This document shows, piece by piece, positions 1 to 64,000 of a stretch of DNA of 64,000 nt. Origin of the DNA: a virus (Duplodnaviria > Caudoviricetes). The stretch lies in the IMG/VR virus record IMGVR_UViG_3300026549_002532, positions 12,676-76,675 of that record. One strand, given 5' to 3'. Position 1 is the stretch's first letter. Every line of letters begins with the position of its first letter. The position numbers and the translations under genes were made by a program. Below the pieces are notes generated by a model, which saw only the letters and a program-made list of their open reading frames with translations, ran no database searches and was not told where the DNA came from.

Positions 1-573
1 TGCCTTGCCCTCTGGTGATGAGAGAAAATCCACGTCCTCGTGGTTGTCTTGGAACAAGTTTTCTGTCAGCACCGCAGGGCAAGCTGTGTTCTTCACCACA
101 TAGAAATTGGCTTGCCAATAGTGTTCGCTGGGGATGGAGCGGTTGCCGCGCAACCCCATGGCGATTGCGGTATCGCAAAACGATTTGGCGAGCCTCTTAC
201 TCGCTGCGGAGCATTGTCGAGCCACATAGACCGCGAAGCCTCGTGCTGTGTGCCACTGCCCGTCAGAACCTGCGGCGTTGACGTGGATGCTCACGTAGAC
301 GCAGTTCTGCGTGCCGAACTTTGAGCAAATTCCGTTGACGTACCGGCAACGGAGCGAAAGTTCGGTGCTGCCCGGTCGTGGCACCTCGTCGCCTGGCATA
401 TCGACAAAGACGAGCAAGCCGAGTGCTTCGAGTTGTGGCTTGAGCAGGTTGATGACTTCACGGCTGAACCTGTACTCACGGAACTTCTTATCGGGCGAGC
501 ATTTCCCCGGCACGTTGCTGCCGTGCGCCGTGCCGAGGATGACTACTTTATTGGCGGTTGTGTTCTGCATCAT
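1..573 (-). CDS. N-acetylmuramoyl-L-alanine amidase (Amidase_3-type endolysin), runs off window edge
   Basis: Not in ORF track; manual translation MMQNTTANKVVILGTAHGSNVPGKCSPD..FRE..SIHVNAAG..PAVLTENLFQDN; ATGA overlap with upstream gene. Confidence 0.9.
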   Translation of the reverse strand, partial: MMQNTTANKVVILGTAHGSNVPGKCSPDKKFREYRFSREVINLLKPQLEALGLLVFVDMPGDEVPRPGSTELSLRCRYVNGICSKFGTQNCVYVSIHVNAAGSDGQWHTARGFAVYVARQCSAASKRLAKSFCDTAIAMGLRGNRSIPSEHYWQANFYVVKNTACPAVLTENLFQDNHEDVDFLSSPEGKA

Positions 574-1052
574 GATTTCTGAGTTGTGTATAGTCTAATT
601 TGATTTTCTGCGACCATCACCGAGGCGGTGCAATTAAAGCCATGGTTCTGTGAAATTTCTCCAATTAGTCTAACGCTACCATTCGATGTTACTTGATCTA
701 CTTTCAAAATAGCAGTAACAGAGTATGATAGATTGTCCGGGTTGGCATTATAGATGACCGTGGTCTTGGGGTCGTCTTTCAAAATCTGCGCAAATTGCGC
801 CACAGTGATTTCGGTCTGCGCCTCATCGCAAGTAACCGCCTTGTAGAGCGGTGTTCCTCTGTAGTTTTCTCCGTTAAGCATCAGCTCGTAGGCATCGGGA
901 TTGTTCTCGATGGCATACGACTTTTGCGTGTATTCCGGTGTTGTTTCGGGCGCAACATTGTGGAACTTTCCGTCGCTGCCCTTGTAGCGCAGCGACCGCT
1001 CTTCGCCCTCGGTGACTTCCTGCGGTCTGATGTTCATTACTCTCTTTTTCAT
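570..1052 (-). CDS. Hypothetical phage protein, paralog of 1056-1532
   Basis: Shares ~35 aa N-terminus (MKKxVMNIRPQE..GxERSxRYKGSDGK) with neighbour. Confidence 0.75.
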   Translation of the reverse strand: MKKRVMNIRPQEVTEGEERSLRYKGSDGKFHNVAPETTPEYTQKSYAIENNPDAYELMLNGENYRGTPLYKAVTCDEAQTEITVAQFAQILKDDPKTTVIYNANPDNLSYSVTAILKVDQVTSNGSVRLIGEISQNHGFNCTASVMVAENQIRLYTTQKS

Positions 1053-1055
1053 AAC

Positions 1056-1532
1056 TTATGCGTTGTTTATGAACAGTCTAATCTCATTACTTGTCTTGTT
1101 GACGTATGCGTCAATGACATCTGTCTTATTACCTGCAAGTGTTCCCTCAAGCCGCACCTCACTCAAATCCGCATGGATTTGATTGGGACGCAGCAGGACA
1201 ATTCTCTCATACGAGCCGGAACCTTTGGTGCGGAAGATTATCGTTGTGTTCGGGTCGGCAACGATGATGTCAACCAGTTCGCTTGCCGAGATTTCAGTCT
1301 TTGCCTCGTCGCAGGTGTAGGCGTTGAACTTTTTCTGTCCTCCGCCTACATATTGGCCGGAGAATACGAGTTCGTAGGCATTGGGATTGTTTACGACCGC
1401 ATAGGATTGTGCGGTGTTACCGCCATCGGGTGCGATGTCGTGCATCTTTCCGTCGCTGCCTTTGTAGCGTACCGACCGCTCACCGCCATCGGTGAATTCC
1501 TGCGGTCTGATGTTCATCACTTTCTTTTTCAT
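1056..1532 (-). CDS. Hypothetical phage protein, paralog of 570-1052
   Basis: Conserved N-terminus, divergent remainder; tightly coupled to holin and next gene. Confidence 0.75.
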   Translation of the reverse strand: MKKKVMNIRPQEFTDGGERSVRYKGSDGKMHDIAPDGGNTAQSYAVVNNPNAYELVFSGQYVGGGQKKFNAYTCDEAKTEISASELVDIIVADPNTTIIFRTKGSGSYERIVLLRPNQIHADLSEVRLEGTLAGNKTDVIDAYVNKTSNEIRLFINNA

Positions 1533-2017
1533 TGTTCTTCGGTGTTTGTAAAGTTAATAGTGGGACGTTTTCTCTCAAGTTCTTGCTTCTTGGCCATCAT
1601 CTCCATTGCCTGGGTGACGATGGCTGCGATGTCGTCTTTGTTCTTGACAATGACGTTGAAGGTGTTTGCCGCCTCGCGCAACTCCTGCTTGTCGTGCGTG
1701 CTTTCAAGCACCGACTTCCATTCGCAGAAGATGTTGAACGCGCCCATGAGCAGCGTGAAGAACGGTGCGGGCAACACGACGGAAGTCAGCACGTCGATGC
1801 AGGAAAGGCACAACATGGGGAGAAAGTACTTGGTTGCTTTCTCGGTGGTCATTTTCAATGCCCGGCTTGTTGTGACTTTACCTGCGAGTTTCGCCTTGCG
1901 CAGTCCGGCGATGAAATCGACGGTCATCGCCAGTATCACGGCGATGTATGCGATGGCGAGCCACACGGCATGGATGTGTAGTGAGGCGTTTTTGAGTGTT
2001 TCGATAAGAAAATCCAT
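1529..2017 (-). CDS. Putative holin
   Basis: Hydrophobic segments, VDFIAGLRKA..TSR..K pattern and CEWKSVLE typical of phage holin family 4; upstream of amidase. Confidence 0.75.
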   Translation of the reverse strand: MDFLIETLKNASLHIHAVWLAIAYIAVILAMTVDFIAGLRKAKLAGKVTTSRALKMTTEKATKYFLPMLCLSCIDVLTSVVLPAPFFTLLMGAFNIFCEWKSVLESTHDKQELREAANTFNVIVKNKDDIAAIVTQAMEMMAKKQELERKRPTINFTNTEEQ

Positions 2018-2071
2018 AGATTTCAGTCTGATTATTTGGTTGTTAAAGAAATTGTTTGTACCTTTGTAGCA

Positions 2072-2164
2072 TTCAAACGATAGGGCCGCTGCTCTGTCCG
2101 TATATATGGATGTCGCTCTTGCTCATCCTTGTCTTTATAGGTGTGCTCTCGCTCACCTTTTTTT
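2072..2164 (+). ncRNA. Candidate antisense sRNA upstream of holin
   Basis: TTTG 2035-2038, 20 bp spacer, TACCTTTG 2059-2066; two hairpins, last followed by T7 at 2158-2164. Confidence 0.5.
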
Positions 2165-2168
2165 GTGC

Positions 2169-3656
2169 CTACCGCTCGAAAATCCATTCGAAGCCCTCCG
2201 CTGTAATAGCATTGCTGACGTGGAACGGCACGATTGGCGTGACGAGGTTTTGAGCCAGCAGCCTCTGCCGCTTGCGAGCCTTTTGGTTGGCGAAAGCGAG
2301 TCCATAGAGCAAGCGCACTTTGCGGTTGACAAAGTTGCCTTGTTCGTTCTTCCTCATCAGCTCCACTCTTGACTTGCCGTATGGCACATAAGGGCGACCA
2401 CTACTTATGTCCGTCGCTTCGTTTATGAAGAAGCGTGCTTCACACTGATAGTCTTCGAATTCATCAAGTTCGAGATTGTCATGAGGCAGCACTTTCTTGG
2501 AAATTTTCACTTCCTCGAGTGGCCCGAATGTGATGGTGTCGCAGTCACCGACCACATTCCAGCCTTTGCGCAGTTCGCCATGATCCTTGATGCCATTGAT
2601 TTTTCTCCTGTTCCGTTTTCTTGAATATCGGAACAGATATGGCGTGTAGCCTTGCCGCACGAGCGCGAGTGCGCCATGCAGACGCAAGGCTTCAATGCCG
2701 CGGTTGATTTCTATGGCGAGAGGGAAATAAGTCTTGTTTACGGTGTAGCCGTCGCTGCCGAACACGGCTTGCCGCAGTGCTTCCAACTGCTTGCAGTGCG
2801 CTGCAGTCATCACTCCTGCGCCATGCTGCGAGGCTGCCGAGAGAAAGAACTGCTGCAATTCTATCTCTCGCTCGCCAGTGGCGAGGTTGTAGCCGAACAG
2901 CTGTATGCCGATTCTGTTGGTGTCGATGAGGCATACCGATGCTCCGTCGACCACAGCCCCTGCGCCTTGCACGGTGCGCATCTTGGCTTGCAGGGTGGAG
3001 ATGTCGGTCTTGGCGTTGGCGAGCGACGTGACGTGCGCCACCGTCATTGCTCCCGCCTGGCTGGTGTTGGCAGCAGCGATTGAGCAGGTGCCCAGCCCAG
3101 CGAAATCCTCACCTGTTCGCACATCGTGCTTGGTGAGGGAAAGATTAATCTTTGAGGCATTGCCTGTTCCCTGGCGAATGTCGGTCACGACATAGCCAGC
3201 CGCTTGAATCGCCGCCAACTGCCATCCGTGCTGTTGAGCGGTGGACTGCAAGGCGGTAACCGCCGAGCGCACCTGCGGCAGCGAGGCCTGTAACGACATG
3301 ATGGCTTGCACATGGCTTGCTGACATCACCCCGGCTTGCATGTCGGTTGCCGCCGACAGCGGCACCGACGAGGTGAAGGTCGCGCCGTTGCGCAGACTTC
3401 TGCCTTTTAGTGTGAGAAACATGTGCTCCATGTCGACCATGCCGGTAGCGTGGGCGACATCATAAACGACGACGTATTGCGAGAGCATCGTTTTCCAGTC
3501 ATCGAGGATTTGCCGCTCCGCGTCCGTCGATGCGGTGGCGAGCAGGTCGACAATATCTTGCAGCAGCTTGCCGACAGTCTCTGGCGAGATGGACTCCTTT
3601 TCTGTCTCGACCCGAAAAGCGGAAACGAGTGAGGTGAGTTGTGAAATATCAATCAT
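2169..3656 (-). CDS. Putative tail fibre / virion protein (likely start MIDISQ at 3656)
   Basis: Three internal repeats of xLxAAxxxxAGxMxxxHxxxL; TACTTTTG -7 element at 3677-3684 supports the shorter start. Confidence 0.6.
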   Translation of the reverse strand: MIDISQLTSLVSAFRVETEKESISPETVGKLLQDIVDLLATASTDAERQILDDWKTMLSQYVVVYDVAHATGMVDMEHMFLTLKGRSLRNGATFTSSVPLSAATDMQAGVMSASHVQAIMSLQASLPQVRSAVTALQSTAQQHGWQLAAIQAAGYVVTDIRQGTGNASKINLSLTKHDVRTGEDFAGLGTCSIAAANTSQAGAMTVAHVTSLANAKTDISTLQAKMRTVQGAGAVVDGASVCLIDTNRIGIQLFGYNLATGEREIELQQFFLSAASQHGAGVMTAAHCKQLEALRQAVFGSDGYTVNKTYFPLAIEINRGIEALRLHGALALVRQGYTPYLFRYSRKRNRRKINGIKDHGELRKGWNVVGDCDTITFGPLEEVKISKKVLPHDNLELDEFEDYQCEARFFINEATDISSGRPYVPYGKSRVELMRKNEQGNFVNRKVRLLYGLAFANQKARKRQRLLAQNLVTPIVPFHVSNAITAEGFEWIFER

Positions 3657-3749
3657 AATCTTTTGCGATTTTGTTGCAAAAGTAGATTGATACGGTTGCT
3701 CAGCAAAAGACACGATTTTTGGCGAAAAAATTGTACCTTTGCAGCCACT

Positions 3750-4073
3750 ATGACACGAGAAGATGCGATAACTTTTTGCCGTTATTATAAAGGTGAGGAT
3801 GAAAGTCCTTATTCAGACCAAAACGAATCGATGCTTTGGTTTTATGAACGTGCATGGGTATATAAAATGTTTCATGAAGATACTGATAGTTTTGGAATAA
3901 TGTTGGAAGAATACTTATTCTCAGGGCTTTCAGACTTTGAGAAGTTTGATGATATACCGATAACTCTAAAGGCTTTATTGTTCAATCGTTATTGTAAGAC
4001 TGCTCAATCTATGTTGTCCGCAGTAGAACCTTTCAAAAAATTTTATCATAAGTATTACACTGACCATCAATGA
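3750..4073 (+). CDS. AT-rich moron gene, hypothetical (MTREDAITFCRYYKGE...)
   Basis: Opposite strand to operon; own TACCTTTG at 3734-3741; low GC. Confidence 0.7.
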   Translation: MTREDAITFCRYYKGEDESPYSDQNESMLWFYERAWVYKMFHEDTDSFGIMLEEYLFSGLSDFEKFDDIPITLKALLFNRYCKTAQSMLSAVEPFKKFYHKYYTDHQ

Positions 4074-4504
4074 TTGCGCCCGAAATCTTTTGATAAAGCA
4101 GAACATAGGATGCCCGTGAACGAGCGTCCTATGTTGTCTTCATAGAACTCTTTGATTCGCATGACCGAAGCGTAATACTTTCGCGAGAACCAACGGCGGC
4201 GTTTGCGCTTTTTGGCACGGCCGAGATCGCCGGAGTTTCCACGAGGCGTTTCTCTGCCGGTGCCGTAGTCCTGCCACAAGCCGTATTCGAGAAAGGCTTG
4301 TGAGAGGCCAACCTCGAAAAAGCGACCGTCGGCACGCACCGGGAACGCCTTTGGCGATGCCAGCAGTGCGCCGGTGTCGATGACACCAAGCAGCGTGATT
4401 TGCTCCTGCCAAATCTTCAGCATGGTGTCATTGAAGCCGTTGACGAACTTCTGTCGCTGTTCAAGGGCTTGTTGCTCGGTGATGTTATTCCCACTCGTCG
4501 GCAT
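4067..4504 (-). CDS. Putative head-tail/neck (virion morphogenesis) protein
   Basis: IDTGAL and YG..QDYGTG motifs; position downstream of portal. Confidence 0.55.
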   Translation of the reverse strand: MPTSGNNITEQQALEQRQKFVNGFNDTMLKIWQEQITLLGVIDTGALLASPKAFPVRADGRFFEVGLSQAFLEYGLWQDYGTGRETPRGNSGDLGRAKKRKRRRWFSRKYYASVMRIKEFYEDNIGRSFTGILCSALSKDFGRNH

Positions 4505-4985
4505 TGTATCTCAAATCGGTATAGACATCGACGGCGATCTGAAAAAAAGCGCAGGCGCAGCCCGAGAAAAAATATCGGTCAATTTCGTTGAACGATATTC
4601 TCGGGTCAAGGTAGATGCACTGCTGCTCCAGTTTGGTTTTCTCCAAAATGAGCAGCGACATGAACTGGCGGAACAACTCGCGCATGGTGTCCATGCAGGT
4701 GTTGCGAGCCTTCATGTCATCAATCTTGTGGCGCATCGCCATGAACACTGTCTTCACACGGCGCGTGCGCGGTGTGTTGTTCAGCTCGGTGAAGCCGTTG
4801 GCGATGTCGCTCACGCAGACAAATGCCAGCGACTGCTGCATATTGTCAAGCGCCTCCTCGAACCCGTCCAGACCGCTGACACGGCAAAAGGTGAAATGTT
4901 CACTTTTTGCGAGGCGGTTGGTCGCGGTGAGGTGTTCAAAAAACTCGGTCGCGTTCCAGCGACCATCGGGAAACAGATTGATCAT
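4485..4985 (-). CDS. Hypothetical phage structural protein (tail-completion-like)
   Basis: Coupled within head-tail operon. Confidence 0.5.
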   Translation of the reverse strand: MINLFPDGRWNATEFFEHLTATNRLAKSEHFTFCRVSGLDGFEEALDNMQQSLAFVCVSDIANGFTELNNTPRTRRVKTVFMAMRHKIDDMKARNTCMDTMRELFRQFMSLLILEKTKLEQQCIYLDPRISFNEIDRYFFSGCACAFFQIAVDVYTDLRYNADEWE

Positions 4986-5758
4986 TTCGTTGGGAATTTA
5001 CGATTTAGTTCTTCATACTCGCGTGCTTGCGCATCGAGTTCGGTGAGTGCCCGCCAAGTGTCGAGCGAGAGCACTTCTTTCTCTTTGGTGATGTCGCCTT
5101 TAGTGAGGGCACGAATTTGAGCGTTGACGGCGTTTTGCAGCATTTCATACTGCGAACCGCCGTGCTCAATCATATTGCCGTCGGCACCGCTTGCGTTGCC
5201 GGCCGGCTGAAAGAAGTGCTTGAACACTTTGGCGAAAAGGGCTTTGATCGAGGCGAACCAATAGAAAACAGAAACCCTTTCTTTGTCACAAAGTTGAATG
5301 TTTTCAGCATCGTAGAGCTGCTTTGCCATCTCATCGAGCAGGTTGTCCTGCTTGGTGGCTAGATAACCCTGATAGAGGTTATCGCAGACGATGAACGTCT
5401 CAAACGGCACTCCCTCGAAGTCCGACGGCACGGCTCGGTGTCTGCCGATCCGTGCGATGCGGACGGGCATAGTCGGCAGCGTGTCAATCCAATCGAGCGA
5501 GGTAATGGCGGCGATGATTTGCGGAGCAAATATGACAAATTCGTCTTTAGCGAATTTGCAGTACCAGCCTTTGCCGTAGCGGTGCATTACCTGCATACCC
5601 GACCATCTGAACAAGCAATAAGTCTTGACTTGTTGCGATGGGAAATTCAACGAGAGCAGACCGAACAAGTAACGGAGTTGCTTGTCGGTCAAAACTTCCC
5701 ATCCTGTGGGAAGTTTGAGGTCGATGTTGACCACGGGTAAATCAGAAGAAGTAGCCAT
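4982..5758 (-). CDS. Hypothetical phage protein (likely start MATSS at 5758)
   Basis: Shorter start removes most overlap with upstream gene. Confidence 0.6.
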   Translation of the reverse strand: MATSSDLPVVNIDLKLPTGWEVLTDKQLRYLFGLLSLNFPSQQVKTYCLFRWSGMQVMHRYGKGWYCKFAKDEFVIFAPQIIAAITSLDWIDTLPTMPVRIARIGRHRAVPSDFEGVPFETFIVCDNLYQGYLATKQDNLLDEMAKQLYDAENIQLCDKERVSVFYWFASIKALFAKVFKHFFQPAGNASGADGNMIEHGGSQYEMLQNAVNAQIRALTKGDITKEKEVLSLDTWRALTELDAQAREYEELNRKFPTK

Positions 5759-6596
5759 GCGCTTGTTTTTTGTTCTCGAAGATGGGTGGTTCAAAAAGTT
5801 TGTAGGTAGCGGATTGCCGGAACTCGGGGAATAGCGCATCGTGCTTACGCATGTAATCCACGATGTCGCGCAGCGACGGCACGTTCAGGGCGTTGCCCTG
5901 CAGTGCCGCCACCACGACCGAGCGTAACCGCTCGATGACTTGGGCGTGGCTTCGCTGCGTGAGCGAGAAGTCCCACGACATGGCGAACACCTCGTCACGG
6001 AACACGGCGAGTTGTTCCGGCGACACATATTCCTCGGCGATGCGCTGCTCAATGTCGATGGCTTTAGTGCGCAAGCCTAAGTAGTTCGCCCACCGATGGT
6101 CGGTGAAACCGCAGAGGTTGGCGAGGTCGATAAATGGGAACAGCGTGGCGGTGAACCATCGGCGAATGGTGGTGTCGTACCATTCCGTGATGCGGAACAG
6201 GTACGCCACCAGCTGCTCTATGCAGTCGTCTCGGCTGGCTTCGAGCGAGGCGATGAGCCGTGCCACGCGGTCACGGCTTGCCGGTACCACGTTCTGGTTG
6301 CTCACAATGCCGAAGCCATTGGGCGTGAGCACCAGGTCGAGGCTCGGCACGGCACGCATCATCGCCTCATGCGTCACGACGCACGCGGCGGTGACGCGCA
6401 CCGGCTCGTCGGGGTCGAGCGTGAGGAAGGTGTCGGCGAAGCCGTCACCCACGAACTGCGAGAACAGCCACCGCTCAGCGGTCTGGAGCCACGGCAGCAC
6501 GCGGTCGAAAAAAGGCGTTTCGCCTCTCGCTGTGGCGAAAGCGTTGGGCAGGTATCTGCGCAACTGCTCGTCATTTGTTATCAGTCTTGTTGCCAT
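5742..6596 (-). CDS. DUF6712-like head-tail adaptor candidate
   Basis: Directly after portal; AIPSLDLVLTPNGFGIVSNQN-type motif of this Bacteroidales phage family. Confidence 0.6.
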   Translation of the reverse strand: MATRLITNDEQLRRYLPNAFATARGETPFFDRVLPWLQTAERWLFSQFVGDGFADTFLTLDPDEPVRVTAACVVTHEAMMRAVPSLDLVLTPNGFGIVSNQNVVPASRDRVARLIASLEASRDDCIEQLVAYLFRITEWYDTTIRRWFTATLFPFIDLANLCGFTDHRWANYLGLRTKAIDIEQRIAEEYVSPEQLAVFRDEVFAMSWDFSLTQRSHAQVIERLRSVVVAALQGNALNVPSLRDIVDYMRKHDALFPEFRQSATYKLFEPPIFENKKQAHGYFF

Positions 6597-7932
6597 TGTT
6601 ATCGGGATTGATGGTTACACTTTTTGCATCCATGTGCTCGTCAAGTGTCGTGAGTTGTATGAACGGCACATCGACTTTGCAGCCCTGCCAGCCGTTGAAG
6701 CGTATGATCATTTGATGGACGGTGAAAAGCAGGTCGTGATACGGCTTTTGCAGGGCCTGGGCGATGGTGTAAAGCTCGCGCTTGTCGCTGCCGCTGTTGT
6801 TGGTCTGCGTCTTGCCGGGCACCGAACCTACGAGGTTTGAGTGTACGCGCATGGTGAAGCAGACCATGTTCACGGCCTCCTGAATGTCGGTGCTCCAGTC
6901 GCCGCCCTCTTTGGTGTCGGAGTCAATCTTGTTGATGACGACCTCGTGCTGCACCTCGCCTGTGGGAGCCACATAGAATGTGGAGAACCACACCTTGCCA
7001 GCGTTCTCAACGCCGGTGAGGAAGTCGAGGATCTGCTGTTTCTCACGGACTATGCGTTTCTGTTGCTGGTGGCGGTCGGTGATGCCCTCGGCCTTGAAAA
7101 TCGAATCCCAATATTTGTTGGAGATTTCGATTTGGTACTTGATGGGTGCGTTGTTCTTCAGTTTGGCCTCTTTCGCCATGCCGATGAGCTGCTTAATGTT
7201 GTACCACTTTCCGCGGAACAGCGAGCCGTAGTACGGTATCGGGTAATACGTGCTGTCGGGTGTAGGAACACGTGTCAGCACGGCGAACTTGCGCGACTTG
7301 GTGCGGACGCGCTTGCGCCCGTCATCGCCGGGGATGCGTCCGAGACGAATGGCGAGGTCGCGCCACGGCGTGTTGATGTCGAGCAAGTCGATTACCTCGA
7401 TGTCCTCAGGGCGTGCTACGGACTGGCGCCAGTTGGCATAGAGGATTGAGCGGATTGCGCCGTCTTTGTCCGCAGGGGAAAGTCGGCAGTAGCAAGCCTC
7501 TTTGCGGAGCAAGCGCACAATCCTCGTGCCCTCGGTGTTCAGTATGATCACCGAGACACAAAAGGCGAAGTGCTTGAAGTCCTGGCAGACCCCGAGGAAA
7601 TAACTGGGCAGCGCGTTGTCGAGCAGGAAGTCCTCGACCTGCTGCTTGACCGTAGCGGTGCACGCCTCGGTGTCGTACTTCAATCCGCTGCCGTAGCACA
7701 CTTCTGCATTGAACTGCTGGCAAGTGGAAAGCGTCTCATCGTCCTCAATCAGTTTGAGGATATTATAGGGCATCATGTTGTCGCCGCCCCACGGCATATA
7801 GGACAGCGACTTGTCGATGATGGTTGGCACCATATCAACATCTTCCTTGAATACCTTGCCCGAATCCACCTGAAACGCCGCCGAGGCGTTCAGCGAGGGA
7901 ATGTTCTCTACACTATTAAAATTTAACTCCAT
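6571..7932 (-). CDS. Phage portal protein
   Basis: 453 aa; YMPWGGDNMMP, TPDSTYYPIPYY, ENAGKVWFS, GSDKRELY motifs; context. Confidence 0.8.
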   Translation of the reverse strand: MELNFNSVENIPSLNASAAFQVDSGKVFKEDVDMVPTIIDKSLSYMPWGGDNMMPYNILKLIEDDETLSTCQQFNAEVCYGSGLKYDTEACTATVKQQVEDFLLDNALPSYFLGVCQDFKHFAFCVSVIILNTEGTRIVRLLRKEACYCRLSPADKDGAIRSILYANWRQSVARPEDIEVIDLLDINTPWRDLAIRLGRIPGDDGRKRVRTKSRKFAVLTRVPTPDSTYYPIPYYGSLFRGKWYNIKQLIGMAKEAKLKNNAPIKYQIEISNKYWDSIFKAEGITDRHQQQKRIVREKQQILDFLTGVENAGKVWFSTFYVAPTGEVQHEVVINKIDSDTKEGGDWSTDIQEAVNMVCFTMRVHSNLVGSVPGKTQTNNSGSDKRELYTIAQALQKPYHDLLFTVHQMIIRFNGWQGCKVDVPFIQLTTLDEHMDAKSVTINPDNNGNKTDNK

Positions 7933-8071
7933 AATTCTGCGATTTTAACACCGCAAAATTATGGAGTTAGATCCGATGCCTAAAAGACAAGTTTATTTGT
8001 CTGATGAAGGAGATGCGCAAGCAAAAAGTTCTATTATATCTTTTTTTAAATCACGAAGAACAGCGGAATCG

Positions 8072-8563
8072 TTACGGCTTGACCATCTTGTGGTTCTCGG
8101 TTGTGCCGTCGGCGCGGGTGATGACCATCACGTTCACGCCGCTGAAAGGCCTGTCGCTCACTGCGCCAGTGATACTGACGTACTTCACGCTCGCAACATC
8201 GGTCGCGCCGGTGGTGATCACTTCCTCAATGCCGGTGACGATTTCTTCGCCAGGCCGGCGAATTTTGAGAACGCGTGGCGCAGATGCAGATGTGGTTACG
8301 CTGTCTAAGGGAAGATAACACCGATGAGCCGGCAATGTGCCCGTACGGCTAAGGATGAACTTGTCGCCGTAGAGCACATAGCCCGACGTAATCTCCGTGT
8401 CCTCAAGAGAGCCTTTCAGCATAGAGGTGTAATCCCAACTCGCTCTATTTGATTCGACCGTGGTGACTTCATCCATGGGAGTCTCGCTATAGAGCAGCAC
8501 GCCCATCCTGCGCGGTATAAAAGGCGGATGGTCGCCATCAGACAAGAGTTCTTCGATTTGCAC
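8072..8563 (-). pseudogene. C-terminal fragment of a secreted surface protein, paralogous to 8849-10462
   Basis: GVLLY..GYVLYGDKFILS..HRCYLP and VASVKYVSITG..PFSGVNVMV C-terminus; no signal peptide, scrambled 5' end. Confidence 0.6.
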
Positions 8564-8848
8564 CTGGCCGGCGCGTGCCGTCAGCCCTATGCTGGGGAAA
8601 AGGTGGTGGTAGGTGCGGCTCTAGTCATCGATGCGCACGCCCTGGTTGTGTAGTAGTCGCTGGTCACGTTCTCGTTACGCAGCCCCACTCGCACTTGCCC
8701 GAAGGGTAGGTGATGAGCTGATTCATAGCACTAGATCAGTGCAAGTACTATTAAGCGGTTCGTGATTTGCATAGTAAACTATCATTTGAAAAAAAGCGGG
8801 TGCCTCAATCACAAGGCACCCACCCTTAGTTCATAAATAACATTGTCG

Positions 8849-10462
8849 TTATTTCACAACCTTCACAGTGCGGGTTGTGCCATCGCTCAGCGTCTCCACG
8901 ACGATGTTAACACCCTGGAAGGGCTTATCGCCGGTCATTCCGTTCATGTTGACATACTTCACGCTGACCACATCGGCGGCGTTGATATTGTCGACACCCG
9001 TAATCACGCCACCCTCGTCGGGAAGCTTAATCTTGAGCGTGCGAGGTGCGCCGGCAGCTCCACTGCCATTGACAGTCTGCCAGGGCAGGCTGCAACGGTG
9101 AGCAGACACTATACCACGCATACTTAAGATGAACTTGTCTTCATACAACACATAGCCCCCAGAAGCATATTCATCAGCACTGCCCCACAGCAGGCTGGTT
9201 GCTCCAGGATCAATTTCACCGATGTATTCGGTGGTGATATTGAACATGGGTTCCTCAAGATGTTCGGCATAGAGCAGCACTCCCGTATTCATGGGAATGA
9301 TATCATACTCCTCAACTGTCACCTCGTCGTTTTCCACACCGGTAACCACGTAGGCCGTTACGCCTTCGGGTACTTCCAGATTGTAGGCTCCGTAGTAGGT
9401 AGCCCAGTGGTTGCGTCCGGGGTCTAACACCACGCCATGCAGGTAGGCTTTATATATGGGAGCCACAATGATGTTATATTCAGGCATAACGAAAGAGAAG
9501 GTGCCGTCGCTATTGGCAGTTACTCCAATGTCGGCATGATCGAGGATACCTTCACCGTCAATAAAAATATTCAGTCCGGTTGCGACAAAGTCTTCGGCAG
9601 GAGTCGCAGTGGGTGTCACTGTTACCAGGGTACCTGCGGGTACGCCATCATTATCGGGCTGGTCGGTAGCGATTGTGCAATGCGCCAAGTCATTTCGAAG
9701 CGTAATCTTGTGTCTTATATCCTGGAACTCTGCGTTTATCCACACCCCATAGGGATATTCGGGCATAGTGAAGGTGTAGTTAGCAGGTAGGTCATGAGTG
9801 GCTACTAAGTCACCATCAGGATGGAAGGTTTCGCCAACCTGCGGTGCATGCTTTGGTGCCTGAGCTTCACCTCCGTTGATAATCCACTCGATGGTGATAT
9901 TGTCTTTGTCACAAATGTAGCCATAACCGGGGTTTACGGTGAGGGTCACGATATCGCCTTGAGCGGCTTCAGTCTTGTCGGCCTTAATGGTGCCGCCCTT
10001 GAAATTGCCCATATCATAGAGGATTACAGGGCAAGGAGCATAATTGATTTGCAACTCTTGGTTAGCTATGTCGTAGATGAAGCGATAAGTGCCGTCCCCA
10101 CCGATAATCATGTTGTCGCCTTCATTTGGCTTCACACTGGTAAAGGTATAAGGAATGTTTATAGCCACATGGTCATATCCACCATTGTTAGAGCCTATCC
10201 ACACACCCTCTTCAGCTCCATCAGGCACGAGGAAAAGCTTAAATTGGAATCCACTGACTGCTGAGAAATCAATGTAGAACTTGTCGGTAGAACCTTGGTA
10301 CGGTCGTAATTGATAATTGTTAGAACTCCAGCCAGGGCTGTCGTCTGTTACGCCTCCCCGCAAGTAATAGCGGTCGGCAGCGCTTGCGGCCATCGAGGTT
10401 GTCAGCATCATAGCCATCAGTGCGAAGGCTCTAAACCATTGTTTAGTAATACTTTTCGACAT
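8849..10462 (-). CDS. Secreted surface protein with InlB-B-repeat-like domains and Bacteroidales C-terminal sorting-like tail
   Basis: Signal peptide; GDIVTLTVNPGYGY-type repeats; VVSVKYVNMNG..KPFQGVNIVV C-terminus; terminator ~8790-8825. Confidence 0.75.
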   Translation of the reverse strand: MSKSITKQWFRAFALMAMMLTTSMAASAADRYYLRGGVTDDSPGWSSNNYQLRPYQGSTDKFYIDFSAVSGFQFKLFLVPDGAEEGVWIGSNNGGYDHVAINIPYTFTSVKPNEGDNMIIGGDGTYRFIYDIANQELQINYAPCPVILYDMGNFKGGTIKADKTEAAQGDIVTLTVNPGYGYICDKDNITIEWIINGGEAQAPKHAPQVGETFHPDGDLVATHDLPANYTFTMPEYPYGVWINAEFQDIRHKITLRNDLAHCTIATDQPDNDGVPAGTLVTVTPTATPAEDFVATGLNIFIDGEGILDHADIGVTANSDGTFSFVMPEYNIIVAPIYKAYLHGVVLDPGRNHWATYYGAYNLEVPEGVTAYVVTGVENDEVTVEEYDIIPMNTGVLLYAEHLEEPMFNITTEYIGEIDPGATSLLWGSADEYASGGYVLYEDKFILSMRGIVSAHRCSLPWQTVNGSGAAGAPRTLKIKLPDEGGVITGVDNINAADVVSVKYVNMNGMTGDKPFQGVNIVVETLSDGTTRTVKVVK

Positions 10463-10619
10463 ACAATTGTTGTTTTAGAGTTAATACTACTATTTAATTA
10501 GGGGCAAAATTACACATAATTTCACAATTTACCCCCCGAATGTTAAATAAACCTAAATAGTATAAATTCAACAAAATTATGCAGAATGCTAATCAGACTG
10601 TTAGTGTGTTATTTAGCAT

Positions 10620-10905
10620 GGTTCTGCTGGATTTGCAATCCAGCAGGATTGAGTATAAACATTTATAATGCGCAAATTTCGGATTGCAAAATTTGTGCAA
10701 GTCGAATACAATGCCAAGCCTGCTTGAACATTCTTGAGACACAGCCAAATTTATCTAAATCCTTATACTCAAATGCGGTCGGATTACAACCACGAAGTGC
10801 TCGCGACCGAATGGGAGCCCGAAGGGCAAGCGCAATGCGCGCAGCAAATCCGACCGAACTAGAGCCATAAACAAAGCAAATTCCCGAAAAGTCCAAACTT
10901 TTCGG
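10620..10905. repeat. Cluster of REP-like palindromes
   Basis: CTGCTGGATTTGCAATCCAGCAG, CGGTCGGATT...AATCCGACCG, AAATTCCCGAAAAG/CTTTTCGGGAATTT. Confidence 0.55.
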
Positions 10906-10969
10906 GAATTTAGCGTTAAGACAAGTCTCCTTGTGTTCTTGAGACTTTATGTTCTTATGTCTTATCGGG

Positions 10970-11365
10970 TTACTCGGTGACGCGCTCCAGCCACTTCACC
11001 ATGCTCCACATCACCACCATGGCGATGAGGCAGATGACGAAGAACACGGCCCAGCACATCCACAGCGACGGCAGCTTGTTGAGCATCACCGGGCCAATCC
11101 AGATGAACAAGTTGCCCAGTGCCGTGGCACCCAGCCACAGACCCTGGCAGATGCCTTGCAGGTGCTTAGGAGCAATCTTCGACACAAACGACAAGCCCAG
11201 CGGTGAGATGAACAACTCGGCAACCGTGAGGAAGAAGTAGGTGGCAATCAGCACCCACCACTGCGACTTCATAGCTGTCTGTTGCGCCAAATCCATGGCA
11301 CGGAAGTCCTCACCATTGGGATAACCGTTGCTCATGCTCACCACAAGGTAAACATTTTTCTTCAA
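10970..11365 (-). pseudogene. 3' fragment of a POT/PTR2 peptide transporter
   Basis: TYFFLTVAELFISPLGLSFVSKIAP motif; only last TM helices present. Confidence 0.8.
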
Positions 11366-11391
11366 TCAGTGGACTTTGAGATGCGAAAAAT

Positions 11392-11625
11392 TCAGAGAAA
11401 AATTTCCAATCCGTTTACCTCGAAGATGCAGCAAATTCGTGCCTGGCGAATTTGCCCGGAGTTGAGCAACTTGAACTGCTGCGTTCCCTTATAGAAATTG
11501 TATCGCAATGGGATGCAATTTTTCCACTCCTGGATCTCTCCCGATTTGGTCCAGAGCTTGAGGTCGACGGGGTCGCCGGCCTTAAGCATCTTGCGTAGCG
11601 TGGATATGTGTATTGATTGTGCCAT
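11392..11625 (-). CDS. Small conserved phage protein
   Basis: Coupled to upstream phage gene; phage-like GC. Confidence 0.6.
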   Translation of the reverse strand: MAQSIHISTLRKMLKAGDPVDLKLWTKSGEIQEWKNCIPLRYNFYKGTQQFKLLNSGQIRQARICCIFEVNGLEIFL

Positions 11626-12761
11626 CAGTTGTAGGTGGGATTATAGGGTGAAGTGAAAATCCTGTCGTGGTCCACGGAGAGGTAATCAGTTTGCAGGTAG
11701 GTGCGCCTGTCTGCATACTGATAGGTGAACTTGACTGAGTTAAGTTCGCCGTCGCGGTCGTGGATCTCGCAGGTGAAGTCGGTGATCAGCACCTGCGGCA
11801 TATAGGTGGGATTGTAGGAGCCGTAGGTCTCCTCGGAATAATCCTCTCGCTTGGTGGCCATCCTCACGTCGTGAGAATAGAAAAGTTGCTCAATCCACTT
11901 GGCTTGCTCGACTGTCAAGCCGGAAGTCTCGACCTCATACTCCTTCTCGTTCTGCTGGTTGTAGAACGTGGAGATGCGGTTCGTGACCGCGATTGAGCGG
12001 TCAACTTTCGGCTTGTGCGTGGTGACCGCTTGCAGGTCACACCGCTCAAAGACGTTGAAGGCATTGCGGAAATAGAGCGAGAGCGGCGGCTCGTGCGGCT
12101 GCACATAGAATGTGAAGGCACGCGCCCCGGCATGCACGCTGTAGGCGTGAATGGTGATAGCGTCTCGCGGTCGGCCCTGCGCCGGACTTTCGACAAGCCC
12201 CATCATCACCTCGTAGGTGACTTCGAGCCGATGAACGCGGTCGTAGTTCGACGTGCCGCAGTTCTCGGTGAGTTGATAGACGCGCGGCTCGCCGCCGTCG
12301 ATGCCGTCCACGCTGGCCACTACCTGGTAGCGGACGGTCTCTTGTGAGCCGGCCGCGATGAAGAAGTGCAGGAACTCCGTAGCCAGTGGCGACGTAAGTT
12401 TCCCTGCCATCGTGGTGAGGAAATTGTTGCGCAGAAACTCGCCGATGTCACCAGTGAAGTGCTGTTCAAGATACAGGACTTTGAAGGTGGCCAGGGTTTG
12501 CGTCGCGCCGTTATGCTTAACGCGCAGCGCAAACTCATCGAGCGAGATGTCGCGGTCGCGCAGGTAATACTCGATTACCGAGCGCAGGTCGTGAATGGTG
12601 ATATTGTGGCCGTATGGAAAGTGCACGGCGGAGAAGATGGTCATGTCTGGAACATCGAGCATGATCTCTGCCTCGTTGTCGTCGGTGACCGAAATGGAAA
12701 TGTCGGGCACCTGCGACGAAAACATCAGTTCGTCCAGCCGGGTATTTAATGTTGCTGCCAT
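11625..12761 (-). CDS. Hypothetical phage structural protein (likely start MAATL at 12761)
   Basis: TAATTTTG -7 element at 12783-12790 supports this start; LYFRNAFNVFE motif. Confidence 0.6.
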   Translation of the reverse strand: MAATLNTRLDELMFSSQVPDISISVTDDNEAEIMLDVPDMTIFSAVHFPYGHNITIHDLRSVIEYYLRDRDISLDEFALRVKHNGATQTLATFKVLYLEQHFTGDIGEFLRNNFLTTMAGKLTSPLATEFLHFFIAAGSQETVRYQVVASVDGIDGGEPRVYQLTENCGTSNYDRVHRLEVTYEVMMGLVESPAQGRPRDAITIHAYSVHAGARAFTFYVQPHEPPLSLYFRNAFNVFERCDLQAVTTHKPKVDRSIAVTNRISTFYNQQNEKEYEVETSGLTVEQAKWIEQLFYSHDVRMATKREDYSEETYGSYNPTYMPQVLITDFTCEIHDRDGELNSVKFTYQYADRRTYLQTDYLSVDHDRIFTSPYNPTYN

Positions 12762-12926
12762 AGTTGTTGCCTTTTGTTGGGACAAAATTACTTTGCCACC
12801 GTAGGTTGGCAAAAGACAACAATTCGGGTCATGTGTGTCCCTGGGTGCCTGGTGTCGGTCGCTCACGTTCCGCCATGAATGAGAAAAGCCGCATTGCTGC
12901 GGCTCTCTCGGAGTGGTGGGCGGTGC

Positions 12927-13160
12927 TTACCATTCCTCGCAAGGGGTGATAATGTCATTGCCGAAGGCTTGTTCTTCAATGTCGTAAAACTCATCGGAAA
13001 GGCTGGCAAGATACTTGAAATTCCAGCGATTTTTCTTCATCTTCAGCAGCACAGAAATCAGCTTTGAGGCATGCTTGATGTCAAGTGCGCTAATGTCCAC
13101 CTTGCAGTAATAGGGGTGCAGCTTCTTCAGCAGTTCGATTTGTTTTGTTGTTGCTTTCAT
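12927..13160 (-). CDS. Hypothetical protein (MKATTKQIELL...)
   Basis: Last gene of small operon; hairpin terminator ~12880-12910. Confidence 0.55.
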   Translation of the reverse strand: MKATTKQIELLKKLHPYYCKVDISALDIKHASKLISVLLKMKKNRWNFKYLASLSDEFYDIEEQAFGNDIITPCEEW

Positions 13161-13217
13161 TGTCTCGGTTGTTTTATGGTGGGCGGCTTGCGCTCGCCCA
13201 CCTTGTTAGACTTCAAA

Positions 13218-13823
13218 TTACTTGCTCTCTTTCTTGGCGCTCTTGCGTGCGGCTTTCTTCTTGGGTGCGCTCTCGGTGAACTGCTGCGGCTCATCGCAAA
13301 TTGCTACTCTCTTGCCGGCTCTCACAATCTTGGGCAGGTATGTGTCGAGGCTTGCGGCAGGAAAAGCGGCTTGTTGGGCGGTGATGTCCTTTGCGCTTGT
13401 ACGGGTGAGGGTGATGCCTAAAACTTCGCTCAATGTCTTTGCATCATCGGCAAAAGAACCATAAAAATCGCCCATGCGGAAAAGCAAAAGTGTGTCGGGG
13501 TGCTTGTGCTTCATGGCTTCAAAAGCCTTTGCCAGTGCGCTCTGCTCGGCGGCTTGCTCGGCTTCGGGTGCTGCGCTCTCCTGCGGTGCGGCTTGCTCGG
13601 CTTGTGCCTTGCTTGCCTCAACGTCAGCCATCAATTTTGTGTAAATAGCTTTGGGCAGGATTGCACCGCTGCGCTTGCGCAATAGGAAACAATAGCGTAA
13701 CGCCTTGATGGGCTGGGCGAAGAAAAATTCATCGCTCTTGGTGTTCTCACTGAGGCGGTAAACGTGCCACATTTGGCTACCGCTCTTAACTTCTCGCTTG
13801 CTTGCTAAAATCAAATTTGCCAT
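13218..13823 (-). CDS. Stand-alone MutS domain I protein (likely start MANLIL at 13823)
   Basis: HPDTLLLFRMGDFY..FADDAKTLSEVLGITLT..FP...LDTYLPKIVRAGKRVAICDE. Confidence 0.85.
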   Translation of the reverse strand: MANLILASKREVKSGSQMWHVYRLSENTKSDEFFFAQPIKALRYCFLLRKRSGAILPKAIYTKLMADVEASKAQAEQAAPQESAAPEAEQAAEQSALAKAFEAMKHKHPDTLLLFRMGDFYGSFADDAKTLSEVLGITLTRTSAKDITAQQAAFPAASLDTYLPKIVRAGKRVAICDEPQQFTESAPKKKAARKSAKKESK

Positions 13824-13872
13824 AATGGTAGAATTTAGAAATTTATGAATAGTGTTATTAACTCGGTGCTTG

Positions 13873-14118
13873 TTATTGCTCGCAATAGACATTGCAGTAA
13901 CTAACTTGTGTACCTTGCGACATAGCCATTTGTGCGGCTTGCTCGCTTGCCTCATCAGCCGTGCTTGCCTCGACTTGGAAAGTGTGTACCTCATTATCGA
14001 AGTCAACCACATCAACCGTGAAATTATTGAGTGCGGTAGAGCGGTAAGCTTTTTTACAAACTCTGCTCTCGGCTGCGGCAGAAGTGAAAAAGTACGATGT
14101 GTTGTAAGGAGCTGTCAT
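13873..14118 (-). CDS. Small hypothetical protein, first gene after hairpin promoter
   Basis: ORF track (shortened to MTAPY start). Confidence 0.5.
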   Translation of the reverse strand: MTAPYNTSYFFTSAAAESRVCKKAYRSTALNNFTVDVVDFDNEVHTFQVEASTADEASEQAAQMAMSQGTQVSYCNVYCEQ

Positions 14119-14127
14119 AACTGTATG

Positions 14128-14398
14128 AATTTTTAGGAGTGAATAAATCATTGATTACGTATATCGCGTATAAGCTTTTTACGGAACTTTATAAAGTGAG
14201 GCAGGAAAGTGACCGGCAGCAAGGCTTGCCCAAAAATTTTCTTCCCGTAGGGCTTGCCATTTTTCGGGCGCAACCCTAAAAATTGAAGAGAAATTTTGGA
14301 GCAACTTGTATAGCCTTGCAGAGAACGGCTGCCCTTAACTTTGTGACGGAAAAACTAATACAGGGCGATAGCAGTAATCAATTATTCACCTAAAAATC
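14128..14398 (-). promoter_or_regulatory. Candidate ssDNA (Frpo-like) hairpin promoter 1
   Basis: ~270 nt imperfect inverted repeat; TAACTTTG 14336-14343 and CTTG ~14315-14318 on right arm pair with non-consensus left arm. Confidence 0.6.
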
Positions 14399-14598
14399 GT
14401 TATGGCGGCTCCCCACATCGTGCCACTTCTGTAGCACCCGAGAGCAGATAAAACAAAGCAAGGAGAAGAACGGTGCCAGCCGTTTCCTCTCCTTACCCTG
14501 AAAAAATAGAACTGCCACCGGCAGTTTCTATAAAACAAAAAGGGTGAGCCATTGCTGACCCACCCACGGCTACGAAAGCCAAAGTTAAAATTTAGCGG

Positions 14599-15024
14599 TT
14601 ATTTGTTGCGATAGTCGATGTCGCCGATTACATCCTCTGGTGTATAGTCGGCAGGAAAATCCTTTGTCAAGATAAAGTGCCACACATGAGACTTGCCACC
14701 CATTCCGCCAAAGCCTCCGCTCTCGGTGATGATGATAGCGTCCTTGTATTCCCAGCCACGCTTTGCCATGTAAGCGAAAACGCTCATGGGTGAGGCAAAC
14801 GAATACTTCTTGTCGCGGCTGCTGTCGTAGATCCAGCCGTTGGCATACTTGGCCTTTTCGGCGATGCCGAAGTCAACCAATGCGTTCACGTCTTGCTTGA
14901 ACAGGTTGTACTGGACGCACATCACTTCGCAGTACACTTTCACTTTCTCGGTGCTCTCGCTCGTTTGAGCGTTGGCAGCTATGCCCATGACGCACAGTGC
15001 CAGGATAAGCATTACTTTCTTCAT
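14599..15024 (-). CDS. Secreted hypothetical protein
   Basis: Signal peptide MKKVMLILALCVMGIAANAQ. Confidence 0.75.
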   Translation of the reverse strand: MKKVMLILALCVMGIAANAQTSESTEKVKVYCEVMCVQYNLFKQDVNALVDFGIAEKAKYANGWIYDSSRDKKYSFASPMSVFAYMAKRGWEYKDAIIITESGGFGGMGGKSHVWHFILTKDFPADYTPEDVIGDIDYRNK

Positions 15025-15032
15025 AGTCGGTA

Positions 15033-15818
15033 TTATTTAATGGTGTTGTATTCTGTCTTCATTTCGGGCATGATGTCGAGCATACGCGAATATTCAGCCT
15101 TGACTTCGGCATTTGCGCCAGTCGAAGCCGGAGCAAGTTGCCGCTTCATCATCTTCATTGATTGAGATGGTGCTGAACTTGAGCCGGTGTATTTAGCGTA
15201 GCTGATAAAATACACCACTTGCGAGTTCATCGTTTCTAACTGTAAGATGATGATGTACTGCTTGTCTGCACTTAAAAAGCCGAAATAATTATTCTCCTCA
15301 TCCTTTGTGACGTAGATATAACGCTCAGCCATGAAGCTGACAAGTTCATCCATACTAACAGATGTAATAGGAATAATGACGGACGAGAGAGTTAACGCCG
15401 AGTTTGTAAACGAATAACCGACGATTGAAACAGGGTATTTACCAGTGTACAGAAGGATTTTGTCGGTTTCACTTGCCAAAGTGTAACCCGACATAAAACT
15501 CTTAACCGTAGATTTGCTCGCGCCAAATTGTAGGCACGGAATCTCATAAGTGTTGTACTTGGGAGTGACCGTGACCTTGAACGACTTGTTGCCGTTGCGA
15601 ATGTAGGTCTCGCCTACATGCTCGGCCTTAACGCCAGCCGTCGAAACGCTTGCGATAAGCTCGTTGTCCGAAGTCCAGCCAGTGCTGCCGCCCGGGATTG
15701 AATACACACTGCCAACTGCCAAAGTTTGGTTTGAGTAGTTTGGCTCATCGTTATCGCTGCCGCATGAAGCAATAGCCAGCGGCAAGATAAGCAACGTGAG
15801 TAAAAGTAGTTTCTTCAT
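15033..15818 (-). CDS. Lipoprotein (likely start MKKLLLL at 15818)
   Basis: Lipobox IASCG followed by acidic residues; promoter at 15861-15868. Confidence 0.8.
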   Translation of the reverse strand: MKKLLLLTLLILPLAIASCGSDNDEPNYSNQTLAVGSVYSIPGGSTGWTSDNELIASVSTAGVKAEHVGETYIRNGNKSFKVTVTPKYNTYEIPCLQFGASKSTVKSFMSGYTLASETDKILLYTGKYPVSIVGYSFTNSALTLSSVIIPITSVSMDELVSFMAERYIYVTKDEENNYFGFLSADKQYIIILQLETMNSQVVYFISYAKYTGSSSAPSQSMKMMKRQLAPASTGANAEVKAEYSRMLDIMPEMKTEYNTIK

Positions 15819-15860
15819 AATACAAACGTTTTTGAAGGTGAAACATCTGTTAATTGTTGG

Positions 15861-15895
15861 CAAAGGTATGGCCCAAAAGTGCGCTCTATCTGCAC
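15861..15895 (-). promoter_or_regulatory. GTGC-N9-GCAC operator A plus -7 element
   Basis: GTGCGCTCTATCTGCAC 15879-15895; TACCTTTG 15861-15868; 10 bp spacer. Confidence 0.75.
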
Positions 15896-16158
15896 AGCAA
15901 AAAATATTTTCAAAAAAAAGTGGCAAGGTCGGTTTATTTCCGTCCCTGCCATGATGCAGATAGAGACCGCAAGGGTTGTTAAATCTTTTTGATTTGTAGT
16001 TTGAACAAATCAGTCTTTCTACCGTTGAAAGTGTAGCCGATGCCAAACGAGAAATTGAAACGGCGTTTCTTTTTCTCGGTTGTAACTTCACTTGATCTGT
16101 GCTGCTCGATTACAGCAAAATTTGGTTGGGCGTTTGTTGGTTCCATGATTCACTATTG

Positions 16159-16872
16159 TTAATCGTTACAATACTTTATTAACATCGCATACATCATTTC
16201 ATACAATCCTAATGAAATGAGTGTTGTGGCATCACCATCGTGATCAATTCCTACCGTTGCAGTCCTATCATGTGTCAATACTAAATTTATCATAGTTCCC
16301 AAATATGCTGCTTCTGCCGCAACGCGGTCGAGAGTTTCCCACTCCTCGCCGTCATTATATATTTTTGCCTTGGGATTTGCCCCTAGTTTGAGCAGACGCT
16401 CCATTTCTTTTACCTGCAATTTACACACAGCGACATATAGGTCAATGTCGAGCTGTGTTGCACCAAACTTCGTGAGTTGAGATTTGTCTTTAATCCAGAA
16501 CACGTCTTCTATAGATGCGTCTGTTTCATCGCTATAGATAAAACCTGCACCGCTTTGACCATAGTCAATGTATGGGATTTCGTCGTCGAATGAAAAGTTG
16601 CTGAACTTGTCGATGAGGATTTGTTTGATTTCTTCATTGAGCTTCAGCGTTTCGCGCACTTTTTCCACATAGCCGGATTGCCATCCTTCGGGTTGTTGAA
16701 TGGCACGCTCTACCGACATGGTGATGAAGTGCAACGGAATATACACACTCCATGTGTAAAGTGCCGGCATCGGTTCGCCATCGGGAATGGTGGCAAGCGT
16801 TTTCCGCAACCTTTCTGGAGCCGTATTAAGCAATGCGAAAGCGATTTCTCGAATTTTATCTTGAAAAATCAT
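16159..16872 (-). CDS. Hypothetical protein with ankyrin-like C-terminal motif
   Basis: LYVAVCKLQVKEMERLLKLGANP; own operator/promoter. Confidence 0.65.
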   Translation of the reverse strand: MIFQDKIREIAFALLNTAPERLRKTLATIPDGEPMPALYTWSVYIPLHFITMSVERAIQQPEGWQSGYVEKVRETLKLNEEIKQILIDKFSNFSFDDEIPYIDYGQSGAGFIYSDETDASIEDVFWIKDKSQLTKFGATQLDIDLYVAVCKLQVKEMERLLKLGANPKAKIYNDGEEWETLDRVAAEAAYLGTMINLVLTHDRTATVGIDHDGDATTLISLGLYEMMYAMLIKYCND

Positions 16873-16889
16873 GAGTTATATTTTTGCCG

Positions 16890-16924
16890 CAAAGATATGG
16901 CTCAAAAGTGCGCTCTATCTGCAC
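16890..16924 (-). promoter_or_regulatory. GTGC-N9-GCAC operator B plus -7 element
   Basis: GTGCGCTCTATCTGCAC 16908-16924; TATCTTTG 16890-16897; 10 bp spacer. Confidence 0.75.
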
Positions 16925-16963
16925 AACATAGAAAAAATGCACTGTTTAATAAAATTTTCAGCG

Positions 16964-17485
16964 TTAGTACATTGTTTGAGTGTCGCAATCACCTGACGGG
17001 GGCAATGGCAAGCCACGACCATCAACCATAGTTAGCGGAGTGTAGCCGTCACGAAGTGCGTTTGTGTATTCGGCAAAAGCATAGATGTAATGCCCATTGT
17101 GCGCTTGCTCGACTGCGAGTTTGAACCATTCGACATATTCGGGATCTCGACCGAGTGCAAATCGGGAGAGTTCCCGATATTCCTCGATGATGCGCAAAGC
17201 GTTTTCATGAGGAGTCATGTCGGAATAATCCCACGGCAGATTGCAGTTGTGCGTCAATACGGCCAATTCATTATCGGTTGTATCGCAGAACAAACCGCAA
17301 TCTTTCCAAGAGTTTTGCTTCACGGTTAGCCAACAGCGATAGCCAGCACCGTTTGGACTGATGTAAGCACAAACACGGAATTTCTCATAGCCTAGTTTAT
17401 GAAGCTCGGCTACAGTATCGAAATATTTGACAAACTGTTTATGATAATCCTCCATAGTGTTTATGCGATTAGTTGGCATAGGCAC
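16964..17485 (-). CDS. Hypothetical protein, last gene of defence cluster
   Basis: ORF track; overlaps upstream stop. Confidence 0.6.
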   Translation of the reverse strand: MPMPTNRINTMEDYHKQFVKYFDTVAELHKLGYEKFRVCAYISPNGAGYRCWLTVKQNSWKDCGLFCDTTDNELAVLTHNCNLPWDYSDMTPHENALRIIEEYRELSRFALGRDPEYVEWFKLAVEQAHNGHYIYAFAEYTNALRDGYTPLTMVDGRGLPLPPSGDCDTQTMY

Positions 17486-17979
17486 GTGGCGAGCAGGACT
17501 ACCTGCGGTAGTGATGGCAGCGACGTGTCGGTGCGGTTAGCGAGGTAAGTGTCAACGAGGACTTTGCGAAGCTGTTGGGCGGTAGCCGGCTCTTTCATCA
17601 GCTCGAAAAGTTCGTGGTCAATCTCTGCGCACTTGTAGAAGTTACGCAGGGTGGAGATGGCATAACTACTGGGCGAGTTGCCCGGAACACGGGGAACGAG
17701 CCGCCAGAACGGCTCACCGCTCATGTGGTAGTACGGCATCCCGATATTGGGCTTGAAGTGAGCGATGTGACGCGTGTAGCGCAAATCGTTCAACTTGAAA
17801 GCCGTGAGCAGAGCCTCGCTCAGCTCAATCTGAGGCGAGCGAATGATGCCGCACTCCACCAGGTCGATGACTGCCAACAGCAGCAGCGGCTTGTGCGGTG
17901 CCAGCTGCCCACCTTTCTTGTTCACCGAAAGGTGGTCAAAGCACTGCAGATAATATGCCAAACCCTTATCGCCCATCAT
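17461..17979 (-). CDS. Stand-alone SBD-like (phosphorothioate-recognition-type) domain, no HNH
   Basis: APHKPLLLLAVIDL..MPYYHM..EPFWRL motifs of SBD-HNH nucleases; hydrophobic tail instead of nuclease. Confidence 0.65.
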   Translation of the reverse strand: MMGDKGLAYYLQCFDHLSVNKKGGQLAPHKPLLLLAVIDLVECGIIRSPQIELSEALLTAFKLNDLRYTRHIAHFKPNIGMPYYHMSGEPFWRLVPRVPGNSPSSYAISTLRNFYKCAEIDHELFELMKEPATAQQLRKVLVDTYLANRTDTSLPSLPQVVLLATCLCQLIA

Positions 17980-20900
17980 TCAACGTCCTCAATCGCGACA
18001 TCATACTTGATGTCCTCGGTACGGGTCAATTCGATGTTATCAGCGGTAGATGTATCATCGTTGGTGAAAAATCGGTTGTTTTGACCGATTTTCCAACCGT
18101 TCAAGAAACCGCCATCGGGGTAGATTGAAAGTTTCTTTCCTGCAAAAGAAATCGTCAACTCGCGCCAATGCGTGAGCGTGCGACGCTCTTGCGACACGAT
18201 GGGTTGAAGTGTGCCCTCGTACCTGTCGCCATGCTTGTCGTTGAAGTCTTCAAGCCAGCGCTCTGCAATATCTTTGAGATATTGGTCACGCAGATAGCTA
18301 CCGGCAAGTGCGGCTTGAATACTTGGTTTCATATTCGGCTCGTCGTACTTCTCAATCTTGAATGAGAGTGAGAAGTCTTTGCCGATTAGTTTGACAAAGT
18401 GTTCCACAGTCTGCAGGGCAAGTACGATGGCAAGCACGCTTTTGAGGTGTTCGTCCTGATAGAACACTTCAATCTTTCCCTTGTGCTGCTTGCAGTGTGC
18501 GAGGAACTGCTCAACAATCCCCTGGGCATTCTCTTGAATGATTGCGCCCAAAGTCTTTGAGTTGATATTGCGTGAGCGGTTTCCGCTAAGTCTGAAAATC
18601 TTGGTGGTCGGTTTCGGTGACGTGTCAACCGAAACGGCATTGATGGCCGGATTTTCAACCTGTGCGCAATACATCGTTTCGTTAGCCCATTTGTCGTTGA
18701 GTGAAGCAAATTCGGCATTGTTGGTCACATAGAGCAGACCATCAATGTAAGCGATAGGATAAACGCCCTTTGCCGCAAAAGGATTGTCGAATATCTTCAC
18801 ATCTTTTGTCCAGCCCTTGATGGCTTGCACCATCTGGATGATGGGCACATTCATGGGCGCATGGCCCTCGGCAGCGATGCAGAATGTGGGTTCAAGCCCT
18901 CGACCGGCGAAGTTGTTGAGGTGCTGGCCACGCCAACTGTTTTCAGCATCGCTGTAGTTCCATGTCGAGAAGTCATTGGTGACAAACAATGTCGGTGCGG
19001 TGCTTGCCTTTCTGAAAGCACGCTCCAGCTCTTGAATCGACAATTCATGAGCGTTGGGCAGCAGCGCGGCGATTTCTTTAGGCAGATTTTCAGCCGATTC
19101 TTCTTCCTCCTGAATCCACGCAAGCGCCAAATCAATGTCGATATATTTCATAAATCGCAAAGTGAACTTGTCAAGGATTACATCCTTTGTGTTGCGCTGC
19201 TTGGCTTCAAGCAACATTCGCTTTGCGATTTTCACGACTGCGTTCATGATAACCACGCTCGACAACTGATTGGCATAACCCGCGCCGCCGGGGTTGGTGT
19301 CGAACACGCAGAGGTGGCCGTTGGGCATGATGGCGAAGTCCACCGCTCCGCGCTCTTTGCCGAGGTGTTCGACAAGTGCTTGGGTAAACACCACGCCCAG
19401 CGTGAACAACAAGTTGGTTTCGGCATCACGCTCCGAGATCCAACTGTTGCTTCCCTTGTGGCGCAAACGGATTTCGGCAAAATCGGTTTGGATTAGTCCA
19501 CCAATGATGACGTTTCTTCTGATTAAAGATGGGTCATAAGAGCCGTGGCATGGTCTGCGCTGCCCCACATCTTTTCCGCTGATGACGTAGTGGAAACGAG
19601 GCTTGTCCGGGTCGCGTGGGAAGACGGGATTCATGTCATGCGGCAGTTTCAGCGGATTCTCGCGGTCAGCGACTTCCGTCTCTATCACCGCACGACCGCA
19701 TCGCTGGCAGTAGCAATAGCCGAAGCCCTGTCCCTCGTTGTAGTAGAGAATCTTGGCATAGCCCGTGTCGCGGTTGCTTCTCACCGAGAACAAGTGCGGG
19801 TCTTTCGGGCCCGAAGTCCAGTCATCGGTGTCGATGAGCTGTGCGCTGACATGGGTATAGACATTGTTGTCAAGGATGCGCGTCTTGTCCTCATTGATGT
19901 CGGGCATGAAAGCCGCAGGCTGAATGAGCGTCAATGCCTTATCGTCATTCACCGGCCAGTTTATCATGTGGTCGAGTGCGTTGGCATCATCAATGACGGT
20001 CTTGTTTCGGTTATGATAGATTTGCATGAATACCCTCGCGTCCTGGTACTGGCTTGACGTTTGCACGCCACGCACGGTGTAAACGACACCATCAACGACT
20101 ACCGCATTGCCGGGCGCATATTGTGCGATGGCCTCGCGCAGCGAGTAGGTCGGATTAGATGAGCTTGAACTGTTCACGTAGTCACGTTTGCCGCTGGGGT
20201 CAAGGTCAAGCGACAGCACGTTGACCGGCATATTGGCATTCGGCGAGAAGCGATGCGTTGCCCAATAGGTAATCAAGCGAGCGTTCAACTCGTCGAAATA
20301 TTGCCATTTTAACTTGTTGCGGAATCTTGTGTTGGTCGCCGTGCGCAGAGCCACCGCATAGTCTTCGAGTTTGAGACTCAACTCGGAGTAGCAACGGCGG
20401 TTGTGCTCTGCCGCTTTTTGCACCACATAGTTCAACTGCCCCTCAAAGATGGTGCCATCGAGCAATGCGGTCAACCCGCTGCGTAAGTCTCCGCTCAACG
20501 GCTCGGAGCATTTGCGATTGAACAATTCATACATTGTGCCCTCGGGTTCTCCCAGCATCTGGTCGGGGCTAACGGTAGCATTGTTTTGGTCAACGATTTC
20601 TTTGAAGCCACTTGGGGTGGCCTCGATGCGGAATGGCGTGAAGTAGTCCACTACCTTTTGGTTGAGACTACCGCCATGTGCGCCCTCGGTGAAAACTCCA
20701 AAGGCACGCACGAGGAATGAGTTGACGTGACGCTGCACCACTTGCGGACTTTTCAGATCGACCGACGGCACTTCGACGGGTCGGCTGATAATAGTCGGGA
20801 TAGGATTATACAATGTGCGCAGACCGATAGCGTCAGAGCCGCACAAGGTGATGCACACGCTGCGCACTTTGTTGTTACGTCCGCTTCGTCCGGCACGCTG

Positions 20901-23900
20901 CTTGTAGTTCGACGGCATGGGTGGCACCGAACTCAACATCACCACTTCAAGATTGCCCAGGTCAACACCCATTTCCATCGTTGTCGAGCAAGCGAGAATG
21001 TTAATCAAGTGCTTCTTGAAGTCAAGCTGCATTTTTCTCGCAATCGCCTTATCGACTTGGGCGGTATGCTCTGCCTGAATGAACAGTTTGGGAATAAGGT
21101 GGATTGAATACAGGCGGTCGGCAAACACGCCGTCGTTTCCCCACAGGTTGTGCTCATAGAGCAGCTTGCGATTTTCTTTTGCCCACGCTTCGAGTTTTTC
21201 GGGCGTGGGTTCACCGCTTGCCGAGCCATGATAATATGGATATGGCGCCCAGTGTTCATGCAAATTCTCGTCAAGGTCAACCGGGATGCCACCCGAAAGA
21301 TAGGGCGAGAAGTGTTTGAAGTTATTCTCGATGGGACGCAGGCTGAATGTGTGACGGTCGGCACTGTCGCTGGTCGTGTCACACAGATACACGTTCTCAT
21401 AGAGCTTGAAACTGATGTTGGTGAGATTCATACGAAGCACATCACCGCGCTCGGGAACGTGCCTTGCGTCGTCCTCATCGTAGTTCGTGGCCGTTTCCAG
21501 AATCTTGTTCTCGGGCACTTGAACGGTCTCCCACAGGGCATCGACCACATTGCTGATGCTGTCGAAATATTCGTTATAGGCATCGTTCAATGTCATGGTG
21601 TTGTCGTCGCGCACAATGAGCTGGCACAAGTAGCGTGCCACACGCGACTGCGTGAGTTTGCCCTCCTCCATCACAGGCTTGCGGGCCGGACGGCGACGCG
21701 GCCTCTCGGTGGCGAAACGCTGGCACTTGAAGATGTCGATGGGGTCGGTGTCGTTGATGCGCAGGAAGAACGACTGGTTACTCCTGATGTTGTAGTCAAT
21801 GAACACTTGAATGAGATTGCGCCAATCTTCGAGGGTGATGGTGTTCGCCTCATTCTCCATGAGTTCATTGAACTGCTCCACGGCTTTCGGCAGTTCCTTG
21901 ATGTTCATGAGCTGCGGGTAGCAGGTCTGGAACAAGCCCATCGTCTCGAACGATGCCGCCGAGGTGAGGTGCTTTGCCAAGTACATCATCATGATGCTTT
22001 GCACATATCGCCTGACGATGATGTCGGGGATTGTGCCGTCGTCGTTCAGCTCGTCGCTGTCGCTCGACCGTTTGATGAATTGCGAGCAGAATGTTGTGCA
22101 ATGGCGGTCGTTTTTCAGCAGTTCGGCAATCTCCATCCACGAGATGCTGTCTTTGAGCTTTGCCCTTTCTTTCTTGCGCTGCTGGAACAATGCCTCATAT
22201 TCATCGGATTCATCGTCATATTGACGCATTTTCTTCGTCAACTCGTCCACAATCTTCTTCTGTTTCTCGGCCTCGGCTTTGCGGCGGCACAATTCGGTGT
22301 AGATGGTGCTGTATAGCCACATCCTTTCTTGCTCAAGGTTTTGCTTGAGCGTGGCTTTGGCGGCTGCCTGACGGCTATCGACAAAGCTGATGAATTGCTG
22401 TCCGTCATGTAACATAATCGAGCCATCGGTGGGCGGCTCGGCTTTGTCGAGCTGGTCAAGCACCGATGGAGCGAGCAGACGGCTGATGAAGTCGGCCGAC
22501 AAGCGGAACTTCATCATTCGGGTGTCTTCCAGATTGCCCGAAGCGTCGTTCTCCATGTCTTTCTCGTTGGTGCGTGCGCGCGACTGCTTGCTGTTGCAAT
22601 AGGGGCAACGGCACTGGGTGTTGCCCACCACGTGCCACTCTCCGGGCTTGATTTCTCCGGGCTGCACTTGGATGAGTTGGTCGCCATCGACCTTGAACTT
22701 CACATTGTTATCGCCATGGTTGTTTGCCTGGTTCGACAATGCGAAGATAATGTATTTCAAGTCACCGTCCTCATCGTCGGGGTCGGGCAAGTCGAACATA
22801 TCGCTGTCATCGGTAGCGACTGACTTGTATTTCCAGTCGTTGGTGTCAACCATGCCCACTGCCACATATTCGCCGCAATTCTTGCAGCGGCTCAACTCCA
22901 GCAGCGGCACTTCGTTGCCGTCGTTGGGTGTTTGCGTATAGATGCGGAACGAGCCGTCGGCGTGCTCGGTCAAGCGCACAAACAAGCCATTGTTGGGCAC
23001 GCGGTAGAAATAATGCACTTTGAGCTTCATGTCGGGCACAGGTTGTCCTGCGGCACGATAGCGCACTTCCTCTCGCTCGCACATTTCATCGACGAGCCGA
23101 AGCTGTGTTTCAACATCTGTGGTCTCGGGGAACAACTCATTCAGCGGAACAAAATCTTTGGCGAAGATGGTTTTCCAGCGTTGCTCGTCTTCGCCATGCG
23201 GAATGTTGTCCTCGCCCACGCGCTTGCCGCCTATCACCTCAACTTGCTTGGTGCTCAGTCCTGTTATGCCGGCGATGAATTTGCGCAGTTTCTTGGTTTC
23301 TTCTTTGGCTTTCTCCGGGTCGTCGGTGTTGCCGAAAGTTGCCGATGAAGTGGCAAAGCGCACATCGGCGGCGTCCACATTGAAAGCCAGCAACACACGG
23401 CGCAGCAGCAATGCCAACTCGGCGGCGCCCGCACCGGTGTAGGTGTGGGTCTCGTCGATGGCCACCCAGCGCAGACTTTGCTGCTTGGGGTCGATGAGCG
23501 CCGCGTCGGTGCCACGAAGCAGGATGTATTCGAGCATCGTTGGGTTAGTGAGCAGGATGTCGGGCGGTGTCTGCCGCACCTGTCTGCGGGTATAGAGCAT
23601 TTTGCCGAAACGGTATTTCGTCTCGCCGGTCGCCTCGTCAACATATTCGCCACGCAGCTGCTTGATGCGTGCGCGAAGTCGGTTGGCCTCGGTTGAATTG
23701 TCATCGGCTTTCGGCTCGTTCTCGGGAAGGTCGCCATTATACACCGTGTAGGTGAGATTGGTGCCTTCGAGCAGTTGTTCCAGTCGCTCTTTCTGGTCTT
23801 CCATGAGCGCGTTGAGCGGATAGAGGAAGATGGCCTTGATGGTGCGGCTTTGCACCACATCACCAGCTCCTTGTTGCAGCAGGTCATAGACCAACGGCAA

Positions 23901-24302
23901 CATGAAGCACTCGGTCTTACCCGAACCTGTGCCCGTGGTCACACAGATTGACTTGGGCTTCTGCTCGCCCTTTATCTCAACCGTGCGGCGCAGCAGGTTG
24001 TCCCACGATAGATACTGGTGCTCGTAGGGGGCGTAATACTTGCCTTTTGGCAAGATCTTGCGCCACAGGTTGCCCACGATGGCCTCGGCCTCGGCAGCCG
24101 TCACGCTGTGCACGGGCAGGTAGCTGTTCATGCACTGCACCACCGGCTCGGCGTTGTGGGGAGCGAACAGGTCGCCAATCAGCTTGCGCAGTTGCGCGAT
24201 GTAGCTGGCCTGGCTGTCGTTGCTTGACTCACCGCACCACATCGAGAGCATGGTTTTCTCGACTGCGATGCGATTATTTTTATATAACTCGGCAAAGTTC
24301 AT
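17976..24302 (-). CDS. 2108 aa SF2 helicase with DUF1998-like domain, DruE-like (Druantia type III)
   Basis: TGTGSGKTE, LYPLNALMEDQ, IDETHTY, STTMEMGVDLG, QRAGRSGR, FDTNPGGAGY; C-terminal PLD-like HWREL. Confidence 0.8.
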   Translation of the reverse strand: MNFAELYKNNRIAVEKTMLSMWCGESSNDSQASYIAQLRKLIGDLFAPHNAEPVVQCMNSYLPVHSVTAAEAEAIVGNLWRKILPKGKYYAPYEHQYLSWDNLLRRTVEIKGEQKPKSICVTTGTGSGKTECFMLPLVYDLLQQGAGDVVQSRTIKAIFLYPLNALMEDQKERLEQLLEGTNLTYTVYNGDLPENEPKADDNSTEANRLRARIKQLRGEYVDEATGETKYRFGKMLYTRRQVRQTPPDILLTNPTMLEYILLRGTDAALIDPKQQSLRWVAIDETHTYTGAGAAELALLLRRVLLAFNVDAADVRFATSSATFGNTDDPEKAKEETKKLRKFIAGITGLSTKQVEVIGGKRVGEDNIPHGEDEQRWKTIFAKDFVPLNELFPETTDVETQLRLVDEMCEREEVRYRAAGQPVPDMKLKVHYFYRVPNNGLFVRLTEHADGSFRIYTQTPNDGNEVPLLELSRCKNCGEYVAVGMVDTNDWKYKSVATDDSDMFDLPDPDDEDGDLKYIIFALSNQANNHGDNNVKFKVDGDQLIQVQPGEIKPGEWHVVGNTQCRCPYCNSKQSRARTNEKDMENDASGNLEDTRMMKFRLSADFISRLLAPSVLDQLDKAEPPTDGSIMLHDGQQFISFVDSRQAAAKATLKQNLEQERMWLYSTIYTELCRRKAEAEKQKKIVDELTKKMRQYDDESDEYEALFQQRKKERAKLKDSISWMEIAELLKNDRHCTTFCSQFIKRSSDSDELNDDGTIPDIIVRRYVQSIMMMYLAKHLTSAASFETMGLFQTCYPQLMNIKELPKAVEQFNELMENEANTITLEDWRNLIQVFIDYNIRSNQSFFLRINDTDPIDIFKCQRFATERPRRRPARKPVMEEGKLTQSRVARYLCQLIVRDDNTMTLNDAYNEYFDSISNVVDALWETVQVPENKILETATNYDEDDARHVPERGDVLRMNLTNISFKLYENVYLCDTTSDSADRHTFSLRPIENNFKHFSPYLSGGIPVDLDENLHEHWAPYPYYHGSASGEPTPEKLEAWAKENRKLLYEHNLWGNDGVFADRLYSIHLIPKLFIQAEHTAQVDKAIARKMQLDFKKHLINILACSTTMEMGVDLGNLEVVMLSSVPPMPSNYKQRAGRSGRNNKVRSVCITLCGSDAIGLRTLYNPIPTIISRPVEVPSVDLKSPQVVQRHVNSFLVRAFGVFTEGAHGGSLNQKVVDYFTPFRIEATPSGFKEIVDQNNATVSPDQMLGEPEGTMYELFNRKCSEPLSGDLRSGLTALLDGTIFEGQLNYVVQKAAEHNRRCYSELSLKLEDYAVALRTATNTRFRNKLKWQYFDELNARLITYWATHRFSPNANMPVNVLSLDLDPSGKRDYVNSSSSSNPTYSLREAIAQYAPGNAVVVDGVVYTVRGVQTSSQYQDARVFMQIYHNRNKTVIDDANALDHMINWPVNDDKALTLIQPAAFMPDINEDKTRILDNNVYTHVSAQLIDTDDWTSGPKDPHLFSVRSNRDTGYAKILYYNEGQGFGYCYCQRCGRAVIETEVADRENPLKLPHDMNPVFPRDPDKPRFHYVISGKDVGQRRPCHGSYDPSLIRRNVIIGGLIQTDFAEIRLRHKGSNSWISERDAETNLLFTLGVVFTQALVEHLGKERGAVDFAIMPNGHLCVFDTNPGGAGYANQLSSVVIMNAVVKIAKRMLLEAKQRNTKDVILDKFTLRFMKYIDIDLALAWIQEEEESAENLPKEIAALLPNAHELSIQELERAFRKASTAPTLFVTNDFSTWNYSDAENSWRGQHLNNFAGRGLEPTFCIAAEGHAPMNVPIIQMVQAIKGWTKDVKIFDNPFAAKGVYPIAYIDGLLYVTNNAEFASLNDKWANETMYCAQVENPAINAVSVDTSPKPTTKIFRLSGNRSRNINSKTLGAIIQENAQGIVEQFLAHCKQHKGKIEVFYQDEHLKSVLAIVLALQTVEHFVKLIGKDFSLSFKIEKYDEPNMKPSIQAALAGSYLRDQYLKDIAERWLEDFNDKHGDRYEGTLQPIVSQERRTLTHWRELTISFAGKKLSIYPDGGFLNGWKIGQNNRFFTNDDTSTADNIELTRTEDIKYDVAIEDVE

Positions 24303-24320
24303 ATATCGTAGTTTATGTGG

Positions 24321-26852
24321 TTACTGAATTATTTCCTCGGCAAACCGCTCGAAGCCGTCAAGGTCTTCGTCGGTGAGTTCGTCGCCGCGCAGTTCGAGCA
24401 GCGGCTTGCGGATTTGCTCCTCGAAGTCTCGCTTCGAGAGCCGACGCAGGGGCATGAATACGAAGAAGTACATATTGTGCTTCACGGCTTGCCGGAAGCA
24501 GTCGAGCACCGAAATGTAGTCATATTCTTCGGCCCATGTGTCTGTATCATTCATCAGGGGGAAACGGCAGGTCAGCGACTTGGCGTTTCGCAGGTCTTGG
24601 AAGATGATGCCCCAGCGGTCGCGCACGGCGGCATCATTGTAGTCCACGTCAATCGGCTCGGTGCCCTCGGCGTAGTTCCAGAACAGGAACCGCTCGTCGT
24701 CGGCTGGCTTCTCACCCTTTTTGTTGCCGAAAACCAAGTACAGAAAATCGGGCGCGAGCGCGTCGAGTGCCGTGGCAGGGTATCTCATGCCTTTCTCCCA
24801 TGCCGCCAGTGCCGCCATGCCTTTGTCGGGATTGCCACTGATGTTGATAAACGGCTCGGCAAACAAGCCGGCGAGGTTGCCGCACGAGTAGTAACGGTAA
24901 CCTTGACGGCTGAAATCGGCGATGGCCACGCGGCGGCGGTAGATGACCGGCAGGTTCAGTTGCTCGCCGTCGTCAAGATAGTTGATTACCTTGCCATCAA
25001 GATACACCTCTTTAATCAGCGTGGGACGAAAGACTTCCACCTCGGCGCTGCCGATGTGCAACGTCACGGTGGGGCGCAACGGCTCGAAGTCAAGCGGGAT
25101 TTCATCTTGCTTGACGGCCTCGGTCACGCTGCCGTCGTCGCCGATGGTGGCGTAACGGATGGCGCAATTGTAGAAGTCGCGCACGATGGGCTGCGCCCCG
25201 TCAAGGCGTGGCAGGTAGCAAGCCTCAAAGTTGGGCAGTTGCCGCCCTTTCACGGTGAGGCGCAGCGTGACTTTGCCGTATGGCGGTCGGCTGTCGGCCG
25301 TCCATTCGGTGAAGTACGCGCCTTGCTTGTATTCCAGCAGCTCAATCTCGGTGTCTTCATCGGGATTGGCCCGGGTGATATCGTCTTTGGTGGCGAAGTG
25401 GCGGGCTATCACGTCGTCGCTGCCGAAAATGAGCGGCAGCAGTTCCTCGTCGCCATACTTTTCGTCAATCCACTTCACATAGCCGCCGTCCTTATAGTGG
25501 ATGGTGTCGTGGTAGAGCCGTGTGGCGATGCGGTCATAGCCCTGGCGGTTGTAGAGCGTCAGCTCACGGTCGCCGCTTGTGAGTGTGGCTTTGTCGTAGA
25601 TGAGATACCAGCCCCACGGCTCGCTCTTGCCGTGACGCTTCGAGCGGAACGGCTTGAACTCCACCGGCTCGCTGGTCGAGGCGAGGTGCAGGTGCCACTG
25701 GCCGCTGAACACCACGGCGGTTTCGCGCTGGGCGTTCTGCAGGCTCGTCCATTGGTCAACGCTGCCACTGATGCGCCACAGCTGCAGCAGGTCAGGCGAA
25801 GCCTCACGCTGCAACTCATATTCCTTGCCGTTATTGTCCATGGCCACGATTGCCAGACTGTCGAACTGTGCCGTGGGCACATCGCCGCAGTTGGCAGAAC
25901 GTTCCACACCTACGGCCACAAAGCCGGTTTCCTCATCGCCGGTGTTGGAGAAGGTGATGGGCGCATGGCTCCAGTCCACATCGGCCACGGCATTGCCACC
26001 GTGCAGAAAGCGCACTCCCACCTTGAGCGATTTCAGTTGCTCGGGGTGCGCAATGCCCCACAACGACATGCGGTCGTAGCGCAGGTATTGGTGCAAGCCG
26101 CCGCGCACTTCCTCGGGGCGCAGCCACAGGCGCAGCGTGCGCGACATGGCGGTGTAGCCCGGGGCGTTGGTGATGACCCATTCCAGACGGAACTTGTCAC
26201 GCAGCACCTTGTCGTTGGCGGTGCGCATGGCGGTCACGAAGCGGGTCACCTCGCTGCCGCCGGCAAGGTCTTCGTCGTTGAACGGCAGTTTGCCGTTCAG
26301 GATTTCCTGCATATAGTCGTGCAGACTGTGCCGCTTCACGCTCTGGCGGAAACTGATGGCGCGTGAAGCGTCCTCGATGTTTTCGAGGGTGTAATCGTCG
26401 TGGTGGTAGATGCGGCACAGTGCTTTGAGGAAGCGCAGCTTGTCGTTGCGCCCCAACTCATGGCGAATGGCGAGGCCGCCCAGCACGTAGGCCGAGTAGA
26501 GCCAACGGCGGTTGCCGCCCTCGTCGCTATAGACGAGTCGCCGCCAAGCGAAGCCCGACGTTTTCCAAGCGGTTTCGAGCTTGATGTCGGGGCGAGCGTC
26601 GAGTAGCGGACACGAGTTGCCGCTTTGATAGCGCCGCTTGTACCACTCGGCGAGATAGACAAGCAGTGCTGCGGCCCACGGCTGCTCACCATGCAGCCTG
26701 TCGGTGCTTTGGGCGGTGACTGCCGTCTCCAGCTCGCCAAACTCGCTTGCGCTCAACCGCAGCTGCCACACCCAGGGGCGTGCGGCGTCGAGCGCGGCGA
26801 TTTTTGCAGTCAGTTCGCTGCTCAGTCTTCCATCTTTGTTGCTATCTCCCAT
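24321..26852 (-). CDS. DruH-like partner (STY4851/ECs_5259-like N-terminus); likely start MGDSN at 26852
   Basis: LLVYLAEWYKRRYQSG and VLGGL motifs; directly upstream of the giant helicase. Confidence 0.6.
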   Translation of the reverse strand: MGDSNKDGRLSSELTAKIAALDAARPWVWQLRLSASEFGELETAVTAQSTDRLHGEQPWAAALLVYLAEWYKRRYQSGNSCPLLDARPDIKLETAWKTSGFAWRRLVYSDEGGNRRWLYSAYVLGGLAIRHELGRNDKLRFLKALCRIYHHDDYTLENIEDASRAISFRQSVKRHSLHDYMQEILNGKLPFNDEDLAGGSEVTRFVTAMRTANDKVLRDKFRLEWVITNAPGYTAMSRTLRLWLRPEEVRGGLHQYLRYDRMSLWGIAHPEQLKSLKVGVRFLHGGNAVADVDWSHAPITFSNTGDEETGFVAVGVERSANCGDVPTAQFDSLAIVAMDNNGKEYELQREASPDLLQLWRISGSVDQWTSLQNAQRETAVVFSGQWHLHLASTSEPVEFKPFRSKRHGKSEPWGWYLIYDKATLTSGDRELTLYNRQGYDRIATRLYHDTIHYKDGGYVKWIDEKYGDEELLPLIFGSDDVIARHFATKDDITRANPDEDTEIELLEYKQGAYFTEWTADSRPPYGKVTLRLTVKGRQLPNFEACYLPRLDGAQPIVRDFYNCAIRYATIGDDGSVTEAVKQDEIPLDFEPLRPTVTLHIGSAEVEVFRPTLIKEVYLDGKVINYLDDGEQLNLPVIYRRRVAIADFSRQGYRYYSCGNLAGLFAEPFINISGNPDKGMAALAAWEKGMRYPATALDALAPDFLYLVFGNKKGEKPADDERFLFWNYAEGTEPIDVDYNDAAVRDRWGIIFQDLRNAKSLTCRFPLMNDTDTWAEEYDYISVLDCFRQAVKHNMYFFVFMPLRRLSKRDFEEQIRKPLLELRGDELTDEDLDGFERFAEEIIQ

Positions 26853-27556
26853 GTCGGTCCTTTGTAGCGGTTGCGTAATTCTTTCAATGTCATGGTGCCG
26901 TTTTCGCCGCGGTGGATCATCGAGTGGCAGTTGCTGCACAGCGGCACCAGGTCGGTGAGCGGGTTCACCTCATGCTCGCCGTCGTAGGTAGAGATAGGCT
27001 TCATGTGATGCACCTCAATGAAGCGTGTGCCGGCTTCGCCGTACAGCGCCTCGAAGTCCATGCCGCAGCACTGGCACTGGTAGCCGTAGTGGGCGAGGCA
27101 AGCCTTGCGCAGTTCTGGATTGCGCCAGGCTCGCTCCGTTTCGATATGTTTCTTCGTGCCCTCGGTCAGCTCACGGGGCTGTGGCTCGGGCGGTGCCGGT
27201 GGCGGTGTGGGTTTCGCCTTTTTCTTGGCGGGAAACTTCTCCTGGAAGTATTTCGTCTGCAAGAAAGCGGCGTACATCTTCAACGCTTGCGAGAGGCGGC
27301 TGCCGCTGGCGGTGTTCGCCTCACGCAAGGCGGGGTCGGTCTGCACACGCGAGCGAGCGTCTTCAAGTGCACGGCGGTCGCGGAGCGCATACACCTCGGC
27401 GCACTGCACGCCGAAGTAGATGCGCAGCACCTGCGGCAACTGCTGCTCGGCATACTCCATCAGGCCGTCCACATCGCCCGTGTGGGTCGCCTCCAAAAAC
27501 TCACGGAACCTCGGGCGCAAGTTCTCAGCCGTGTATTTCTTTTCCTCGCTCGCCAT
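26822..27556 (-). CDS. McrA-like HNH endonuclease with uncharacterised N-domain
   Basis: CQCCG..FIEVHHMKP..DLVPLCSNCHSMIH; Pro-rich linker. Confidence 0.85.
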   Translation of the reverse strand: MASEEKKYTAENLRPRFREFLEATHTGDVDGLMEYAEQQLPQVLRIYFGVQCAEVYALRDRRALEDARSRVQTDPALREANTASGSRLSQALKMYAAFLQTKYFQEKFPAKKKAKPTPPPAPPEPQPRELTEGTKKHIETERAWRNPELRKACLAHYGYQCQCCGMDFEALYGEAGTRFIEVHHMKPISTYDGEHEVNPLTDLVPLCSNCHSMIHRGENGTMTLKELRNRYKGPTWEIATKMED

Positions 27557-27566
27557 GATAATTAAT

Positions 27567-28805
27567 TTATCGACATATTGCGTTTCGACAATTATTTATG
27601 ATTTGTTTAATTTTATCATTATCCAACCCCATAAATTTCAGAATGCAACAAAGCAAAAGAATACGTAGTTTCTTGAAATGCTGGAGCAATTCTCTACCGT
27701 CAACAACATTTTCTTTCTTTCCAATTGGCAGAAGATGCGAATAATGATTTCTTGAATCTACAATTTCGTTTATTGCATCATCGCCAAAATCAACTTTGTT
27801 GATGCTATTAAATTCTGAACATAAATTCCTCAAAATGATATTAAGTTTCTTATTATCTTCTATAAAGCGACAATAATAACCCTCAATGGCTTGAACAACG
27901 GCTAAAAAATTAGCACTAGAGAAGACATGTGTGTTACCTATGCTAGATATGAGATGACTTCGTATTTGGTAAATATCTTTAGGTTCTTGAAACCATTTAG
28001 TAATTACTTTCTGATAATTATCTTCTAAGATTTTGTAATCAAAAAGATAATATTCACCATTTAATTTTGGCGAATATTCTTTTCTGAAAAAATTATGAAG
28101 TAGAATGATTTTAGAACTATTTTCTTCTTCACATAGGCTGATATTTTTACATTGCACCTGTGATAACGTTGCAATCGACAAAAATTGTTCAAATTGTCCA
28201 TTTATATTCAAAACTTCTTGTATGCTAATTTTGTCATCAGGCTTTATAATGAAATCCGTCCTTTGCTCGACAATCATTCGCACTCGTTGTCTTTCTGTAT
28301 TTAACAGCGCTTTTGGTTGTAGCGTAATCGAAACAGTATCGACTTTTGTCGTAATAGCAAAGTTGTCATCGTAGTTATTTGTGATTCTGTCCCACGTTTG
28401 GTTATCCTTCAAAAAATAAGATATTATACTCGGGCAATACCAAAGTGAAAGTTCATCAAATTGCACAGTTGCTTTAGTGAAAACCATTTCCTCTAAAGAA
28501 TCAATGTGCTTGCCTATAATTACATAACAAACACTAAATTTTAATAAAGAGAATGAGCAATTTGAATGCCATGATAATGAAGAAAAGCAATCTATTAAAG
28601 TGATGTCTTTACCATCTGAAGACTCTCCCCAGATTATGGGTTGCCGTCTATCAGAATTAAACATTGCTAAGTCATCGTCATAAAAACTGCCGATGAGCTC
28701 AAGCTTAATAGATTCAGTTGGTATATAATTCACTATTCCCGCAATTTTTTTATCTTCGTTGTCGGGAAGCCACCAAATACCTCTTATCTCGATTTGTTCT
28801 GTCAT
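27567..28805 (-). CDS. ApeA-like NTD plus HEPN domain protein
   Basis: GIWWLP..IAGIVNY..LELIGSF N-terminus; HEPN RNHYSH. Confidence 0.75.
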   Translation of the reverse strand: MTEQIEIRGIWWLPDNEDKKIAGIVNYIPTESIKLELIGSFYDDDLAMFNSDRRQPIIWGESSDGKDITLIDCFSSLSWHSNCSFSLLKFSVCYVIIGKHIDSLEEMVFTKATVQFDELSLWYCPSIISYFLKDNQTWDRITNNYDDNFAITTKVDTVSITLQPKALLNTERQRVRMIVEQRTDFIIKPDDKISIQEVLNINGQFEQFLSIATLSQVQCKNISLCEEENSSKIILLHNFFRKEYSPKLNGEYYLFDYKILEDNYQKVITKWFQEPKDIYQIRSHLISSIGNTHVFSSANFLAVVQAIEGYYCRFIEDNKKLNIILRNLCSEFNSINKVDFGDDAINEIVDSRNHYSHLLPIGKKENVVDGRELLQHFKKLRILLLCCILKFMGLDNDKIKQIINNCRNAICR

Positions 28806-28812
28806 CGTCTTT

Positions 28813-29778
28813 TTATAGTTTCTTGATAATAGGCTTAAAGAACTTGATAAAACGCTCGGTATAGTCCTTATACCAAACGAATATATCTTGATACTGTTTG
28901 GGGTCGGTGAAGTCGCTATTCAAGCGATAAAGGTCAATGCTTGATGTCTTTTTGCCATCAAGTCGCCGCCAATCAAGGGTAGCACCTATTGATGCTTCGG
29001 CATTTTCCTTATGTGTTAGCAGGGCATCAAAAAATTTCTTGTCCGGGTCATCAGAAATCCACAGTTGTATGGCAACTTTATTCTCTCTTGAATTTACAGT
29101 GAGATTGATTTGGAAATTGGCACGGCCTATTGCTATGCTCATCCAATGGTCGCGTGACGGACGGTGTGGGCGGAAATGACTTGATGGATTGTTGTCCATA
29201 AATTCCCTGAAAGCAGTCCAAAAGCTCAATTTGGCATTTTGCCCATCAGTATAGTTGTCTGATGCGTTTTTGGTTGAATTCCGCACATCTCTTGACCAGT
29301 CGTTGGGCTTGGCGATGACATTAAATCTCGGTGCCACATCGCCACTTGTACCAATCTTCAATAGTTGGATTTCAATGCCGAAGAAATTGAAGTCACTATC
29401 GGTGATGCGGTTGAGCCAGTCGATGGCGGCACGGTGTTCCTCGGTGAATCGCTCGGCAATCCAGATGATGGTCACAGCATCAAGACCGGCAGCATAGGTG
29501 AGGATTTGTCCGAGGTGGTTGTGGTCAGTTTTTTCAAGTTGGTTCTCGATGAGAACATAGTGGTCATTGCTGGAGTCCTTGCATAAAATGTCGGCACGGA
29601 AAGGTCCGACAGGTTTCTCCTGCGATTCAACCACAAGTTCCGACAGACCGATTGACTCGGCAAGTTGAGCGATATTCTTTTCCTCGGCAAGCCACGGAGT
29701 GAAGTCGCTCGCCTCATTGTCCCAGCAGTCTCGCAAAGGAACAATCTCTATATTTGATAAATTCAGTTTCGTTGCCAT
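28813..29778 (-). CDS. NucS-like nuclease plus DUF4268 domain protein
   Basis: EASDFTPWL, RADILC, VLIENQLEKTDHNHLGQILTYAAG. Confidence 0.8.
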   Translation of the reverse strand: MATKLNLSNIEIVPLRDCWDNEASDFTPWLAEEKNIAQLAESIGLSELVVESQEKPVGPFRADILCKDSSNDHYVLIENQLEKTDHNHLGQILTYAAGLDAVTIIWIAERFTEEHRAAIDWLNRITDSDFNFFGIEIQLLKIGTSGDVAPRFNVIAKPNDWSRDVRNSTKNASDNYTDGQNAKLSFWTAFREFMDNNPSSHFRPHRPSRDHWMSIAIGRANFQINLTVNSRENKVAIQLWISDDPDKKFFDALLTHKENAEASIGATLDWRRLDGKKTSSIDLYRLNSDFTDPKQYQDIFVWYKDYTERFIKFFKPIIKKL

Positions 29779-29782
29779 AGAT

Positions 29783-30562
29783 TCATATTTTATTCATGTC
29801 TATACTAATGCCTGCATTTTTCATCTCTTTTGCAAGTTGAAATTTCCATGAGTCATTTTTATCTATTGAGACATATAAAACACCTGAAAGATCACTGGGA
29901 ATTTCAACACCATCTTGCACAAGTGCGCAAACTCTGTTGCGACCTAATCTTGCATAAAGATACCCATGCTCAAAAATCACATTTTGGCGTGCACGAGGCT
30001 TCAATGTTGCATTATCTTCATTGACAGAACCTCTATCGCAATTAGTGTATATTACAACTCCAAAATCAGCATCTGACAATTCTTCAAATTTCTCAATTAT
30101 GGTTTTACCAGAATTAGGTTGCTCTTTTAGAATTATAGGTTCGCACTCCAACTTTTCAAGAAAACGTGCAACTTTCTCAATATACTCTTCATTGTGTCCA
30201 TGAACAATGAAGACTTTTGTTGTTCCAGTTGAGTTTTTTATAGGGGAACTTTTAACTTCCACGGAATCAACAATTTTATTTAACGCATTTAATATGCCTA
30301 AAATTTCTTGAATAATTTGAGGACGATAGCAGTATTTTTCAAACCTTACAAATAGGTCTCTAACTTCTTGCTCATAAGAACCTACCTTGATACAAGATAA
30401 ATAAAGATTAACAAGTCCTTTCCAATCTGCATAAGCCTTGCTATCTTTCAAAGTATAAGCCGTGTATGTTCTAATGACACCTCTTTGTGGAGGAACAAAA
30501 GAAATACCTTCACGAATTTCATCACCTGTACGAATAAGTTCGTCTAATGTAATATTACTCAT
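29783..30562 (-). CDS. TIR-like nucleotide-binding protein (CAP12/Pycsar-type TIR)
   Basis: KVFIVHGH, GKTIIEKFE, RARQNVIFEHG, EIPSDLSG. Confidence 0.85.
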   Translation of the reverse strand: MSNITLDELIRTGDEIREGISFVPPQRGVIRTYTAYTLKDSKAYADWKGLVNLYLSCIKVGSYEQEVRDLFVRFEKYCYRPQIIQEILGILNALNKIVDSVEVKSSPIKNSTGTTKVFIVHGHNEEYIEKVARFLEKLECEPIILKEQPNSGKTIIEKFEELSDADFGVVIYTNCDRGSVNEDNATLKPRARQNVIFEHGYLYARLGRNRVCALVQDGVEIPSDLSGVLYVSIDKNDSWKFQLAKEMKNAGISIDMNKI

Positions 30563-33500
30563 TTATTCCATTGATTGAATGTGGGATTCGATAAACTCTT
30601 GCTCAAACATATCAAGGCCATACTTCAAATAGAGCTGGCGGTCGATGTCTGATATTGACCGTGACCAGTCTATATCAGAGTTGTCTGTGAAGTCCTGAAT
30701 TGGAACATATGCCCATACAGCTGGTGGGGTATGTTGCGTGATTTTTAAGGTACCCACTAGGCATCTTAAAAATTTAGTTCTTAGATATTTCGCGCAATTA
30801 ATCGCCTCTTTTTCTGTGTCAAAAGCACCAATACTAATAAATGTTGATGTGGCAGAATCCCCTGGCTTACCAATTTCAGACTTGCCAATTATTCGTGCTG
30901 GCACTGGATTGCCTACAGTTCCAGCGGCTCCGTCTGCCTCAGAAATAAAGACTTTATGTTTTTCTATATTGTTGTTTTTAGGATAACGAGGAGATAAGTA
31001 TTTTCTAAAAACATATTTCCAAACACGATTAGAGCCAACAAGACCTAAAATGCGATAAAAATCACTTTCATTATCAACAATATCATGAAATACGTATGGC
31101 AGGGCTTCAATCGTTGATGTTTTAAGCTCGTATTCCTCGTTCGGACCTAATTCAGTTACGGCAGGGCGTTTAGATTGAATGTATCTTAAGCGATCCATTG
31201 CGCTGTTCGGAAAATCAGTCAAAAAAATGTCATTAAATTTTAAATCAGATCTTCCTCCAAACACTAATGATTTAAGACTCTCCGAATCTTTGAGATCAAA
31301 TTTTGAAGCAATTCCTCTTAGAGTATCATTTGGGAGAAATTTTTTTATAGGGGAGTATTGAGCATTTGCATTGCGCAAAATGATTACAATACCGCCATTA
31401 ATACTCACACTTGGGAAACAAACGCTTGAGTCTTGAGAAAAAAATGCAACTCTAAGATGAGGATCGTTTAACATTTTTTGATTCCATATTGCAGGTGTAA
31501 GACCTGCATTAAATAAGAATCTAGCTGGCGAAATCAGAGTATATAAATCGCACAATGCTTCAGCCAAATTATAGAAATAATGATAAACTGGAGCTTGGCG
31601 ATTATTTACATTATTAGTTTCTTGATATGGTGGGTTGCCCACTACAGCATCAAAATTTATCATAGCTTTACTTGTTGTGCCATTCCAATATCCGAGAGAC
31701 TTAATTGCTGCTACAAGACCGTCTTTGTCTGTTTTGGCACGTTCAATTAGTTTATCTGCTTTAATATTTAGTTTTTTGTCAGGTTCACGGAAGCCCATAA
31801 GGGTGCGACGTGTGATGCTCGCCGCCATCGGGGTGTTGCAAATCACGTAGATGTTTTTGCCCACCACGTCGTCCCACGCGGCTTGCTCCTCGCCAACCGA
31901 GAGGTTGTCGATGGGGTTGTCAAGCAAGCCCACCTCCTCGTAATACTTCAACAGGCGGCGGTACATCGTGTAGGTGACATAGAGCGGATAAAGCCCCGTC
32001 TTGGAATTAATCTCCAGCACACGCGAGGCGATGCCTTCGCCCTCGGCAATCTTGTGGAACACGTTCTCGGTCACGTCGCCGTGGTCCACAAAGCGAGGCT
32101 CGGTGGTGTCGATAAACTCGACCACGTTGCCGTCCTCGTCGAGCACGGCTCGCTGGTTGTCGCCGTCGAACTTCTCGTTGAAGAAACAGTAGCCGCCCAA
32201 TGTGTCGCTCATGTGCATATTCACCACGCGCCACGGGGTGAGCACCGTCTCCTTGTCGGGATTGTGGAAGGTAGAGAATATCCAGGCGATGCGCTTGATG
32301 CGGTCGTCGATGTGCATCGAGTCGGCCTCACGGGCAAGGGCACGGATGCGCTTGCCGGCAGCGGTGAACACCGCCGGATTGTAGCACTTCTTGAACTGGT
32401 TGAACTTTTGCTTGGTCACGCCACGGGGCATGAACTCTTCCCATGAGGCGGGATCGACCAGCGATGTGAAGTTGTCGATGGTGATGCCGGTGTCCTCGTC
32501 GTCGAGCTTGGCACCGTAGATGAGCAGCGGTATGCGCAGCGAGATGCCGCGCAAGATGGTGATGCGCTTGTCGCGCTCGTCGCGTTTTTTCTTCTTCTCG
32601 GCACGCTCACGCTCCAGCTCGGCACGTTCCTCGGGCGTAAGATCTGCTTCAGCTTCCTTGCCTTTCTTGCGAGCCTCACGCATCTTCTGGCGGATTTCGG
32701 CACGCTTTTCTTCCAATTTCTTGCGTTGCTCAGGGGTGAGGTTGTCAATATCCAGGGCCGAAGCCTTTTTGGGCTTTTCCATGTTGGTAGTCTTGGCAAT
32801 CTCAGCTCCCAGCTCATTCAGCTCTTTCAACTCGTCGCCGGCGATGTCGAGCAATGCGTCCACATCGTAGAGGCTGGTGTCGTTGAAGCCGTTGCGCACC
32901 ACGCGGTCAACATAGACCTGCTGCAAGCGACCGAACAGTTCTTCGGCATCATAATCCACCATCTTGCCACCTTTCAGCGAGATGACGTTGCAATATTGCA
33001 GGAACTCATCCATGTTGAGGATGTCCTGCTGCCTGTCGGTGGTGGTGGCGCTGCGCTTCTCCTTTTGGGTGAGAGGCGAATTTTGCGGTCTCGGCGATGG
33101 CATTGAGGGTGCGCTCAGGCGCGAAGTCGAAGACGTAGCACTCGGTCTTCATCTTGCCCTCGCTGTTGATGTAGGGCGACTGCACACGGAAGATGGTCTG
33201 CATATAAGTGGCCGCCGAAGTGGTGTCGCTGCCTTTCATGTAGAAGACGGCAGTCCACGGTTTCACGGTCACGCCGGTAGTCAGGCGACCGCAGGAGATG
33301 GTGATGGTGCTGGTGGCTTCGGGGCGGTCGCCGATGGCACTAAGCACCGCGTCGAGGGCGTTGGAGCGTGTCTCGTCGTCATCACCGTCACCAGCCACAT
33401 TCTTGATGGTGAAACGCTTGAAAATGCGGTGCTTTTCGAGCAACGCTTTCATGGCCTTGGCCTCTTTAACGCCCGGCACGACCCACAGGGTGTGACGGAA

Positions 33501-34529
33501 GCTACGACGGAAGGCATCAGTTGAATAAGGATAGTTGTTGCTATCGTCTTTTGTGCAAAGCAAGTCAAGGAACGAAAGTACATCGTCCTCATGTACGAAA
33601 CGGCCTACATGTTCGGGCGAAGGAAGATCTGCGAGGTCTGCTTTCTTGTTGCCCGTCCACACACGGAAAAACTCACTAAACTTGAACGTCTGACCCTCCT
33701 CAACATAGCCGCTGACGAGCTTACCGAGGTCATAGGTGTATATGTTCATACGCGGCAGTTCAGCGTAGGGGTTGGGTTCGCCCGGGTACTTCTTGTCCCA
33801 CTCGCGTTTGGCTCGCTGTTCCTTGGTGTAGTCCCAAGTGTAGATTTCGCTGTCCTCGAAGTCCTCGTAGAGGTTGAACGGCGTGCCCGAGAGGTGGAGC
33901 AACTTGGTGCGCTCTTTGGTGAGCCATTGGTCAATCACTCGCTTGCCAAGCGCGGTGCGCGTGCCCTCGTGCGCCTCGTCCACCACAACCAGGTCCCAGT
34001 TGGTTTTGAGGATGTCCTGTTTCAACTGCTCATCGTTGTCGCCGCCAACGAGCGTGGAACGGCGCAGGTACTGCATCGACACGAAGAACACCAGGCGGCA
34101 TTTGCCGTCGGTCACACGGCGATTGAGGCTGTAGAAGTCGCCGCTCGACTCATCATCGGTGCGTGTGGCATAGCGATAGTCGGTGCCATCGAAGATTTTC
34201 TTGAAATCCTCGTGCCAGCCCTTATCCACCACGGGGCGGTGGGTGACGATGAGCGTGCGCTTCACGCCCATGCGCCGTGCCAGTTCAAGGGCGCACAGTG
34301 TCTTGCCGAAGCGCATCTTGGCGTTCCACAAGAACTGGCGGAACTTGTCGAGCGGAGTGTAGGTGCGGTCTTCACTTCGGCCTGTGCTGGTGCAGAACTG
34401 CCTCAACGCTTTAGTGATGGCCTCAACCTGCTCGGGTCGAAACTCGATGGCTTCAACGGTCTCGTCGCCAAACAAGCTGTCGCTCTTGGGTTTGCCTTGA
34501 TATTGTCCAAACGTTTGATATGTTTCCAT
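30563..34529 (-). pseudogene. Eco57I-like helicase-methyltransferase-specificity protein split by one frameshift near 33073
   Basis: NAKMRFGKT, VDEAH, LSGTP in 5' ORF; TPWRVVN, EINSKTGLYPL, GNPPY in 3' ORF; joined reading AKFAS-LTQKEKR needs 2 extra nt. Confidence 0.8.
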
Positions 34530-34540
34530 ACTTCCGTTTA

Positions 34541-35638
34541 TTATTTGTTTACCTTTTTACTTTTATTCTCGTTGATCACGTCGAGGAATTTCTGCTGACG
34601 TGTTCCTTTGTCCTTGAAACTTTGGTTGGTCAGATTGTCACGATGCAGGTCAATCTTTCCGATAAAGTCCTTGATGCGGCACAGCCGCTCACGGGGCTTG
34701 ATGTTCTCGGGTTTCAGGGCTTCGAGGACATCTTCGTCGGGGAACAGGCTTGCCGACTGCTCGGCCTTGATTTTCTTAATCTCAGCATCGGTCTTTTCGG
34801 TCGGGTCGTAGCCCGGCAAGCCGTATTTCAAGCCGTCCATCTGCCACAAGTTCCACGAAATGATATAGGCCGCGCCTTTCATTTCGCCCTCGCCAAGCAG
34901 CGTGTCGAACTTGTCGAAGTAAAACTCCATAAAGGTGACAAACAACGCCTCGCGAGCGAGGAGCAGGTTGTCGCCTTGCCACTCGAAGCCGTAGGTGGCA
35001 CGCAGGGCAATCTTTGCCCACAGCAGCCACTCGGCAGAGGTGGTGGTGTTCTGCCCCACAACAATAAGCTTGCGGTCGAGCAAGCCGATGCGGTGGCGCA
35101 GGTTGCGGATGGGTTCACCGCTCACGGTGTCGTAGCGGCTCACGAGGTACGGGGCTTCACCGCAGGTGATTTCAATACGGCGTGCGGCGACGTAATCTTT
35201 CCACGTCTTGCCCTCGGTGTCGGGGAACACGATGTCGCCCTCGGTTTCAATCCACTCATGGGGATTGTCGGGGTCAGGGCGGTTGAACACGTCGGGGCGC
35301 CCGAACCACGCCTCATCGACGAGGTTGTTCTGTGCGTTGCACACCCACGATGGGGTGAACACCTCGGCCTTGTCCTTGACGCGCCGCGTCTGTTCTTCGA
35401 GCGACTTGCGGGCGCGAGGGCGCACAATTTCGCCATTGTCGCCAGTGACTGCCTCAATGGTGATGGGGTCGGAAAAACCATAACCGGCTCCTCGCTCGGC
35501 GTAGGAGTCGGTTGCCCAATAGATGTTCTCTTGGGTGGTATGGTCTTTGAGAAGCCGCTGAAAACTTTCGGGATAGTTTTCGGCTAACCAGTTCTCTCGG
35601 ATGTCAACAGGTATGTCTAATGGTTTCTTTTTCGCCAT
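34541..35638 (-). CDS. Companion methyltransferase-like subunit of the Eco57I-like R-M locus
   Basis: NIYWATD, KAEVFTPSWVCNAQNN, EITCGEAPY, YGFEWQGDNLLLARE, WNLWQMDGL. Confidence 0.8.
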   Translation of the reverse strand: MAKKKPLDIPVDIRENWLAENYPESFQRLLKDHTTQENIYWATDSYAERGAGYGFSDPITIEAVTGDNGEIVRPRARKSLEEQTRRVKDKAEVFTPSWVCNAQNNLVDEAWFGRPDVFNRPDPDNPHEWIETEGDIVFPDTEGKTWKDYVAARRIEITCGEAPYLVSRYDTVSGEPIRNLRHRIGLLDRKLIVVGQNTTTSAEWLLWAKIALRATYGFEWQGDNLLLAREALFVTFMEFYFDKFDTLLGEGEMKGAAYIISWNLWQMDGLKYGLPGYDPTEKTDAEIKKIKAEQSASLFPDEDVLEALKPENIKPRERLCRIKDFIGKIDLHRDNLTNQSFKDKGTRQQKFLDVINENKSKKVNK

Positions 35639-35649
35639 ATTTTATATTG

Positions 35650-36648
35650 TTATCTCATGCCTAAGCGTTCCATTTCGAACACCATTCCAAAGATGTACAT
35701 TGCTTGCATGAACTCCAGAGTTTCATCACTATGATAGAAATTGTTTTTGTCAATTTTATCCTCAGAGTGTAATAATGCTAATGCTTGGAACTGCGCATTC
35801 AATTTTTTAGCGGCCTCGGTGTCATAGCCAATTCCAATTATGTCAAGCACATATTCGTCCATGGCATAAACTCCACGAGGCTCAAGTAGAGTTTGAGGTA
35901 TGCCCTTTTTTTGCAAGCTATCCCAGTCAATATGCCAATGATATACTGCTCCAATACCTGCATAGATAGGCCACAGGTACCATACTAAAGGGAATAATGC
36001 GTCTTTATGGGTTTTTCCACGTTCCAATAGTTCTTGCCTTAATGCTAAACAAGTGCGTTTCTTTTCGACCATTATCTCTGGAATATGGGGCATTTTCTCG
36101 TTAGGCTCGAGAATTCCCATTCTTCTTGCTTCAGAGATAATGTTCATAGCCATTGCTATATCATTGTCGCGACGTTTGATTTTGCCAGATTCTTGAGCTT
36201 CGCGAACAGATTGTCTCAACACTTCTGCCTCTTTGCTATCTCCCACATTATTCTTGAAGATGTCGCAGAATTGAAATGCCTCTTCAAAATGCCCCATATT
36301 TTTGTATGAGGCGATAACGCCTCTAATGGCATTAGCATAGTTGTTGTCCAGCTGATATGCCATAAGAAAGGCTTTGTTTGCCTCGATATGGTTGCCTTGT
36401 TGCCCATATATAGAAGCCATATTGACCCAAGACTCTTTGTAGTCTGGGGCGATTGAAAGTGATTCGTTGAAGAGGGCTATTGCATCATCAAGCTGTCCAA
36501 TTTGCAATGCACTAACTGCCAATGTGTGGCACCAAATTGGGCAGGATTTATCACATTCTTGTGGGCATGAGTCTCCTGGGCAATCTATTTGTCCATCAGA
36601 GTCACGCCAACAAACGCCTTTTTTCTTTAAGAAATCAAATAATCCCAT
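35650..36648 (-). CDS. TPR protein with Cys-rich N-terminus
   Basis: TPR-like helices (ESWVNMASIYGQQGNHIEA); six Cys in residues ~13-40. Confidence 0.7.
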   Translation of the reverse strand: MGLFDFLKKKGVCWRDSDGQIDCPGDSCPQECDKSCPIWCHTLAVSALQIGQLDDAIALFNESLSIAPDYKESWVNMASIYGQQGNHIEANKAFLMAYQLDNNYANAIRGVIASYKNMGHFEEAFQFCDIFKNNVGDSKEAEVLRQSVREAQESGKIKRRDNDIAMAMNIISEARRMGILEPNEKMPHIPEIMVEKKRTCLALRQELLERGKTHKDALFPLVWYLWPIYAGIGAVYHWHIDWDSLQKKGIPQTLLEPRGVYAMDEYVLDIIGIGYDTEAAKKLNAQFQALALLHSEDKIDKNNFYHSDETLEFMQAMYIFGMVFEMERLGMR

Positions 36649-36657
36649 AATTCCAGT

Positions 36658-37686
36658 TTATTTATCGGTGCTTTCTGCTTGCACTGGTGTGTATATTTCA
36701 TAGAGCTTTTTCACTTTCTCAGCAATTTGGGTTCGATAGTCTTCGGGAGCGATGACTTCGAGGTCGGGGCCGAAGGAGAGAATCTGCTGCTCCAGCTCCA
36801 GGTTGGGGCGCACCTCGATGGAGAAGATGCACTGCTTACGGTCAACCACCTTTTGCGACGGGTGTAGCGGCTTGCTCTCCAAGTAGGGATAGCGCATAGG
36901 ATTGGCGCGGAGCATGATGGACTGCGCCGTTTTGTGCCGATGAACGGTGACGCCCACCACATCGTCGAAATGGTGGTCAAAGTCTATCTCGGTGTTGATG
37001 TAGTATTCCACACCGGGCATCGGCTCAAGGCTCACGATGCGGTCGAGGGCGAGGTTGGTAATCTCGCCGGTGGCATCGTTGCGCCCAAAGGCGAACCAGC
37101 GGTTGTTGTACTGCTTCAGGTAATAAGGATGGACGACAAACTCAATGTCACGGCCACCGTTCTTATAGGTGTGATAGCTGATTTTGAGCACTTTGTGGGC
37201 GGTGACGGCATCAATAATCTGCCCTAAGTATTCCAGCCCTTTGAGTAAGGGGTTCTGCTCAAAGCACACCACACCGGCACTCTTGCCGTCGAGGTTGAAG
37301 CGGCATTCGAGGTTGGTAATCACCTCCTCGATCCATTCATATTGCGACAAGCCGCGGAAACGGGTCAGCATGATGACAACTTGCTGCAGCTGCTGCGCCT
37401 CGGCCTGGCTCAGCGGTTGCTGATTGATGCTGAAGCTCGGGTCGGCATAGCGGTAGTAAACCCGCTTGCCGTCGCGGTGCTTCTCTAGTTCGATTCCATA
37501 GCTGTCTTCCATGAAATTGATGTCGTCGAAAATTTGCCTGCGACTCACACCGCCCTTGATGTTGTAGTCAATAAGGGCTTGCTCGCACGCACTGATGAGG
37601 TCGTCGATATAGAAGCGTCGATGGGTGTTGCGGAAACATGCATCGAGCGTGCGGTAACGAATATTTGCGTTCTTATTTATCGGCAT
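36658..37686 (-). CDS. WYL-domain transcriptional regulator
   Basis: wHTH N-terminus; HPYYLKQYNNRWFAFG..LALDRI; ESKPLHPSQ WCX region. Confidence 0.92.
   Translation of the reverse strand: MPINKNANIRYRTLDACFRNTHRRFYIDDLISACEQALIDYNIKGGVSRRQIFDDINFMEDSYGIELEKHRDGKRVYYRYADPSFSINQQPLSQAEAQQLQQVVIMLTRFRGLSQYEWIEEVITNLECRFNLDGKSAGVVCFEQNPLLKGLEYLGQIIDAVTAHKVLKISYHTYKNGGRDIEFVVHPYYLKQYNNRWFAFGRNDATGEITNLALDRIVSLEPMPGVEYYINTEIDFDHHFDDVVGVTVHRHKTAQSIMLRANPMRYPYLESKPLHPSQKVVDRKQCIFSIEVRPNLELEQQILSFGPDLEVIAPEDYRTQIAEKVKKLYEIYTPVQAESTDK
36668..36684. promoter_or_regulatory. GTGC-N9-GCAC copy in last codons of WYL gene
   Basis: GTGCTTTCTGCTTGCAC; no adjacent -7 element. Confidence 0.5.
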
Positions 37687-37878
37687 ATTGTTCTTGCTAC
37701 TTTTTTCGCAGGCTCAATAAGATTGAAAATCTTATTGTAACAACCTACAAAGTTACTAAATTATATTTTATATAAAGTGTGGTTATTTCGAAAATGTGGA
37801 AAACTTGCACGAAAAATCGCCGAAAGCCGCATTTTCAAAGCTATTTGAGCCCGTTTTCAGCGATTTTTTGAGCGAAAA

Positions 37879-38658
37879 TCACTTCAACTCGTCGCCCCAC
37901 ATGAAGTATGCAATCCACCTTTCGGCTCCGTCGGGATTGAGCAACGAGAAAAACAAGGCGGGATTCTGGTCTTCGCCGCCGTCAGTGAAGTATTTCGCTT
38001 CGGTCTCGGGTTTGAGACGGAACTTGCGCAGCTCACTGCCGCTGAAGAAAGTGATGGTCTCAATCGGCTTGAGGTCGTATTTCCCGGGTTGGCATAACTC
38101 GTCGCCAAGCATGCCAATCTCCACGGCAAGCGACTGGTTGGGCTGCAAGTTCGCCAAGTGTGATTGAGTGAGTGGCACGTTTACATTAGTGCCCTCAACG
38201 GTGAGGCTGGCCAGCTCCACCTTGTGGGCGGGCGGCAGGTTGTTCTCGTCAATGTCGTAGTCCCAGAGCCACAGTTTGCCTTTCACATCTGTTATCGGCT
38301 CGTCGAAAATGTGTGCATCGGTCAGGTGCCAGTAGTAGAGCTTATCATCATTGCTCTCACCGGCAGCCCAGATGCTGCGGGCGTTGTCCTTATCGATGCG
38401 CTCCACGGTGACGTAGCCGATGATGGCGTTGCCCGGCATATCGGGGAAGTCGGGCAGGTTGCCGAAAATCTGTTCGTTGAATATTTCCTGCACCCACTCG
38501 ATGGGTTCGTTATTCATCATGCGCTCAGAGGTTTTCTTACTGGTGTGAATGAGGATGCGGCCCGGCAGTCGCTTGGGTTGCCAAGTGCGGTTTTCAACGT
38601 CTTTGATACCAGCAACGATTAACGAAGCCCACGGTTGCTGAACTGATAAAACTTTCAT
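37879..38658 (-). CDS. ASCH-domain protein with C-terminal extension (likely start MKVLS)
   Basis: LSVQQPWASLIVAGIKDVENRTW..RILIH. Confidence 0.85.
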   Translation of the reverse strand: MKVLSVQQPWASLIVAGIKDVENRTWQPKRLPGRILIHTSKKTSERMMNNEPIEWVQEIFNEQIFGNLPDFPDMPGNAIIGYVTVERIDKDNARSIWAAGESNDDKLYYWHLTDAHIFDEPITDVKGKLWLWDYDIDENNLPPAHKVELASLTVEGTNVNVPLTQSHLANLQPNQSLAVEIGMLGDELCQPGKYDLKPIETITFFSGSELRKFRLKPETEAKYFTDGGEDQNPALFFSLLNPDGAERWIAYFMWGDELK

Positions 38659-38701
38659 ATTTGAAGCAGTTTTTTGAGGGGAATAATCCATTTAACTGCC
38701 G

Positions 38702-38736
38702 CAAAGGAAAAACCTAACTGTGCGCTCTATCTGCAC
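38702..38736 (-). promoter_or_regulatory. GTGC-N9-GCAC operator C plus degenerate -7 element
   Basis: GTGCGCTCTATCTGCAC 38720-38736; TTCCTTTG 38702-38709; 10 bp spacer. Confidence 0.7.
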
Positions 38737-38806
38737 AGCAAAAACTTTTTTTCAAGAAAAGCACAAAAAAAACACTCAAAGAGCGATTTCTGTGCAGCCA
38801 ATATAT

Positions 38807-39007
38807 AAAAAAGCGCAAACTGCGCATTATACAAATTGAAGGTCTTAGGACAAACCTAGCAGTCGATAATGATAGCAGTTCACGCCTATGCGGCGAGAAC
38901 CACTATACTTCCGTGACTGCTTAAAATTGAAAGTGTCCTAAGTTCTCAATTTGTCAGGAGTATAATGTTCCCTTGTTTCCTCGATGTCTGTCAAACTTGA
39001 CGTTTGA
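38807..39007 (-). ncRNA. Candidate rod-like structured sRNA between ASCH genes
   Basis: TAATTTTG 39013-39020; long stem 38832-38953; terminator GCGCA-GTT-TGCGC plus T6. Confidence 0.55.
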
Positions 39008-39059
39008 CGCTGCAAAATTAGGAAAATTTTTCTAATTGGCAGGTGATTACGAGGAAATT

Positions 39060-39800
39060 TCAACTGTTGAGCGGATAGTTGCACGTAAGCAACAGTTTCG
39101 CTCTGGGTGCTTTGCCCGACTTGTTAAACACGCTCGGGTAGAGAACCAGCTCGTCATCGTTGGGGCGTTGCTCCCAAAGAATGTCGCAGCCTTTGTTCCA
39201 GAGGAAAGACTTCGACTGCTGGCCGCAAATGACGGTGAACCGCTCAAAGTCTCTGAGAAGTCCGTCATTTTCGAGCGCACAACCAGCGAGCGTGCCGGTA
39301 AGCTCGAAGGTGATGTTGCCTCCTCGCGATGCGAAGCGATAGAACTTTTCATTCACTGGAATGACAAGTTCTTCGTCGTGGCGGAAAGCATAGGGCAGTT
39401 TGGCATGAAACACATGACTGGGGATGTCATCCGCGTCATACGGACTGCGAAGCTCCTTGCCCAGTGGTGTGTCAAACTCATGAGCTTTGGTCAGCAAGAC
39501 TGAAGGCTCATGGACGGCAGCCCACTGGCTCTCGGTGCCATCGGCTTTGGCCAGCACATCGACGAAGCCGACACACTTGCCGGTAGGCAGGTCGGCGGTC
39601 GGCGGCAGGTTGCCGAACAGTTGATGGTTGTTGACTGCCTGGAACCATTCCAAAGGAACGTCAGACATCAAGAAACATGGGAGCGCATAGATGTAAAGGC
39701 GGCATCCCTTTGAGAAATGGTCGCCGAAGATCGCATTTCTCAAGCCTCGTACAAGCATTGTAGCGAAAGGCTGCTGAATGAAAAGATTTCTTGTTTCCAT
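39060..39800 (-). CDS. Degenerate ASCH-like paralog
   Basis: LFIQQPFATMLVRG; shares NHQLFGNLP..DLP / NEQIFGNLP..DMP with 37879 gene. Confidence 0.7.
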   Translation of the reverse strand: METRNLFIQQPFATMLVRGLRNAIFGDHFSKGCRLYIYALPCFLMSDVPLEWFQAVNNHQLFGNLPPTADLPTGKCVGFVDVLAKADGTESQWAAVHEPSVLLTKAHEFDTPLGKELRSPYDADDIPSHVFHAKLPYAFRHDEELVIPVNEKFYRFASRGGNITFELTGTLAGCALENDGLLRDFERFTVICGQQSKSFLWNKGCDILWEQRPNDDELVLYPSVFNKSGKAPRAKLLLTCNYPLNS

Positions 39801-39859
39801 TACAGTTTTTTAGTTGGTTTAACTTTCCCCCTCTTTAGTTTGGGGGCTAACCAAAACTG

Positions 39860-39894
39860 CAAAAGTGGGCATAAACAGTGCAGCCTATCTGCAC
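39860..39894 (-). promoter_or_regulatory. GTGC-N9-GCAC operator D plus degenerate -7 element
   Basis: GTGCAGCCTATCTGCAC 39878-39894; CACTTTTG 39860-39867; 10 bp spacer. Confidence 0.7.
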
Positions 39895-39989
39895 TTCAAA
39901 AATAATTTCTTATCGCCGGTTTTGCTTGCAAAATGCCAATATTTTGAAAGCAAATTACATACCAATGCCGTGAATGTGACATTTTTTCA

Positions 39990-41627
39990 CTACAGTACGC
40001 CACTACTGCTGATGCTGAAAGCATTGCGGTAAGGGAACTTCTCGCAGCCGATGTAGAGGGTGTCGAAAGCGTCGGTGCCATCGGTGCGGTGTTCGAGCAG
40101 GTTCTCCTCGTTTTCCGCGAGTTTTTCGCCGCCTTTGTCCTTTCGGAAGCCGTTGCGCCCACGAACTACTCCTGCCGTTTGAATGGCAAGGATCAGGTCG
40201 TCGTTGTTTTGGCGGTTGAACATCGGCATGAGCCGTTGTTTACCGGCAAAACCCTGGTTGATGAGCAGGTACTTCTCATCGTGGCGCATGGGATTTCCGA
40301 GGTTGATGTCCTCCACCTGCCAGCCGTGCCGCTCGAACTCGTGGCACACCACCCAGTGGAAGTCCTGCTCGTTGACGGCATAGTTGCCGCCGAGCGCGGT
40401 ACTGTCGTAGTAATAGACCACGACCTTGCATTGGTGGTGGGCGTAGTAGCGGCAAAAGTCGTCAATGAGCGCAGGTATCTTGCGCTCGAACTTCGTGTAG
40501 AACGACTTGATGACGTTGAGCCGTCGGCCTGTTGGCTGCCCGGCCACAATCCAATTGATGTTGGCATTGTAGTCCATGCCGATGCAAATGGGCGCAAACG
40601 GGTTCAAGTCCTTGTCGGCTCGGCAGTCGAGTTGGGCCTCGTTGAAGTCGTAGCCCAGACTGTCAAGGTATTCAAAATCGCTGGCGTTGTACTTGTGGCC
40701 CTCACGCATCGACGAATAGAAGCCGTCTTTGGCGATGCCTATTCGTTGACAAAGTATTGACGTTTGGAAAGTCTTTGGCGTGAGGTCGCGCTTCATCTGT
40801 TTGATGTAACTTTCGCCCAGTAGTTGTAGATTTTCAATGCTGCTGTATTCTTTGTAATACACCGCCACGGAGCGCATTTTGTTCAAGTCCTTATCGAGCC
40901 GTCGCAGATAAGTTCTAAGGTGCTTCGGCACGGTCGCGCCCTGCGCATTATAAGCACGGATGCGCTCTTTGACTTTCCAAATCTCATAGATAGTGGCCTT
41001 TATCGTCTCGATTAAGTCCACGTCCATCTTATCTTGATAGTGGAGAAACCACGAGCCTTTTTGCGTCTGCGGCATATCGCTCAAAATCATGACAGAATGA
41101 TTAAACGAGTGATGCCCGAAGTAAGACTTGATGCCGCCGTTCGCCGGTAGCGTCTCATCTTTAAGCCGTTCATAATCTATGAACTTGGCCTCGTCAATGA
41201 GCAGCCATGAGAGCGTGAGCGAGTTGGAGCTGCCCGGTCGGTCTTGCGAAATGATAATGGCGCAAGAGCCGTTGTAGAACGTGATGACGTGCTCATATTC
41301 GGCAGGCTCGATGATGGGCTTGCCGAAAGACTTGGGCGGTCGCCGTCCAATCACATAGTGAACACCTCTGATATAGCCCCATCGTTTCCACGCGGCGAGC
41401 AAGCCCGGGATGGTGTTCGTCAGTCCGTGCTTGTAGGTCGGCACCACGATGCCGCCTGTTGAGCCGGCCATGCGTTGCATATTACGCAACACAAAAGGCG
41501 AGGCGATAGAGTCGGTCTTGCCTGTGCGTCGCCCTGCGACAATGACCGTTGTATTGGCACCAATCAACTGCGTCAGTCGCTGCGGCGTATTAAAGTATAT
41601 TTGTTTCTTGGGATTTTCCATCTTCAA
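39990..41627 (-). CDS. Terminase large subunit
   Basis: AGRRTGKT Walker A, LLIDEAK Walker B, IGMDYN and TDGTDAFD nuclease motifs. Confidence 0.88.
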   Translation of the reverse strand: MKMENPKKQIYFNTPQRLTQLIGANTTVIVAGRRTGKTDSIASPFVLRNMQRMAGSTGGIVVPTYKHGLTNTIPGLLAAWKRWGYIRGVHYVIGRRPPKSFGKPIIEPAEYEHVITFYNGSCAIIISQDRPGSSNSLTLSWLLIDEAKFIDYERLKDETLPANGGIKSYFGHHSFNHSVMILSDMPQTQKGSWFLHYQDKMDVDLIETIKATIYEIWKVKERIRAYNAQGATVPKHLRTYLRRLDKDLNKMRSVAVYYKEYSSIENLQLLGESYIKQMKRDLTPKTFQTSILCQRIGIAKDGFYSSMREGHKYNASDFEYLDSLGYDFNEAQLDCRADKDLNPFAPICIGMDYNANINWIVAGQPTGRRLNVIKSFYTKFERKIPALIDDFCRYYAHHQCKVVVYYYDSTALGGNYAVNEQDFHWVVCHEFERHGWQVEDINLGNPMRHDEKYLLINQGFAGKQRLMPMFNRQNNDDLILAIQTAGVVRGRNGFRKDKGGEKLAENEENLLEHRTDGTDAFDTLYIGCEKFPYRNAFSISSSGVL

Positions 41628-42231
41628 GGGTGTCGGGTGGGAATAGTGCGTTTTCTTCGAGGTCGGCTTCCTCGAACTCGATATCCTCTATGTCGATATT
41701 CTCGGCCTGGTACTTATGCAGCAGCTCCGCAATTCGCTCATTGAGGTTAGGCATGGGTTTGATGCCGAGCACTGTCGGGTCGTCGGTGGCGGTGAAGGGC
41801 TGCACCACGATCAGGTCATACGGCACGGCTTGCTCGTCTTCAAGGTCAACACGGTTGAACTTGGCGTAAGAGCTGGCCGCCTTTTCCATTGTCTTCGAGT
41901 CCTTGCGGCTCTTTGCCATCTGATACGTCTCCAGTATCATCTCGTTGAAGCGATAGCGGTGGAAATCGCGCGTCGCTTGCGAGAGGTGCGGCAGCAGTGC
42001 CTTGACAATGGCAAGGTCGCTGTAGGCTTGGGTCTTATTGATGCCATGGCGTGAGATGGCGTTATCGACAAACTGGCGGTCTTTAGCGTCGGGATTGGAG
42101 AGAAACCAGTTGTATTCCTCACGAATACGCAGCACCCGAAGCACGATTGCCTCGGTGTACTTCTGCCGCAGCTCGTCCTCACTGGTGAACAGGTCGAGGC
42201 GGCAAGCGTCTATGGGCTTCAACTGATGCAT
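41590..42231 (-). CDS. Putative terminase small subunit / packaging protein
   Basis: Immediately upstream of terL; helical, acidic tail. Confidence 0.45.
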   Translation of the reverse strand: MHQLKPIDACRLDLFTSEDELRQKYTEAIVLRVLRIREEYNWFLSNPDAKDRQFVDNAISRHGINKTQAYSDLAIVKALLPHLSQATRDFHRYRFNEMILETYQMAKSRKDSKTMEKAASSYAKFNRVDLEDEQAVPYDLIVVQPFTATDDPTVLGIKPMPNLNERIAELLHKYQAENIDIEDIEFEEADLEENALFPPDTLEDGKSQETNIL

Positions 42232-42234
42232 AGT

Positions 42235-42510
42235 TTATTCGTCGTCTTCCATGTCAAGCAGGTTGCGATGCACATTGTCGATGGCAAGCGGTGAACCCAC
42301 CTGCGCCAACATCATTTCCTGGTGCAGGAGTTTCACTTTTGAGCCGGCCTTGCCACGAAGGTAACGTTGGCTCACCTCGGTAGAGCGGTTGCCAATGTCT
42401 TCCCTCAGGATTTCGGCAGGAATACCGAGTATTACTGCCATGTCCGAAATCTTCAAGTAGATGGAAGCGAATTGTTCGACTTGCGTCAGTTGTTCTTCAG
42501 TGTAGGTCAT
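42235..42510 (-). CDS. Small hypothetical phage protein
   Basis: Coupled in operon. Confidence 0.6.
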   Translation of the reverse strand: MTYTEEQLTQVEQFASIYLKISDMAVILGIPAEILREDIGNRSTEVSQRYLRGKAGSKVKLLHQEMMLAQVGSPLAIDNVHRNLLDMEDDE

Positions 42511-43025
42511 AACGTCAATTTTTGAGCTAACAGGTCGTTCAGGGGAACGGAATGATTGCGGATTAAATCTTCAATTTGGGTGTGCAAAGTGATGAACAAT
42601 TCGGGGTCGGTCGTGACCACAGCACTCTCGCTTCTGTTACCTCGTGTTAGATTTTGAGATGTGATGATGCTCACCACTTCGCCACGCTCGCTGCGTACCA
42701 GCAGCACCTTGCTGTGGTTGTCTGCAAGGTAGGTGGTGGTGATAACCTGCGTGATGAACGCCCACAGTTTGAGCGTCTTGTTGGTGGCCTTGTGGTCGAG
42801 CACGAGGTTGAACCGAGTGACGAGGCCGGACTTCTCGATGAAGAACAATCGGCGAATGAACTCCTCGCTGATTGAGAATGAGGTCTGCCACACCTCGGAC
42901 TTGCCGAGTTGTTGCAGCACCCAGTCGAGCACGTCCGCCACCTGCAAGGCGTTAGAGAGATAAGCCTGATAGGGCTTTTCTCGCAGTGGCTTCAAAAAAT
43001 CTTCTATTGAGGCACTACGTTTCAT
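42507..43025 (-). CDS. Phospholipase D-like (PLD) nuclease-domain protein
   Basis: NHSKVLL..ITSQNLTRGNRSE HxK/SxN motif. Confidence 0.75.
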   Translation of the reverse strand: MKRSASIEDFLKPLREKPYQAYLSNALQVADVLDWVLQQLGKSEVWQTSFSISEEFIRRLFFIEKSGLVTRFNLVLDHKATNKTLKLWAFITQVITTTYLADNHSKVLLVRSERGEVVSIITSQNLTRGNRSESAVVTTDPELFITLHTQIEDLIRNHSVPLNDLLAQKLTL

Positions 43026-43048
43026 CTATTTGAAGTAATTTTGCAGCG

Positions 43049-43151
43049 TTAATGAGAGGTCTAACGAGTGGGGCGACCACGCCTATTCGTATTCGTCTGT
43101 TTTTACAGAGGCTTCTCACATCGGCGGCAGGTGAGTCCTGGCCGTTTTTTC
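43049..43151 (+). ncRNA. Candidate antisense sRNA upstream of PLD gene
   Basis: TAATTTTG 43036-43043; stem ACGAGTGGGCG/CGCCTATTCGT with G-U pairs; terminator CGGC..CAGG/CCTG.GCCG plus T7. Confidence 0.5.
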
Positions 43152-43171
43152 ATGTACTATAGATGCCTGTA

Positions 43172-43888
43172 TTACAATATTTCCAACTCTTTGAGGTCCG
43201 CGGTGAGCTTGTCGGTGGGATTGATAACCTTGCTGTAAAGCGCGAGGATCTGGGCTTTCAGTTCCTCGCTGGGCTTTTTGGCGTAGCGTCCTTTGGCAAG
43301 GTTAATCATGCGCACCGCCTTACGGCTTTCCTCACGGGCTTCATTCTCCATGACCGCTGCGCCGTCTGTGCCGGTGTAGTGGTCGTAGGTCTCCCAGTTC
43401 GAGTGGAGCTTCTTGTCGAGGTCGATAAGTTCTTTAAGGAACGGATAACGGTCACAGTCGCGAGCCGGATTATCCTCTGTCGATAGCGAGCGCAACTTCA
43501 AGTGCAGTTCGCGCATCCGTTGCACAATGCCCAGGTTCTCGACATAGAGAGCCTGAATCTCATCGGGCAGCAGGTCGTGGTCATCACGCTTGCCCTGTTT
43601 GAAACTCTCGCCGGTGTTGGGGGTCAAAACTTTTTTGGCAATCACGTTTACCTGTGATTGCATCTCCTCAACCTGCGCGTGCGTGAGCTTCTGCAAGCGG
43701 AACGAAAGTCGTTTCTGCAACTGGCGTTCAATGAACTCGGCGTTACGCCGCGGGTTCGCCATCAGATTGCGGTACTGGATTTGATTGCCCGTGAGTTGTA
43801 GCAAGTAGAGTGCTCCTTTGGCGTAGTCGCGCTGCTCATGGGGCAAGTACAGCCAATCTTGAATTTCTTTCGTAAACTCTTGGTTCAT
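43172..43888 (-). CDS. Hypothetical helical phage protein
   Basis: ORF track; operon coupling. Confidence 0.65.
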   Translation of the reverse strand: MNQEFTKEIQDWLYLPHEQRDYAKGALYLLQLTGNQIQYRNLMANPRRNAEFIERQLQKRLSFRLQKLTHAQVEEMQSQVNVIAKKVLTPNTGESFKQGKRDDHDLLPDEIQALYVENLGIVQRMRELHLKLRSLSTEDNPARDCDRYPFLKELIDLDKKLHSNWETYDHYTGTDGAAVMENEAREESRKAVRMINLAKGRYAKKPSEELKAQILALYSKVINPTDKLTADLKELEIL

Positions 43889-44604
43889 AGCTTATTATTC
43901 ACATTTGAAAAGAATATGAGATTCTTGTTATAGCCTTGAAGCAGTTTCTTCATGGCGAGCAAAGTCTGTCCTGTGGTCACAAAGTCATCAAAAACTATGA
44001 TGTTAGGCTCTTTCGGCAAGATATTCAGTTCAAAAACCGCGTTCACCCGCTGCTTTGTGTGGCAAAACGCCACATCCTCGTAGAACGGAATATCGAGCTG
44101 CCGCCCAATCTCCTCACTGATGAGCGTGGCGAAGTTCTTCACTTTGTGCCTACGTTTGGGCGAGGTGCAGATGCACCAGCCGCCCTTATCGAGGTGGAAG
44201 CCCAACATCTCCCTAATGACCGGCACGATGCTGTCGGCAAAGAACCGCACCATGTCGGGGTCGGCCTTGATGTCGGTGAGTGTTCTGCCGTACACCGACT
44301 TCTGCCAGATGGAAACGAAGTTCACATTCGAGCGGCGCGTCAAGCGCAGTTTGTAGGAGAAATCACACCTTGCCTCGATGGATTTGTCCCACGACTTGCG
44401 CTTCTGCACGGCAAACAAATCCTTTTGTTGGGCGCGGCTCTGGGGTGCAGCGTCGCCGCCGGAATGAAAGTCGAGGGAACTGAGGTCGCTTACAGGAAAG
44501 GTCATGTCGCGCAAGACCTCTCCCATATCGACGGCAGCACCCTCGACCCGCGAGTGACTGTCAGCCATTCCGGTTAAGGATTGGCCGCAGCCGCTTGTTT
44601 CCAA
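43885..44604 (-). CDS. Phosphoribosyltransferase-fold (ComF-like) protein
   Basis: IIVFDDFVTTGQTL PRPP-binding motif. Confidence 0.75.
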   Translation of the reverse strand: METSGCGQSLTGMADSHSRVEGAAVDMGEVLRDMTFPVSDLSSLDFHSGGDAAPQSRAQQKDLFAVQKRKSWDKSIEARCDFSYKLRLTRRSNVNFVSIWQKSVYGRTLTDIKADPDMVRFFADSIVPVIREMLGFHLDKGGWCICTSPKRRHKVKNFATLISEEIGRQLDIPFYEDVAFCHTKQRVNAVFELNILPKEPNIIVFDDFVTTGQTLLAMKKLLQGYNKNLIFFSNVNNKL

Positions 44605-45359
44605 TCGGCGATTCTCTCGGTGAACTCGTCAGCCGCCATGGTGTAGTCACCTGCGTTGGCAGCGACTATCTGCTCATAGACCGCCTCCACCTCTGCCGGT
44701 GTCTTGTTGGTGTCCTCGGCAACAGCGATGAACAAGTCATCGAAATTGTCCGTCGTGTAAACGGTGCCGTTGTACTCGATGGCGGCAGTCGAGGCCTGTT
44801 CAGGCTGGATGCTTCCGTCCTCGGTCTCAATCTTGCCGTAGTAGAACGGAGCGGGGCATTCGTCGGTGGCCTCCACCGAGAGCGTGGTGCTGGTCGTTCC
44901 CGTCGGGCCTTGCCCGAGGTCTTGCGCCACGGTCGATTTGACGAGCCATGCGTCGCTGCCGACCACGCGGAACTTGCCCGGCACGGTCTCGACGAGATAG
45001 ACGCAATCGTTGTTGTTGACGTAAGCGGCGAGCGCCGAAGCGTCCACACCCACGCCCGGGTGAACAGCGGTCAGCTTGTTCAGCTGCGTCATCGAGGGGT
45101 ATTCACCCTGCGCCTCGCTGGTGAGCTGCGACTTGTCGGGCAGGATGTCGATATACTTCCAAGTGGCATCGGCTGCCAAAACGAAATTGCCGACGTAAGC
45201 GGCGGTGGTCAGTCGCCCGCGGTTGTCATGTGCGAGCGTGGGCCACTTGACGATTTGGTCTTTGCCGATGTAGTAGATGCGGCGCTTGATGCCGGGGAGC
45301 TCGGGAGTTCCCTGACACCAAGCGAGCGATTTCAATATACTGGTACAATTCGTTGCCAT
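44574..45359 (-). CDS. Putative major tail/tube protein
   Basis: Follows capsid gene; CQGTPELPGIKRRIYY; acidic C-terminal extension. Confidence 0.5.
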   Translation of the reverse strand: MATNCTSILKSLAWCQGTPELPGIKRRIYYIGKDQIVKWPTLAHDNRGRLTTAAYVGNFVLAADATWKYIDILPDKSQLTSEAQGEYPSMTQLNKLTAVHPGVGVDASALAAYVNNNDCVYLVETVPGKFRVVGSDAWLVKSTVAQDLGQGPTGTTSTTLSVEATDECPAPFYYGKIETEDGSIQPEQASTAAIEYNGTVYTTDNFDDLFIAVAEDTNKTPAEVEAVYEQIVAANAGDYTMAADEFTERIADWKQAAAANP

Positions 45360-45391
45360 GTTTTTACTTCGTGATTAGTGGTGAATGACTA

Positions 45392-46360
45392 TTAGGCTGC
45401 CAGTTCGATGACTTTGAGCTTTCGGTAGTCGATGGACTCGAACTGCACGCCGAAGAACATGGTGGCGATGTACGAGAGTATGAACGGCTCGTACTCCTTG
45501 ACCATGACGCTCTCCACGTCGCCCATCTGGTCGTAACCCACGAGCATGTTGCTCTTGGGCGTGACGTGGATGAACTTCGAGTCGGCCTTGTTGAACAGCG
45601 GCACGATGTGGAGCTTGCCGTTGCTGCCCTCCACGGTGTTCTGCCCGAACTGGTTGTAGTAGTTGATACCGGCATGGGTGAGCAGCATGGCCTCGTTGTA
45701 CTTGTCGGCGAAGTCCTGCGAGCAGTACATGTTCAGCTCCTGGGCACGCAGACGTGGGTCGAGCGAGTAGAGGATTTCCTTTGCGATGTCGAGCGCGTTG
45801 GCGGTGGTGATTTCCTCGGTGAGCTTCATGTAGTTCTTGTTGGCCACGCTGATCTTGTCGGCGGCGATTTCAGCAGCGGTGATGGTGTCGAAGCCGTCGA
45901 ACAGGTCTTTGGTGGTGTCGCCGCTTGCGTTGCGTACACCGCTCCAAATAGCGTCATTAAGGCTTTCCGAAAGCCCTTTGGCGATGAGCGTGAGCACATG
46001 GAGCGCCGTGGGTGCCTGCATCTGGCCGTCACCTTTGGTGGCCGCCATGTAGCCGAGAATGGTGGATGCTGCGGAGTTCGGCTCGAACTTGCAGTGCACG
46101 GAGCCCATGAACGTCTCAAGGGTTCTGTATTCCACATTGAGATTGAAGTCGGTGGAGCGCGAGGGCTTGTAGGGCCCGAACTGCGCGTTGCCGCTGATGG
46201 CTCCCACGTTTTCCTTGTAGCGGATGCTGGGGCGAGGAGTCATGTGCTGGATGGTGTCCTGGCACCCGATGATGGGCTGCATGAGCAGTTCGGGTCGCCA
46301 CTTGGTGGCGGCCTCCTGGAACTGCTCCAGCGAGGGGGTGATGTTGAGTTGTCCTGCCAT
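45392..46360 (-). CDS. Major capsid protein
   Basis: 322 aa directly downstream of Clp protease/scaffold; phage context. Confidence 0.72.
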   Translation of the reverse strand: MAGQLNITPSLEQFQEAATKWRPELLMQPIIGCQDTIQHMTPRPSIRYKENVGAISGNAQFGPYKPSRSTDFNLNVEYRTLETFMGSVHCKFEPNSAASTILGYMAATKGDGQMQAPTALHVLTLIAKGLSESLNDAIWSGVRNASGDTTKDLFDGFDTITAAEIAADKISVANKNYMKLTEEITTANALDIAKEILYSLDPRLRAQELNMYCSQDFADKYNEAMLLTHAGINYYNQFGQNTVEGSNGKLHIVPLFNKADSKFIHVTPKSNMLVGYDQMGDVESVMVKEYEPFILSYIATMFFGVQFESIDYRKLKVIELAA

Positions 46361-46388
46361 ATTACTTTGAGATTAGAGATGAGCGAAT

Positions 46389-47474
46389 TTAGGGAACTTG
46401 GTTGAACAGCTTCTTGGCGTTGTTCACCTTGTCGGCGAACACGTCAAAGGGAGACTTGGCGGTCTGTTGCGGAGCATCGACCACCACTTGTGACTTTTCG
46501 GCAGGGTTGGCTTTCAATGCCTGAACCTGCTCGGCGAGTTCGGTGTTGCGCTTGTCGCGGTCAGCGATGGCACGCTCAACGGCGAGCGCTTGCTCTGCGG
46601 TGAGCTTCACACCGTCCTCGCCCACAGCGAAGCCCTCGATGTTGAGGACTTCGCCAAGGAGCGAAAGGGACTGGAGCATGGTTGCGGATGGTTTGAGTGT
46701 TGGGGAAGATGGATGATTATTTTCGTTATGACTAGCTTTTTCTTTCATTTCAGCTTGGGGATTTCCGGCGGATATTTGTTCGTGTTCGGCCTCCTTGGCG
46801 GACTTGAACAGCGAGGCAATGGCAGCGATGAAACGCTCGATGAGCGTCTCATTGCGGCTGTAGGCTGTGGGTATGTTCGGAATGGGCATACCGGCAGCCG
46901 CCATCGCCGAAGCCACCGCGTCGGTGAGCACCGGCTTGGTCTCGCCCAGGTCGGTGATCTCATCGACAAAGCCCCAGGCCTTCGCCTCTTTAGCGGTGAG
47001 CCAGCCGCCTACTCGCATGAGGTCGAGCAGGTCGGCCTCGGGCTTGCTGCACTTGGCCGAATACATCGCGGCAACATTGTTGTCGAGTTTGTTGAGGTCT
47101 CGGATTGCCGCCTCGCAGTTGTCGCGGACAGTTGCGAGCTGGTCGGCATTCAGGCTTCCCCACTCGAAAAACTCCGCGCTGCACTTGTGCACGAGGTACA
47201 TGGCCGATGCGTCGATGCTGATGTGCCTGGCACCGAGCGAAGCGATGGTCGCGGCACTGGCATTCATGCCCACGAAGTGGACGGTGACATCGCCATGACG
47301 TTTGAACGCCGAGGCGATGGAGATGGCGGTCGCCAGCGAACCGCCGAGGCTGTCGATAAGCACGTGGACCGGCTTGCCCTCGTTCTTGGCAAGCACATAG
47401 TCCACATAGTCGCGGTCGAAGTCGTAGCCTCCGACGTAGCCTTTGAGGTGGAGATTGTATTTAGTCTGTGGCAT
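46389..47474 (-). CDS. ClpP-like prohead protease/scaffold (likely start MPQTK)
   Basis: IDSLGGS, VGMNASAATI, YLVHK, GGWLTAKEAKAWGFVDEI. Confidence 0.85.
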   Translation of the reverse strand: MPQTKYNLHLKGYVGGYDFDRDYVDYVLAKNEGKPVHVLIDSLGGSLATAISIASAFKRHGDVTVHFVGMNASAATIASLGARHISIDASAMYLVHKCSAEFFEWGSLNADQLATVRDNCEAAIRDLNKLDNNVAAMYSAKCSKPEADLLDLMRVGGWLTAKEAKAWGFVDEITDLGETKPVLTDAVASAMAAAGMPIPNIPTAYSRNETLIERFIAAIASLFKSAKEAEHEQISAGNPQAEMKEKASHNENNHPSSPTLKPSATMLQSLSLLGEVLNIEGFAVGEDGVKLTAEQALAVERAIADRDKRNTELAEQVQALKANPAEKSQVVVDAPQQTAKSPFDVFADKVNNAKKLFNQVP

Positions 47475-47582
47475 AATCGTACTGATTTTTGCCACAAAAT
47501 TATAAAGGTGCAAGTGCCGCATAAAAGACAGGAAAATATACCCTCTGTTTCAGATATTATTTTTACCTTTGCAGTCTAATAG

Positions 47583-48998
47583 ATGCAAAATATGGCTGAA
47601 AATCAGAACATAGAGTACAAAGAATCGTGGCGCGACGAATATCTGAAATGGATATGCGGCTTCGCCAATGCGCAAGGTGGCAGGATATACATCGGTATTG
47701 CCGACGATCAGAAAGTCGTGGGTGTCAGCAATTCCCACCGCTTGCTGGAAGATATACCCAACAAGATTGTAACAACGCTCGGCATCGTGTGTGATGTCAA
47801 CCTGCTGGAGCGCGAAGGCAAAGACGTTATCGAGATAGTCGTTGAACCGAGCAATATGCCCATCGCATATAAAGGCGAGTATCACATACGCAGCGGTGCG
47901 ACCAAGCAGCAGTTGCGTGGCGTAGCCCTGCAGCAGTTCATCCTGAAGAAAATGGGCTTGTCGTGGGATGAGATTCCTACCGAGGTTGGGATTGACAAAA
48001 TCGACCGTATAGCCATAGAATATTTCTTGCGCAAAGGTATCTTCCACAAACGCCTCAGTCCTGAAGCCATCAATTATACGACCGAAGAAGTATTGCAGAA
48101 CCTGCAACTAATCAACGATGAGGGAAAACTTAAAAATGCCGCATTGTTGCTGTTCGGCAAAGACCCACAACGCCATTTTGTCTCGGCTATATTCCGCATA
48201 GGTCGTTTTGGCGGAGAAAACAATGATTTGCTATCCCAAGACACTATTGAAGGGAATATTCTTCAGATGGGTGACAAAGTGGTCGAAATCCTAAAGAACA
48301 AGTATCTCATTTCTCCAATTCATTATGAGGGAATGGTAAGGGTCGAGACGCTTGAAATTCCCGAAGATGCCCTACGAGAGATATTGTATAATGCTATTTG
48401 CCACAAGGAGTACACAGGCGCACATATCCAAATGCGCGTTTATAATGACCGCATCACTATATGGAATCAAGGTGGATTGCCATTCGGTGTTACCATTGAC
48501 TCTCTTATGGAACAACACTCCTCTCACCCTCGCAACAAAAATATTGCCAACACATTCTTCAAAGCCGGTTTCATTGAGGCTTGGGGTCGTGGTATCGGGA
48601 AAGTTAACGATGAATTCAAGAAAGCTAACCTACCTCTGCCGAAGTATGAGGAGCGAGAAGGTGGTTTTATGGTGACAATACAACGTCCTGAAAATGTGCG
48701 CAATATGTTTTCAGGCCCCTCAAGCACTCCCCAAGTACCCCCCGAGTACCCCCCAAGTACCCCCCAAGTTGACAATCTTGTTTCACGAATGGGAACGGAA
48801 TACTTATCAATAACTGAATTGTTAAACTTGATGGGACTTCGTGACCGCAAATATTTCAGAGCAAATTTCTTAACGCCAGCCATTGAAAAAGGATTTGTCG
48901 AGCTGGAAATTCCTGGGCAGATACGAAATCCGAAACAACGTTACAGATTAACAGGATTAGGTCTGGGCTATCATGGATTTATGAAAGGAGCAAAATAA
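47583..48998 (+). CDS. AlbA_2 (Schlafen-like) plus HATPase_c_4 plus HTH protein
   Basis: ENQNIEYKESW..ICGFANAQGG; LREILYNAICHKEY; FIEAWGRG; own TACCTTTG 47564-47571. Confidence 0.85.
   Translation: MQNMAENQNIEYKESWRDEYLKWICGFANAQGGRIYIGIADDQKVVGVSNSHRLLEDIPNKIVTTLGIVCDVNLLEREGKDVIEIVVEPSNMPIAYKGEYHIRSGATKQQLRGVALQQFILKKMGLSWDEIPTEVGIDKIDRIAIEYFLRKGIFHKRLSPEAINYTTEEVLQNLQLINDEGKLKNAALLLFGKDPQRHFVSAIFRIGRFGGENNDLLSQDTIEGNILQMGDKVVEILKNKYLISPIHYEGMVRVETLEIPEDALREILYNAICHKEYTGAHIQMRVYNDRITIWNQGGLPFGVTIDSLMEQHSSHPRNKNIANTFFKAGFIEAWGRGIGKVNDEFKKANLPLPKYEEREGGFMVTIQRPENVRNMFSGPSSTPQVPPEYPPSTPQVDNLVSRMGTEYLSITELLNLMGLRDRKYFRANFLTPAIEKGFVELEIPGQIRNPKQRYRLTGLGLGYHGFMKGAK
48727..48770 (+). repeat. 4 x 11 bp tandem repeat CCCCCCAAGTA inside CDS
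   Basis: ctccccaagta ccccccgagta ccccccaagta ccccccaagtt. Confidence 0.9.
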
Positions 48999-49128
48999 TG
49001 ACCGAATAAAAGCCGTGTGGGTCGTTATGACCTCACGGCTTAATTTTTGTGGGTTGTCGGATGCTCACGTTTCGTTGCAAAAAAAGGCGAGGCTTTTACA
49101 CCTCACCCCGAAGCGAAAGCCTCAGTGG

Positions 49129-49791
49129 CTAATCGCGGAAGACATAGCCATTCCAGAAAGTGAAGCCATCCAAGAAAATATCTCTTGCGAAAGCCTTGAT
49201 GTCAAAGTAATTACGCAGGTACGAGGGCATCTCAGCGTAATAGCCGCAATCCTCGGCAAGCTGCTCGGCGTAATCTTCTTCGCTGTCGAACTTTCCGCAA
49301 TAGGCCTCACGGAACTCATAAAAGAGATTGTCGCCGTCAGTGTAACTGCCGTACTTGCAATCAAGGAAAGCCTCGAAAGCCTCCTGCTCATCCTCATCAA
49401 GCCCGGCGAACTCGCGTACATTGTCGAAATCCTGTTCTGTGAAAGAGCCCTCGCGGTAGAACTGACCCGGGAATCCCATGTAATCTTGGAACATGTACTC
49501 CGGATCCTGCTCAAAGCGGTGAATCCAGCGGCAGACCATCATGAACTCCTCGTAATCGGCGCAAGCCTCGATGGAGACCCATGCTCCGCGCAGCGACCCC
49601 GAGGCGTATGCCCCGTATGACCCCACGTAGATAGCCGCTACTTCCTCATCGGGGTGAGCGATGAACTGCTCCAAATCCACTTCCTCAACCCCGTAGGGAT
49701 TGTTGATGTTCTCGACAGCCTTTACAGGCTCTTGTGCCTGGGTGCTTTGAGCACCGCTCGCAACTTCTGAAAATTTGTGATTTTTCTCCAT
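49129..49791 (-). CDS. ardA: Antirestriction protein ArdA (likely start MEKNH)
   Basis: IYVGSYGAYASGSLRGAW, PEYMFQDY, YCGKFDSEEDYA, YFDIKAFARD; highly acidic. Confidence 0.9.
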   Translation of the reverse strand: MEKNHKFSEVASGAQSTQAQEPVKAVENINNPYGVEEVDLEQFIAHPDEEVAAIYVGSYGAYASGSLRGAWVSIEACADYEEFMMVCRWIHRFEQDPEYMFQDYMGFPGQFYREGSFTEQDFDNVREFAGLDEDEQEAFEAFLDCKYGSYTDGDNLFYEFREAYCGKFDSEEDYAEQLAEDCGYYAEMPSYLRNYFDIKAFARDIFLDGFTFWNGYVFRD

Positions 49792-49838
49792 GACAGTGAA
49801 AAATTTATTGTGAAACAATCGAGTGAACTTGTAATCGC

Positions 49839-50039
49839 TCTTATTTGAGCTTTTACACTGCCTGCAAAGTGCGACGGCGAACACTTAGCAAGGATTGACC
49901 GAAAAAAATTACCCCTCGCGGGCCCGAAAAATTTTAGCCGGCACGGTCTCAAATTTTTTCATTTTTTTCGACCGTCAACATCGCCTGTCCTTGCGTGTTA
50001 AGACGGTGCATTAACTTTGCAGCGTAAAAGCCAAAAAGA
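49839..50039 (-). promoter_or_regulatory. Candidate ssDNA (Frpo-like) hairpin promoter 2
   Basis: Stems ctgcaaagt/actttgcag, gcaagga/tccttgc, cgaaaaaaat/atttttttcg; TAACTTTG 50012-50019 only on right arm. Confidence 0.65.
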
Positions 50040-50775
50040 GCCGATGCCCACAAGGAGCGAGTGTGCAGCGATAGATTTTGTCATGGAGAGCGCAGCAATC
50101 ACATCAAGAAGTGAGCGATTGCGTCCAACAAAGCACCGGCCATGAGGCGTAAAGCCGAGAACACAATCCCGAAGGAGAACAATGAAGGTGTGGATTGGGG
50201 CAGTCGCCCACCCGAGGAAGTGCCGCTGCGTGGGGGCGTTCGCTGCACGCACCCAGTGCGCCACGGAGCACTCCATTGAGCGCAGTCGCCGATTAGTTCA
50301 GAAAGTCTGCCGTTCACCGCATTGAGCAGAGGAGTACACCAAGATACAAGGGCAACCGAGTCAGTAAGCGAGGGTTCAAGGAGCAGGATTCAATGCACGC
50401 CGCCGAGCCGATTAGAACCAAGATGGGCAGGAAGCCGAGGCTTTTCCGCAATACGGCAGACTGACAGCGACAATCAATGAGAGCCGTGATATTGCGTAAA
50501 GTAGGCGAAGAATAGCCGAGCGGTGATGATTGTGTGCGTCCATTACGCTTTGCCCGACACCATTCCATAGTTACACAACGACATCAAGGCAATCAGCAAG
50601 AGACTTGGACGGCTCCACGGAATGGCTGCTCCGCCACCAGTCACGTGCCACATCGGGTGAGGATGAATCACTTATTGCCCACCGATGATGATAAAAAGGC
50701 GACGGCAAGCGTTTCCCAACGACTGCCGCCTAAAGTAAAAAGGTATTTCTTTGTATGAAAAAAATCTACATAGTT

Positions 50776-51204
50776 CTATCTGGTGATGCTGCATGGGATT
50801 AACGCTTTCTGCGCGTAGAGCGTGATTTCGACCGTCCAGACCGCAGGATCGCCGTTAGGCGTTCCTGTGTCGCGCGTGACTTTCACGATAGGTCGGGGCT
50901 TCTCACGCTGCCCGATGATGTACGACTGGCCATTGCAGTCGGTGACGATGTAGGCGACGTGCCGCTGCAGCGGCAAGGCATCGAGGGTCTTGAAGCGCAG
51001 AGTGACCTGCTCAATCCTGCCGTTGTTGTTATAGATGGATTCCGCCTCGCAGGTGGGCACGCCGCAGAACGCGATAGGTGTAATGTCGGTGAACACGCCC
51101 ACAGGAATACCGGCGAGGTGCTTATACATTATCTCACGCTGCAAATTCACCGAAGGCACATGCCCGATGAATTTGATGCCCGGAAGTGATTGAGTCTGTC
51201 TCAT
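50776..51204 (-). CDS. Hypothetical phage protein, probable first late gene
   Basis: ORF track; terminator ~50695-50735. Confidence 0.65.
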   Translation of the reverse strand: MRQTQSLPGIKFIGHVPSVNLQREIMYKHLAGIPVGVFTDITPIAFCGVPTCEAESIYNNNGRIEQVTLRFKTLDALPLQRHVAYIVTDCNGQSYIIGQREKPRPIVKVTRDTGTPNGDPAVWTVEITLYAQKALIPCSITR

Positions 51205-51210
51205 AAAACT

Positions 51211-51257
51211 GTGGAACTTTTTGGAAAGTGTGGAATATTTTGGAAAGTGTGGAGAAC
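51211..51257. repeat. 19 bp-period direct repeats GTGGAAnnTTTTGGAAAGT
   Basis: Two full units (51211-51229, 51230-51248) and a partial third. Confidence 0.85.
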
Positions 51258-51327
51258 TCTGCTGTTTTTGGGGTACTTTGTCACGTGGCTATAACTTTTA
51301 TTAACGGAATTAAGATTTGTAAACAAA

Positions 51328-51828
51328 TCAGAATTTCTCGCCTTTTTTGCCACGTGGCACCTCTTTTCCCGCCTCTTTCATCTTGTGACGGTACACGTCA
51401 CGCTTGCGTTTATAGATTTTGAACAGCGTGTTGAAGTTGGTCTCGGTGGTGTCGATACCGTGAGACTCCATCCATGTCCAAATCAAGTCCTGCTTCTGTC
51501 GCCCTATGTGGCCGAACTTTTGGAGGTCGTTCCACAGCGCGATGACAAAGCGAGAACGGATGCACCGCGCCAGCGACTTGCGCCCGGAATAAGAGAGATA
51601 GTTGTAAATCCTGATGTTTCTCTCCTTGAAGTAGGGAACTTTTATCGGCACGTACCCCTCGCCCGGGCCAGGCACGTAAGCGAGGATGGGCTTGCGCATC
51701 AGCCCCAGTTGTATCACGTCATTCTCGGCTGAGTTTCTCGGGAACTCAACTATCTCGCCATACTCATGCACAACCCACTGCGCAAGGTAAGTGTCGAGCT
51801 TCAGGTATATGATTAAATCTTCATCCAT
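51328..51828 (-). CDS. Hypothetical protein, possible transcription regulator
   Basis: Between replication and late genes; basic C-terminus. Confidence 0.55.
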   Translation of the reverse strand: MDEDLIIYLKLDTYLAQWVVHEYGEIVEFPRNSAENDVIQLGLMRKPILAYVPGPGEGYVPIKVPYFKERNIRIYNYLSYSGRKSLARCIRSRFVIALWNDLQKFGHIGRQKQDLIWTWMESHGIDTTETNFNTLFKIYKRKRDVYRHKMKEAGKEVPRGKKGEKF

Positions 51829-51849
51829 GTCCGTTATGTTTGTACAAAA

Positions 51850-52599
51850 TTAGTGACGGTAACTGATGTCTTGAAAGACGATGACTTCCAGCATCTCGTT
51901 GAATCGGTCTGCGATGCGAGTGCCATACTTCTCGCGGATCTGCTGTGAGTCAAGGTTGGTCGTGATGCAGGTGAACTTCTGGTAGAGGTAGCGGTATTCG
52001 AGCAGGTCAATCAATGGATTGGTCACATTGCCGAAGTCCAGGACTTCCGCCGGCTCTTTGCCCAGGTCGTCGATGGCAAGCATCCTCTCACTGCGCAACT
52101 CGTTGAATTTCGCCCTGTCCTTGTAGATTTCCACGACTTCTTTAGCGTCCACGAAAGTAAGCTGAACCTTGTCGTAAGGGTTTGCCCGGTTTCGCAGGTG
52201 TTCGAACTGCTTACGCTCACTGAGGAAGTCAATGGCGGCACGCAGCGCATATAGCAGCGTGGTCTTGCCATTGCCGCAAGTGCCGCACAGCATCACGCCG
52301 AACTTCGGGTCGGGCAGGGTGATGTAGTGCGCCATCTTCCGCAGGTTGTTGACGGTGTTCTCGTCAAGCTGCACCTTGTTGTGACGACGCTCGACCTCAA
52401 ACATGTAGTGGGCCGCGAGCAAGTCCAGCGCGTCCTGTTCACTCATGTTGAACCTAAAACGAGCCGCCGTAGTCCGATGCCTTTTTATCTCCGACATCAG
52501 TTCCCCGACGCGCGGCAAATTTATCTTGCTTGCCGCTGCCTTTAGTCCTTCGCTGCTCATTTTCTTTTTTCTTGTTAAACTGAATCCGCGCCCAGTCAA
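51850..52599 (-). CDS. DnaC/IstB-like ATPase (helicase loader); true start probably further downstream
   Basis: CGTCGNGKTT Walker A, LAIDDLGKE, ITTNL..YGTRIADR. Confidence 0.85.
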   Translation of the reverse strand: MTGRGFSLTRKKKMSSEGLKAAASKINLPRVGELMSEIKRHRTTAARFRFNMSEQDALDLLAAHYMFEVERRHNKVQLDENTVNNLRKMAHYITLPDPKFGVMLCGTCGNGKTTLLYALRAAIDFLSERKQFEHLRNRANPYDKVQLTFVDAKEVVEIYKDRAKFNELRSERMLAIDDLGKEPAEVLDFGNVTNPLIDLLEYRYLYQKFTCITTNLDSQQIREKYGTRIADRFNEMLEVIVFQDISYRH

Positions 52600-53287
52600 A
52601 GAAATGTTTTCTGAAGTCGCTGAAGCTGGTGTGCCGTGTTTCTTTGATGTTCACCTCTTTGACGAAAGCGTCAAGCATTTCAAGCAGTTCCTGCTTGGTG
52701 CTAGAAAAACGCATCGCCATTTCATCTAAAGAAATCTCGGCTTTTTTCATTTCTTCAAAAAACTTCAAATTTTCTTCGCGCACAGATTGTTGTGATGGGT
52801 TATTTATTATATTATTATCTTCTTTGTTTTTATTAGTTGTTGACCGTTTGCTCGATGGTCTGTAACTGGAATCCGCTTTTTTTTCAGCCGAATTTCGGGC
52901 AGGTTTTTCGCTGCTTTGAGGGCTGGAAAAACCATCGGAATAAGGGTCAAAATCCTCATCTTTTTGTGCGATTTGGAAGCGGTCATAATTGCATACAGTT
53001 ATTATGGTCGCCTTGCCTTTTCGCACACAAGTCACCATGTCCGACCTCTTGAGCTTGTTCAAGAAGTCCTTGACACCATCGTTGTTGGTTCTCCATCTTA
53101 ACGCTAGTTTGCTCTGGCTGCTTATCACCTGACCACGTTCCTGTGTGTACTCTGCTCCCTCAAAATAAATGATCTTACGCTGATAGGCGGCAAGCATTAA
53201 AAGGTCGCACCAACGGAAGAAATATTTTGGGTCGCTTGATACCCAATGGTCGTATATGCTCCTATATAATAAAATGTACCCTTTCAT
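52454..53287 (-). CDS. Phage replication initiator-like protein
   Basis: MKGYILLYR..ERGQVISS..LALRW..ITVCNYD N-terminal HTH pattern. Confidence 0.75.
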   Translation of the reverse strand: MKGYILLYRSIYDHWVSSDPKYFFRWCDLLMLAAYQRKIIYFEGAEYTQERGQVISSQSKLALRWRTNNDGVKDFLNKLKRSDMVTCVRKGKATIITVCNYDRFQIAQKDEDFDPYSDGFSSPQSSEKPARNSAEKKADSSYRPSSKRSTTNKNKEDNNIINNPSQQSVREENLKFFEEMKKAEISLDEMAMRFSSTKQELLEMLDAFVKEVNIKETRHTSFSDFRKHFFDWARIQFNKKKENEQRRTKGSGKQDKFAARRGTDVGDKKASDYGGSF

Positions 53288-53289
53288 GC

Positions 53290-53490
53290 CTAAAGTTGTG
53301 CTTTCCAGAAACGGATAATCTCACTTCCTAAAAAGAACTTGCGGCGGTTATTGCGCCGGAAGCCACACCGAAGCAACCCCTGCTTGACGTATCGGAGCAA
53401 GGTATTGCGGTGGATGCCCAGCAATTCAGCAGCCTCCTCTATGGTATAGCGGCTATTTAGAGCTGCTTTCGGTTCGTAGTTTACCATCAT
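53290..53490 (-). CDS. Excisionase-like HTH protein
   Basis: YTIEEAAELLGIHRNTLLRY. Confidence 0.75.
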   Translation of the reverse strand: MMVNYEPKAALNSRYTIEEAAELLGIHRNTLLRYVKQGLLRCGFRRNNRRKFFLGSEIIRFWKAQL

Positions 53491-53713
53491 CTTTCTTTTT
53501 AGGTGGAAACAATTGCTCACGAGGTTCGCCAAGATAATTAGAGATAATCTCTTGGCAGTTGTAGTCGGGCGTGTTCTCTCCATTCAGCCATTTGCGCACG
53601 GCGATGGGTGTACGATGCGTCAGTTCAGCGATTTTGTCGATGAATGCGACGCTCGGGTGCTTCTGCGACTGTGCTTCTTTGAAGTAGTCAACGAAAGTTT
53701 TTCCTTTCTTCAT
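53453..53713 (-). CDS. Cro-like HTH protein
   Basis: IAELTHRTPIAVRKWLNGENTP; divergent from repressor. Confidence 0.7.
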   Translation of the reverse strand: MKKGKTFVDYFKEAQSQKHPSVAFIDKIAELTHRTPIAVRKWLNGENTPDYNCQEIISNYLGEPREQLFPPKKKDDGKLRTESSSK

Positions 53714-53769
53714 AGTTGTTCTTTAAATTATTTATTAAAAAAGTCCGATATAATTTTGTTATATAAAAT

Positions 53770-53841
53770 ATAAGTTGTAACTTTGCAGCGTGTTTGACAG
53801 CTGAAGTACAAGTTACACTTATATAAACGGCTGCAAATATA
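53770..53841. promoter_or_regulatory. Face-to-face cI/cro promoters with inverted repeat
   Basis: TAACTTTG (+) 53778-53785; TATATTTG (-) 53834-53841; tataag-tgtaactt/aagttaca-cttata. Confidence 0.6.
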
Positions 53842-53900
53842 ATAAAATTAGATGAGATAATCACAAACTTTTTAAAAGAAAATTTTAATATAAAACATAT

Positions 53901-54323
53901 ATGAAAACTCGACGTCTTGATTTACAAGAGATTAGGGTGAAGCACAAAATCACCCAGCAAAAGATAGCGGCTGAGACCGGCTATCCACAGAGTTTTATCT
54001 CGCAGATTGAGCGTGGTAAAGTCTCTGTGCCGCTTGCGTTTATCGAGAAGTTGAGGGAGGTGTTCAACATAGAAGATGTGGATGACTACGTTACCTATAT
54101 AGAGGTCAACAAAGTCCCAGTTGACGTGGCTGAACAGATTGATAACGAGCCACCTAAAGCGGTGGAGGTCGAAAGCCGTGATGCCGTCCAAGAGACGCCG
54201 CCCACAGCAGACCAATTGACCATTTCTCGGCTTGTGGAATTGCTTGACAAAAGCGAGCGGCGCAACGAGAAATTGGAAGCGGAAATTGAGCGGTTGAAAG
54301 CCGAACTTTCGACCCTAAAATAG
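53901..54323 (+). CDS. XRE-family CI-like repressor
   Basis: ITQQKIAAETGYPQSFISQIERG; coiled-coil C-terminus, no obvious peptidase domain. Confidence 0.85.
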   Translation: MKTRRLDLQEIRVKHKITQQKIAAETGYPQSFISQIERGKVSVPLAFIEKLREVFNIEDVDDYVTYIEVNKVPVDVAEQIDNEPPKAVEVESRDAVQETPPTADQLTISRLVELLDKSERRNEKLEAEIERLKAELSTLK

Positions 54324-54325
54324 GT

Positions 54326-54349
54326 CGCTTGCAAGTACGCTTGCAAGTA
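54326..54349. repeat. 2 x 12 bp tandem CGCTTGCAAGTA, putative integrase arm sites
   Basis: Perfect tandem next to att core. Confidence 0.6.
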
Positions 54350-54408
54350 ACAAGGAGCGAGATTATAACTTATATATTAACAGGCGATTTCAGTACTATT
54401 ACAAATCC

Positions 54409-54452
54409 CTGGGGGGCGTGGGGTCGCTAGTTCGAATCTAGTCATCCCGACT
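54409..54452 (+). other. att site: 3' half of tRNA-Pro(GGG) starting at the anticodon loop
   Basis: CT-GGG-GG GCGTG GGGTC GCTAG TTCGAAT CTAGT CATCCCG A; no D-arm/5' half upstream. Confidence 0.85.
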
Positions 54453-54455
54453 GAC

Positions 54456-54508
54456 AAAAGAAAAGGTTGGTAAATAGGCAGTTAAGCCATTTACCGACCT
54501 TTCTTTTT
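54456..54508 (+). terminator. Hairpin terminator after tRNA fragment
   Basis: aaaagaaaaggttggtaaat / atttaccgacctttctttt. Confidence 0.75.
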
Positions 54509-54589
54509 ACCAAAAATAGGGGCAAAATGCCGTAAAAAAAAAGGACTGAAACGCACATTTTTTCAACCTTTTTCAACCTTTTTCCCTCT

Positions 54590-54622
54590 TTACCTTGTAC
54601 ATTACCTTGTACGTACAAGGTT
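54590..54622. repeat. TTACCTTGTAC x2 plus inverted GTACAAGG, putative arm sites of second element
   Basis: Seen directly upstream of integrase. Confidence 0.55.
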
Positions 54623-54671
54623 CGGGATTGGAAAAGTTGAGCGAATTGCGGAGTAGGTCGGAATGAATTTT

Positions 54672-55490
54672 ATGGCAAAAGCAAAATTCTTTCTCGACAC
54701 ACGGCGAAGCAAGCCGGGGTCGCCATCGGTCTTGAAGGTGGCAATCGGTCACCGCGACAAGACTTCGTACATTTCACTGACTGCACGGCTGCTCCCCGAG
54801 CAGTGGGATGCAGAGCACTCACTGGTGATCAACCACCCGGAGCAGCAGTTGCTGAACATCTATATTATGGGTGTAAAGCAGCAAGTTGACCGAACCATCT
54901 TTATCCTTGCCGACAATGGCAGTCTTCAATCTATGACTGCCAATGACATCAAGCTGGAGATTGAGCGCAAACTCAATCCCGAAAAAGTCGAGGAAATGGA
55001 GCAAAAGCAACGTAGCAAGAACCTGTTCGCTGCACGTTACTTGAAGTTCACGGAGAGCAAGATAGGCAGCACTCACCGCATTTATATGGAAACATACAAG
55101 CGTATGTTAGAGTTCGCCGGTGAGAAGCTGAATAGCCTTGCTTTTGAGGACATTACAAAGGAATGGATTATCAGTTTTTATAACTACATGGCTCCACAGT
55201 CACCGTCACGCAATGCCCGCAACATCCACCTGCGGAACATTCGCGCCGTGTTTAACGAAGCGATTGACGATGAGGTGACTACGTTCTATCCTTTCCGCCG
55301 TTTCCAGATTAAGAATGAGGCTACCCGCAAGCGTAACCTCAAAGTTGAGGACTTCCGCAAGTTCATCAACTTTCCCTGCGAGGAGCACGCTCAAAAGTAC
55401 CTTGACATGTTCAAGCTGATGTTCATGCTTCTGGGCATTAACATCGTTGACTTGTGCAACCTCAAAGAAATTGATAGTGAGGGGCGTATC
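54672..55490 (+). pseudogene. Truncated tyrosine integrase
   Basis: Arm-binding and SAM-like domains, RNIRAVFNEA, GINIVDL; breaks after GRI, losing HxxR and catalytic Tyr. Confidence 0.85.
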
Positions 55491-55530
55491 AATAAAGGCA
55501 AGGAGCACAAGAAATACGAGTTCGGACGAC
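55488..55530 (+). mobile_element. Short IS5-family transposase scrap
   Basis: NKGKEHKKYEFG motif fused in frame to integrase. Confidence 0.55.
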
Positions 55531-55639
55531 AAACCAGCCGCAGGTCTGCCTATGCGCCCTTTTGTTGCACTTTGGGTCGGGCGGGGGAAAGAAAAGGCTC
55601 ACCGATTGGCGAGCCTTTAAGGATGCGGTGTGTGAAATG

Positions 55640-57847
55640 TTATTTCACAACGAACTTTTTGCCGTCTTGGATGACGATGCCCTTGTAGTCATCGCCAACG
55701 GGCTGACCCATGAGGTTGTAGCGCTGGCCGCTGCGGGGCTGCGCTGCGTTGAGGTCTTGGACACCAGTAACGGTGGCCTCCTTGAACGTGGCGTTCACGT
55801 AAACGGGAGCAGCCGGCATCTCGAAGGTGAAGGTGTTCAGATCGGTGCCAGGGATAATGTCCACTGAGCCGCCACGCAGACGTATCAGTGCGCCGCTTGG
55901 CTCGGCCTCGGGGCTGAAAGTCACGGTGAGCGTTTCAATCTCATAGCCGTTGTCGGGGGTGACGGTCAGCGTCACGGTCTCGCCGATGGAGGCGGCCTCC
56001 TTGTTGCTGGTCACGGTGCCGTGCTCAAACGATTCGGGCACATTGATGGCTAACAGCGGCGACACCACGGTCAGGTGAATGAGGGATGCATTAAAATTAC
56101 TAACAAAGGTAACAACGCTGTAGGTGACTCCAGCCTCAAGCGTGGCTGTGAATTCCAAGTCTTCACCTTGCGATTCTTCATGATTAAGAATATCCTCTCC
56201 AAGCAACACCCCAACTCCAGGCAAGAGCGAAGCGTCGCCAGTGGTGCGGAAAGTGTACTCACCGCTCACCGGAGGGGTGAAGGGATACATAAAGTCTACG
56301 CCACACGGAGCGTAAATCTCATTCTCGCCTACCGTGATAGGAGCGATGTCGTACTTGGCCACGTTCAGGATGCCGCTGCTGTCGCCCTGTGGAAGCATAG
56401 TTACAACCGAATAGGTTACACCCGCCTCAAGCATGGCGGCCGCACAGGGTGTTTGCTCCGGTTCTTGGGGCATGCCCATCGATATCTTCTCTCCTTCTTC
56501 ATCCAATGCAACAAGGAACATAGCCTCATCGTCACCATTCAACGTGAAGATGTAGGCACCGCTCTCGGTGGGCGTAAAGAAATAGACTGTGGGTTCGTTG
56601 ACCAAAGCCACCTCGTTGTCGCCCATTTGGAGCACGTTGTCATCGCCAACCGGCGACCCTCCATCCTCCGACACGTTCAGGTGGATGAAAGCGCCATGGC
56701 TGGTACCTACACGCACTCTAAAGGCGTAGGCGACTCCTGCCTGAAGCGTGACGGTTATATTTATGTCTGTTTGATTAGGTACACAGTAATCTATCACGTC
56801 ATCTCCAAGCATCACCGCCGCTGCGGGATTCAATGCAGCAAAGCCAGAGGTGCTGAAGGTGTACTCACCGCTCTCTTCGGGAATAAAGGGATAGTAGAAT
56901 TCATTACCATTCGGAGCGTAAATCTCATTATCACCCACCGTGATGGGAGCGAGTTCATACTTGGAGATGTTCAGGATGGGAGCAACGTCGTTGCTTCCAT
57001 AGACATTAGCAATAGCCATAACCCCATAGGTGACATTCGCGTCGAGCATAACGCCCGATGAGAGCGTTTCTAACGGTGGTGCATAGCCCATTGCAATCAT
57101 ATCGTTTCCCGAAGATATCTGTACCACCGCATCCACGTCACAATCCATCGTGAAGATGTAGGCTCCGCTCTCGGTGGGCGTAAAGGCATAACTAATCATG
57201 TCGACAACATTCACCTCGTTGTCGCCCAGTTGCAGGGTTGGCATCTCGCCCGACCCGCTGATGGTGACATCGGCGGCCGGCATGGTGAAGGAGTAAACGC
57301 TGCCTGACTCTGTGATTTCGACAGGCTCGCCATTGGCGGTCGCGGTGAGGCTGTTGATGGTCACGCCCGCGTTAGCCGTCAGTTTCACATTCTCCCCCTC
57401 GAAAGCCACGTATGGCAGTGGTCTCAACATATTCAGGAGGCCGGCGCTCGCGGCGTCGGTGCTGACGAGATAACCCTTGCTCACGACGACATTCGCATCG
57501 CCGGATTCACCTTCAAGATACGCACGTAAACGCAATTTGTACGTTAGCCCGGCCTCCAGCTTCTGTGTCCAAGCAAGGTGGCCGACATAAGTGTTCGTCG
57601 CCTCGTCTAGTTCGGATAGGGCATCAGCATAGTCTGGGCTATCCATGTTGATTGCAAAATCTAGTTTCACATCCGACGTACCGACGAACACATAGTAGTC
57701 GGTCTCCTCGGGAGTAAACGACAGATAGACGCCATCGTTAGTGATGGTGAACGGGCCGTTGTCGCCCACCTGGAGCGGCGTGAAGTCCTGTGCCCACACC
57801 GTGGCGGTGGTGAGCAGTGCGAAAAGAAATAGTAATACTTTTTTCAT
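55640..57847 (-). CDS. Secreted repeat surface protein
   Basis: Signal peptide; repeated GDNE..FTPxESGxYxFT modules; InlB-B-repeat-like domain; YNLMGQPV..KGIVIQDGKK tail. Confidence 0.8.
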   Translation of the reverse strand: MKKVLLFLFALLTTATVWAQDFTPLQVGDNGPFTITNDGVYLSFTPEETDYYVFVGTSDVKLDFAINMDSPDYADALSELDEATNTYVGHLAWTQKLEAGLTYKLRLRAYLEGESGDANVVVSKGYLVSTDAASAGLLNMLRPLPYVAFEGENVKLTANAGVTINSLTATANGEPVEITESGSVYSFTMPAADVTISGSGEMPTLQLGDNEVNVVDMISYAFTPTESGAYIFTMDCDVDAVVQISSGNDMIAMGYAPPLETLSSGVMLDANVTYGVMAIANVYGSNDVAPILNISKYELAPITVGDNEIYAPNGNEFYYPFIPEESGEYTFSTSGFAALNPAAAVMLGDDVIDYCVPNQTDINITVTLQAGVAYAFRVRVGTSHGAFIHLNVSEDGGSPVGDDNVLQMGDNEVALVNEPTVYFFTPTESGAYIFTLNGDDEAMFLVALDEEGEKISMGMPQEPEQTPCAAAMLEAGVTYSVVTMLPQGDSSGILNVAKYDIAPITVGENEIYAPCGVDFMYPFTPPVSGEYTFRTTGDASLLPGVGVLLGEDILNHEESQGEDLEFTATLEAGVTYSVVTFVSNFNASLIHLTVVSPLLAINVPESFEHGTVTSNKEAASIGETVTLTVTPDNGYEIETLTVTFSPEAEPSGALIRLRGGSVDIIPGTDLNTFTFEMPAAPVYVNATFKEATVTGVQDLNAAQPRSGQRYNLMGQPVGDDYKGIVIQDGKKFVVK

Positions 57848-57990
57848 ACGCTTAAAAAATATAGTTAATAATATCGTTAACCTGTTGGATGAATTAAATT
57901 TGTAAATTATTGATGTTAAGATAGTTGCACATCCTGTTGAATTTTAGTAACTTAGTGGTGTCTAATCAAATAAGTAGAATATTCGTAGAT

Positions 57991-58298
57991 ATGTGCAACT
58001 TTGTCGCAAAGTTCGGAAAAATTCTTGAGATCTGCAAGAAATTTGCAGGAAATCAAGTAAATTAGAAAGGAAATGCCCCTCGTTGCGGTGTCGTATCCAC
58101 TTTCTCCGATGTGGAGGTGGTGGCTCTTTCCATCACCGCAGAGGCAATGAGTATTGACAGTGAGAATTATCTCTTCAAGAGGCTGAACACGGAATGTCCT
58201 GGAGCCATTCCCAATCTGATTACCCGTCGGCAGTACAACCAACGCTGCAAGAAAACCATGAAGCTTGGTGAAAATATCCGTCAGTCCATAGCTAAGGC
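57991..58298 (+). pseudogene. IS982-family transposase 5' remnant
   Basis: KILEICKKF..FSDVEVVALSITAE..IDSENYLF..RRQYN; in-frame TAG at codon 25. Confidence 0.75.
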
Positions 58299-58300
58299 GG

Positions 58301-58429
58301 AAAAACAAAATGAAAGTCCTCGTCGCCGTGGCGCGCAAACTGCTCATCGCCGTGTGGCACGTGCTGCACGACCAGACCGACTACAGGGACTTCGACCCGG
58401 ATCGATCGCTGTCCGACAACAACGGATAG
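58301..58429 (+). pseudogene. IS110-family transposase 3' remnant
   Basis: KNKMKVLVAVARKLLIAVWHVL in alternate frame. Confidence 0.7.
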
Positions 58430-59035
58430 CACACGATATACCGTACATGGAAAGGCTATTATCTTTGTGGTGGTCTTGACCCCGTCTGCAAATTAACCGA
58501 CAACATGGACGGCGATGAAAACCAGTCTATAGCTTCGAGCTCGAAGAGGAAAGTACCAATTTTTATTTCTCAAGCGCGGCTTTATCAATACTGTCGCGGG
58601 GCATAGACTTGCGCGGTGGCATTCATACAACATTGTTTTTTGAACAATAACGGGACAATTTGCGCAACTTTTATAGAGGAAAGATACGAAAAGTTTCTTG
58701 TTCATTATGGCATGGACAAGCCATAAACTGATAGAATGATTTTGTTCATTACATTTTCCAGAGGAGCGCTCCCCTTTTTTGCGCCGTTCAACGCCTTTAG
58801 ACGCCTTTCAACGCCTCATCGGCTTGCAGGAAAACGCTGTACATCAGGTGTCAGGAGGTTTTTAAAGGTTTTGGGAGGCGCAAACTTGGCTTCTATCAGG
58901 CGCACAATAGAAACAAAAACCCGCTGCATCCCAGCGGGTTTTATGCGTTAATTTAGGGTCATGAATTGAAACTGAAACTGTTATCGATGATTGTCTATTA
59001 CATCAAGAGAACCTTCCACTTTTTCTTCTTCGGGT

Positions 59036-60130
59036 TTAGTCTTTATCGATGAATTTATTGATCTGTTCTTGAATGTTCGGAGCTAATGGGGGTATCTTTT
59101 TGTTTTTCTCAAATCGGCGCAGTTCGTCGATGTTCATGTCCACCTGGTTATCCTTGCGCTGTTGCTTGTATTCTTTTTTGTCGATGTAGGCGTAATCGGT
59201 GGCATAGGACTGCACTTGGATGAGGTATTCTGTGCCTGAATGTCTGTGCCGTCCAATAACAGTGAGTTGTGACATCACGAAGTCGTCGGTTCTTGAGTTT
59301 CCGACCGAGTCGGTGCGATAGACCTGATAAATAGTGGTCGAAGTGCGCTGTTGTTTGACGGTGTCGGGGACAAACGTTTTACCCTTTTTAGCGGCTTTTT
59401 CCTGTTTCTCCTTGTTCTTGATGTGATTACGGTAGGTACTTAAATTGAAAGACACCGTGCGAGTGCGCTCCTCTGCGTTCCAGTAGATGTAACCCAGTTG
59501 ACAAATGCTGTCGGCAATGATCTGTCGCCCATTGCCAGCGTCGGTCAGGGTGATACTGCCCTTCTGTTGCAGTCCACGTATTTTATCATAATATGATTCT
59601 TCGGGCAATCTTGCGAATTGGTCATACTGTCCTGATGTGCTGCTGTAGAGGGCGCGCCAAAACCCGCTTTGCGCCTTTGAAAGGTGGCGTGACTTAGCGG
59701 ACACCTCTTTCTTTGCGATATTATAGGCGTTGTCAATAACGCCGGCGCGGTAGTAGATGGGACCATCGTCATCGATATAGACATCGCGGAAGTAGGTCTG
59801 GCAATAGAGTAGATCCTTGGGCTTTACCACGACCTCGGACAGGTCATAACCGGCCTCGTCAAGGGTAATTCGGCCGTCTGTGATGTCAGCTATGGCGATC
59901 GTTAGGGGCTTATAGGCCACTTGCGACAAATGGATAGTGGTGTTTTCGCCAACACTCTCAAGCCAACCGTCAATATCGGTACTTGCAATGAATTTGCCTT
60001 GGGTGGTTGTAACTGTTACATAGGGGATTGGCATTCCATCGCCATCCACCACTTGGATGCGCTGCGCATGCAATGGTATTACGCATAGCAGCATTAGGCA
60101 GGTAATAAGAATCGTTTTCTTCATCATCAT
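59036..60130 (-). CDS. Secreted protein with carboxypeptidase-regulatory-like N-domain
   Basis: Signal peptide; PIPYVTV..STDIDG..LSQVAYK..LSEVVVK; TATCTTTG promoter ~60192. Confidence 0.75.
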   Translation of the reverse strand: MMMKKTILITCLMLLCVIPLHAQRIQVVDGDGMPIPYVTVTTTQGKFIASTDIDGWLESVGENTTIHLSQVAYKPLTIAIADITDGRITLDEAGYDLSEVVVKPKDLLYCQTYFRDVYIDDDGPIYYRAGVIDNAYNIAKKEVSAKSRHLSKAQSGFWRALYSSTSGQYDQFARLPEESYYDKIRGLQQKGSITLTDAGNGRQIIADSICQLGYIYWNAEERTRTVSFNLSTYRNHIKNKEKQEKAAKKGKTFVPDTVKQQRTSTTIYQVYRTDSVGNSRTDDFVMSQLTVIGRHRHSGTEYLIQVQSYATDYAYIDKKEYKQQRKDNQVDMNIDELRRFEKNKKIPPLAPNIQEQINKFIDKD

Positions 60131-60212
60131 GAAAACTTGTCAATAACTATGTGTAAATAAATCCGTTAAAGTATACCAGTTTGTAAGCACTGCAAAGATA
60201 GTGATTATTTTT

Positions 60213-61000
60213 CTACTTGCGTTTACTTTTAGGGGATTTGTTGTTCATTAGGCGTTGGTAGTCGTCCTGCGCTTGCTTAATGCCGTGGTCGCCGGTCACT
60301 TTCCACTCATACTTATTTGCGGAAGCGTTCCATCGGGCGCAGTTCAGCAAGTTGCCGCTATAGTTGTTCACCCACGGTAGCGCCGTATAGTCCTGCCAGC
60401 GTGCCCACATTTGGGCAGGAGTCATATAGACCGCATCCTCCCATCCGGGGCGAGGTCCCGACATAGCACCCGATGAGATATTGTCGGGGTGAATGTGTGG
60501 CCACTCGCCCAAATCCAGCTCGTCGATGTAGGTCTCATCGAAGTGCGGATAGAAGTTCTGATACGAGCGTTTCTCCCGGAACTGCACCTTGACGCTTTCG
60601 TTGGTGATGTCGGTGATAACTACGGCACCCACCTTTCGGAACTTGGTGTCTTGCAGAACGGCATTGAAAAAGATTTTGTCTGTGTCAATATCTTTTCGTG
60701 TGAGGTGTCCGAACACTGCGATGTTCTGCGGACACTCGGCACTTTTTCGATTAAGCGAGTGCAATGCAAGCTTGCTTGGACATTGCCGAGCGTGAGAAAA
60801 ATATCCAACGGGCAGTTCAATTTCCATGCTGTAATCGTCCGCGTCTGTAAAGGCACGGTTCTCGGAAAATCGGTGCAAGGCGAGTGCAATGAAGCTTGCT
60901 TCGATTGCCGAGCCGCAGCCCGATTTATTTAAACGTATTCGATTGACGAGCCTTTCTTCAGTGCGACCTGCGCTCCGTCTATTGCCAGTGATATAGCCAT
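60213..61000 (-). pseudogene. Phage tail gene remnant with two palindromic inserts, fused to a tape-measure C-terminus
   Basis: MAISLAIDGAQVALKKGSSIEYV* then SENRAFTDADDY..; ends VTGDHGIKQAQDDYQRLMNNKSPK. Confidence 0.7.
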
Positions 61001-61131
61001 ATCAATACGCCTTACGGCGTGGTTTATAGTGTATTGTTTATAGTTTATAGACTGCTGCCGAACACGACAAAAGCGGTTGATTTACTGCAAAAGTAAACCA
61101 ACCGCTTTAGCTATTAAAAGACGTTGTTATA

Positions 61132-61605
61132 TCAGTTGTTGTCTATTTTGCTGTCTTTCTTGAAACGAGCAATTTCCTCTTGGGAGTCGGTCTTATACCA
61201 AACCATTTCGGACTTTGTGAGTTTATTGATGTCACACTCAATAAATATCTTGGTTTTCCCATCATGTTCCATTCCGGTGAAGATGTTCATGTGTGCTGTT
61301 TCACCAACTCGATAATGTAGGTCTGTAACCGTCCATCCTTCATCTGGCCAATTTGATTCATAAAGCTCAATTCGCCCGGAATAAGAAGTTTCTGGATAGA
61401 ACACGTATTTAACTACACTCACGTCTTGTATTCTACTATCGAACACTTGTGTCCAAATGCCCTCAAGTTTGCTTGAGTCAAAACTCTTGACATCATCATC
61501 GCCGCATGATGTTGTTGCGAGAAGTGTAATTGATAAAACGATGAAATAAAGATACTTAAACATTCTCATAACTTGAAGATATTTTTTATTACTTGTAAAA
61601 TCCAA
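61132..61605 (-). CDS. Lipoprotein
   Basis: Lipobox TTSCG plus DDD. Confidence 0.75.
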   Translation of the reverse strand: MDFTSNKKYLQVMRMFKYLYFIVLSITLLATTSCGDDDVKSFDSSKLEGIWTQVFDSRIQDVSVVKYVFYPETSYSGRIELYESNWPDEGWTVTDLHYRVGETAHMNIFTGMEHDGKTKIFIECDINKLTKSEMVWYKTDSQEEIARFKKDSKIDNN

Positions 61606-61616
61606 TCAATCTGTTT

Positions 61617-62306
61617 TTATTGATTAGCTTTGAACATGATATGCATATAGTGCCCATTCTCATAGCCGAAGCGTTGTATGAGAGTTGAACCGTCGTAGAT
61701 AGCCTCCAGCTGCAGGGTTATGCCGTTTTCGGCAAGTGAACAGAACGCTTTCGGCTGTTTCAGCTCGTCCTGCGTAAACTTGTAATACTGGCTGTTGTTA
61801 TTAAACACTATGCGGATGTGGTGCTCAGTGCCGTCGTAGTTCAAGTTCAGTGGCATGACATTAGGGATGAAAGCCCATTTTACGTGAGAGTAGTCTGTGT
61901 CGTAGTCGAAGCCATAGCGGGCAGTGATGGCCTGCGGAGAAATCTCGGCAAGTGCATGGCTGAGTTCTTCGTCAGCATCCACAACCTTTGAAATCAGCGA
62001 TACGGGAAAGTTTTGAAAGAAAACATGCAGCATCTTGCTGTCTGACACATTGACCTGTACGCCGTCGAAGGTTTCGCTATGGGCTATGGTCATAGGTCGA
62101 CCAGCCTCGTCCGTTCCTTCGATGCAATCCTTGTTTTTGTAGATAATGACATACCGGCCAGGGTATTCGCCCGAAATGTTCTGCGCATAGGTTTCCTTTT
62201 GTTTGCCAGTCAACTGCTTCACAACATCGTCTTCGTTGCTGCAAGATGCGAGAGAGAGCAATGTGAACAATAGCAGGATAACGCCTAAAAACTTTATTTT
62301 TCTCAT
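61617..62306 (-). CDS. Lipoprotein, DUF4840-like (likely start MRKIKF)
   Basis: Lipobox LASCS; NFPVSLISKVV motif. Confidence 0.65.
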   Translation of the reverse strand: MRKIKFLGVILLLFTLLSLASCSNEDDVVKQLTGKQKETYAQNISGEYPGRYVIIYKNKDCIEGTDEAGRPMTIAHSETFDGVQVNVSDSKMLHVFFQNFPVSLISKVVDADEELSHALAEISPQAITARYGFDYDTDYSHVKWAFIPNVMPLNLNYDGTEHHIRIVFNNNSQYYKFTQDELKQPKAFCSLAENGITLQLEAIYDGSTLIQRFGYENGHYMHIMFKANQ

Positions 62307-62403
62307 ATCTTTATTTTTATAATTATTACAGTTTAGTAAACGAATTAAAAGCAATGATGTTATATCAAGTGAAGATTTTTAACTATTATTATATTCGGTA
62401 GGA

Positions 62404-62975
62404 TTACCTGCGCTTGTTCTTCGGACTTTTGTTATTCATCAGCCGTTGGTAGTCATCTTGGGCTTGCTTGATACCGAGATCGCCGGTCACGGTGTTCACG
62501 GTGACGAATGGTTCGTTGAGCCTTTCGTTCAAGCGAGCAATAGTCTCACGCAGGGCATTGTTCTCCTGAACAATGACAGTCGGGGTCTGTGACTGCGCCA
62601 GCACTGCGGGAGCAGTGATCGTGCGCGACACATCGGTTTGCCGTAGGCTGCCGATAGTGTTAGTGCGCTGCGCATAGTCCAGTGCCTCAATCAACGGGCG
62701 AGCCACCGGCGATGCGAGCAGTTTCTGCGAAGCCACCCATTCCCCTGCGTGAACCACACCTGCCACCTCATCGACCCGCCCGGGACGGGTGAAGCCACCC
62801 TCGGCGTAGCCCTGCGCCAGAGATGCCTGTTGCTGCTTCTTGATGGCGGCCACCTGCGTCATACCTGCGGCAACAGCCATAGCCGCCGCAATCGGGGCGA
62901 TGACGTAGCCCACCACAGGGATTGCCGCCGCCGATGAGTAGGCGTTGAGCGCCGCCGTTGCCGTTTGCGCCACGG
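62404..62975 (-). pseudogene. Tape-measure protein C-terminal fragment
   Basis: AQTATAALNAYSSAAAIPVVG..GYAEGGFT..VAGVVHAGEWV; 5' end replaced by REP-like sequence. Confidence 0.8.
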
Positions 62976-63166
62976 CTCCCCTACGGCCACTCTGCATTCC
63001 TCCTTTAGGGGGTTAGGGGGACAACGCGGGTTAGTGGGACTAGAACCGAGGATGACCAAACGAAGCCTGGCCACACTTCGCAGTGCAGCCAGGCTTGCTG
63101 ATGATTAAAAATATTACTATTTCATTGACCGTTGGCTATTAGCTTATAGCTTACTGCTTATCGCAT

Positions 63167-63657
63167 TCAATAAACGGCCTTGGTGCTGTTGACCTTGCCG
63201 TCGGTGTAGCGAGTGACCACAATGTTGAGGCCCTCGAAGGGCTTGTTGCTGCTCATGCCTGCAGCGTTGTAGTAGGTCACGGCACCCACCTTTCGGAACT
63301 TGGTGTCTTGCAGAACGGCATTGAAAAAGATTTTGTCTGTGTCAATATCTTTTCGTGTGAGGTGTCCGAACACAGCGATGTTCTGTGGACACTCGGCACT
63401 TTTTCGATTAAGCGAGTGCAATGCAAGCTTGCTTGGACATTGCCGAGCGTGAGAAAAATATCCAACGGGCAGCTCAATCTCCAGCGAGTAGTCATCGGCG
63501 TCGGTAAAGATACGGTTCTCGGAAAATCGGTGCAAGGCGAGTGCAATGAAGCTTGCTTCGATTGCCGAGCCGCAGCCCGATTTATTTAAACGTATTCGAT
63601 TGCCGAGCCTTTCTTCAGCGCGACCTGCGCTCCGTCTATGATAAGTGATATTGCCAT
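63167..63657 (-). pseudogene. Second copy of tail gene remnant, fused to a surface-protein C-terminus
   Basis: Homologous to 60624-61000; after KVGAV switches to TYYNAAGMSSNKPFEGLNIVV. Confidence 0.7.
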
Positions 63658-63733
63658 AAGTTAAGCGGTTGATTTACCGCAAAGATAAATCAACCGCTTT
63701 ATGGTGTAAAAGACGATACCGATAAATTGGAAT

Positions 63734-64000
63734 TTATTGGTCAAGCGGATAGGGGAAAGTATAATGTTCAATTCCAAAAGCGCGAAATTCACCATTGATA
63801 AAAGATACTTTCCAAGGATGGTAAGCCTTCAACAGTTGAGTCATTTCTTCGGCAAGTTGCTGATTGTCGCCGGGCTGGAGGACCTTAACTTCACATTCTA
63901 CAAGATTGCCGTGCATGTCAACTCGTGCTTGTCGGATATTGAATATGATGCGTTTGACATTGGCGAGTTCGGGATACTTTTCTGTTTTCAAAGGAAATAA
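63734..64000 (-). CDS. C-terminal part of a hypothetical protein (runs off window)
   Basis: Frame open to window edge. Confidence 0.55.
   Translation of the reverse strand, partial: LFPLKTEKYPELANVKRIIFNIRQARVDMHGNLVECEVKVLQPGDNQQLAEEMTQLLKAYHPWKVSFINGEFRAFGIEHYTFPYPLDQ

Follow-up and report, generated by a model that had tools for sequence, protein, structure and literature searches.

In this work, we found a long imperfect hairpin at the head of a small operon in a tailed prophage of Bacteroidales, and this hairpin probably acts as a strand-state-dependent promoter of the Frpo/ssi type that is built from Bacteroidota sigma-A (-33/-7) elements. The DNA analyzed (hereafter, the window) is a stretch of 64,000 nucleotides that corresponds to positions 12,676-76,675 of the 76.7-kb IMG/VR provirus record IMGVR_UViG_3300026549_002532, for which CheckV gives a completeness of 100%. 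Coordinates refer to the window unless a locus handle is attached, and the main features are collected in Table 1.

Genomic setting

Nearly all genes of the provirus record are on the minus strand. The terminase, portal, head protease, holin, amidase, integrase, and tRNA, together with the finding of no relaxase in the record, establish that the element is a tailed prophage of Bacteroidales and rule out a conjugative element. Consistent with this, the hairpin and its operon (hereafter, the cassette) sit in a prophage backbone in the order of terL, cassette, and portal, rather than in the leading region or on the transferred strand of a conjugative element. A search against Rfam returned no family over the window and a single tRNA in the rest of the record, and the phage GenBank collection gave no DNA match. 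The tRNA gene (L004 645-719) and the integrase are at opposite ends of the record, and the tRNA gene is likely the attachment site, in which case the prophage would measure ~67.6 kb.

Table 1. Features of the hairpin, the operon, and the surrounding prophage (window coordinates).
Feature	Position	Strand	Remarks
Full imperfect hairpin	14048-14461	+ (template)	Fold, inverted-repeat arms, and conservation in 74 loci with covariation
Proximal arm of hairpin	~14048-14250
Distal arm of hairpin	~14262-14461
A/T-rich apex of hairpin	near 14245-14275
TAACTTTG, perfect Bacteroidota sigma-A -7 box	14336-14343	+	Distal arm; predicted non-template strand for leftward transcription when folded
CCTTGC, candidate -33 element (TTG)	14314-14319	+	Precedes the -7 box by 17 nt; pairs in the invariant stem gcaaggct/agccttgc
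Proximal-arm counterpart of the -7 box	14192-14199	-	+ strand TAAAGTGA, coding strand TCACTTTA; off consensus at positions 2 and 8
Near-invariant block TCGCGTATAAGCTTTTTACGG	14164-14184	+	Proximal arm; invariant columns in the alignment
First gene, 81 aa (P0002)	13873-14118	-	Heads the cassette in all related loci; homolog also precedes ArdC in L064
Second gene, 201 aa	13218-13823	-	Pfam MutS_I, 4.5e-22
Third gene, 77 aa (P0003)	12927-13160	-	Variable slot
Three tandem intrinsic terminators	14565-14542, 14526-14510, 14494-14460	-	Immediately follow the stop codon of the 14599-15024 gene
Terminator-like hairpin ending the operon	12791-12814	-	Abuts the next promoter
Next promoter, TAATTTTG	12783-12790	-	Adjoins the terminator-like hairpin of the operon
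Paralogous candidate hairpin promoter before ardA	49833-50050	+	Fold z = -7.45
ArdA	49129-49884	-	Pfam, 7e-31
Large terminase	39990-41627
Head protease	46389-47522
Tyrosine integrase	54663-55688
Amidase and holin genes			Prophage lysis genes
Portal-like protein gene			Present in the prophage
DnaD/O-like and DnaC-like replication proteins			Present in the prophage

Structure of the hairpin

The sequence-only reading had placed a hairpin of ~270 nt at 14128-14398. This hairpin is real, as a 286-nt core folds at -51.7 kcal/mol (z = -6.4), a value that none of the 200 shuffles equaled, while its true extent is 14048-14461. Two pairs of outer arms (14062-14086/14424-14448 and 14103-14121/14399-14417) extend the palindrome to these limits, and a 421-nt fold reaches -93.1 kcal/mol (z = -10.85). 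The genes being on the minus strand, the structure is a long imperfect stem-loop on their template strand (fold z = -6.4 to -11.5), with mismatches at about 16% of the stem positions (one in six).

Two of the three stems that had been named exist and could be located and paired: gcaaggct (14219-14226) pairs with agccttgc (14312-14319), and the attgattac/gtaatcaat pairing is contained in arms of 22 nt (14146-14167/14365-14386). For the third, gaggcag/ctgccct, the pairing is partial (GGCAG with CTGCC). On the gene side, the stem takes in the start codon (14118-14116) and ~23 codons (~70 nt) of the first gene. Only two hairpins of such kind, namely, this one and another before ardA, were found when the entire 76.7-kb record was folded in sliding segments.

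Promoter elements on the two arms

The sigma-A consensus of Bacteroidota consists of TAnnTTTG at -7 and TTTG near -33 (PMC7366714). The promoter elements within the stem are of this sigma-A(Bfr) type rather than sigma-70, with the consensus on the non-template arm. As had been claimed before, the box is found on the distal arm only, and the same holds in relatives. In duplex DNA, the distal-arm TAACTTTG is directed away from the operon; the operon-facing copy is, judging by its two departures from consensus, a defective double-strand promoter. CCTTGC is tentatively assigned as the -33 element, since its distance to the -7 box in the hairpin promoters (17-18 nt) is 1-2 nt shorter than that at another promoter of the same phage (19 nt; 12783-12790). 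From the position of the box, transcription is predicted to start opposite 14347-14350, with the template at ~14180-14184; in the pairing map, 14350-14354 pair with 14176-14180. The leader from this predicted start would be an A/U-rich 5′ UTR of about 62-66 nt.

The 480-nt intergenic space contains two matches to the -7 box, and the one outside the hairpin is a minus-strand copy of TAACTTTG at 14587-14580, between the stop codon of the 14599-15024 gene and the first terminator. Together with the preceding T (TTAACTTTG, 14580-14588), it repeats 9 nt of the distal-arm box. Transcription from this site would run into a terminator after about 10-30 nt, and the copy could be a chance occurrence or serve a tiny RNA. 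No coding-strand box was found at this position in the related loci scanned, with the near-identical L021 left out.

Conservation and covariation in related loci

Homologs of the 81-aa protein led to 11 viral loci, 27 loci from metagenome-assembled genomes (MAGs), and 52 loci from metagenomes, which come from rumen and gut Muribaculaceae and Prevotellaceae. The 74 loci with enough upstream sequence represent 66 distinct hairpin sequences, and all of them have a common fold. On the distal template-strand arm, TAnnTTTG is perfect and in the same place in 71 of these 74 loci, and the arrangement GCCTTGCAG-N16/17-TAnCTTTGC is conserved, with CCTTGC at 16-18 nt ahead of the box. The three exceptions each have a local change: in L202, an insertion of ~85 nt between the -33 and -7 elements displaced the box (another insertion is in the loop); in L032, the distal -7 box was lost by a deletion that also removed the start region; and in L189, the box was disrupted as another gene with its own promoter replaces the distal half. 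No TAnnTTTG was found on the coding strand inside the hairpin in any of the 74 loci, and the proximal counterpart is always defective, with lineage-specific forms (TCACTTTG, TAACTTGA, TAACTCTT, TTACTTGT, CAACTTGA, and others). Judging from these sequences, selection keeps the box on one arm only.

Lack of conservation had been named in advance as a finding that would count against the hairpin; instead, the structure is conserved, with compensatory changes in relatives, and is under selection. In an alignment of 11 diverse relatives, 92.9% of the cells are paired, compared with 37-53% when the partners are slid, and double changes are found in 26 of the 69 pairs, compared with 4-9 when slid. 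None of the 500 shuffles reached the observed values for pairing or double changes. The covariation includes helices that join the coding 5′ end of the first gene to the far arm, and the far arm has frame-breaking indels and is therefore not coding. On the template strand, G.T and A.C oppositions occur at 99:59 among 15 cluster representatives, where 1.05:1 is expected from base composition. This bias is reversed in four of the 15 representatives, and the overall excess provides moderate support for the + strand as the strand that folds.

Insulation of the operon

The hairpins at 14455-14580 had been likened to ssi or priming signals. This likeness did not stand, as T-runs come after the hairpins when these are read on the minus strand, and they score as intrinsic terminators. 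Two of the stems, which are followed by TTTTTGTTTT and CTATTTTTTC, were called by the terminator scan, and the third stem (arms 14460-14470/14484-14494) is followed by GCTTTGTTTTAT; all three sites lie behind a gene and consist of a G+C-rich stem with a T-run after it on the strand that is transcribed. A hairpin at the terminator position is also present in relatives, with stem sequences that differ between lineages. By their position and strand, these terminators end the 14599-15024 gene and shield the cassette from read-through. With the stack identified as terminators, no double-strand promoter is left for the operon, which is closed off at either end.

Genes of the operon

The operon had been described as three small genes that include a stand-alone MutS domain I. 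The first two genes are conserved in relatives, whereas the slot of the third is variable. For the 81-aa protein, the structure model has low confidence at residues 1-28 (pLDDT < 50), and residues 31-79 (pLDDT about 85) are predicted to form a small beta-beta-alpha-beta domain behind an N-terminal tail encoded by the stem. The best hits of a fold search were ribosomal and PurS-like beta-beta-alpha-beta domains (best Z = 7.0), and the protein atlas contained viral hypothetical clusters only. The resemblances to T7 Gp2 (5.2) and AcrIE2 (4.4) lie in the noise range given by the tool, and no informative structural match was obtained for the domain.

The 201-aa protein consists of a conserved N-terminal domain (pLDDT 42-64 in the model), an Ala/Glu/Gln-rich linker, MutS domain I (residues 98-186), and a basic tail. 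The MutS domain I aligns with residues 17-103 of Taq MutS at 1.6e-14. In the mismatch-binding Phe-X-Glu motif, the stacking residue Phe is invariant among 11 homologs and the Glu position varies (G/E/V/T/M), with Gly in this protein. MutS domains II-V (connector, core, clamp, and ATPase) are absent from this product; given its length and MutS_I as its sole match, the product is a domain-I protein and not a MutS. Speculatively, it may bind to DNA that is mismatched or in hairpin form, or may compete with the MutS of the host.

The 77-aa gene had no tblastn match in any related locus. Elsewhere, the third slot holds unrelated small ORFs (L005, L007, L012, L020, and L024) and is empty in the simplest backbones; one third-slot ORF encodes a 45-aa Cys-rich peptide (CYYCKF...C.WH.W.C). 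Given that sister cassettes carry ArdA and ArdC, the genes of this operon may by analogy have early anti-defense or repair-modulating functions.

A family of cassettes in phages and other elements

The hairpin before ardA has the same layout and uses the same + template strand as that of the operon, which agrees with the sequence-only reading. That reading had also held that the two have little primary identity, but a shared sequence core was found: GAGCTTTT(T)AC, AGCAAGGnTTGnCC, CCTTGC-N17/18-TTAACTTTG, and CGnAAAA are common to both hairpins. The inner promoter core is thus common, whereas the outer stems differ, each being particular to the gene that it precedes. In the ardA hairpin, TAACTTTG is on the distal arm (50012-50019) and the coding-strand counterpart reads GCACTTTG.

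A pattern scan of viral contigs provided a list of sister cassettes that is a sample and a lower bound. Among the matches listed, the same layout was found before ArdA (L155), before an 81-aa-like gene and ArdC with a zincin domain (L064), and before other small genes. Sister cassettes would accordingly drive ArdA in the window and in L155, and ArdC in L064, by predicted hairpin promoters.

The simplest gene order is terL, terminator, hairpin, 81-aa gene, MutS-I gene, 413-aa gene, and portal (L013, L031, and L034), and L043 has this backbone order without a MutS-I match. The terL-to-portal order in these simplest relatives indicates that the cassette is part of the phage backbone. In the window, a cargo island of 27 kb lies between the cassette and terL, and ardA comes after the MutS-I gene in L035 and L044. 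The neighboring gene on the far-arm side varies, being terL in some loci and cargo genes in others. The cassette was also found outside recognizable phages in L026 and L033, the latter near an integrase. In L026 (1791-2714 and 8308-10716), the hairpin, 81-aa gene, and MutS-I gene lie between a DprA-family gene with an M13 peptidase and a UvrD helicase; this setting is chromosomal, with no phage genes nearby.

Among 201 sampled Bacteroidales genomes, ArdA was found in four. In two of these, a CTnDOT-type TraJ is encoded at a distance of 5.6-6.5 kb from ardA, and one of the two also has a relaxase 15 kb from ardA. These CTnDOT-like elements (L216 1050-1415; L218) have a hairpin of ~340 nt before ardA (z = -7.4), in which TACCTTTG is on the distal template-strand arm only and the coding strand is without a box. 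The same hairpin was found in L217, a genome in which TraJ and relaxase were not found. Judging by its design, this hairpin is a candidate single-strand promoter of Bacteroidales conjugative transposons; our literature search on Bacteroides conjugative transposons found no mention of such hairpins. The host order, the design, and the restriction of the box to the distal template-strand arm are the same as in the phage cassettes. The differences are in the sequence class, in the position (the CTnDOT-like hairpins end ~65 nt before the ATG, whereas the phage stem covers it), in the longer -33 to -7 spacing of 22-23 nt, and in the carriers, which transfer as single strands (TraJ and relaxase nearby). 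The presence of this device in elements of the same order that enter cells as single strands supports a like reading of the phage cassettes.

Proposed mechanism and alternative explanations

From the layout described above, we infer how the operon may be transcribed. When the + strand is unpaired from its complement, 14048-14461 would fold into a stem-loop of ~410 nt, in which the distal arm would serve as the consensus non-template strand (CCTTGC-N17-TAACTTTG) and the proximal arm, continuous with the genes, as the template. The host RNA polymerase would start opposite ~14180-14184 and read leftward through the 81-aa gene, the MutS-domain-I gene, and the variable third gene. In the duplex state, the box faces away, the operon-facing copy is defective, and the three terminators would stop upstream read-through. 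With these three features combined, the operon is expected to be silent in the resting prophage and to fire only when the + strand is exposed, as single-stranded or extruded DNA. At the RNA level, a read-through transcript would contain both arms and have its start codon buried in a long RNA hairpin, whereas a transcript that starts inside the hairpin would be without the partner arm and open for translation. The long outer stem would also stabilize the DNA hairpin.

Candidate stages at which a single + strand may be present include a lagging-strand or rolling-circle intermediate, the more obvious choice, and DNA entry. The + strand would be the lagging template when the fork travels across the map in the rightward direction. 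Tailed phages are thought to deliver duplex DNA, which counts against the hairpin-promoter reading; the short -33 spacing and the moderate size of the G.T bias are further points against it. Extrusion of a cruciform from duplex DNA would probably be costly, given the frequency of mismatches in the stem. As duplex, the perfect box should also fire rightward, which is a possible second role. A broader idea, which as a whole is possible and somewhat doubtful, is that tailed duplex-DNA prophages of rumen and gut Bacteroidales read their own strandedness. The cassettes before ardA, ardC, and the 81-aa/MutS-I genes would then fire only on the single + strand; the implied single-stranded stage (entry or replication intermediates) would time the anti-restriction and anti-repair genes; and MutS-I would either target mismatched DNA, of which these hairpins are an example, or block the mismatch repair of the host.

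We weighed other explanations of the same structure. The box and the TTG 17 nt upstream are consensus in the duplex too, and could form an ordinary promoter that fires rightward to produce a non-coding or antisense RNA, with the palindrome acting as an RNA-level insulator in which read-through transcripts have their start codon hidden. In favor of this, the start codon is indeed within the stem, and in the backbone relatives the rightward RNA would extend as an antisense transcript into terL at its 3′ end. However, what is conserved on the right side is only the far arm, with its frame-breaking indels and no Rfam match, and the opposite-facing terminators, whose stems are not followed by a T-run on the + strand. 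The neighboring gene on that side is inconstant (terL or cargo genes), the operon would be left without a promoter in 74 loci, and a rightward RNA has one arm only and cannot explain the covariation of the inner stem or the G.T bias of the + strand. We therefore regard this explanation as unlikely. Still less probable is an invertible promoter, in which recombination at the outer inverted repeats would swap the defective and consensus boxes and switch the operon on as duplex. Promoters flanked by inverted repeats are common in Bacteroidales (PMC8748976; PMC7641763), repeats of 19-25 nt are available at 14062-14121/14399-14448, and a flip would put TAACTTTG ~65 nt upstream of the ATG. Against these points, only one orientation was found, with the "on" orientation in none of the 72 scorable loci from MAGs, viromes, and metagenomes. 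Moreover, the entire interior is palindromic with covariation, for which an inverton has no need, and the mismatch types are strand-biased.

The hairpin might also be a single-strand initiation site, i.e., a complementary-strand origin of the filamentous-phage or rolling-circle-plasmid kind, at which RNA polymerase would synthesize a primer, with gene expression as a by-product. Promoter-like hairpins are known at the minus-strand origin of filamentous phages, and both copies in this phage are on the same strand. Frpo, according to Masai and Arai (1997; cited in PMC11541004 and PMC12672017), functions in transcription as well as in the synthesis of primers. However, the hairpin is tied to its gene, with a stem that includes the start codon and co-varies; the cassette travels with differing anti-restriction cargo; and it is insulated like a transcription unit. 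An initiation site is the least probable of these three alternatives, and a priming role would be compatible with the hairpin-promoter reading. Several further candidates were rejected. A functionless relic of an inverted duplication does not agree with the compensatory changes that keep the pairing across 11-74 loci. A pac or cos site, as suggested by the adjacency to terL, does not agree with the paralog before ardA, which is far from the packaging genes, or with the non-phage cassettes (L026 and L033). A foldback transposable element is at odds with only two copies in the record, each facing a gene and with an outer stem tailored to that gene, and a small peptide on the far arm was dismissed on account of the frame-breaking indels.

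Comparison with known systems and implications

The Frpo and class 1-3 single-stranded DNA promoters drive ardA, klcA, psiB, ssb, and methylase genes on F and pESBL, are reported to be inactive as duplex, and have been described in papers concerning enterobacterial plasmids (PMC11541004; PMC12672017). In the one of these papers that we searched for the terms, Bacteroidota are unmentioned and phages are mentioned in passing, never as carriers. Similar to Frpo1/Frpo2 (F), ssi1-3 (ColIb-P9), and class 1-3 (pESBL), the phage hairpin is a long imperfect stem-loop on the template strand at the head of its genes (PMC11541004; PMC12672017; PMC9849209); in the plasmids these are establishment or anti-restriction genes (ardA, klcA, ssb, psiB, and methylase), a role for which the 81-aa and MutS-I genes are candidates. 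Also in common, the promoter elements would be reconstituted in the stem, and several hairpins are on one strand of the element. It differs in having Bacteroidota TTG/TAnnTTTG elements instead of the -35/-10 elements of sigma-70, in being carried by a tailed prophage in which no relaxase was found instead of the leading region of a conjugative plasmid, and in having a stem that extends into coding sequence; its activity on single-stranded DNA is predicted. With promoters of such different types, the phage hairpin is unlikely to resemble Frpo or ssi1-3 in sequence.

Among phages, the early-gene hairpins of coliphage N4 have stems of 5-7 bp that are read by the virion RNA polymerase. The minus-strand origin of filamentous phages, which are ssDNA phages, mimics a host promoter on single-stranded DNA and yields a primer, not an mRNA. 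By analogy, the hairpin found here would likewise be a phage DNA hairpin that recruits RNA polymerase; unlike these examples, it has a 410-nt stem with host sigma-A elements and belongs to a duplex-DNA tailed phage. Its resemblance to the invertible promoters of Bacteroidales is that a host-type promoter lies between inverted repeats and points off the gene in the reference orientation, and it differs from them in having one orientation in 72 loci and a whole segment that is a co-varying palindrome.

Single-strand promoters have been regarded as a specialty of enterobacterial conjugative plasmids. The cassettes described here appear to follow the same logic with an unrelated Bacteroidota promoter grammar. 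The hairpin design is found in conjugative transposons and, unexpectedly, in a conserved tailed-prophage backbone, and it has been selected across dozens of lineages. If the proposed reading is true, the hairpin would be a ready marker for early or counter-defense genes in Bacteroidales mobile elements, with ArdA, ArdC, and two unknown proteins already tagged. In that case, Bacteroides genetics would also gain a natural switch that is off in the lysogen and on in the naked strand. The findings further point to the stand-alone MutS domain I as a candidate modulator of mismatch repair, and they raise the question of when a duplex-DNA phage exposes one strand.

Additional observations

To the left of the window (L004 11270-11600, record coordinates), a G+C-rich stretch of ~330 nt forms a long rod (-115 kcal/mol for 430 nt). 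As TAnnTTTG is absent from its + strand and Rfam gives no match, this rod is another kind of structure than the hairpin promoters. Within the window, the ~700 nt directly upstream of the ardA hairpin (50050-50775) have a higher G+C content and no convincing ORF, the sole frame being 92 aa. Many contigs from metagenomes and MAGs break off within the 81-aa gene or shortly behind it (L177, L181, L184-L187, L190-L193, L196, L198, L199, L207, L025, L032, L036, L037, L040, and L046), and others begin inside it (L023, L035, L174, L180, and L194). These ends look like assembly breaks at a segment that is common to co-occurring phages with different flanks.

Follow-up and report, generated by a model that had tools for sequence, protein, structure and literature searches.

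WYL regulators such as DriD, PafBC, DdaA, BrxR and CapW are emerging as sensors that link defence-gene expression to DNA damage or infection. DriD of Caulobacter crescentus has a homodimer-type domain order and controls chromosomal damage-response genes (PMC9186387, PMC13004042); its sites overlap the place where a -35 would be and are all equally far from the -10 element, the promoters themselves having no -35 (PMC13004042). PafBC of Actinobacteria, a heterodimer or fusion, is an activator of promoters without a -35, with a non-palindromic -26 element at a fixed distance from the -10 (PMC11804915). DdaA of Acinetobacter/Moraxellaceae is a global, chromosomally encoded regulator that takes the place of SOS (PMC12392091, PMC13010146); with the dyad CGWCA-N5-TGWCG as its site, it activates DNA-damage and anti-phage/defence genes (PMC12392091). 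BrxR (E. fergusonii pEFER, Acinetobacter) and CapW are repressors that head mosaic defence islands and regulate defence operons (PMC9122601, PMC11662680). BrxR boxes are 10-11-bp inverted repeats with a 5-bp spacer, placed as a roadblock between promoter and gene (PMC9122601). The literature searched contained no paper on a WYL regulator or its operator in Bacteroidota, where the primary-sigma promoter consensus is -33 TTTG / -7 TAnnTTTG (PMC7366714).

The window analysed here, a 64,000-nt stretch of a rumen Bacteroidales phage, has four promoters in a cargo island that share a palindrome (Table 1). A sequence-only reading had placed this 17-mer at four positions, and all four copies were found, where 0.07 were expected and 0/100 shuffles reached four. 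Three are identical (GTGCAGATAGAGCGCAC), while the fourth (GTGCAGATAGGCTGCAC) differs from them at 3 bases. Scanning the whole 76,675-bp virus record with up to 3 mismatches gave no further copy, which bears out the claim that within this phage the motif is confined to the island. The same reading had defined the unit as GTGC-N9-GCAC, a pattern that occurs five times in the window against 1.68 expected from shuffles. The palindrome is real, but the actual unit is of the 6-N5-6 form, GTGCAG-ATAGA-CTGCAC, and its A-rich centre has an orientation.

Table 1. Features of the island and its operator-type promoters; positions are counted from the first letter of the window.
Feature	Position	Strand	Remark
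Lipoprotein gene (15033-15818) and coupled 141-aa gene (14599-15024)	14599..15818	-	copy 1 is the predicted promoter site
-7 box TACCTTTG	15861..15868	-	matches consensus; 10 bp after copy 1
Operator copy 1, GTGCAG-ATAGA-GCGCAC	15879..15895	-	
Inverted partial copy, ATGCAG-ATAGA-GACCGC	15954..15970	+	centre 75 bp upstream of copy 1
237-aa gene	16159..16872	-	headed by copy 2
-7 box TATCTTTG	16890..16897	-	matches consensus; 10 bp after copy 2
Operator copy 2, GTGCAG-ATAGA-GCGCAC	16908..16924	-	
Defence cargo	17461..36648	-	between the two operator pairs
WYL regulator, 342 aa	36658..37686	-	proposed cognate binding protein; Pfam and model
Fifth, degenerate dyad, GTGCAA-GCAGA-AAGCAC	36668..36684	-	in the last WYL codons
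Perfect inverted repeat, CAATAAGATT-ttc-AATCTTATTG	37715..37737	-	10 nt after the WYL -7 box
-7 box TAACTTTG	37748..37755	-	WYL gene's own promoter
ASCH-domain gene	37879..38655	-	Pfam ASCH, E 5.6e-7
-7 box TTCCTTTG	38702..38709	-	10 bp after copy 3
Operator copy 3, GTGCAG-ATAGA-GCGCAC	38720..38736	-	
g246, ASCH-like, 246 aa	39060..39800	-	headed by copy 4
-7 box CACTTTTG	39860..39867	-	degenerate; 10 bp after copy 4
Operator copy 4, GTGCAG-ATAGG-CTGCAC	39878..39894	-	perfect 6-N5-6 dyad

Copies 1-3 have a weak right half-site, GCGCAC, and pair at 4/6 dyad positions. They are paralogous cassettes with 61-84% identity across 50-93 nt, lying in direct orientation and flanking variable cargo, and a DNA contig from another sample joins 38738, 2 nt from copy 3, to 36709. 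Promoter-stem-loop cassettes shuffle genes in T4-type phages, and on that model a single cassette might have spread by recombination without any dedicated regulator, the dyad being a passenger or the recombination joint. Among the three cassettes, however, the 17-mer is conserved at 17/17 positions while the spacer (3-9/10) and the upstream 30 nt (11-21/30) have diverged, and the 17-mer is therefore the selected part. As the dyad and its spacing, unlike the flanking sequence, are also common to unrelated loci, and half-sites co-vary with WYL clades, we consider cassette spread alone very improbable.

On the minus strand, each of the four sites is followed, after exactly 10 bp, by a -7 box, and a gene starts 17-60 nt past each box. 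The claim of the sequence-only reading that the palindrome takes the -33 place at this fixed distance thus holds at 4/4 sites, as does its observation of two degenerate boxes: TACCTTTG and TATCTTTG match TAnnTTTG exactly, and TTCCTTTG and CACTTTTG have one mismatch each. Consensus boxes form the majority at related sites. The dyad centre lies 18-19 bp upstream of the box. A -33 TTTG is absent from the operator promoters, where the -33 position reads GATAG and the sole TTTG lies 29-30 bp upstream of the -7. Including at least 14 sites elsewhere that belong to the WYL clade of the window protein (clade A, below), the 10-bp distance is constant over at least 18 sites whose spacers and cargo genes are unrelated. 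In its layout, a palindrome that replaces the upstream element at a fixed distance from the downstream one, the window design is that of DriD with -33 and -7 in place of -35 and -10, and it resembles that of PafBC, except that the site is a dyad and the regulator a single gene.

The WYL protein encoded in the island carries a WYL domain (PF13280, residues 152-221, Pfam E 7.6e-12; PADLOC WYL models, E 2.8e-26) and a C-terminal WCX dimerisation domain (PF25583, residues 257-328, Pfam E 7.2e-11). Pfam gave no hit to an N-terminal winged HTH, and in the AlphaFold model (mean pLDDT 78) helices span residues 5-19, 27-40 and 49-61 and a beta-hairpin spans 67-80, so that a wHTH-WYL-WCX fold is predicted. 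A sequence search returned no PDB match. With Foldseek, the protein matched DriD, PafBC, BrxR and CapW over the full length (probability 1.00). The top match was the PafBC-RNA polymerase complex 9fnd, which like DriD had an E-value of about 1e-13, compared to about 1e-7 for BrxR and CapW. Domain order and length are similar to those of DriD, although the two proteins share only about 15% sequence identity, belong to different phyla and work with different primary sigma factors, and the 20-bp DriD motif is unrelated to the 17-mer.

The invariant spacing, the missing -33 TTTG and DriD and PafBC as nearest structural relatives make a DriD-like mode the most likely one. We tentatively favour the 17-mer as the operator of the island's own wHTH-WYL-WCX regulator acting in this activating mode, a reading to which we would give slightly less than an even chance. 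In such a mechanism, a WYL dimer would dock on the dyad GTGCAG-A(T/A)AGA-CTGCAC and occupy the -33 place. Bound to its ligand, which by analogy would be a nucleic acid such as single-stranded DNA, the dimer would help RNA polymerase onto promoters that have no upstream element. Docking would switch on four prophage cargo units: two TerL-adjacent ASCH-like genes, the 237-aa gene and, at the far end of the 26-kb defence island, the lipoprotein operon.

As a BrxR/CapW-type repressor, the island WYL protein would act at the same place in the opposite sense, its WYL domain releasing the promoters upon binding a ligand made in infection or DNA damage, and until then keeping sigma region 4 and RNA polymerase off the -33. 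Like BrxR-family genes, the window WYL gene heads a dense defence island (PMC9122601), and the likeness extends to a 5-bp spacer within the inverted repeats, to multiple boxes in an island and to significant fold matches. Consensus -7 boxes at two of four window sites and most related ones suggest intrinsically strong promoters, which fit a need for repression at least as well as activation. Cooperatively acting repressors typically have a second, inverted site such as the one lying 69-75 bp upstream, and an extra box at copy 4, TATTTTTG (39897-39904), would start transcription within the dyad. Steric repression, however, needs no constant spacing such as that found here; the activator folds score about six orders of magnitude better; at 342 aa the protein matches DriD in length and not BrxR or CapW, each some 50 aa shorter; and in the published BrxR case the boxes sit downstream of the promoter instead of at the -35 (PMC9122601). 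The window dyad also differs from BrxR boxes in heading accessory genes instead of defence operons. On balance this repressor seems rather unlikely. Supposing only that a WYL protein does bind, activation appears the fairly likely outcome, and repression a quite conceivable one.

We next consider how the dyad relates to WYL genes elsewhere. Extending the motif scan to homologous islands, as the sequence-only reading had suggested, revealed 19 dyad-plus-box modules, in 19 of 38 other WYL loci whose gene flanks together measure 19.8 kb. Dinucleotide shuffles of these flanks (n = 300) contained 0.94 modules on average and four at most, an enrichment of about 20-fold. Modules lie directly upstream of the WYL gene in L199 and L202, and at its 3' end in L203, L197, L198, L206, L207 and the phage G001. 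No family terminase was present in the fetched DNA of L197 (a 5.8-kb contig), L199 and L202 (10 kb per side), and neither a terminase nor an ASCH gene occurred within 1.5 kb at the genome WYL loci; the WYL gene alone is shared by every site-bearing locus. On the protein tree, half-site type tracks WYL clade. Clade A, which includes the window protein (16 rows, support 98/92), has TGCAG-type sites only, while 13 of the 15 rows of clade B (support 100/97) have CGCAA-type sites. The motif, its architecture, the WYL association and the co-variation, along with the predicted fold of the protein, are established by sequence comparison. The island WYL protein, or a close WYL paralogue, probably binds the 17-mer. 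Control of the four promoters by the island protein, as first proposed, is supported by enrichment, clade co-variation, copy number, fold and the DriD precedent, with binding itself something that we infer.

Several observations run against a WYL operator. The WYL gene's own promoter lacks a palindrome in the -33 place, and behind it comes a conserved repeat of unrelated sequence. Copies 1-3 are duplicates of a single cassette with a weak half-site, and no operator-type promoter was found inside the defence cargo, from the TPR gene to DruE. The leader repeat has 10-bp arms with a 3-bp spacer (equivalently, 9-bp arms with a 5-bp spacer), is kept in the G001 relative with a compensatory change, and resembles in position a BrxR-type autoregulatory box between promoter and gene. 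It may be a rival operator, a second operator or a leader RNA hairpin.

If the island WYL protein controlled only its own operon through this repeat, the dyad could be bound by another factor, either a host-encoded WYL paralogue or some other host or phage transcription factor. Such a factor could come from the host, as all ten Muribaculaceae genomes searched with a WYL profile encode 1-5 WYL-domain proteins. The majority of genome-wide TGCAR and TGCC dyad-plus-box sites do not adjoin a WYL gene: across 151 Muribaculaceae genomes, 19/23 TGCAR-type sites have none within 1.5 kb. The leader repeat, unique and conserved, and the retention of the dyad promoter in complete phages without a WYL gene also favour this alternative. 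Against it, the half-site type changes with the clade of the neighbouring WYL protein, whose gene is the only one found at all loci that have sites, and site number rises from one to 4-6 only in islands with their own WYL gene. No chromosomal regulon with the dyad motif was seen either: in five host genomes the palindrome-plus-box pattern was near control level, and generic dyads outside WYL loci mostly had no promoter box. Nor does the 17-mer match the published LexA-like SOS boxes of Bacteroidetes, GGA-N5-TCC and CTAA-N5-TTAG (PMC8565304), an identity that we rejected. Altogether we judge another factor unlikely.

Related phages show that the operator-promoter architecture extends beyond the window island and beyond WYL-bearing phages. 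G001, whose WYL protein is 48% identical to that of the window, has six sites, heading an ASCH-like gene, an acidic-protein gene, a type I R-M operon, a DEAD helicase, an HTH-DUF2130 pair and an 804-aa gene. WYL-less relatives, three complete and one 80%-complete, have one site each, in variable regions of 10-22 kb. In the three complete ones, where no WYL-domain gene was found, the remaining dyad promoter fronts the conserved ASCH-like gene, and something encoded elsewhere must therefore serve it, which raises the question of host-prophage sensor cross-talk. With considerable doubt, we suggest that temperate Muribaculaceae phages may have wired the conserved post-terminase ASCH-like gene, an adjoining small RNA (where present) and defence islands to WYL-type nucleic-acid sensors, WYL-less phages reading the sensor of the host or a co-resident element. 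If true, interchangeable operator-promoter cassettes would cross-wire the cargo of prophages with the immune or damage regulons of their hosts.

Sequence comparison indicates that the island switch is a Bacteroidales, phage-borne example of the kind known from DriD, DdaA and BrxR. It shares the 5-bp half-site spacing of DdaA, although the half-sites differ and the putative regulon is confined to a mobile island; and whereas DriD serves the chromosome, here the sites head accessory genes of an island with defence cargo. The locus offers a candidate operator sequence, a promoter design adapted to -33/-7 and a putative four-promoter phage regulon. These could be used for regulon-based annotation of cargo and defence genes in rumen and gut Bacteroidales phages and possibly as an inducible promoter part.

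The defence genes headed by the WYL gene on the same strand comprise a TPR protein, a type II MTase, a split type IIG R-M system, PDC-S35 TIR, PDC-S11 (DUF4268), PDC-S58 ApeA-HEPN, an HNH gene, Druantia III DruH and DruE and two small genes. The lipoprotein gene has a lipobox, MKKLLLLTLLILPLAIASC, read by eye. The 237-aa gene, previously called ankyrin-like, had no Pfam support at E-values up to 1. Homology makes the ATG at 38655 the likely start of the ASCH-domain gene, whose ORF is listed from 38691. Copy 4 lies 96 bp from the TerL stop, which is upstream of it. The gene that it heads, g246, had no Pfam hit and is 33% identical to the window ASCH gene over 135 aa (E 2e-15), and g246 homologues immediately follow TerL in about 47 related loci.

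The fifth GTGC-N9-GCAC, noted earlier in the WYL 3' codons, is a real site, but taken alone it is at chance level because only 4/6 dyad positions pair and no -7 box lies behind it. Its position is homologous to that of full operator-promoters at the WYL 3' ends of G001, L203, L207 and L198. The inverted partial copy upstream of copy 1 resembles the second inverted operator found about 69 bp upstream at clade-B WYL promoters.

The sequence-only reading had described a 17-bp palindrome lying 10 bp from the -7 box of four minus-strand promoters in the window, and this was reproduced. The copies at 15879, 16908 and 38720 (copies 1 to 3) are identical and the one at 39878 (copy 4) differs at three bases, with 0.07 copies expected. 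The copy-to-box distance is exactly 10 bp at all four (boxes TACCTTTG, TATCTTTG, TTCCTTTG and CACTTTTG), and gene starts follow 17-60 nt beyond the boxes. A scan of the whole 76,675-bp virus record found no further copy. The primary sigma factor of Bacteroidota has the consensus TAnnTTTG at -7 and TTTG near -33 (PMC7366714); in the window promoters the -33 place is occupied by the 17-mer and reads GATAG. Copies 1 to 3 are parts of one duplicated cassette, within which the 17-mer is identical at 17 of 17 positions, the spacer at 3-9 of 10 and the upstream 30 nt at 11-21 of 30. As the 17-mer was kept while the spacer and upstream DNA diverged, selection acts on the 17-mer. Dyad symmetry is perfect in copy 4 (GTGCAG-ATAGG-CTGCAC); the right half of copies 1 to 3 is weaker (GCGCAC).

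The window holds five occurrences of the looser pattern GTGC-N9-GCAC, as previously counted. Its fifth occurrence, noted in the last WYL codons, proved to be the positional homologue of promoters at the 3' end of other WYL genes, but here it is degenerate and lacks a box. An inverted partial copy is centred 75 bp upstream in the lipoprotein promoter. We also observed a consensus-like second -7 box (TATTTTTG) 2 nt upstream of copy 4, from which a start would fall inside the dyad.

The virus record represents a temperate, siphovirus-like phage of rumen Muribaculaceae and other Bacteroidales. Its relatives number over 500 in IMG/VR and about 390 in bacterial genomes, most of which are ruminant Muribaculaceae MAGs. 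Throughout the family, a variable region of 10-26 kb separates TerL from a gene pair encoding a MutS-I-domain and a 413-aa protein. In the window this region spans roughly 14.0 to 40.0 kb. Among five relatives compared, only G001 and G002 have the stand-alone MutS domain I protein.

Features of the window, in order from TerL through the variable region, and of related phage loci
Feature	Position (strand)	Remarks
TerL	39990-41627	portal-like and protease genes nearby
Second -7 box at copy 4	39897-39904 (-)	
Copy 4, ASCH-like gene g246	39878; 39060-39800 (-)	first in variable region
Structured RNA candidate	38797-39020 (-)	~200 nt, between two ASCH-like genes; own -7 box 39013-39020
Copy 3, ASCH gene	38720; 37879-38655 (-)	
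WYL promoter box	37748-37755	
WYL leader repeat	37715-37737 (-)	
WYL gene	36658-37686 (-)	342 aa
Fifth GTGC-N9-GCAC	36668-36684	
Defence island	17461-36648 (-)	dense, between TerL and phage head genes; PADLOC and Pfam
TPR protein, type II MTase, split type IIG R-M	in 17461-36648 (-)	PADLOC/Pfam
PDC-S35 (TIR), PDC-S11 (DUF4268), PDC-S58 (ApeA-HEPN)	in 17461-36648 (-)	PADLOC/Pfam
HNH	in 17461-36648 (-)	PADLOC/Pfam
Druantia type III	in 17461-36648 (-)	DruH and DruE (2108 aa, E 2.7e-266); PADLOC/Pfam; then two small genes
Copy 2, 237-aa gene	16908 (-)	far end
Inverted partial copy	15954-15970	
Copy 1, lipoprotein gene with coupled 141-aa gene	15879 (-)	far end
MutS domain I protein	13218-14015 (-)	stand-alone, Pfam E 2.4e-22; first conserved gene past variable region
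Post-TerL ASCH-like genes	L031 11823-12605; L008 9338-10172	examples from TerL loci of relatives
G001 sites		head an ASCH-like gene; truncated ASCH gene and acidic-protein gene; type I R-M operon (site inside last WYL codons); DEAD helicase; HTH-DUF2130 pair; 804-aa gene

The dyad-plus-box arrangement is common to the phage family. In 160 TerL loci (2.1 Mb), G[TC]GC-N9-GCAC with a box was found at 27 sites, whose inner bases differ from the window's. All but one share the strand of TerL, and nearly every site lies just downstream of it. Aligned, they read GTGCAR-N5-YTGCAC or GTGCCN-N5-NGGCAC; judged from this alignment, the motif is a 6-N5-6 dyad occurring across the family. A search of IMG/VR for the exact 17-mer was uninformative, its five matches being a chance number, all in DNA that looks coding and with no -7 box. 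Behind the post-TerL site, about 47 loci encode a divergent ASCH-like protein homologous to both window paralogues. In these fetched relatives (L006-L181) TerL is followed first by this conserved gene (~240-280 aa), of which many copies carry a dyad promoter as well as a 5' leader whose stem is conserved (TTTGGTT...hairpin...TAACCAA).

Other identities for the dyad were considered and rejected. As an intrinsic terminator of TerL it would have a stem of only 4-6 bp, and the U-run is absent in most relatives. The relatives' right half TGGCAC resembles the -24 element of a sigma-54 promoter, but the GG-to-GC distance is 21 nt, not 12. Regulation by the ASCH-like protein itself does not fit dyads that adjoin WYL genes with no ASCH gene nearby. 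The complete relatives G002 to G004 and the 80%-complete G005 each have one dyad promoter and zero WYL-domain genes, which first looked like evidence against a WYL regulator.

We found the dyad linked to WYL genes in other loci. G001, with TerL 93% and WYL protein 48% identical to the window's, carries six dyad copies, whose centre, A(T/A)AGA, is oriented in the same way. The closest WYL homologues are 79-86% identical to the window protein. Directly upstream of the WYL gene lie GTGCAG-AAAGA-CTGCAC, 10 bp and TAATTTTG in locus L202, and ATGCAG-AAAGA-CTGCAT, 10 bp and TAGCTTTG in L199 and L209; in L203, L197, L198, L206 and L207 the module is at or just past the WYL stop codon. For several such loci, the DNA fetched included no family terminase or ASCH gene. 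A second WYL clade (B) has (A/G)CGCAA-ATAGA-TTGCG(T/C) in the same geometry before its own genes, usually with a second, inverted site ~69 bp upstream, an arrangement like that of the inverted partial copy at the window's lipoprotein promoter. The half-site type tracks the clade of the WYL protein tree with no exception (TGCAG in clade A, CGCAA in B, none detected in C). Across 38 WYL loci, leaving out the window and G001, 19 dyad-plus-box modules were found in 19 loci, against a mean of 0.94 and a maximum of 4 in 300 shuffles. Most clade-A dyads also have a T-rich tract ending in TTTG 2-4 nt upstream, ~29-30 bp from the -7 box.

A general host regulon was rejected, as palindrome-plus-box matches were near control level in five host genomes, where generic dyads outside WYL loci lie in coding-like DNA and mostly lack a box. 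Both published motifs of the Bacteroidetes SOS box are also unlike the 17-mer. Some WYL homologue was present in seven of ten host MAGs; of these homologues just two are full-length relatives, neither with a matching operator found next to it. A WYL profile search found 1-5 WYL-domain proteins in each of ten Muribaculaceae genomes, so it is possible that the dyad promoters of WYL-less relatives are controlled in trans. TGCAR-type sites (23 matches versus 2 in controls) have a WYL gene within 1.5 kb at only four, and they occur in four of nine genomes that encode a clade-A WYL protein versus 16 of 142 others, only a weak association. The combination TGCC-N7-GGCAC, 9-11 bp, TAnnTTTG gave 17 matches versus 1 control in 151 Muribaculaceae genomes (loci L259-L275). 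This combination resembles a sister operator class, and many WYL-less relatives have sites of this type at their second post-TerL promoter. Of five genomes checked, two have it next to or near a WYL gene; in one genome (G134:C8) three copies stand in tandem at 1-kb intervals, 5 kb from a WYL gene.

The window protein has WYL and WCX domains (Pfam) and, in an AlphaFold model (36 homologues, mean pLDDT 78), an N-terminal winged HTH. A sequence search of the PDB gave no match at E up to 1. The top Foldseek matches were PafBC on RNA polymerase (9fnd) and DriD (8tp8, 9pfv, 9pfq) at E ~1e-13, followed by BrxR and CapW at E ~1e-7. Its gene has its own promoter, TAACTTTG, without a dyad. An inverted repeat with perfect 10-bp arms (CAATAAGATT-ttc-AATCTTATTG) begins ten nt past this box and occurs nowhere else in the contig. 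G001 has a nearly identical promoter-plus-repeat block (12356-12378), with a compensatory T/A swap in the stem, despite WYL proteins only 48% identical. The repeat may be a second operator, a site for another factor or an RNA hairpin; the boxes of BrxR match it in position.

Known WYL regulators with dyad operators include BrxR in defence islands, DdaA over damage and defence regulons, and DriD, whose site replaces the -35 element at a fixed distance. The window case, with binding putative, belongs with these. No WYL-with-operator example for Bacteroidota was found in the literature searched. The putative regulator here lies on a phage and heads accessory genes at the two ends of a defence island. 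DriD promoters lack a -35 element; the DriD dyad lies over that position at an identical distance from the -10 element, with sigma region 4 on the opposite DNA face (PMC13004042). The window promoters have the Bacteroidota equivalent of this design. We favour a reading, with binding, ligand, starts and sign all predicted, in which the WYL protein would be a DriD-like, ligand-dependent activator at the four dyad promoters, because the spacing is invariant, a -33 element is lacking and the Foldseek ranking favours activators. The 10-bp spacing holds at no fewer than 18 clade-A sites with unrelated spacers and cargo genes. The alternative, a BrxR/CapW-type repressor, would account for the consensus -7 boxes at two of the four window copies and at most related sites, for paired sites ~70 bp apart and for a regulator gene heading the defence island; the extra box at copy 4, starting transcription within the dyad, also points this way.

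The region also holds the structured RNA candidate, with its own -7 box (TAATTTTG), a 5' hairpin (CAGCGTCAAAC...GTTTGAC) and a terminator-like GCGCAGTTTGCGCTTTTTT. Its conservation extends to G001 (L017 10817-11040), L102 and L134, with compensatory changes at 13 of 34 predicted pairs across the four sequences. Rfam gave no family match in the window, the candidate included. At the corresponding position, a second dyad promoter is present in some WYL-less relatives, with a similar transcript start (CAGCGTGAA or CCGCGTGAA). Low-depth contigs from two RNA runs of one bovine sample (X2, X3) cover 35600-39902 at 100% identity, matching the TPR, WYL and ASCH genes, the RNA candidate and g246; none matched TerL at 40500-41700. 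These low-depth contigs of one sample hint only weakly that cargo is expressed while packaging genes are silent. One metatranscriptome contig reaches beyond the start predicted for copy 4.

In a DNA contig of another bovine sample (run X4), sequence that ends 2 nt upstream of copy 3, at window position 38738, is linked through 22 unrelated letters to a diverged WYL gene, in its 3' part (36709). Other contigs skip 38506-40033 and 38949-40027. Exchange of cargo appears to take place at or near the operator-promoter cassettes.

Follow-up and report, generated by a model that had tools for sequence, protein, structure and literature searches.

The DNA analysed here, referred to as the window, is a 64,000-nt stretch comprising bases 12676-76675 of a 76.7-kb IMG/VR provirus (IMGVR_UViG_3300026549_002532). 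The hosts are rumen and gut Bacteroidales (Prevotellaceae, Muribaculaceae and 'Porphyromonadaceae'), as judged from the labels of related MAGs and from the sequencing runs that hold the stretch. The anti-restriction gene ardA lies on the minus strand. Upstream of ardA, the minus-strand genes are an HTH_17 excisionase-like gene, a DnaD/O-like initiator, a DnaC-like loader and two unknown genes, followed by about 730 nt without an ORF and a ~200-nt imperfect hairpin. Downstream of ardA are a Schlafen/AlbA gene on the other strand and a ClpP-type head protease, followed by further genes and a large terminase. A cI-like HTH gene and an integrase lie on the + strand at 53.9-55.7 kb. No relaxase, T4SS coupling protein or Mob_Pre was found in the 76.7-kb provirus. 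The features are collected in Table 1. Handles beginning with L denote individual loci recovered in this study.

Table 1. Features of the two hairpin cassettes and their surroundings (window coordinates).
Position	Strand	Feature	Basis
49834-50045	+	Whole imperfect hairpin, folded on the template strand of ardA	DNA fold; covariance model R1
49847-49909	+	Proximal (left) arm; in the hairpin form the template strand, running directly into the ardA template	Pair ladder; 97% identical to L018, although the flanks of the two loci cannot be aligned
49857-49862	+	Four extra template-strand bases (ACT and C), unpaired just downstream of the -7 box, near the predicted start site	Pair ladder; same 4-nt excess in all clades, with differing sequence
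49865-49872	-	Degenerate -7 box GCACTTTG on the ardA-sense strand, lacking the TA (CAAAGTGC on the + strand)	Sequence
49910-49960	+	A/T-rich apex with two 25-nt direct-repeat units (family D1) and small stems; the least conserved part	Apex identity 20-59%, against 57-97% for the proximal and 49-95% for the distal arm; relatives have a shorter apex with the motif TACTACCCGCAGGGCTGGAGA
49961-50033	+	Distal (right) arm, the non-template strand of the proposed hairpin promoter	Fold, alignment and covariation
49991-49993	+	-33-like TTG (within CCTTGC), fully paired with GCAAGG 49888-49893	Invariant in 13 of 13 representatives; helix 4 is 98.9% paired; 18-nt spacer to the -7 box
50012-50019	+	Perfect Bacteroidota -7 box TAACTTTG; TA unpaired, CTTTG paired	Only TAnnTTTG on either strand in 49780-50800
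49792-49846	-	Conserved leader between the hairpin base and the ATG; predicted start near 49855, giving a 5' UTR of about 64 nt (inferred)	Leader motifs shared by both cassettes
49129-49791	-	ardA (220 aa plus stop; coding 49132-49791)	Pfam PF07275, E = 5e-31, 108.8 bits against a cut-off of 27; PHROG 2059, anti-restriction protein
50046-50775	.	ORF-less spacer upstream of the hairpin	Substitutions against L010 show no codon periodicity, with many indels not divisible by 3; not conserved beyond the closest clade
50694-50727	-	Terminator-like stem followed by a U-run, after gene 50776-51204 (tentative)	RNA fold; not picked up by the pattern scan
47583-48998	opposite to ardA	Gene with Schlafen/AlbA_2, HATPase_c_4 and Fic-like_C domains; looks like an inserted moron	Absent from some relatives (L010, L032)
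54663-55688	+	Integrase ORF (341 aa) with only the arm-binding and SAM-like domains	Relatives are 411-412 aa; abuts a PA14/Flg_new surface-protein gene on the other strand
14173-14357	+	Second copy of the hairpin, with TAACTTTG at 14336-14343 and TTG 17 nt upstream	R1, 81.8 bits, E = 8e-20
13873-14118	-	81-aa cargo gene of the second cassette; ATG 54 nt from the hairpin	Sequence; no Pfam family
13218-13823	-	Gene for a protein with MutS domain I only (201 aa), downstream of the 81-aa gene	Pfam PF01624, E = 4e-22
14510-14565	-	Two intrinsic terminators closing the preceding operon before the second hairpin	Pattern scan

A conserved hairpin with inverted promoter boxes upstream of ardA

A sequence-only reading of the region had described an imperfect hairpin whose right arm carries a perfect Bacteroidetes -7 box with a CTTG about 18 bp upstream, and whose left arm is non-consensus on the coding strand. 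To examine this, we folded the + strand of 49830-50050 as DNA. It formed one long imperfect hairpin, pairing 49834-49909 with 49961-50045, at -52.6 kcal/mol, whereas shuffled sequences averaged -27.3 kcal/mol (z = -7.7) and 0 of 200 shuffles folded as well. The - strand folded almost as well (-51.4 kcal/mol). In the fold, TTAA 50011-50014 is bulged, while in an alternative register T50012 faces C and A50013 faces G, so that the TA of the perfect box is unpaired either way. Every detail of the earlier observation was confirmed. The T-run that would be expected of an intrinsic terminator does not follow either side of the hairpin, and an Rfam scan of the whole window gave no match at the gathering score. 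A sigma-70 pattern scan, which is not suited to Bacteroidota, gave nothing useful. GC and AT skew, considered as a clue to which strand is exposed, continued unchanged into the flanking host genes and were not used.

To determine if the hairpin is conserved, we searched for homologous loci. A blastn search with ardA and its upstream region against 50,697 phage records gave no match, and neither a related-locus search with the single ArdA protein nor an exact 24-mer search in viral contigs found anything. Relatives were instead recovered through protein clusters, an alignment-based scan and a degenerate pattern, which yielded ArdA homologues at 98% down to 33% identity in metagenomes and MAGs. 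Every locus examined with enough upstream sequence had at least 400 nt without a called gene before ardA, and each had a hairpin of 150-190 nt ending about 55 nt before the ATG. A full-length copy lies 52-56 nt before ardA in about 45 loci. The hairpin stays with ardA while the genes further upstream differ, and include phage replication genes, an OLD-nuclease plus UvrD pair, RloB/AAA, a divergent MarR-like gene and a primase. The site just upstream or downstream of the ardA cassette is a hotspot for defence genes in relatives (L014 1-3368, L024 1-3092 and L029 11181-19118), with an OLD-family nuclease and a UvrD-like helicase (Gabija-like), a KAP NTPase with RloB and an AAA protein, and a complete type I restriction-modification system with a Schlafen-domain gene right after ardA. 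At least a dozen independent contigs (L035, L036, L045, L053, L054, L063, L064, L091, L095, L104, L137, L138 and L155) end inside the hairpin or within about 160 nt beyond its distal arm, which could reflect an assembly break at the palindrome, strain variation that starts there, or a physical DNA end.

In an alignment of 13 representatives, overall identity falls to 52-55%. On a 51-pair structure, however, 86.4% of 648 pair cells were standard pairs, compared to 38-44% when the partners were slid by 1-3 columns, and 16 of 51 pairs had changed on both sides. The covariation score was 0.225 against 0.105, and 0 of 500 shuffles reached it. The absence of compensatory changes had been named beforehand as a refutation of the hairpin promoter, and such changes are present. 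Gene conversion between the arms is an unlikely cause of the apparent covariation, because perfect identity between the arms never runs beyond about 12 bp and the specific mismatches and bulges persist across clades. Wobble cells were few (G-T 64 and A-C 32, against 1345 Watson-Crick) and leaned towards the template strand, although this bias is only 2:1 among related sequences. DNA folding energy favoured the + strand in 14 of 15 sequences.

A covariance model built from this structure (R1) scored the window copy at 184 bits on the + strand and at 12 bits on the - strand, so the two arms are not interchangeable. In 33 of 33 full-length hits the distal arm carries TAACTTTG or TACCTTTG on the template strand, with TTG 17-18 nt upstream, or 22 nt in one distant subgroup. 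In contrast, TA was found in the gene-sense box of the proximal arm in 0 of 29 strong hits, where the box reads GCACTTTG, GCTCTTTG, ACACTTTG, GCACTTTT, GCACTCTG or TCACTTTA. The A of TA on the distal arm always faces an invariant G. One distant subgroup (L071 and L074-L076), in which the hairpin lies about 850 nt upstream of ardA, has the TA fully paired and reads TACCTTTT on the sense arm, a more symmetrical form that may work as an ordinary duplex promoter.

Second copies, cargo genes and conjugative elements

R1 found exactly one more copy in the window, on the same strand. The gene pair behind it, encoding the 81-aa protein and the MutS-domain-I protein (mismatch binding), also lies behind a hairpin in L020, in tandem with the ardA cassette. 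A search of the ESM Atlas with the 81-aa protein returned only unnamed viral clusters. Both proteins are candidates for new anti-defence or DNA-handling functions. Whole-genome scans gave up to six copies per MAG, but hits in only 3 of 150 other Bacteroidales genomes sampled. A pattern scan of IMG/VR followed by R1 gave 64 further hits. The genes directly behind them were a 71-95-aa family with 41 members, to which the 81-aa ORF belongs and which is the commonest cargo family in viral contigs, ArdA with 7 members, and single or paired cases of LPD11, DUF1281_C, a DnaJ-domain protein and unknown proteins. ArdA, LPD11 and DUF1281_C are typical of leading regions and polyvalent proteins. The offset from hairpin to ATG was 52-56 nt for ArdA and for the 81-aa family in the MAG hits. 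Within any one element all copies share a strand, and orientation relative to the gene was the same in all of about 110 hits.

The hairpin occurs once per locus with a fixed neighbour gene and in only two copies in the provirus, and the idea of a MITE or repeat was therefore rejected. A packaging site or replication origin was set aside, because the hairpin occurs twice in the phage and also in transposons, always before a gene, and its apex with the direct repeats is not conserved.

We next asked whether related hairpins occur in conjugative elements. ArdA genes of a shorter kind (41% identical to that of the window) were found in other Bacteroidales genomes, behind about 725 nt without an ORF. 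This stretch holds a distantly related hairpin of about 290 nt (-77 kcal/mol, z = -7.9) with an inverted TACCTTTG, or TACTTTTG in one locus, and a TTTG. R1 picked these hairpins up weakly but at the right place and strand (13-21 bits; 35 bits for L104), and they share the apical motif TACTACCCGCAGGGCTGGAGA with many phage copies. Their spacer from TTG to the -7 box is 22-23 nt, longer than usual. One such locus is inside a CTnDOT-like conjugative transposon, with integrase, TraJ, TraM, TraN, relaxase and coupling protein. In addition, a 64.6-kb record that IMG/VR calls a provirus (G406; locus L201, G406:C1:6000-25900) has a relaxase operon and no ClpP head protease, and carries five co-oriented hairpins around the relaxase operon, with cargo including DUF1281_C and LPD11. 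It is probably a mobilisable or conjugative element and not a phage. Its layout is like the plasmid 'anti-defence islands' with several Frpo copies (PMC11541004). These locations do not by themselves identify the transferred strand, and 4 of 5 hairpin-bearing genomes searched had no relaxase at all. In the provirus itself, the hairpin lies among phage replication and head genes rather than in the leading region of a conjugative element.

Interpretation and rival readings

Collectively, we favour, with moderate confidence, a portable expression cassette consisting of a structured promoter, a leader of about 55 nt and the gene. In this view the promoter exists only when the template (+) strand pairs with itself, either as ssDNA or as an extruded cruciform arm. 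The distal arm would then supply the non-template strand of a Bacteroidota sigma-A promoter, TTG-N18-TAACTTTG, with the -33 region and the TTTG half of the -7 box paired. By analogy with A-11 of sigma-70 promoters, the unpaired A and the small loop of four template bases would act as a pre-opened bubble, and RNA polymerase would start near 49855, run down the proximal arm and on along the + strand, and so make ardA mRNA. In ordinary duplex DNA the ardA-sense strand offers only GCACTTTG and the perfect box points away from ardA, so the gene would be off, or nearly off, in the resting prophage and fire only transiently. The second copy would drive the 81-aa and MutS-domain-I genes, and relatives would drive LPD11, DUF1281_C and DnaJ-domain genes, which suggests a small regulon for establishment or anti-defence. 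The structure, its covariation, the conserved asymmetry, the modular spread and the presence in conjugative elements come directly from the analysis, whereas the use of the folded form by polymerase, its dependence on ssDNA, the start site and the off state in dsDNA are inferred. The lack of TA in the gene-sense box is only an indirect hint that the promoter is active on ssDNA and inactive once the DNA is double-stranded.

The sequence-only reading had proposed that the right arm becomes the non-template strand of a leftward promoter when the + strand folds, that ArdA is expressed from ssDNA as from Frpo/ssi promoters, and that this hints at conjugative transfer, mobilisation or ssDNA intermediates. 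This interpretation is supported in part: the geometry is coherent and has support from the comparative evidence, but neither an ssDNA stage nor a conjugative function was seen in this prophage. A tailed temperate phage is not known to enter as ssDNA. Conjugative transfer of the phage, for example as a passenger of chromosomal or transposon mobilisation, is therefore only one candidate, and cruciform extrusion on supercoiled circular phage DNA or exposure of the template strand during replication are equally possible sources of the folded form. The short integrase ORF may be truncated and the prophage defective at that end.

Four other readings were weighed. It is possible, though we consider it unlikely, that the region is an ordinary duplex-DNA control region, in which the distal box is a rightward promoter making an antisense or insulating transcript over the ORF-less spacer, ardA is transcribed from the weak proximal box or with an activator, and the inverted repeat is a protein-binding or insulating feature. 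TTG-N18-TAACTTTG is a consensus promoter in duplex DNA, and this could be its real use or could coexist with the hairpin form. Every locus examined with enough upstream sequence keeps 200-700 nt without a called gene beyond the hairpin, which could absorb such a transcript. Low-depth Logan contigs from RNA libraries (depth 2-5) cover ardA, the hairpin and the spacer in patches, including the spacer and right arm, but they cannot show starts or strand, may be DNA carry-over and say nothing either way about a transcript. However, nothing conserved lies downstream of the rightward box, the flank cannot be aligned between clades, and the neighbours on that side differ in identity and direction. 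Pairing covaries along about 70 nt of each arm, far beyond any operator, and this reading does not explain why the sense-strand box lacks TA while still pairing over TTTG. A 5' leader structure acting at the RNA level, for processing, stability or attenuation of read-through from the replication operon, is also unlikely. The upstream replication genes do point the same way as ardA, and one RNA-library contig (depth 3.3, not shown to be RNA) spans the whole hairpin and the start of ardA. Against this, there is no Rfam match and no U-tract on either side, terminators before the second cassette make read-through unlikely there, G-U-type cells are rare (about 6% of pair cells with letters, both kinds together) and fewer on the gene-sense strand (A-C 32 against G-T 64), and the invariant blocks coincide with the -33 and -7 consensus at the right spacing on the opposite strand, which an RNA role does not predict.

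A sub-variant of the hairpin reading is that the folded strand recruits RNA polymerase mainly to make a primer for complementary-strand synthesis, with gene expression secondary. The architecture would be the same, primer synthesis is a documented proposal for Frpo (PMC12672017; Masai and Arai 1997, as cited in PMC9849209), and the element lies next to the phage replication module. We consider this doubtful, since the fixed offset to an ATG, the conserved leader and the changing cargo genes point to mRNA production, and there are several copies per element, including one 35 kb from the replication genes. Finally, a promoter pointing away from its gene and flanked by inverted repeats is the hallmark of phase-variable invertible promoters of Bacteroidales (PMC8748976, PMC4747536). 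This reading is close to refuted: none of about 110 hits from many independent samples is flipped, in a count that does not draw on raw reads, covariation runs through the inner helices and not only the ends, the promoter lies inside the repeat arm, and no dedicated invertase lies next to it.

Significance and relation to known systems

If the favoured reading is right, structure-gated 'zygotic' promoters would extend from enterobacterial plasmids to Bacteroidota, whose sigma factor reads a different promoter, giving a natural test of how RNA polymerase recognises a pre-melted -7 element. Phages and conjugative transposons of the gut and rumen would share a portable early-expression module, and the covariance model could serve as a search handle for new anti-defence genes, as the 71-95-aa family, the MutS-domain-I protein and others already come out this way. 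It would also raise the question of where the single strand, or the cruciform, comes from in a phage. A promoter silent in the integrated duplex but firing on entry would be a useful part for engineering Bacteroides. More tentatively, temperate phages of rumen and gut Bacteroidales may carry, and share with conjugative transposons, a family of host-polymerase promoters that exist only as an intrastrand hairpin of the template strand. They may use it to fire a small anti-defence and establishment regulon (ArdA, the 71-95-aa family, MutS-domain-I, LPD11 and DUF1281_C) only while their DNA is single-stranded or extruded, during conjugal hitch-hiking of the prophage, replication, or supercoiling after entry. 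This would be the first Frpo-type promoter outside proteobacterial plasmids, the first built on the -33/-7 promoter type and the first in a phage. Full-text searches found no report of such promoters in Bacteroidota or in phages.

In single-strand origins (sso) of rolling-circle plasmids and the minus-strand origin of filamentous phages such as M13, a folded single strand mimics a promoter for host RNA polymerase. Those elements make short primers and are not known to be coupled to a downstream ORF, and no rolling-circle Rep gene or double-strand origin was seen here. The early promoters of coliphage N4, which are hairpins extruded from supercoiled DNA with help from SSB, are a precedent for a dsDNA phage that uses hairpin-form promoters without ssDNA entry. 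The N4 hairpins are 5-7 bp and are read by a polymerase carried in the virion, not by the host holoenzyme, and they are not known to mimic -33/-7 boxes. The invertible promoters of Bacteroidales (PMC8748976) likewise have a TAnnTTTG promoter between inverted repeats, facing away from its gene, but here no flipped copies were found, the pairing is selected all along the arms and the promoter lies within the repeat.

The closest systems are the Frpo and ssi promoters, non-coding leading-region sequences of IncF and IncI conjugative plasmids (classes 1-3, of which class 2 drives ardA and klcA). Their single-stranded form folds to rebuild -35 and -10 boxes, recruits RNA polymerase, drives ssb, psiB, ardA and similar genes, and is switched off when the DNA becomes double-stranded (PMC9849209, PMC12672017, PMC11541004). 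As a positive control, we folded the region upstream of ssb (Frpo2) on plasmid F, which also formed a very long hairpin (-119 kcal/mol over 479 nt), but a strict -35/-10 scan (at least 10 of 12 matches) found no boxes on either strand, so the control did not validate the box logic. Like Frpo, the present family comprises long non-coding imperfect hairpins directly upstream of anti-defence or establishment genes, ardA included, with the host sigma-factor boxes rebuilt on the arm that is non-template only when folded, several co-oriented copies per element, and relatives beside relaxase or tra genes. In contrast, it has no sequence similarity to Frpo (blastn of the hairpin against 72,556 plasmids gave no match), carries Bacteroidota -33 TTG and -7 TAnnTTTG boxes rather than -35/-10, belongs to a different host phylum, and here sits between the replication and head modules of a prophage that has no transfer genes. 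We therefore regard it as putatively working like Frpo, with activity on ssDNA inferred by analogy, and not as a member of the Frpo sequence families.
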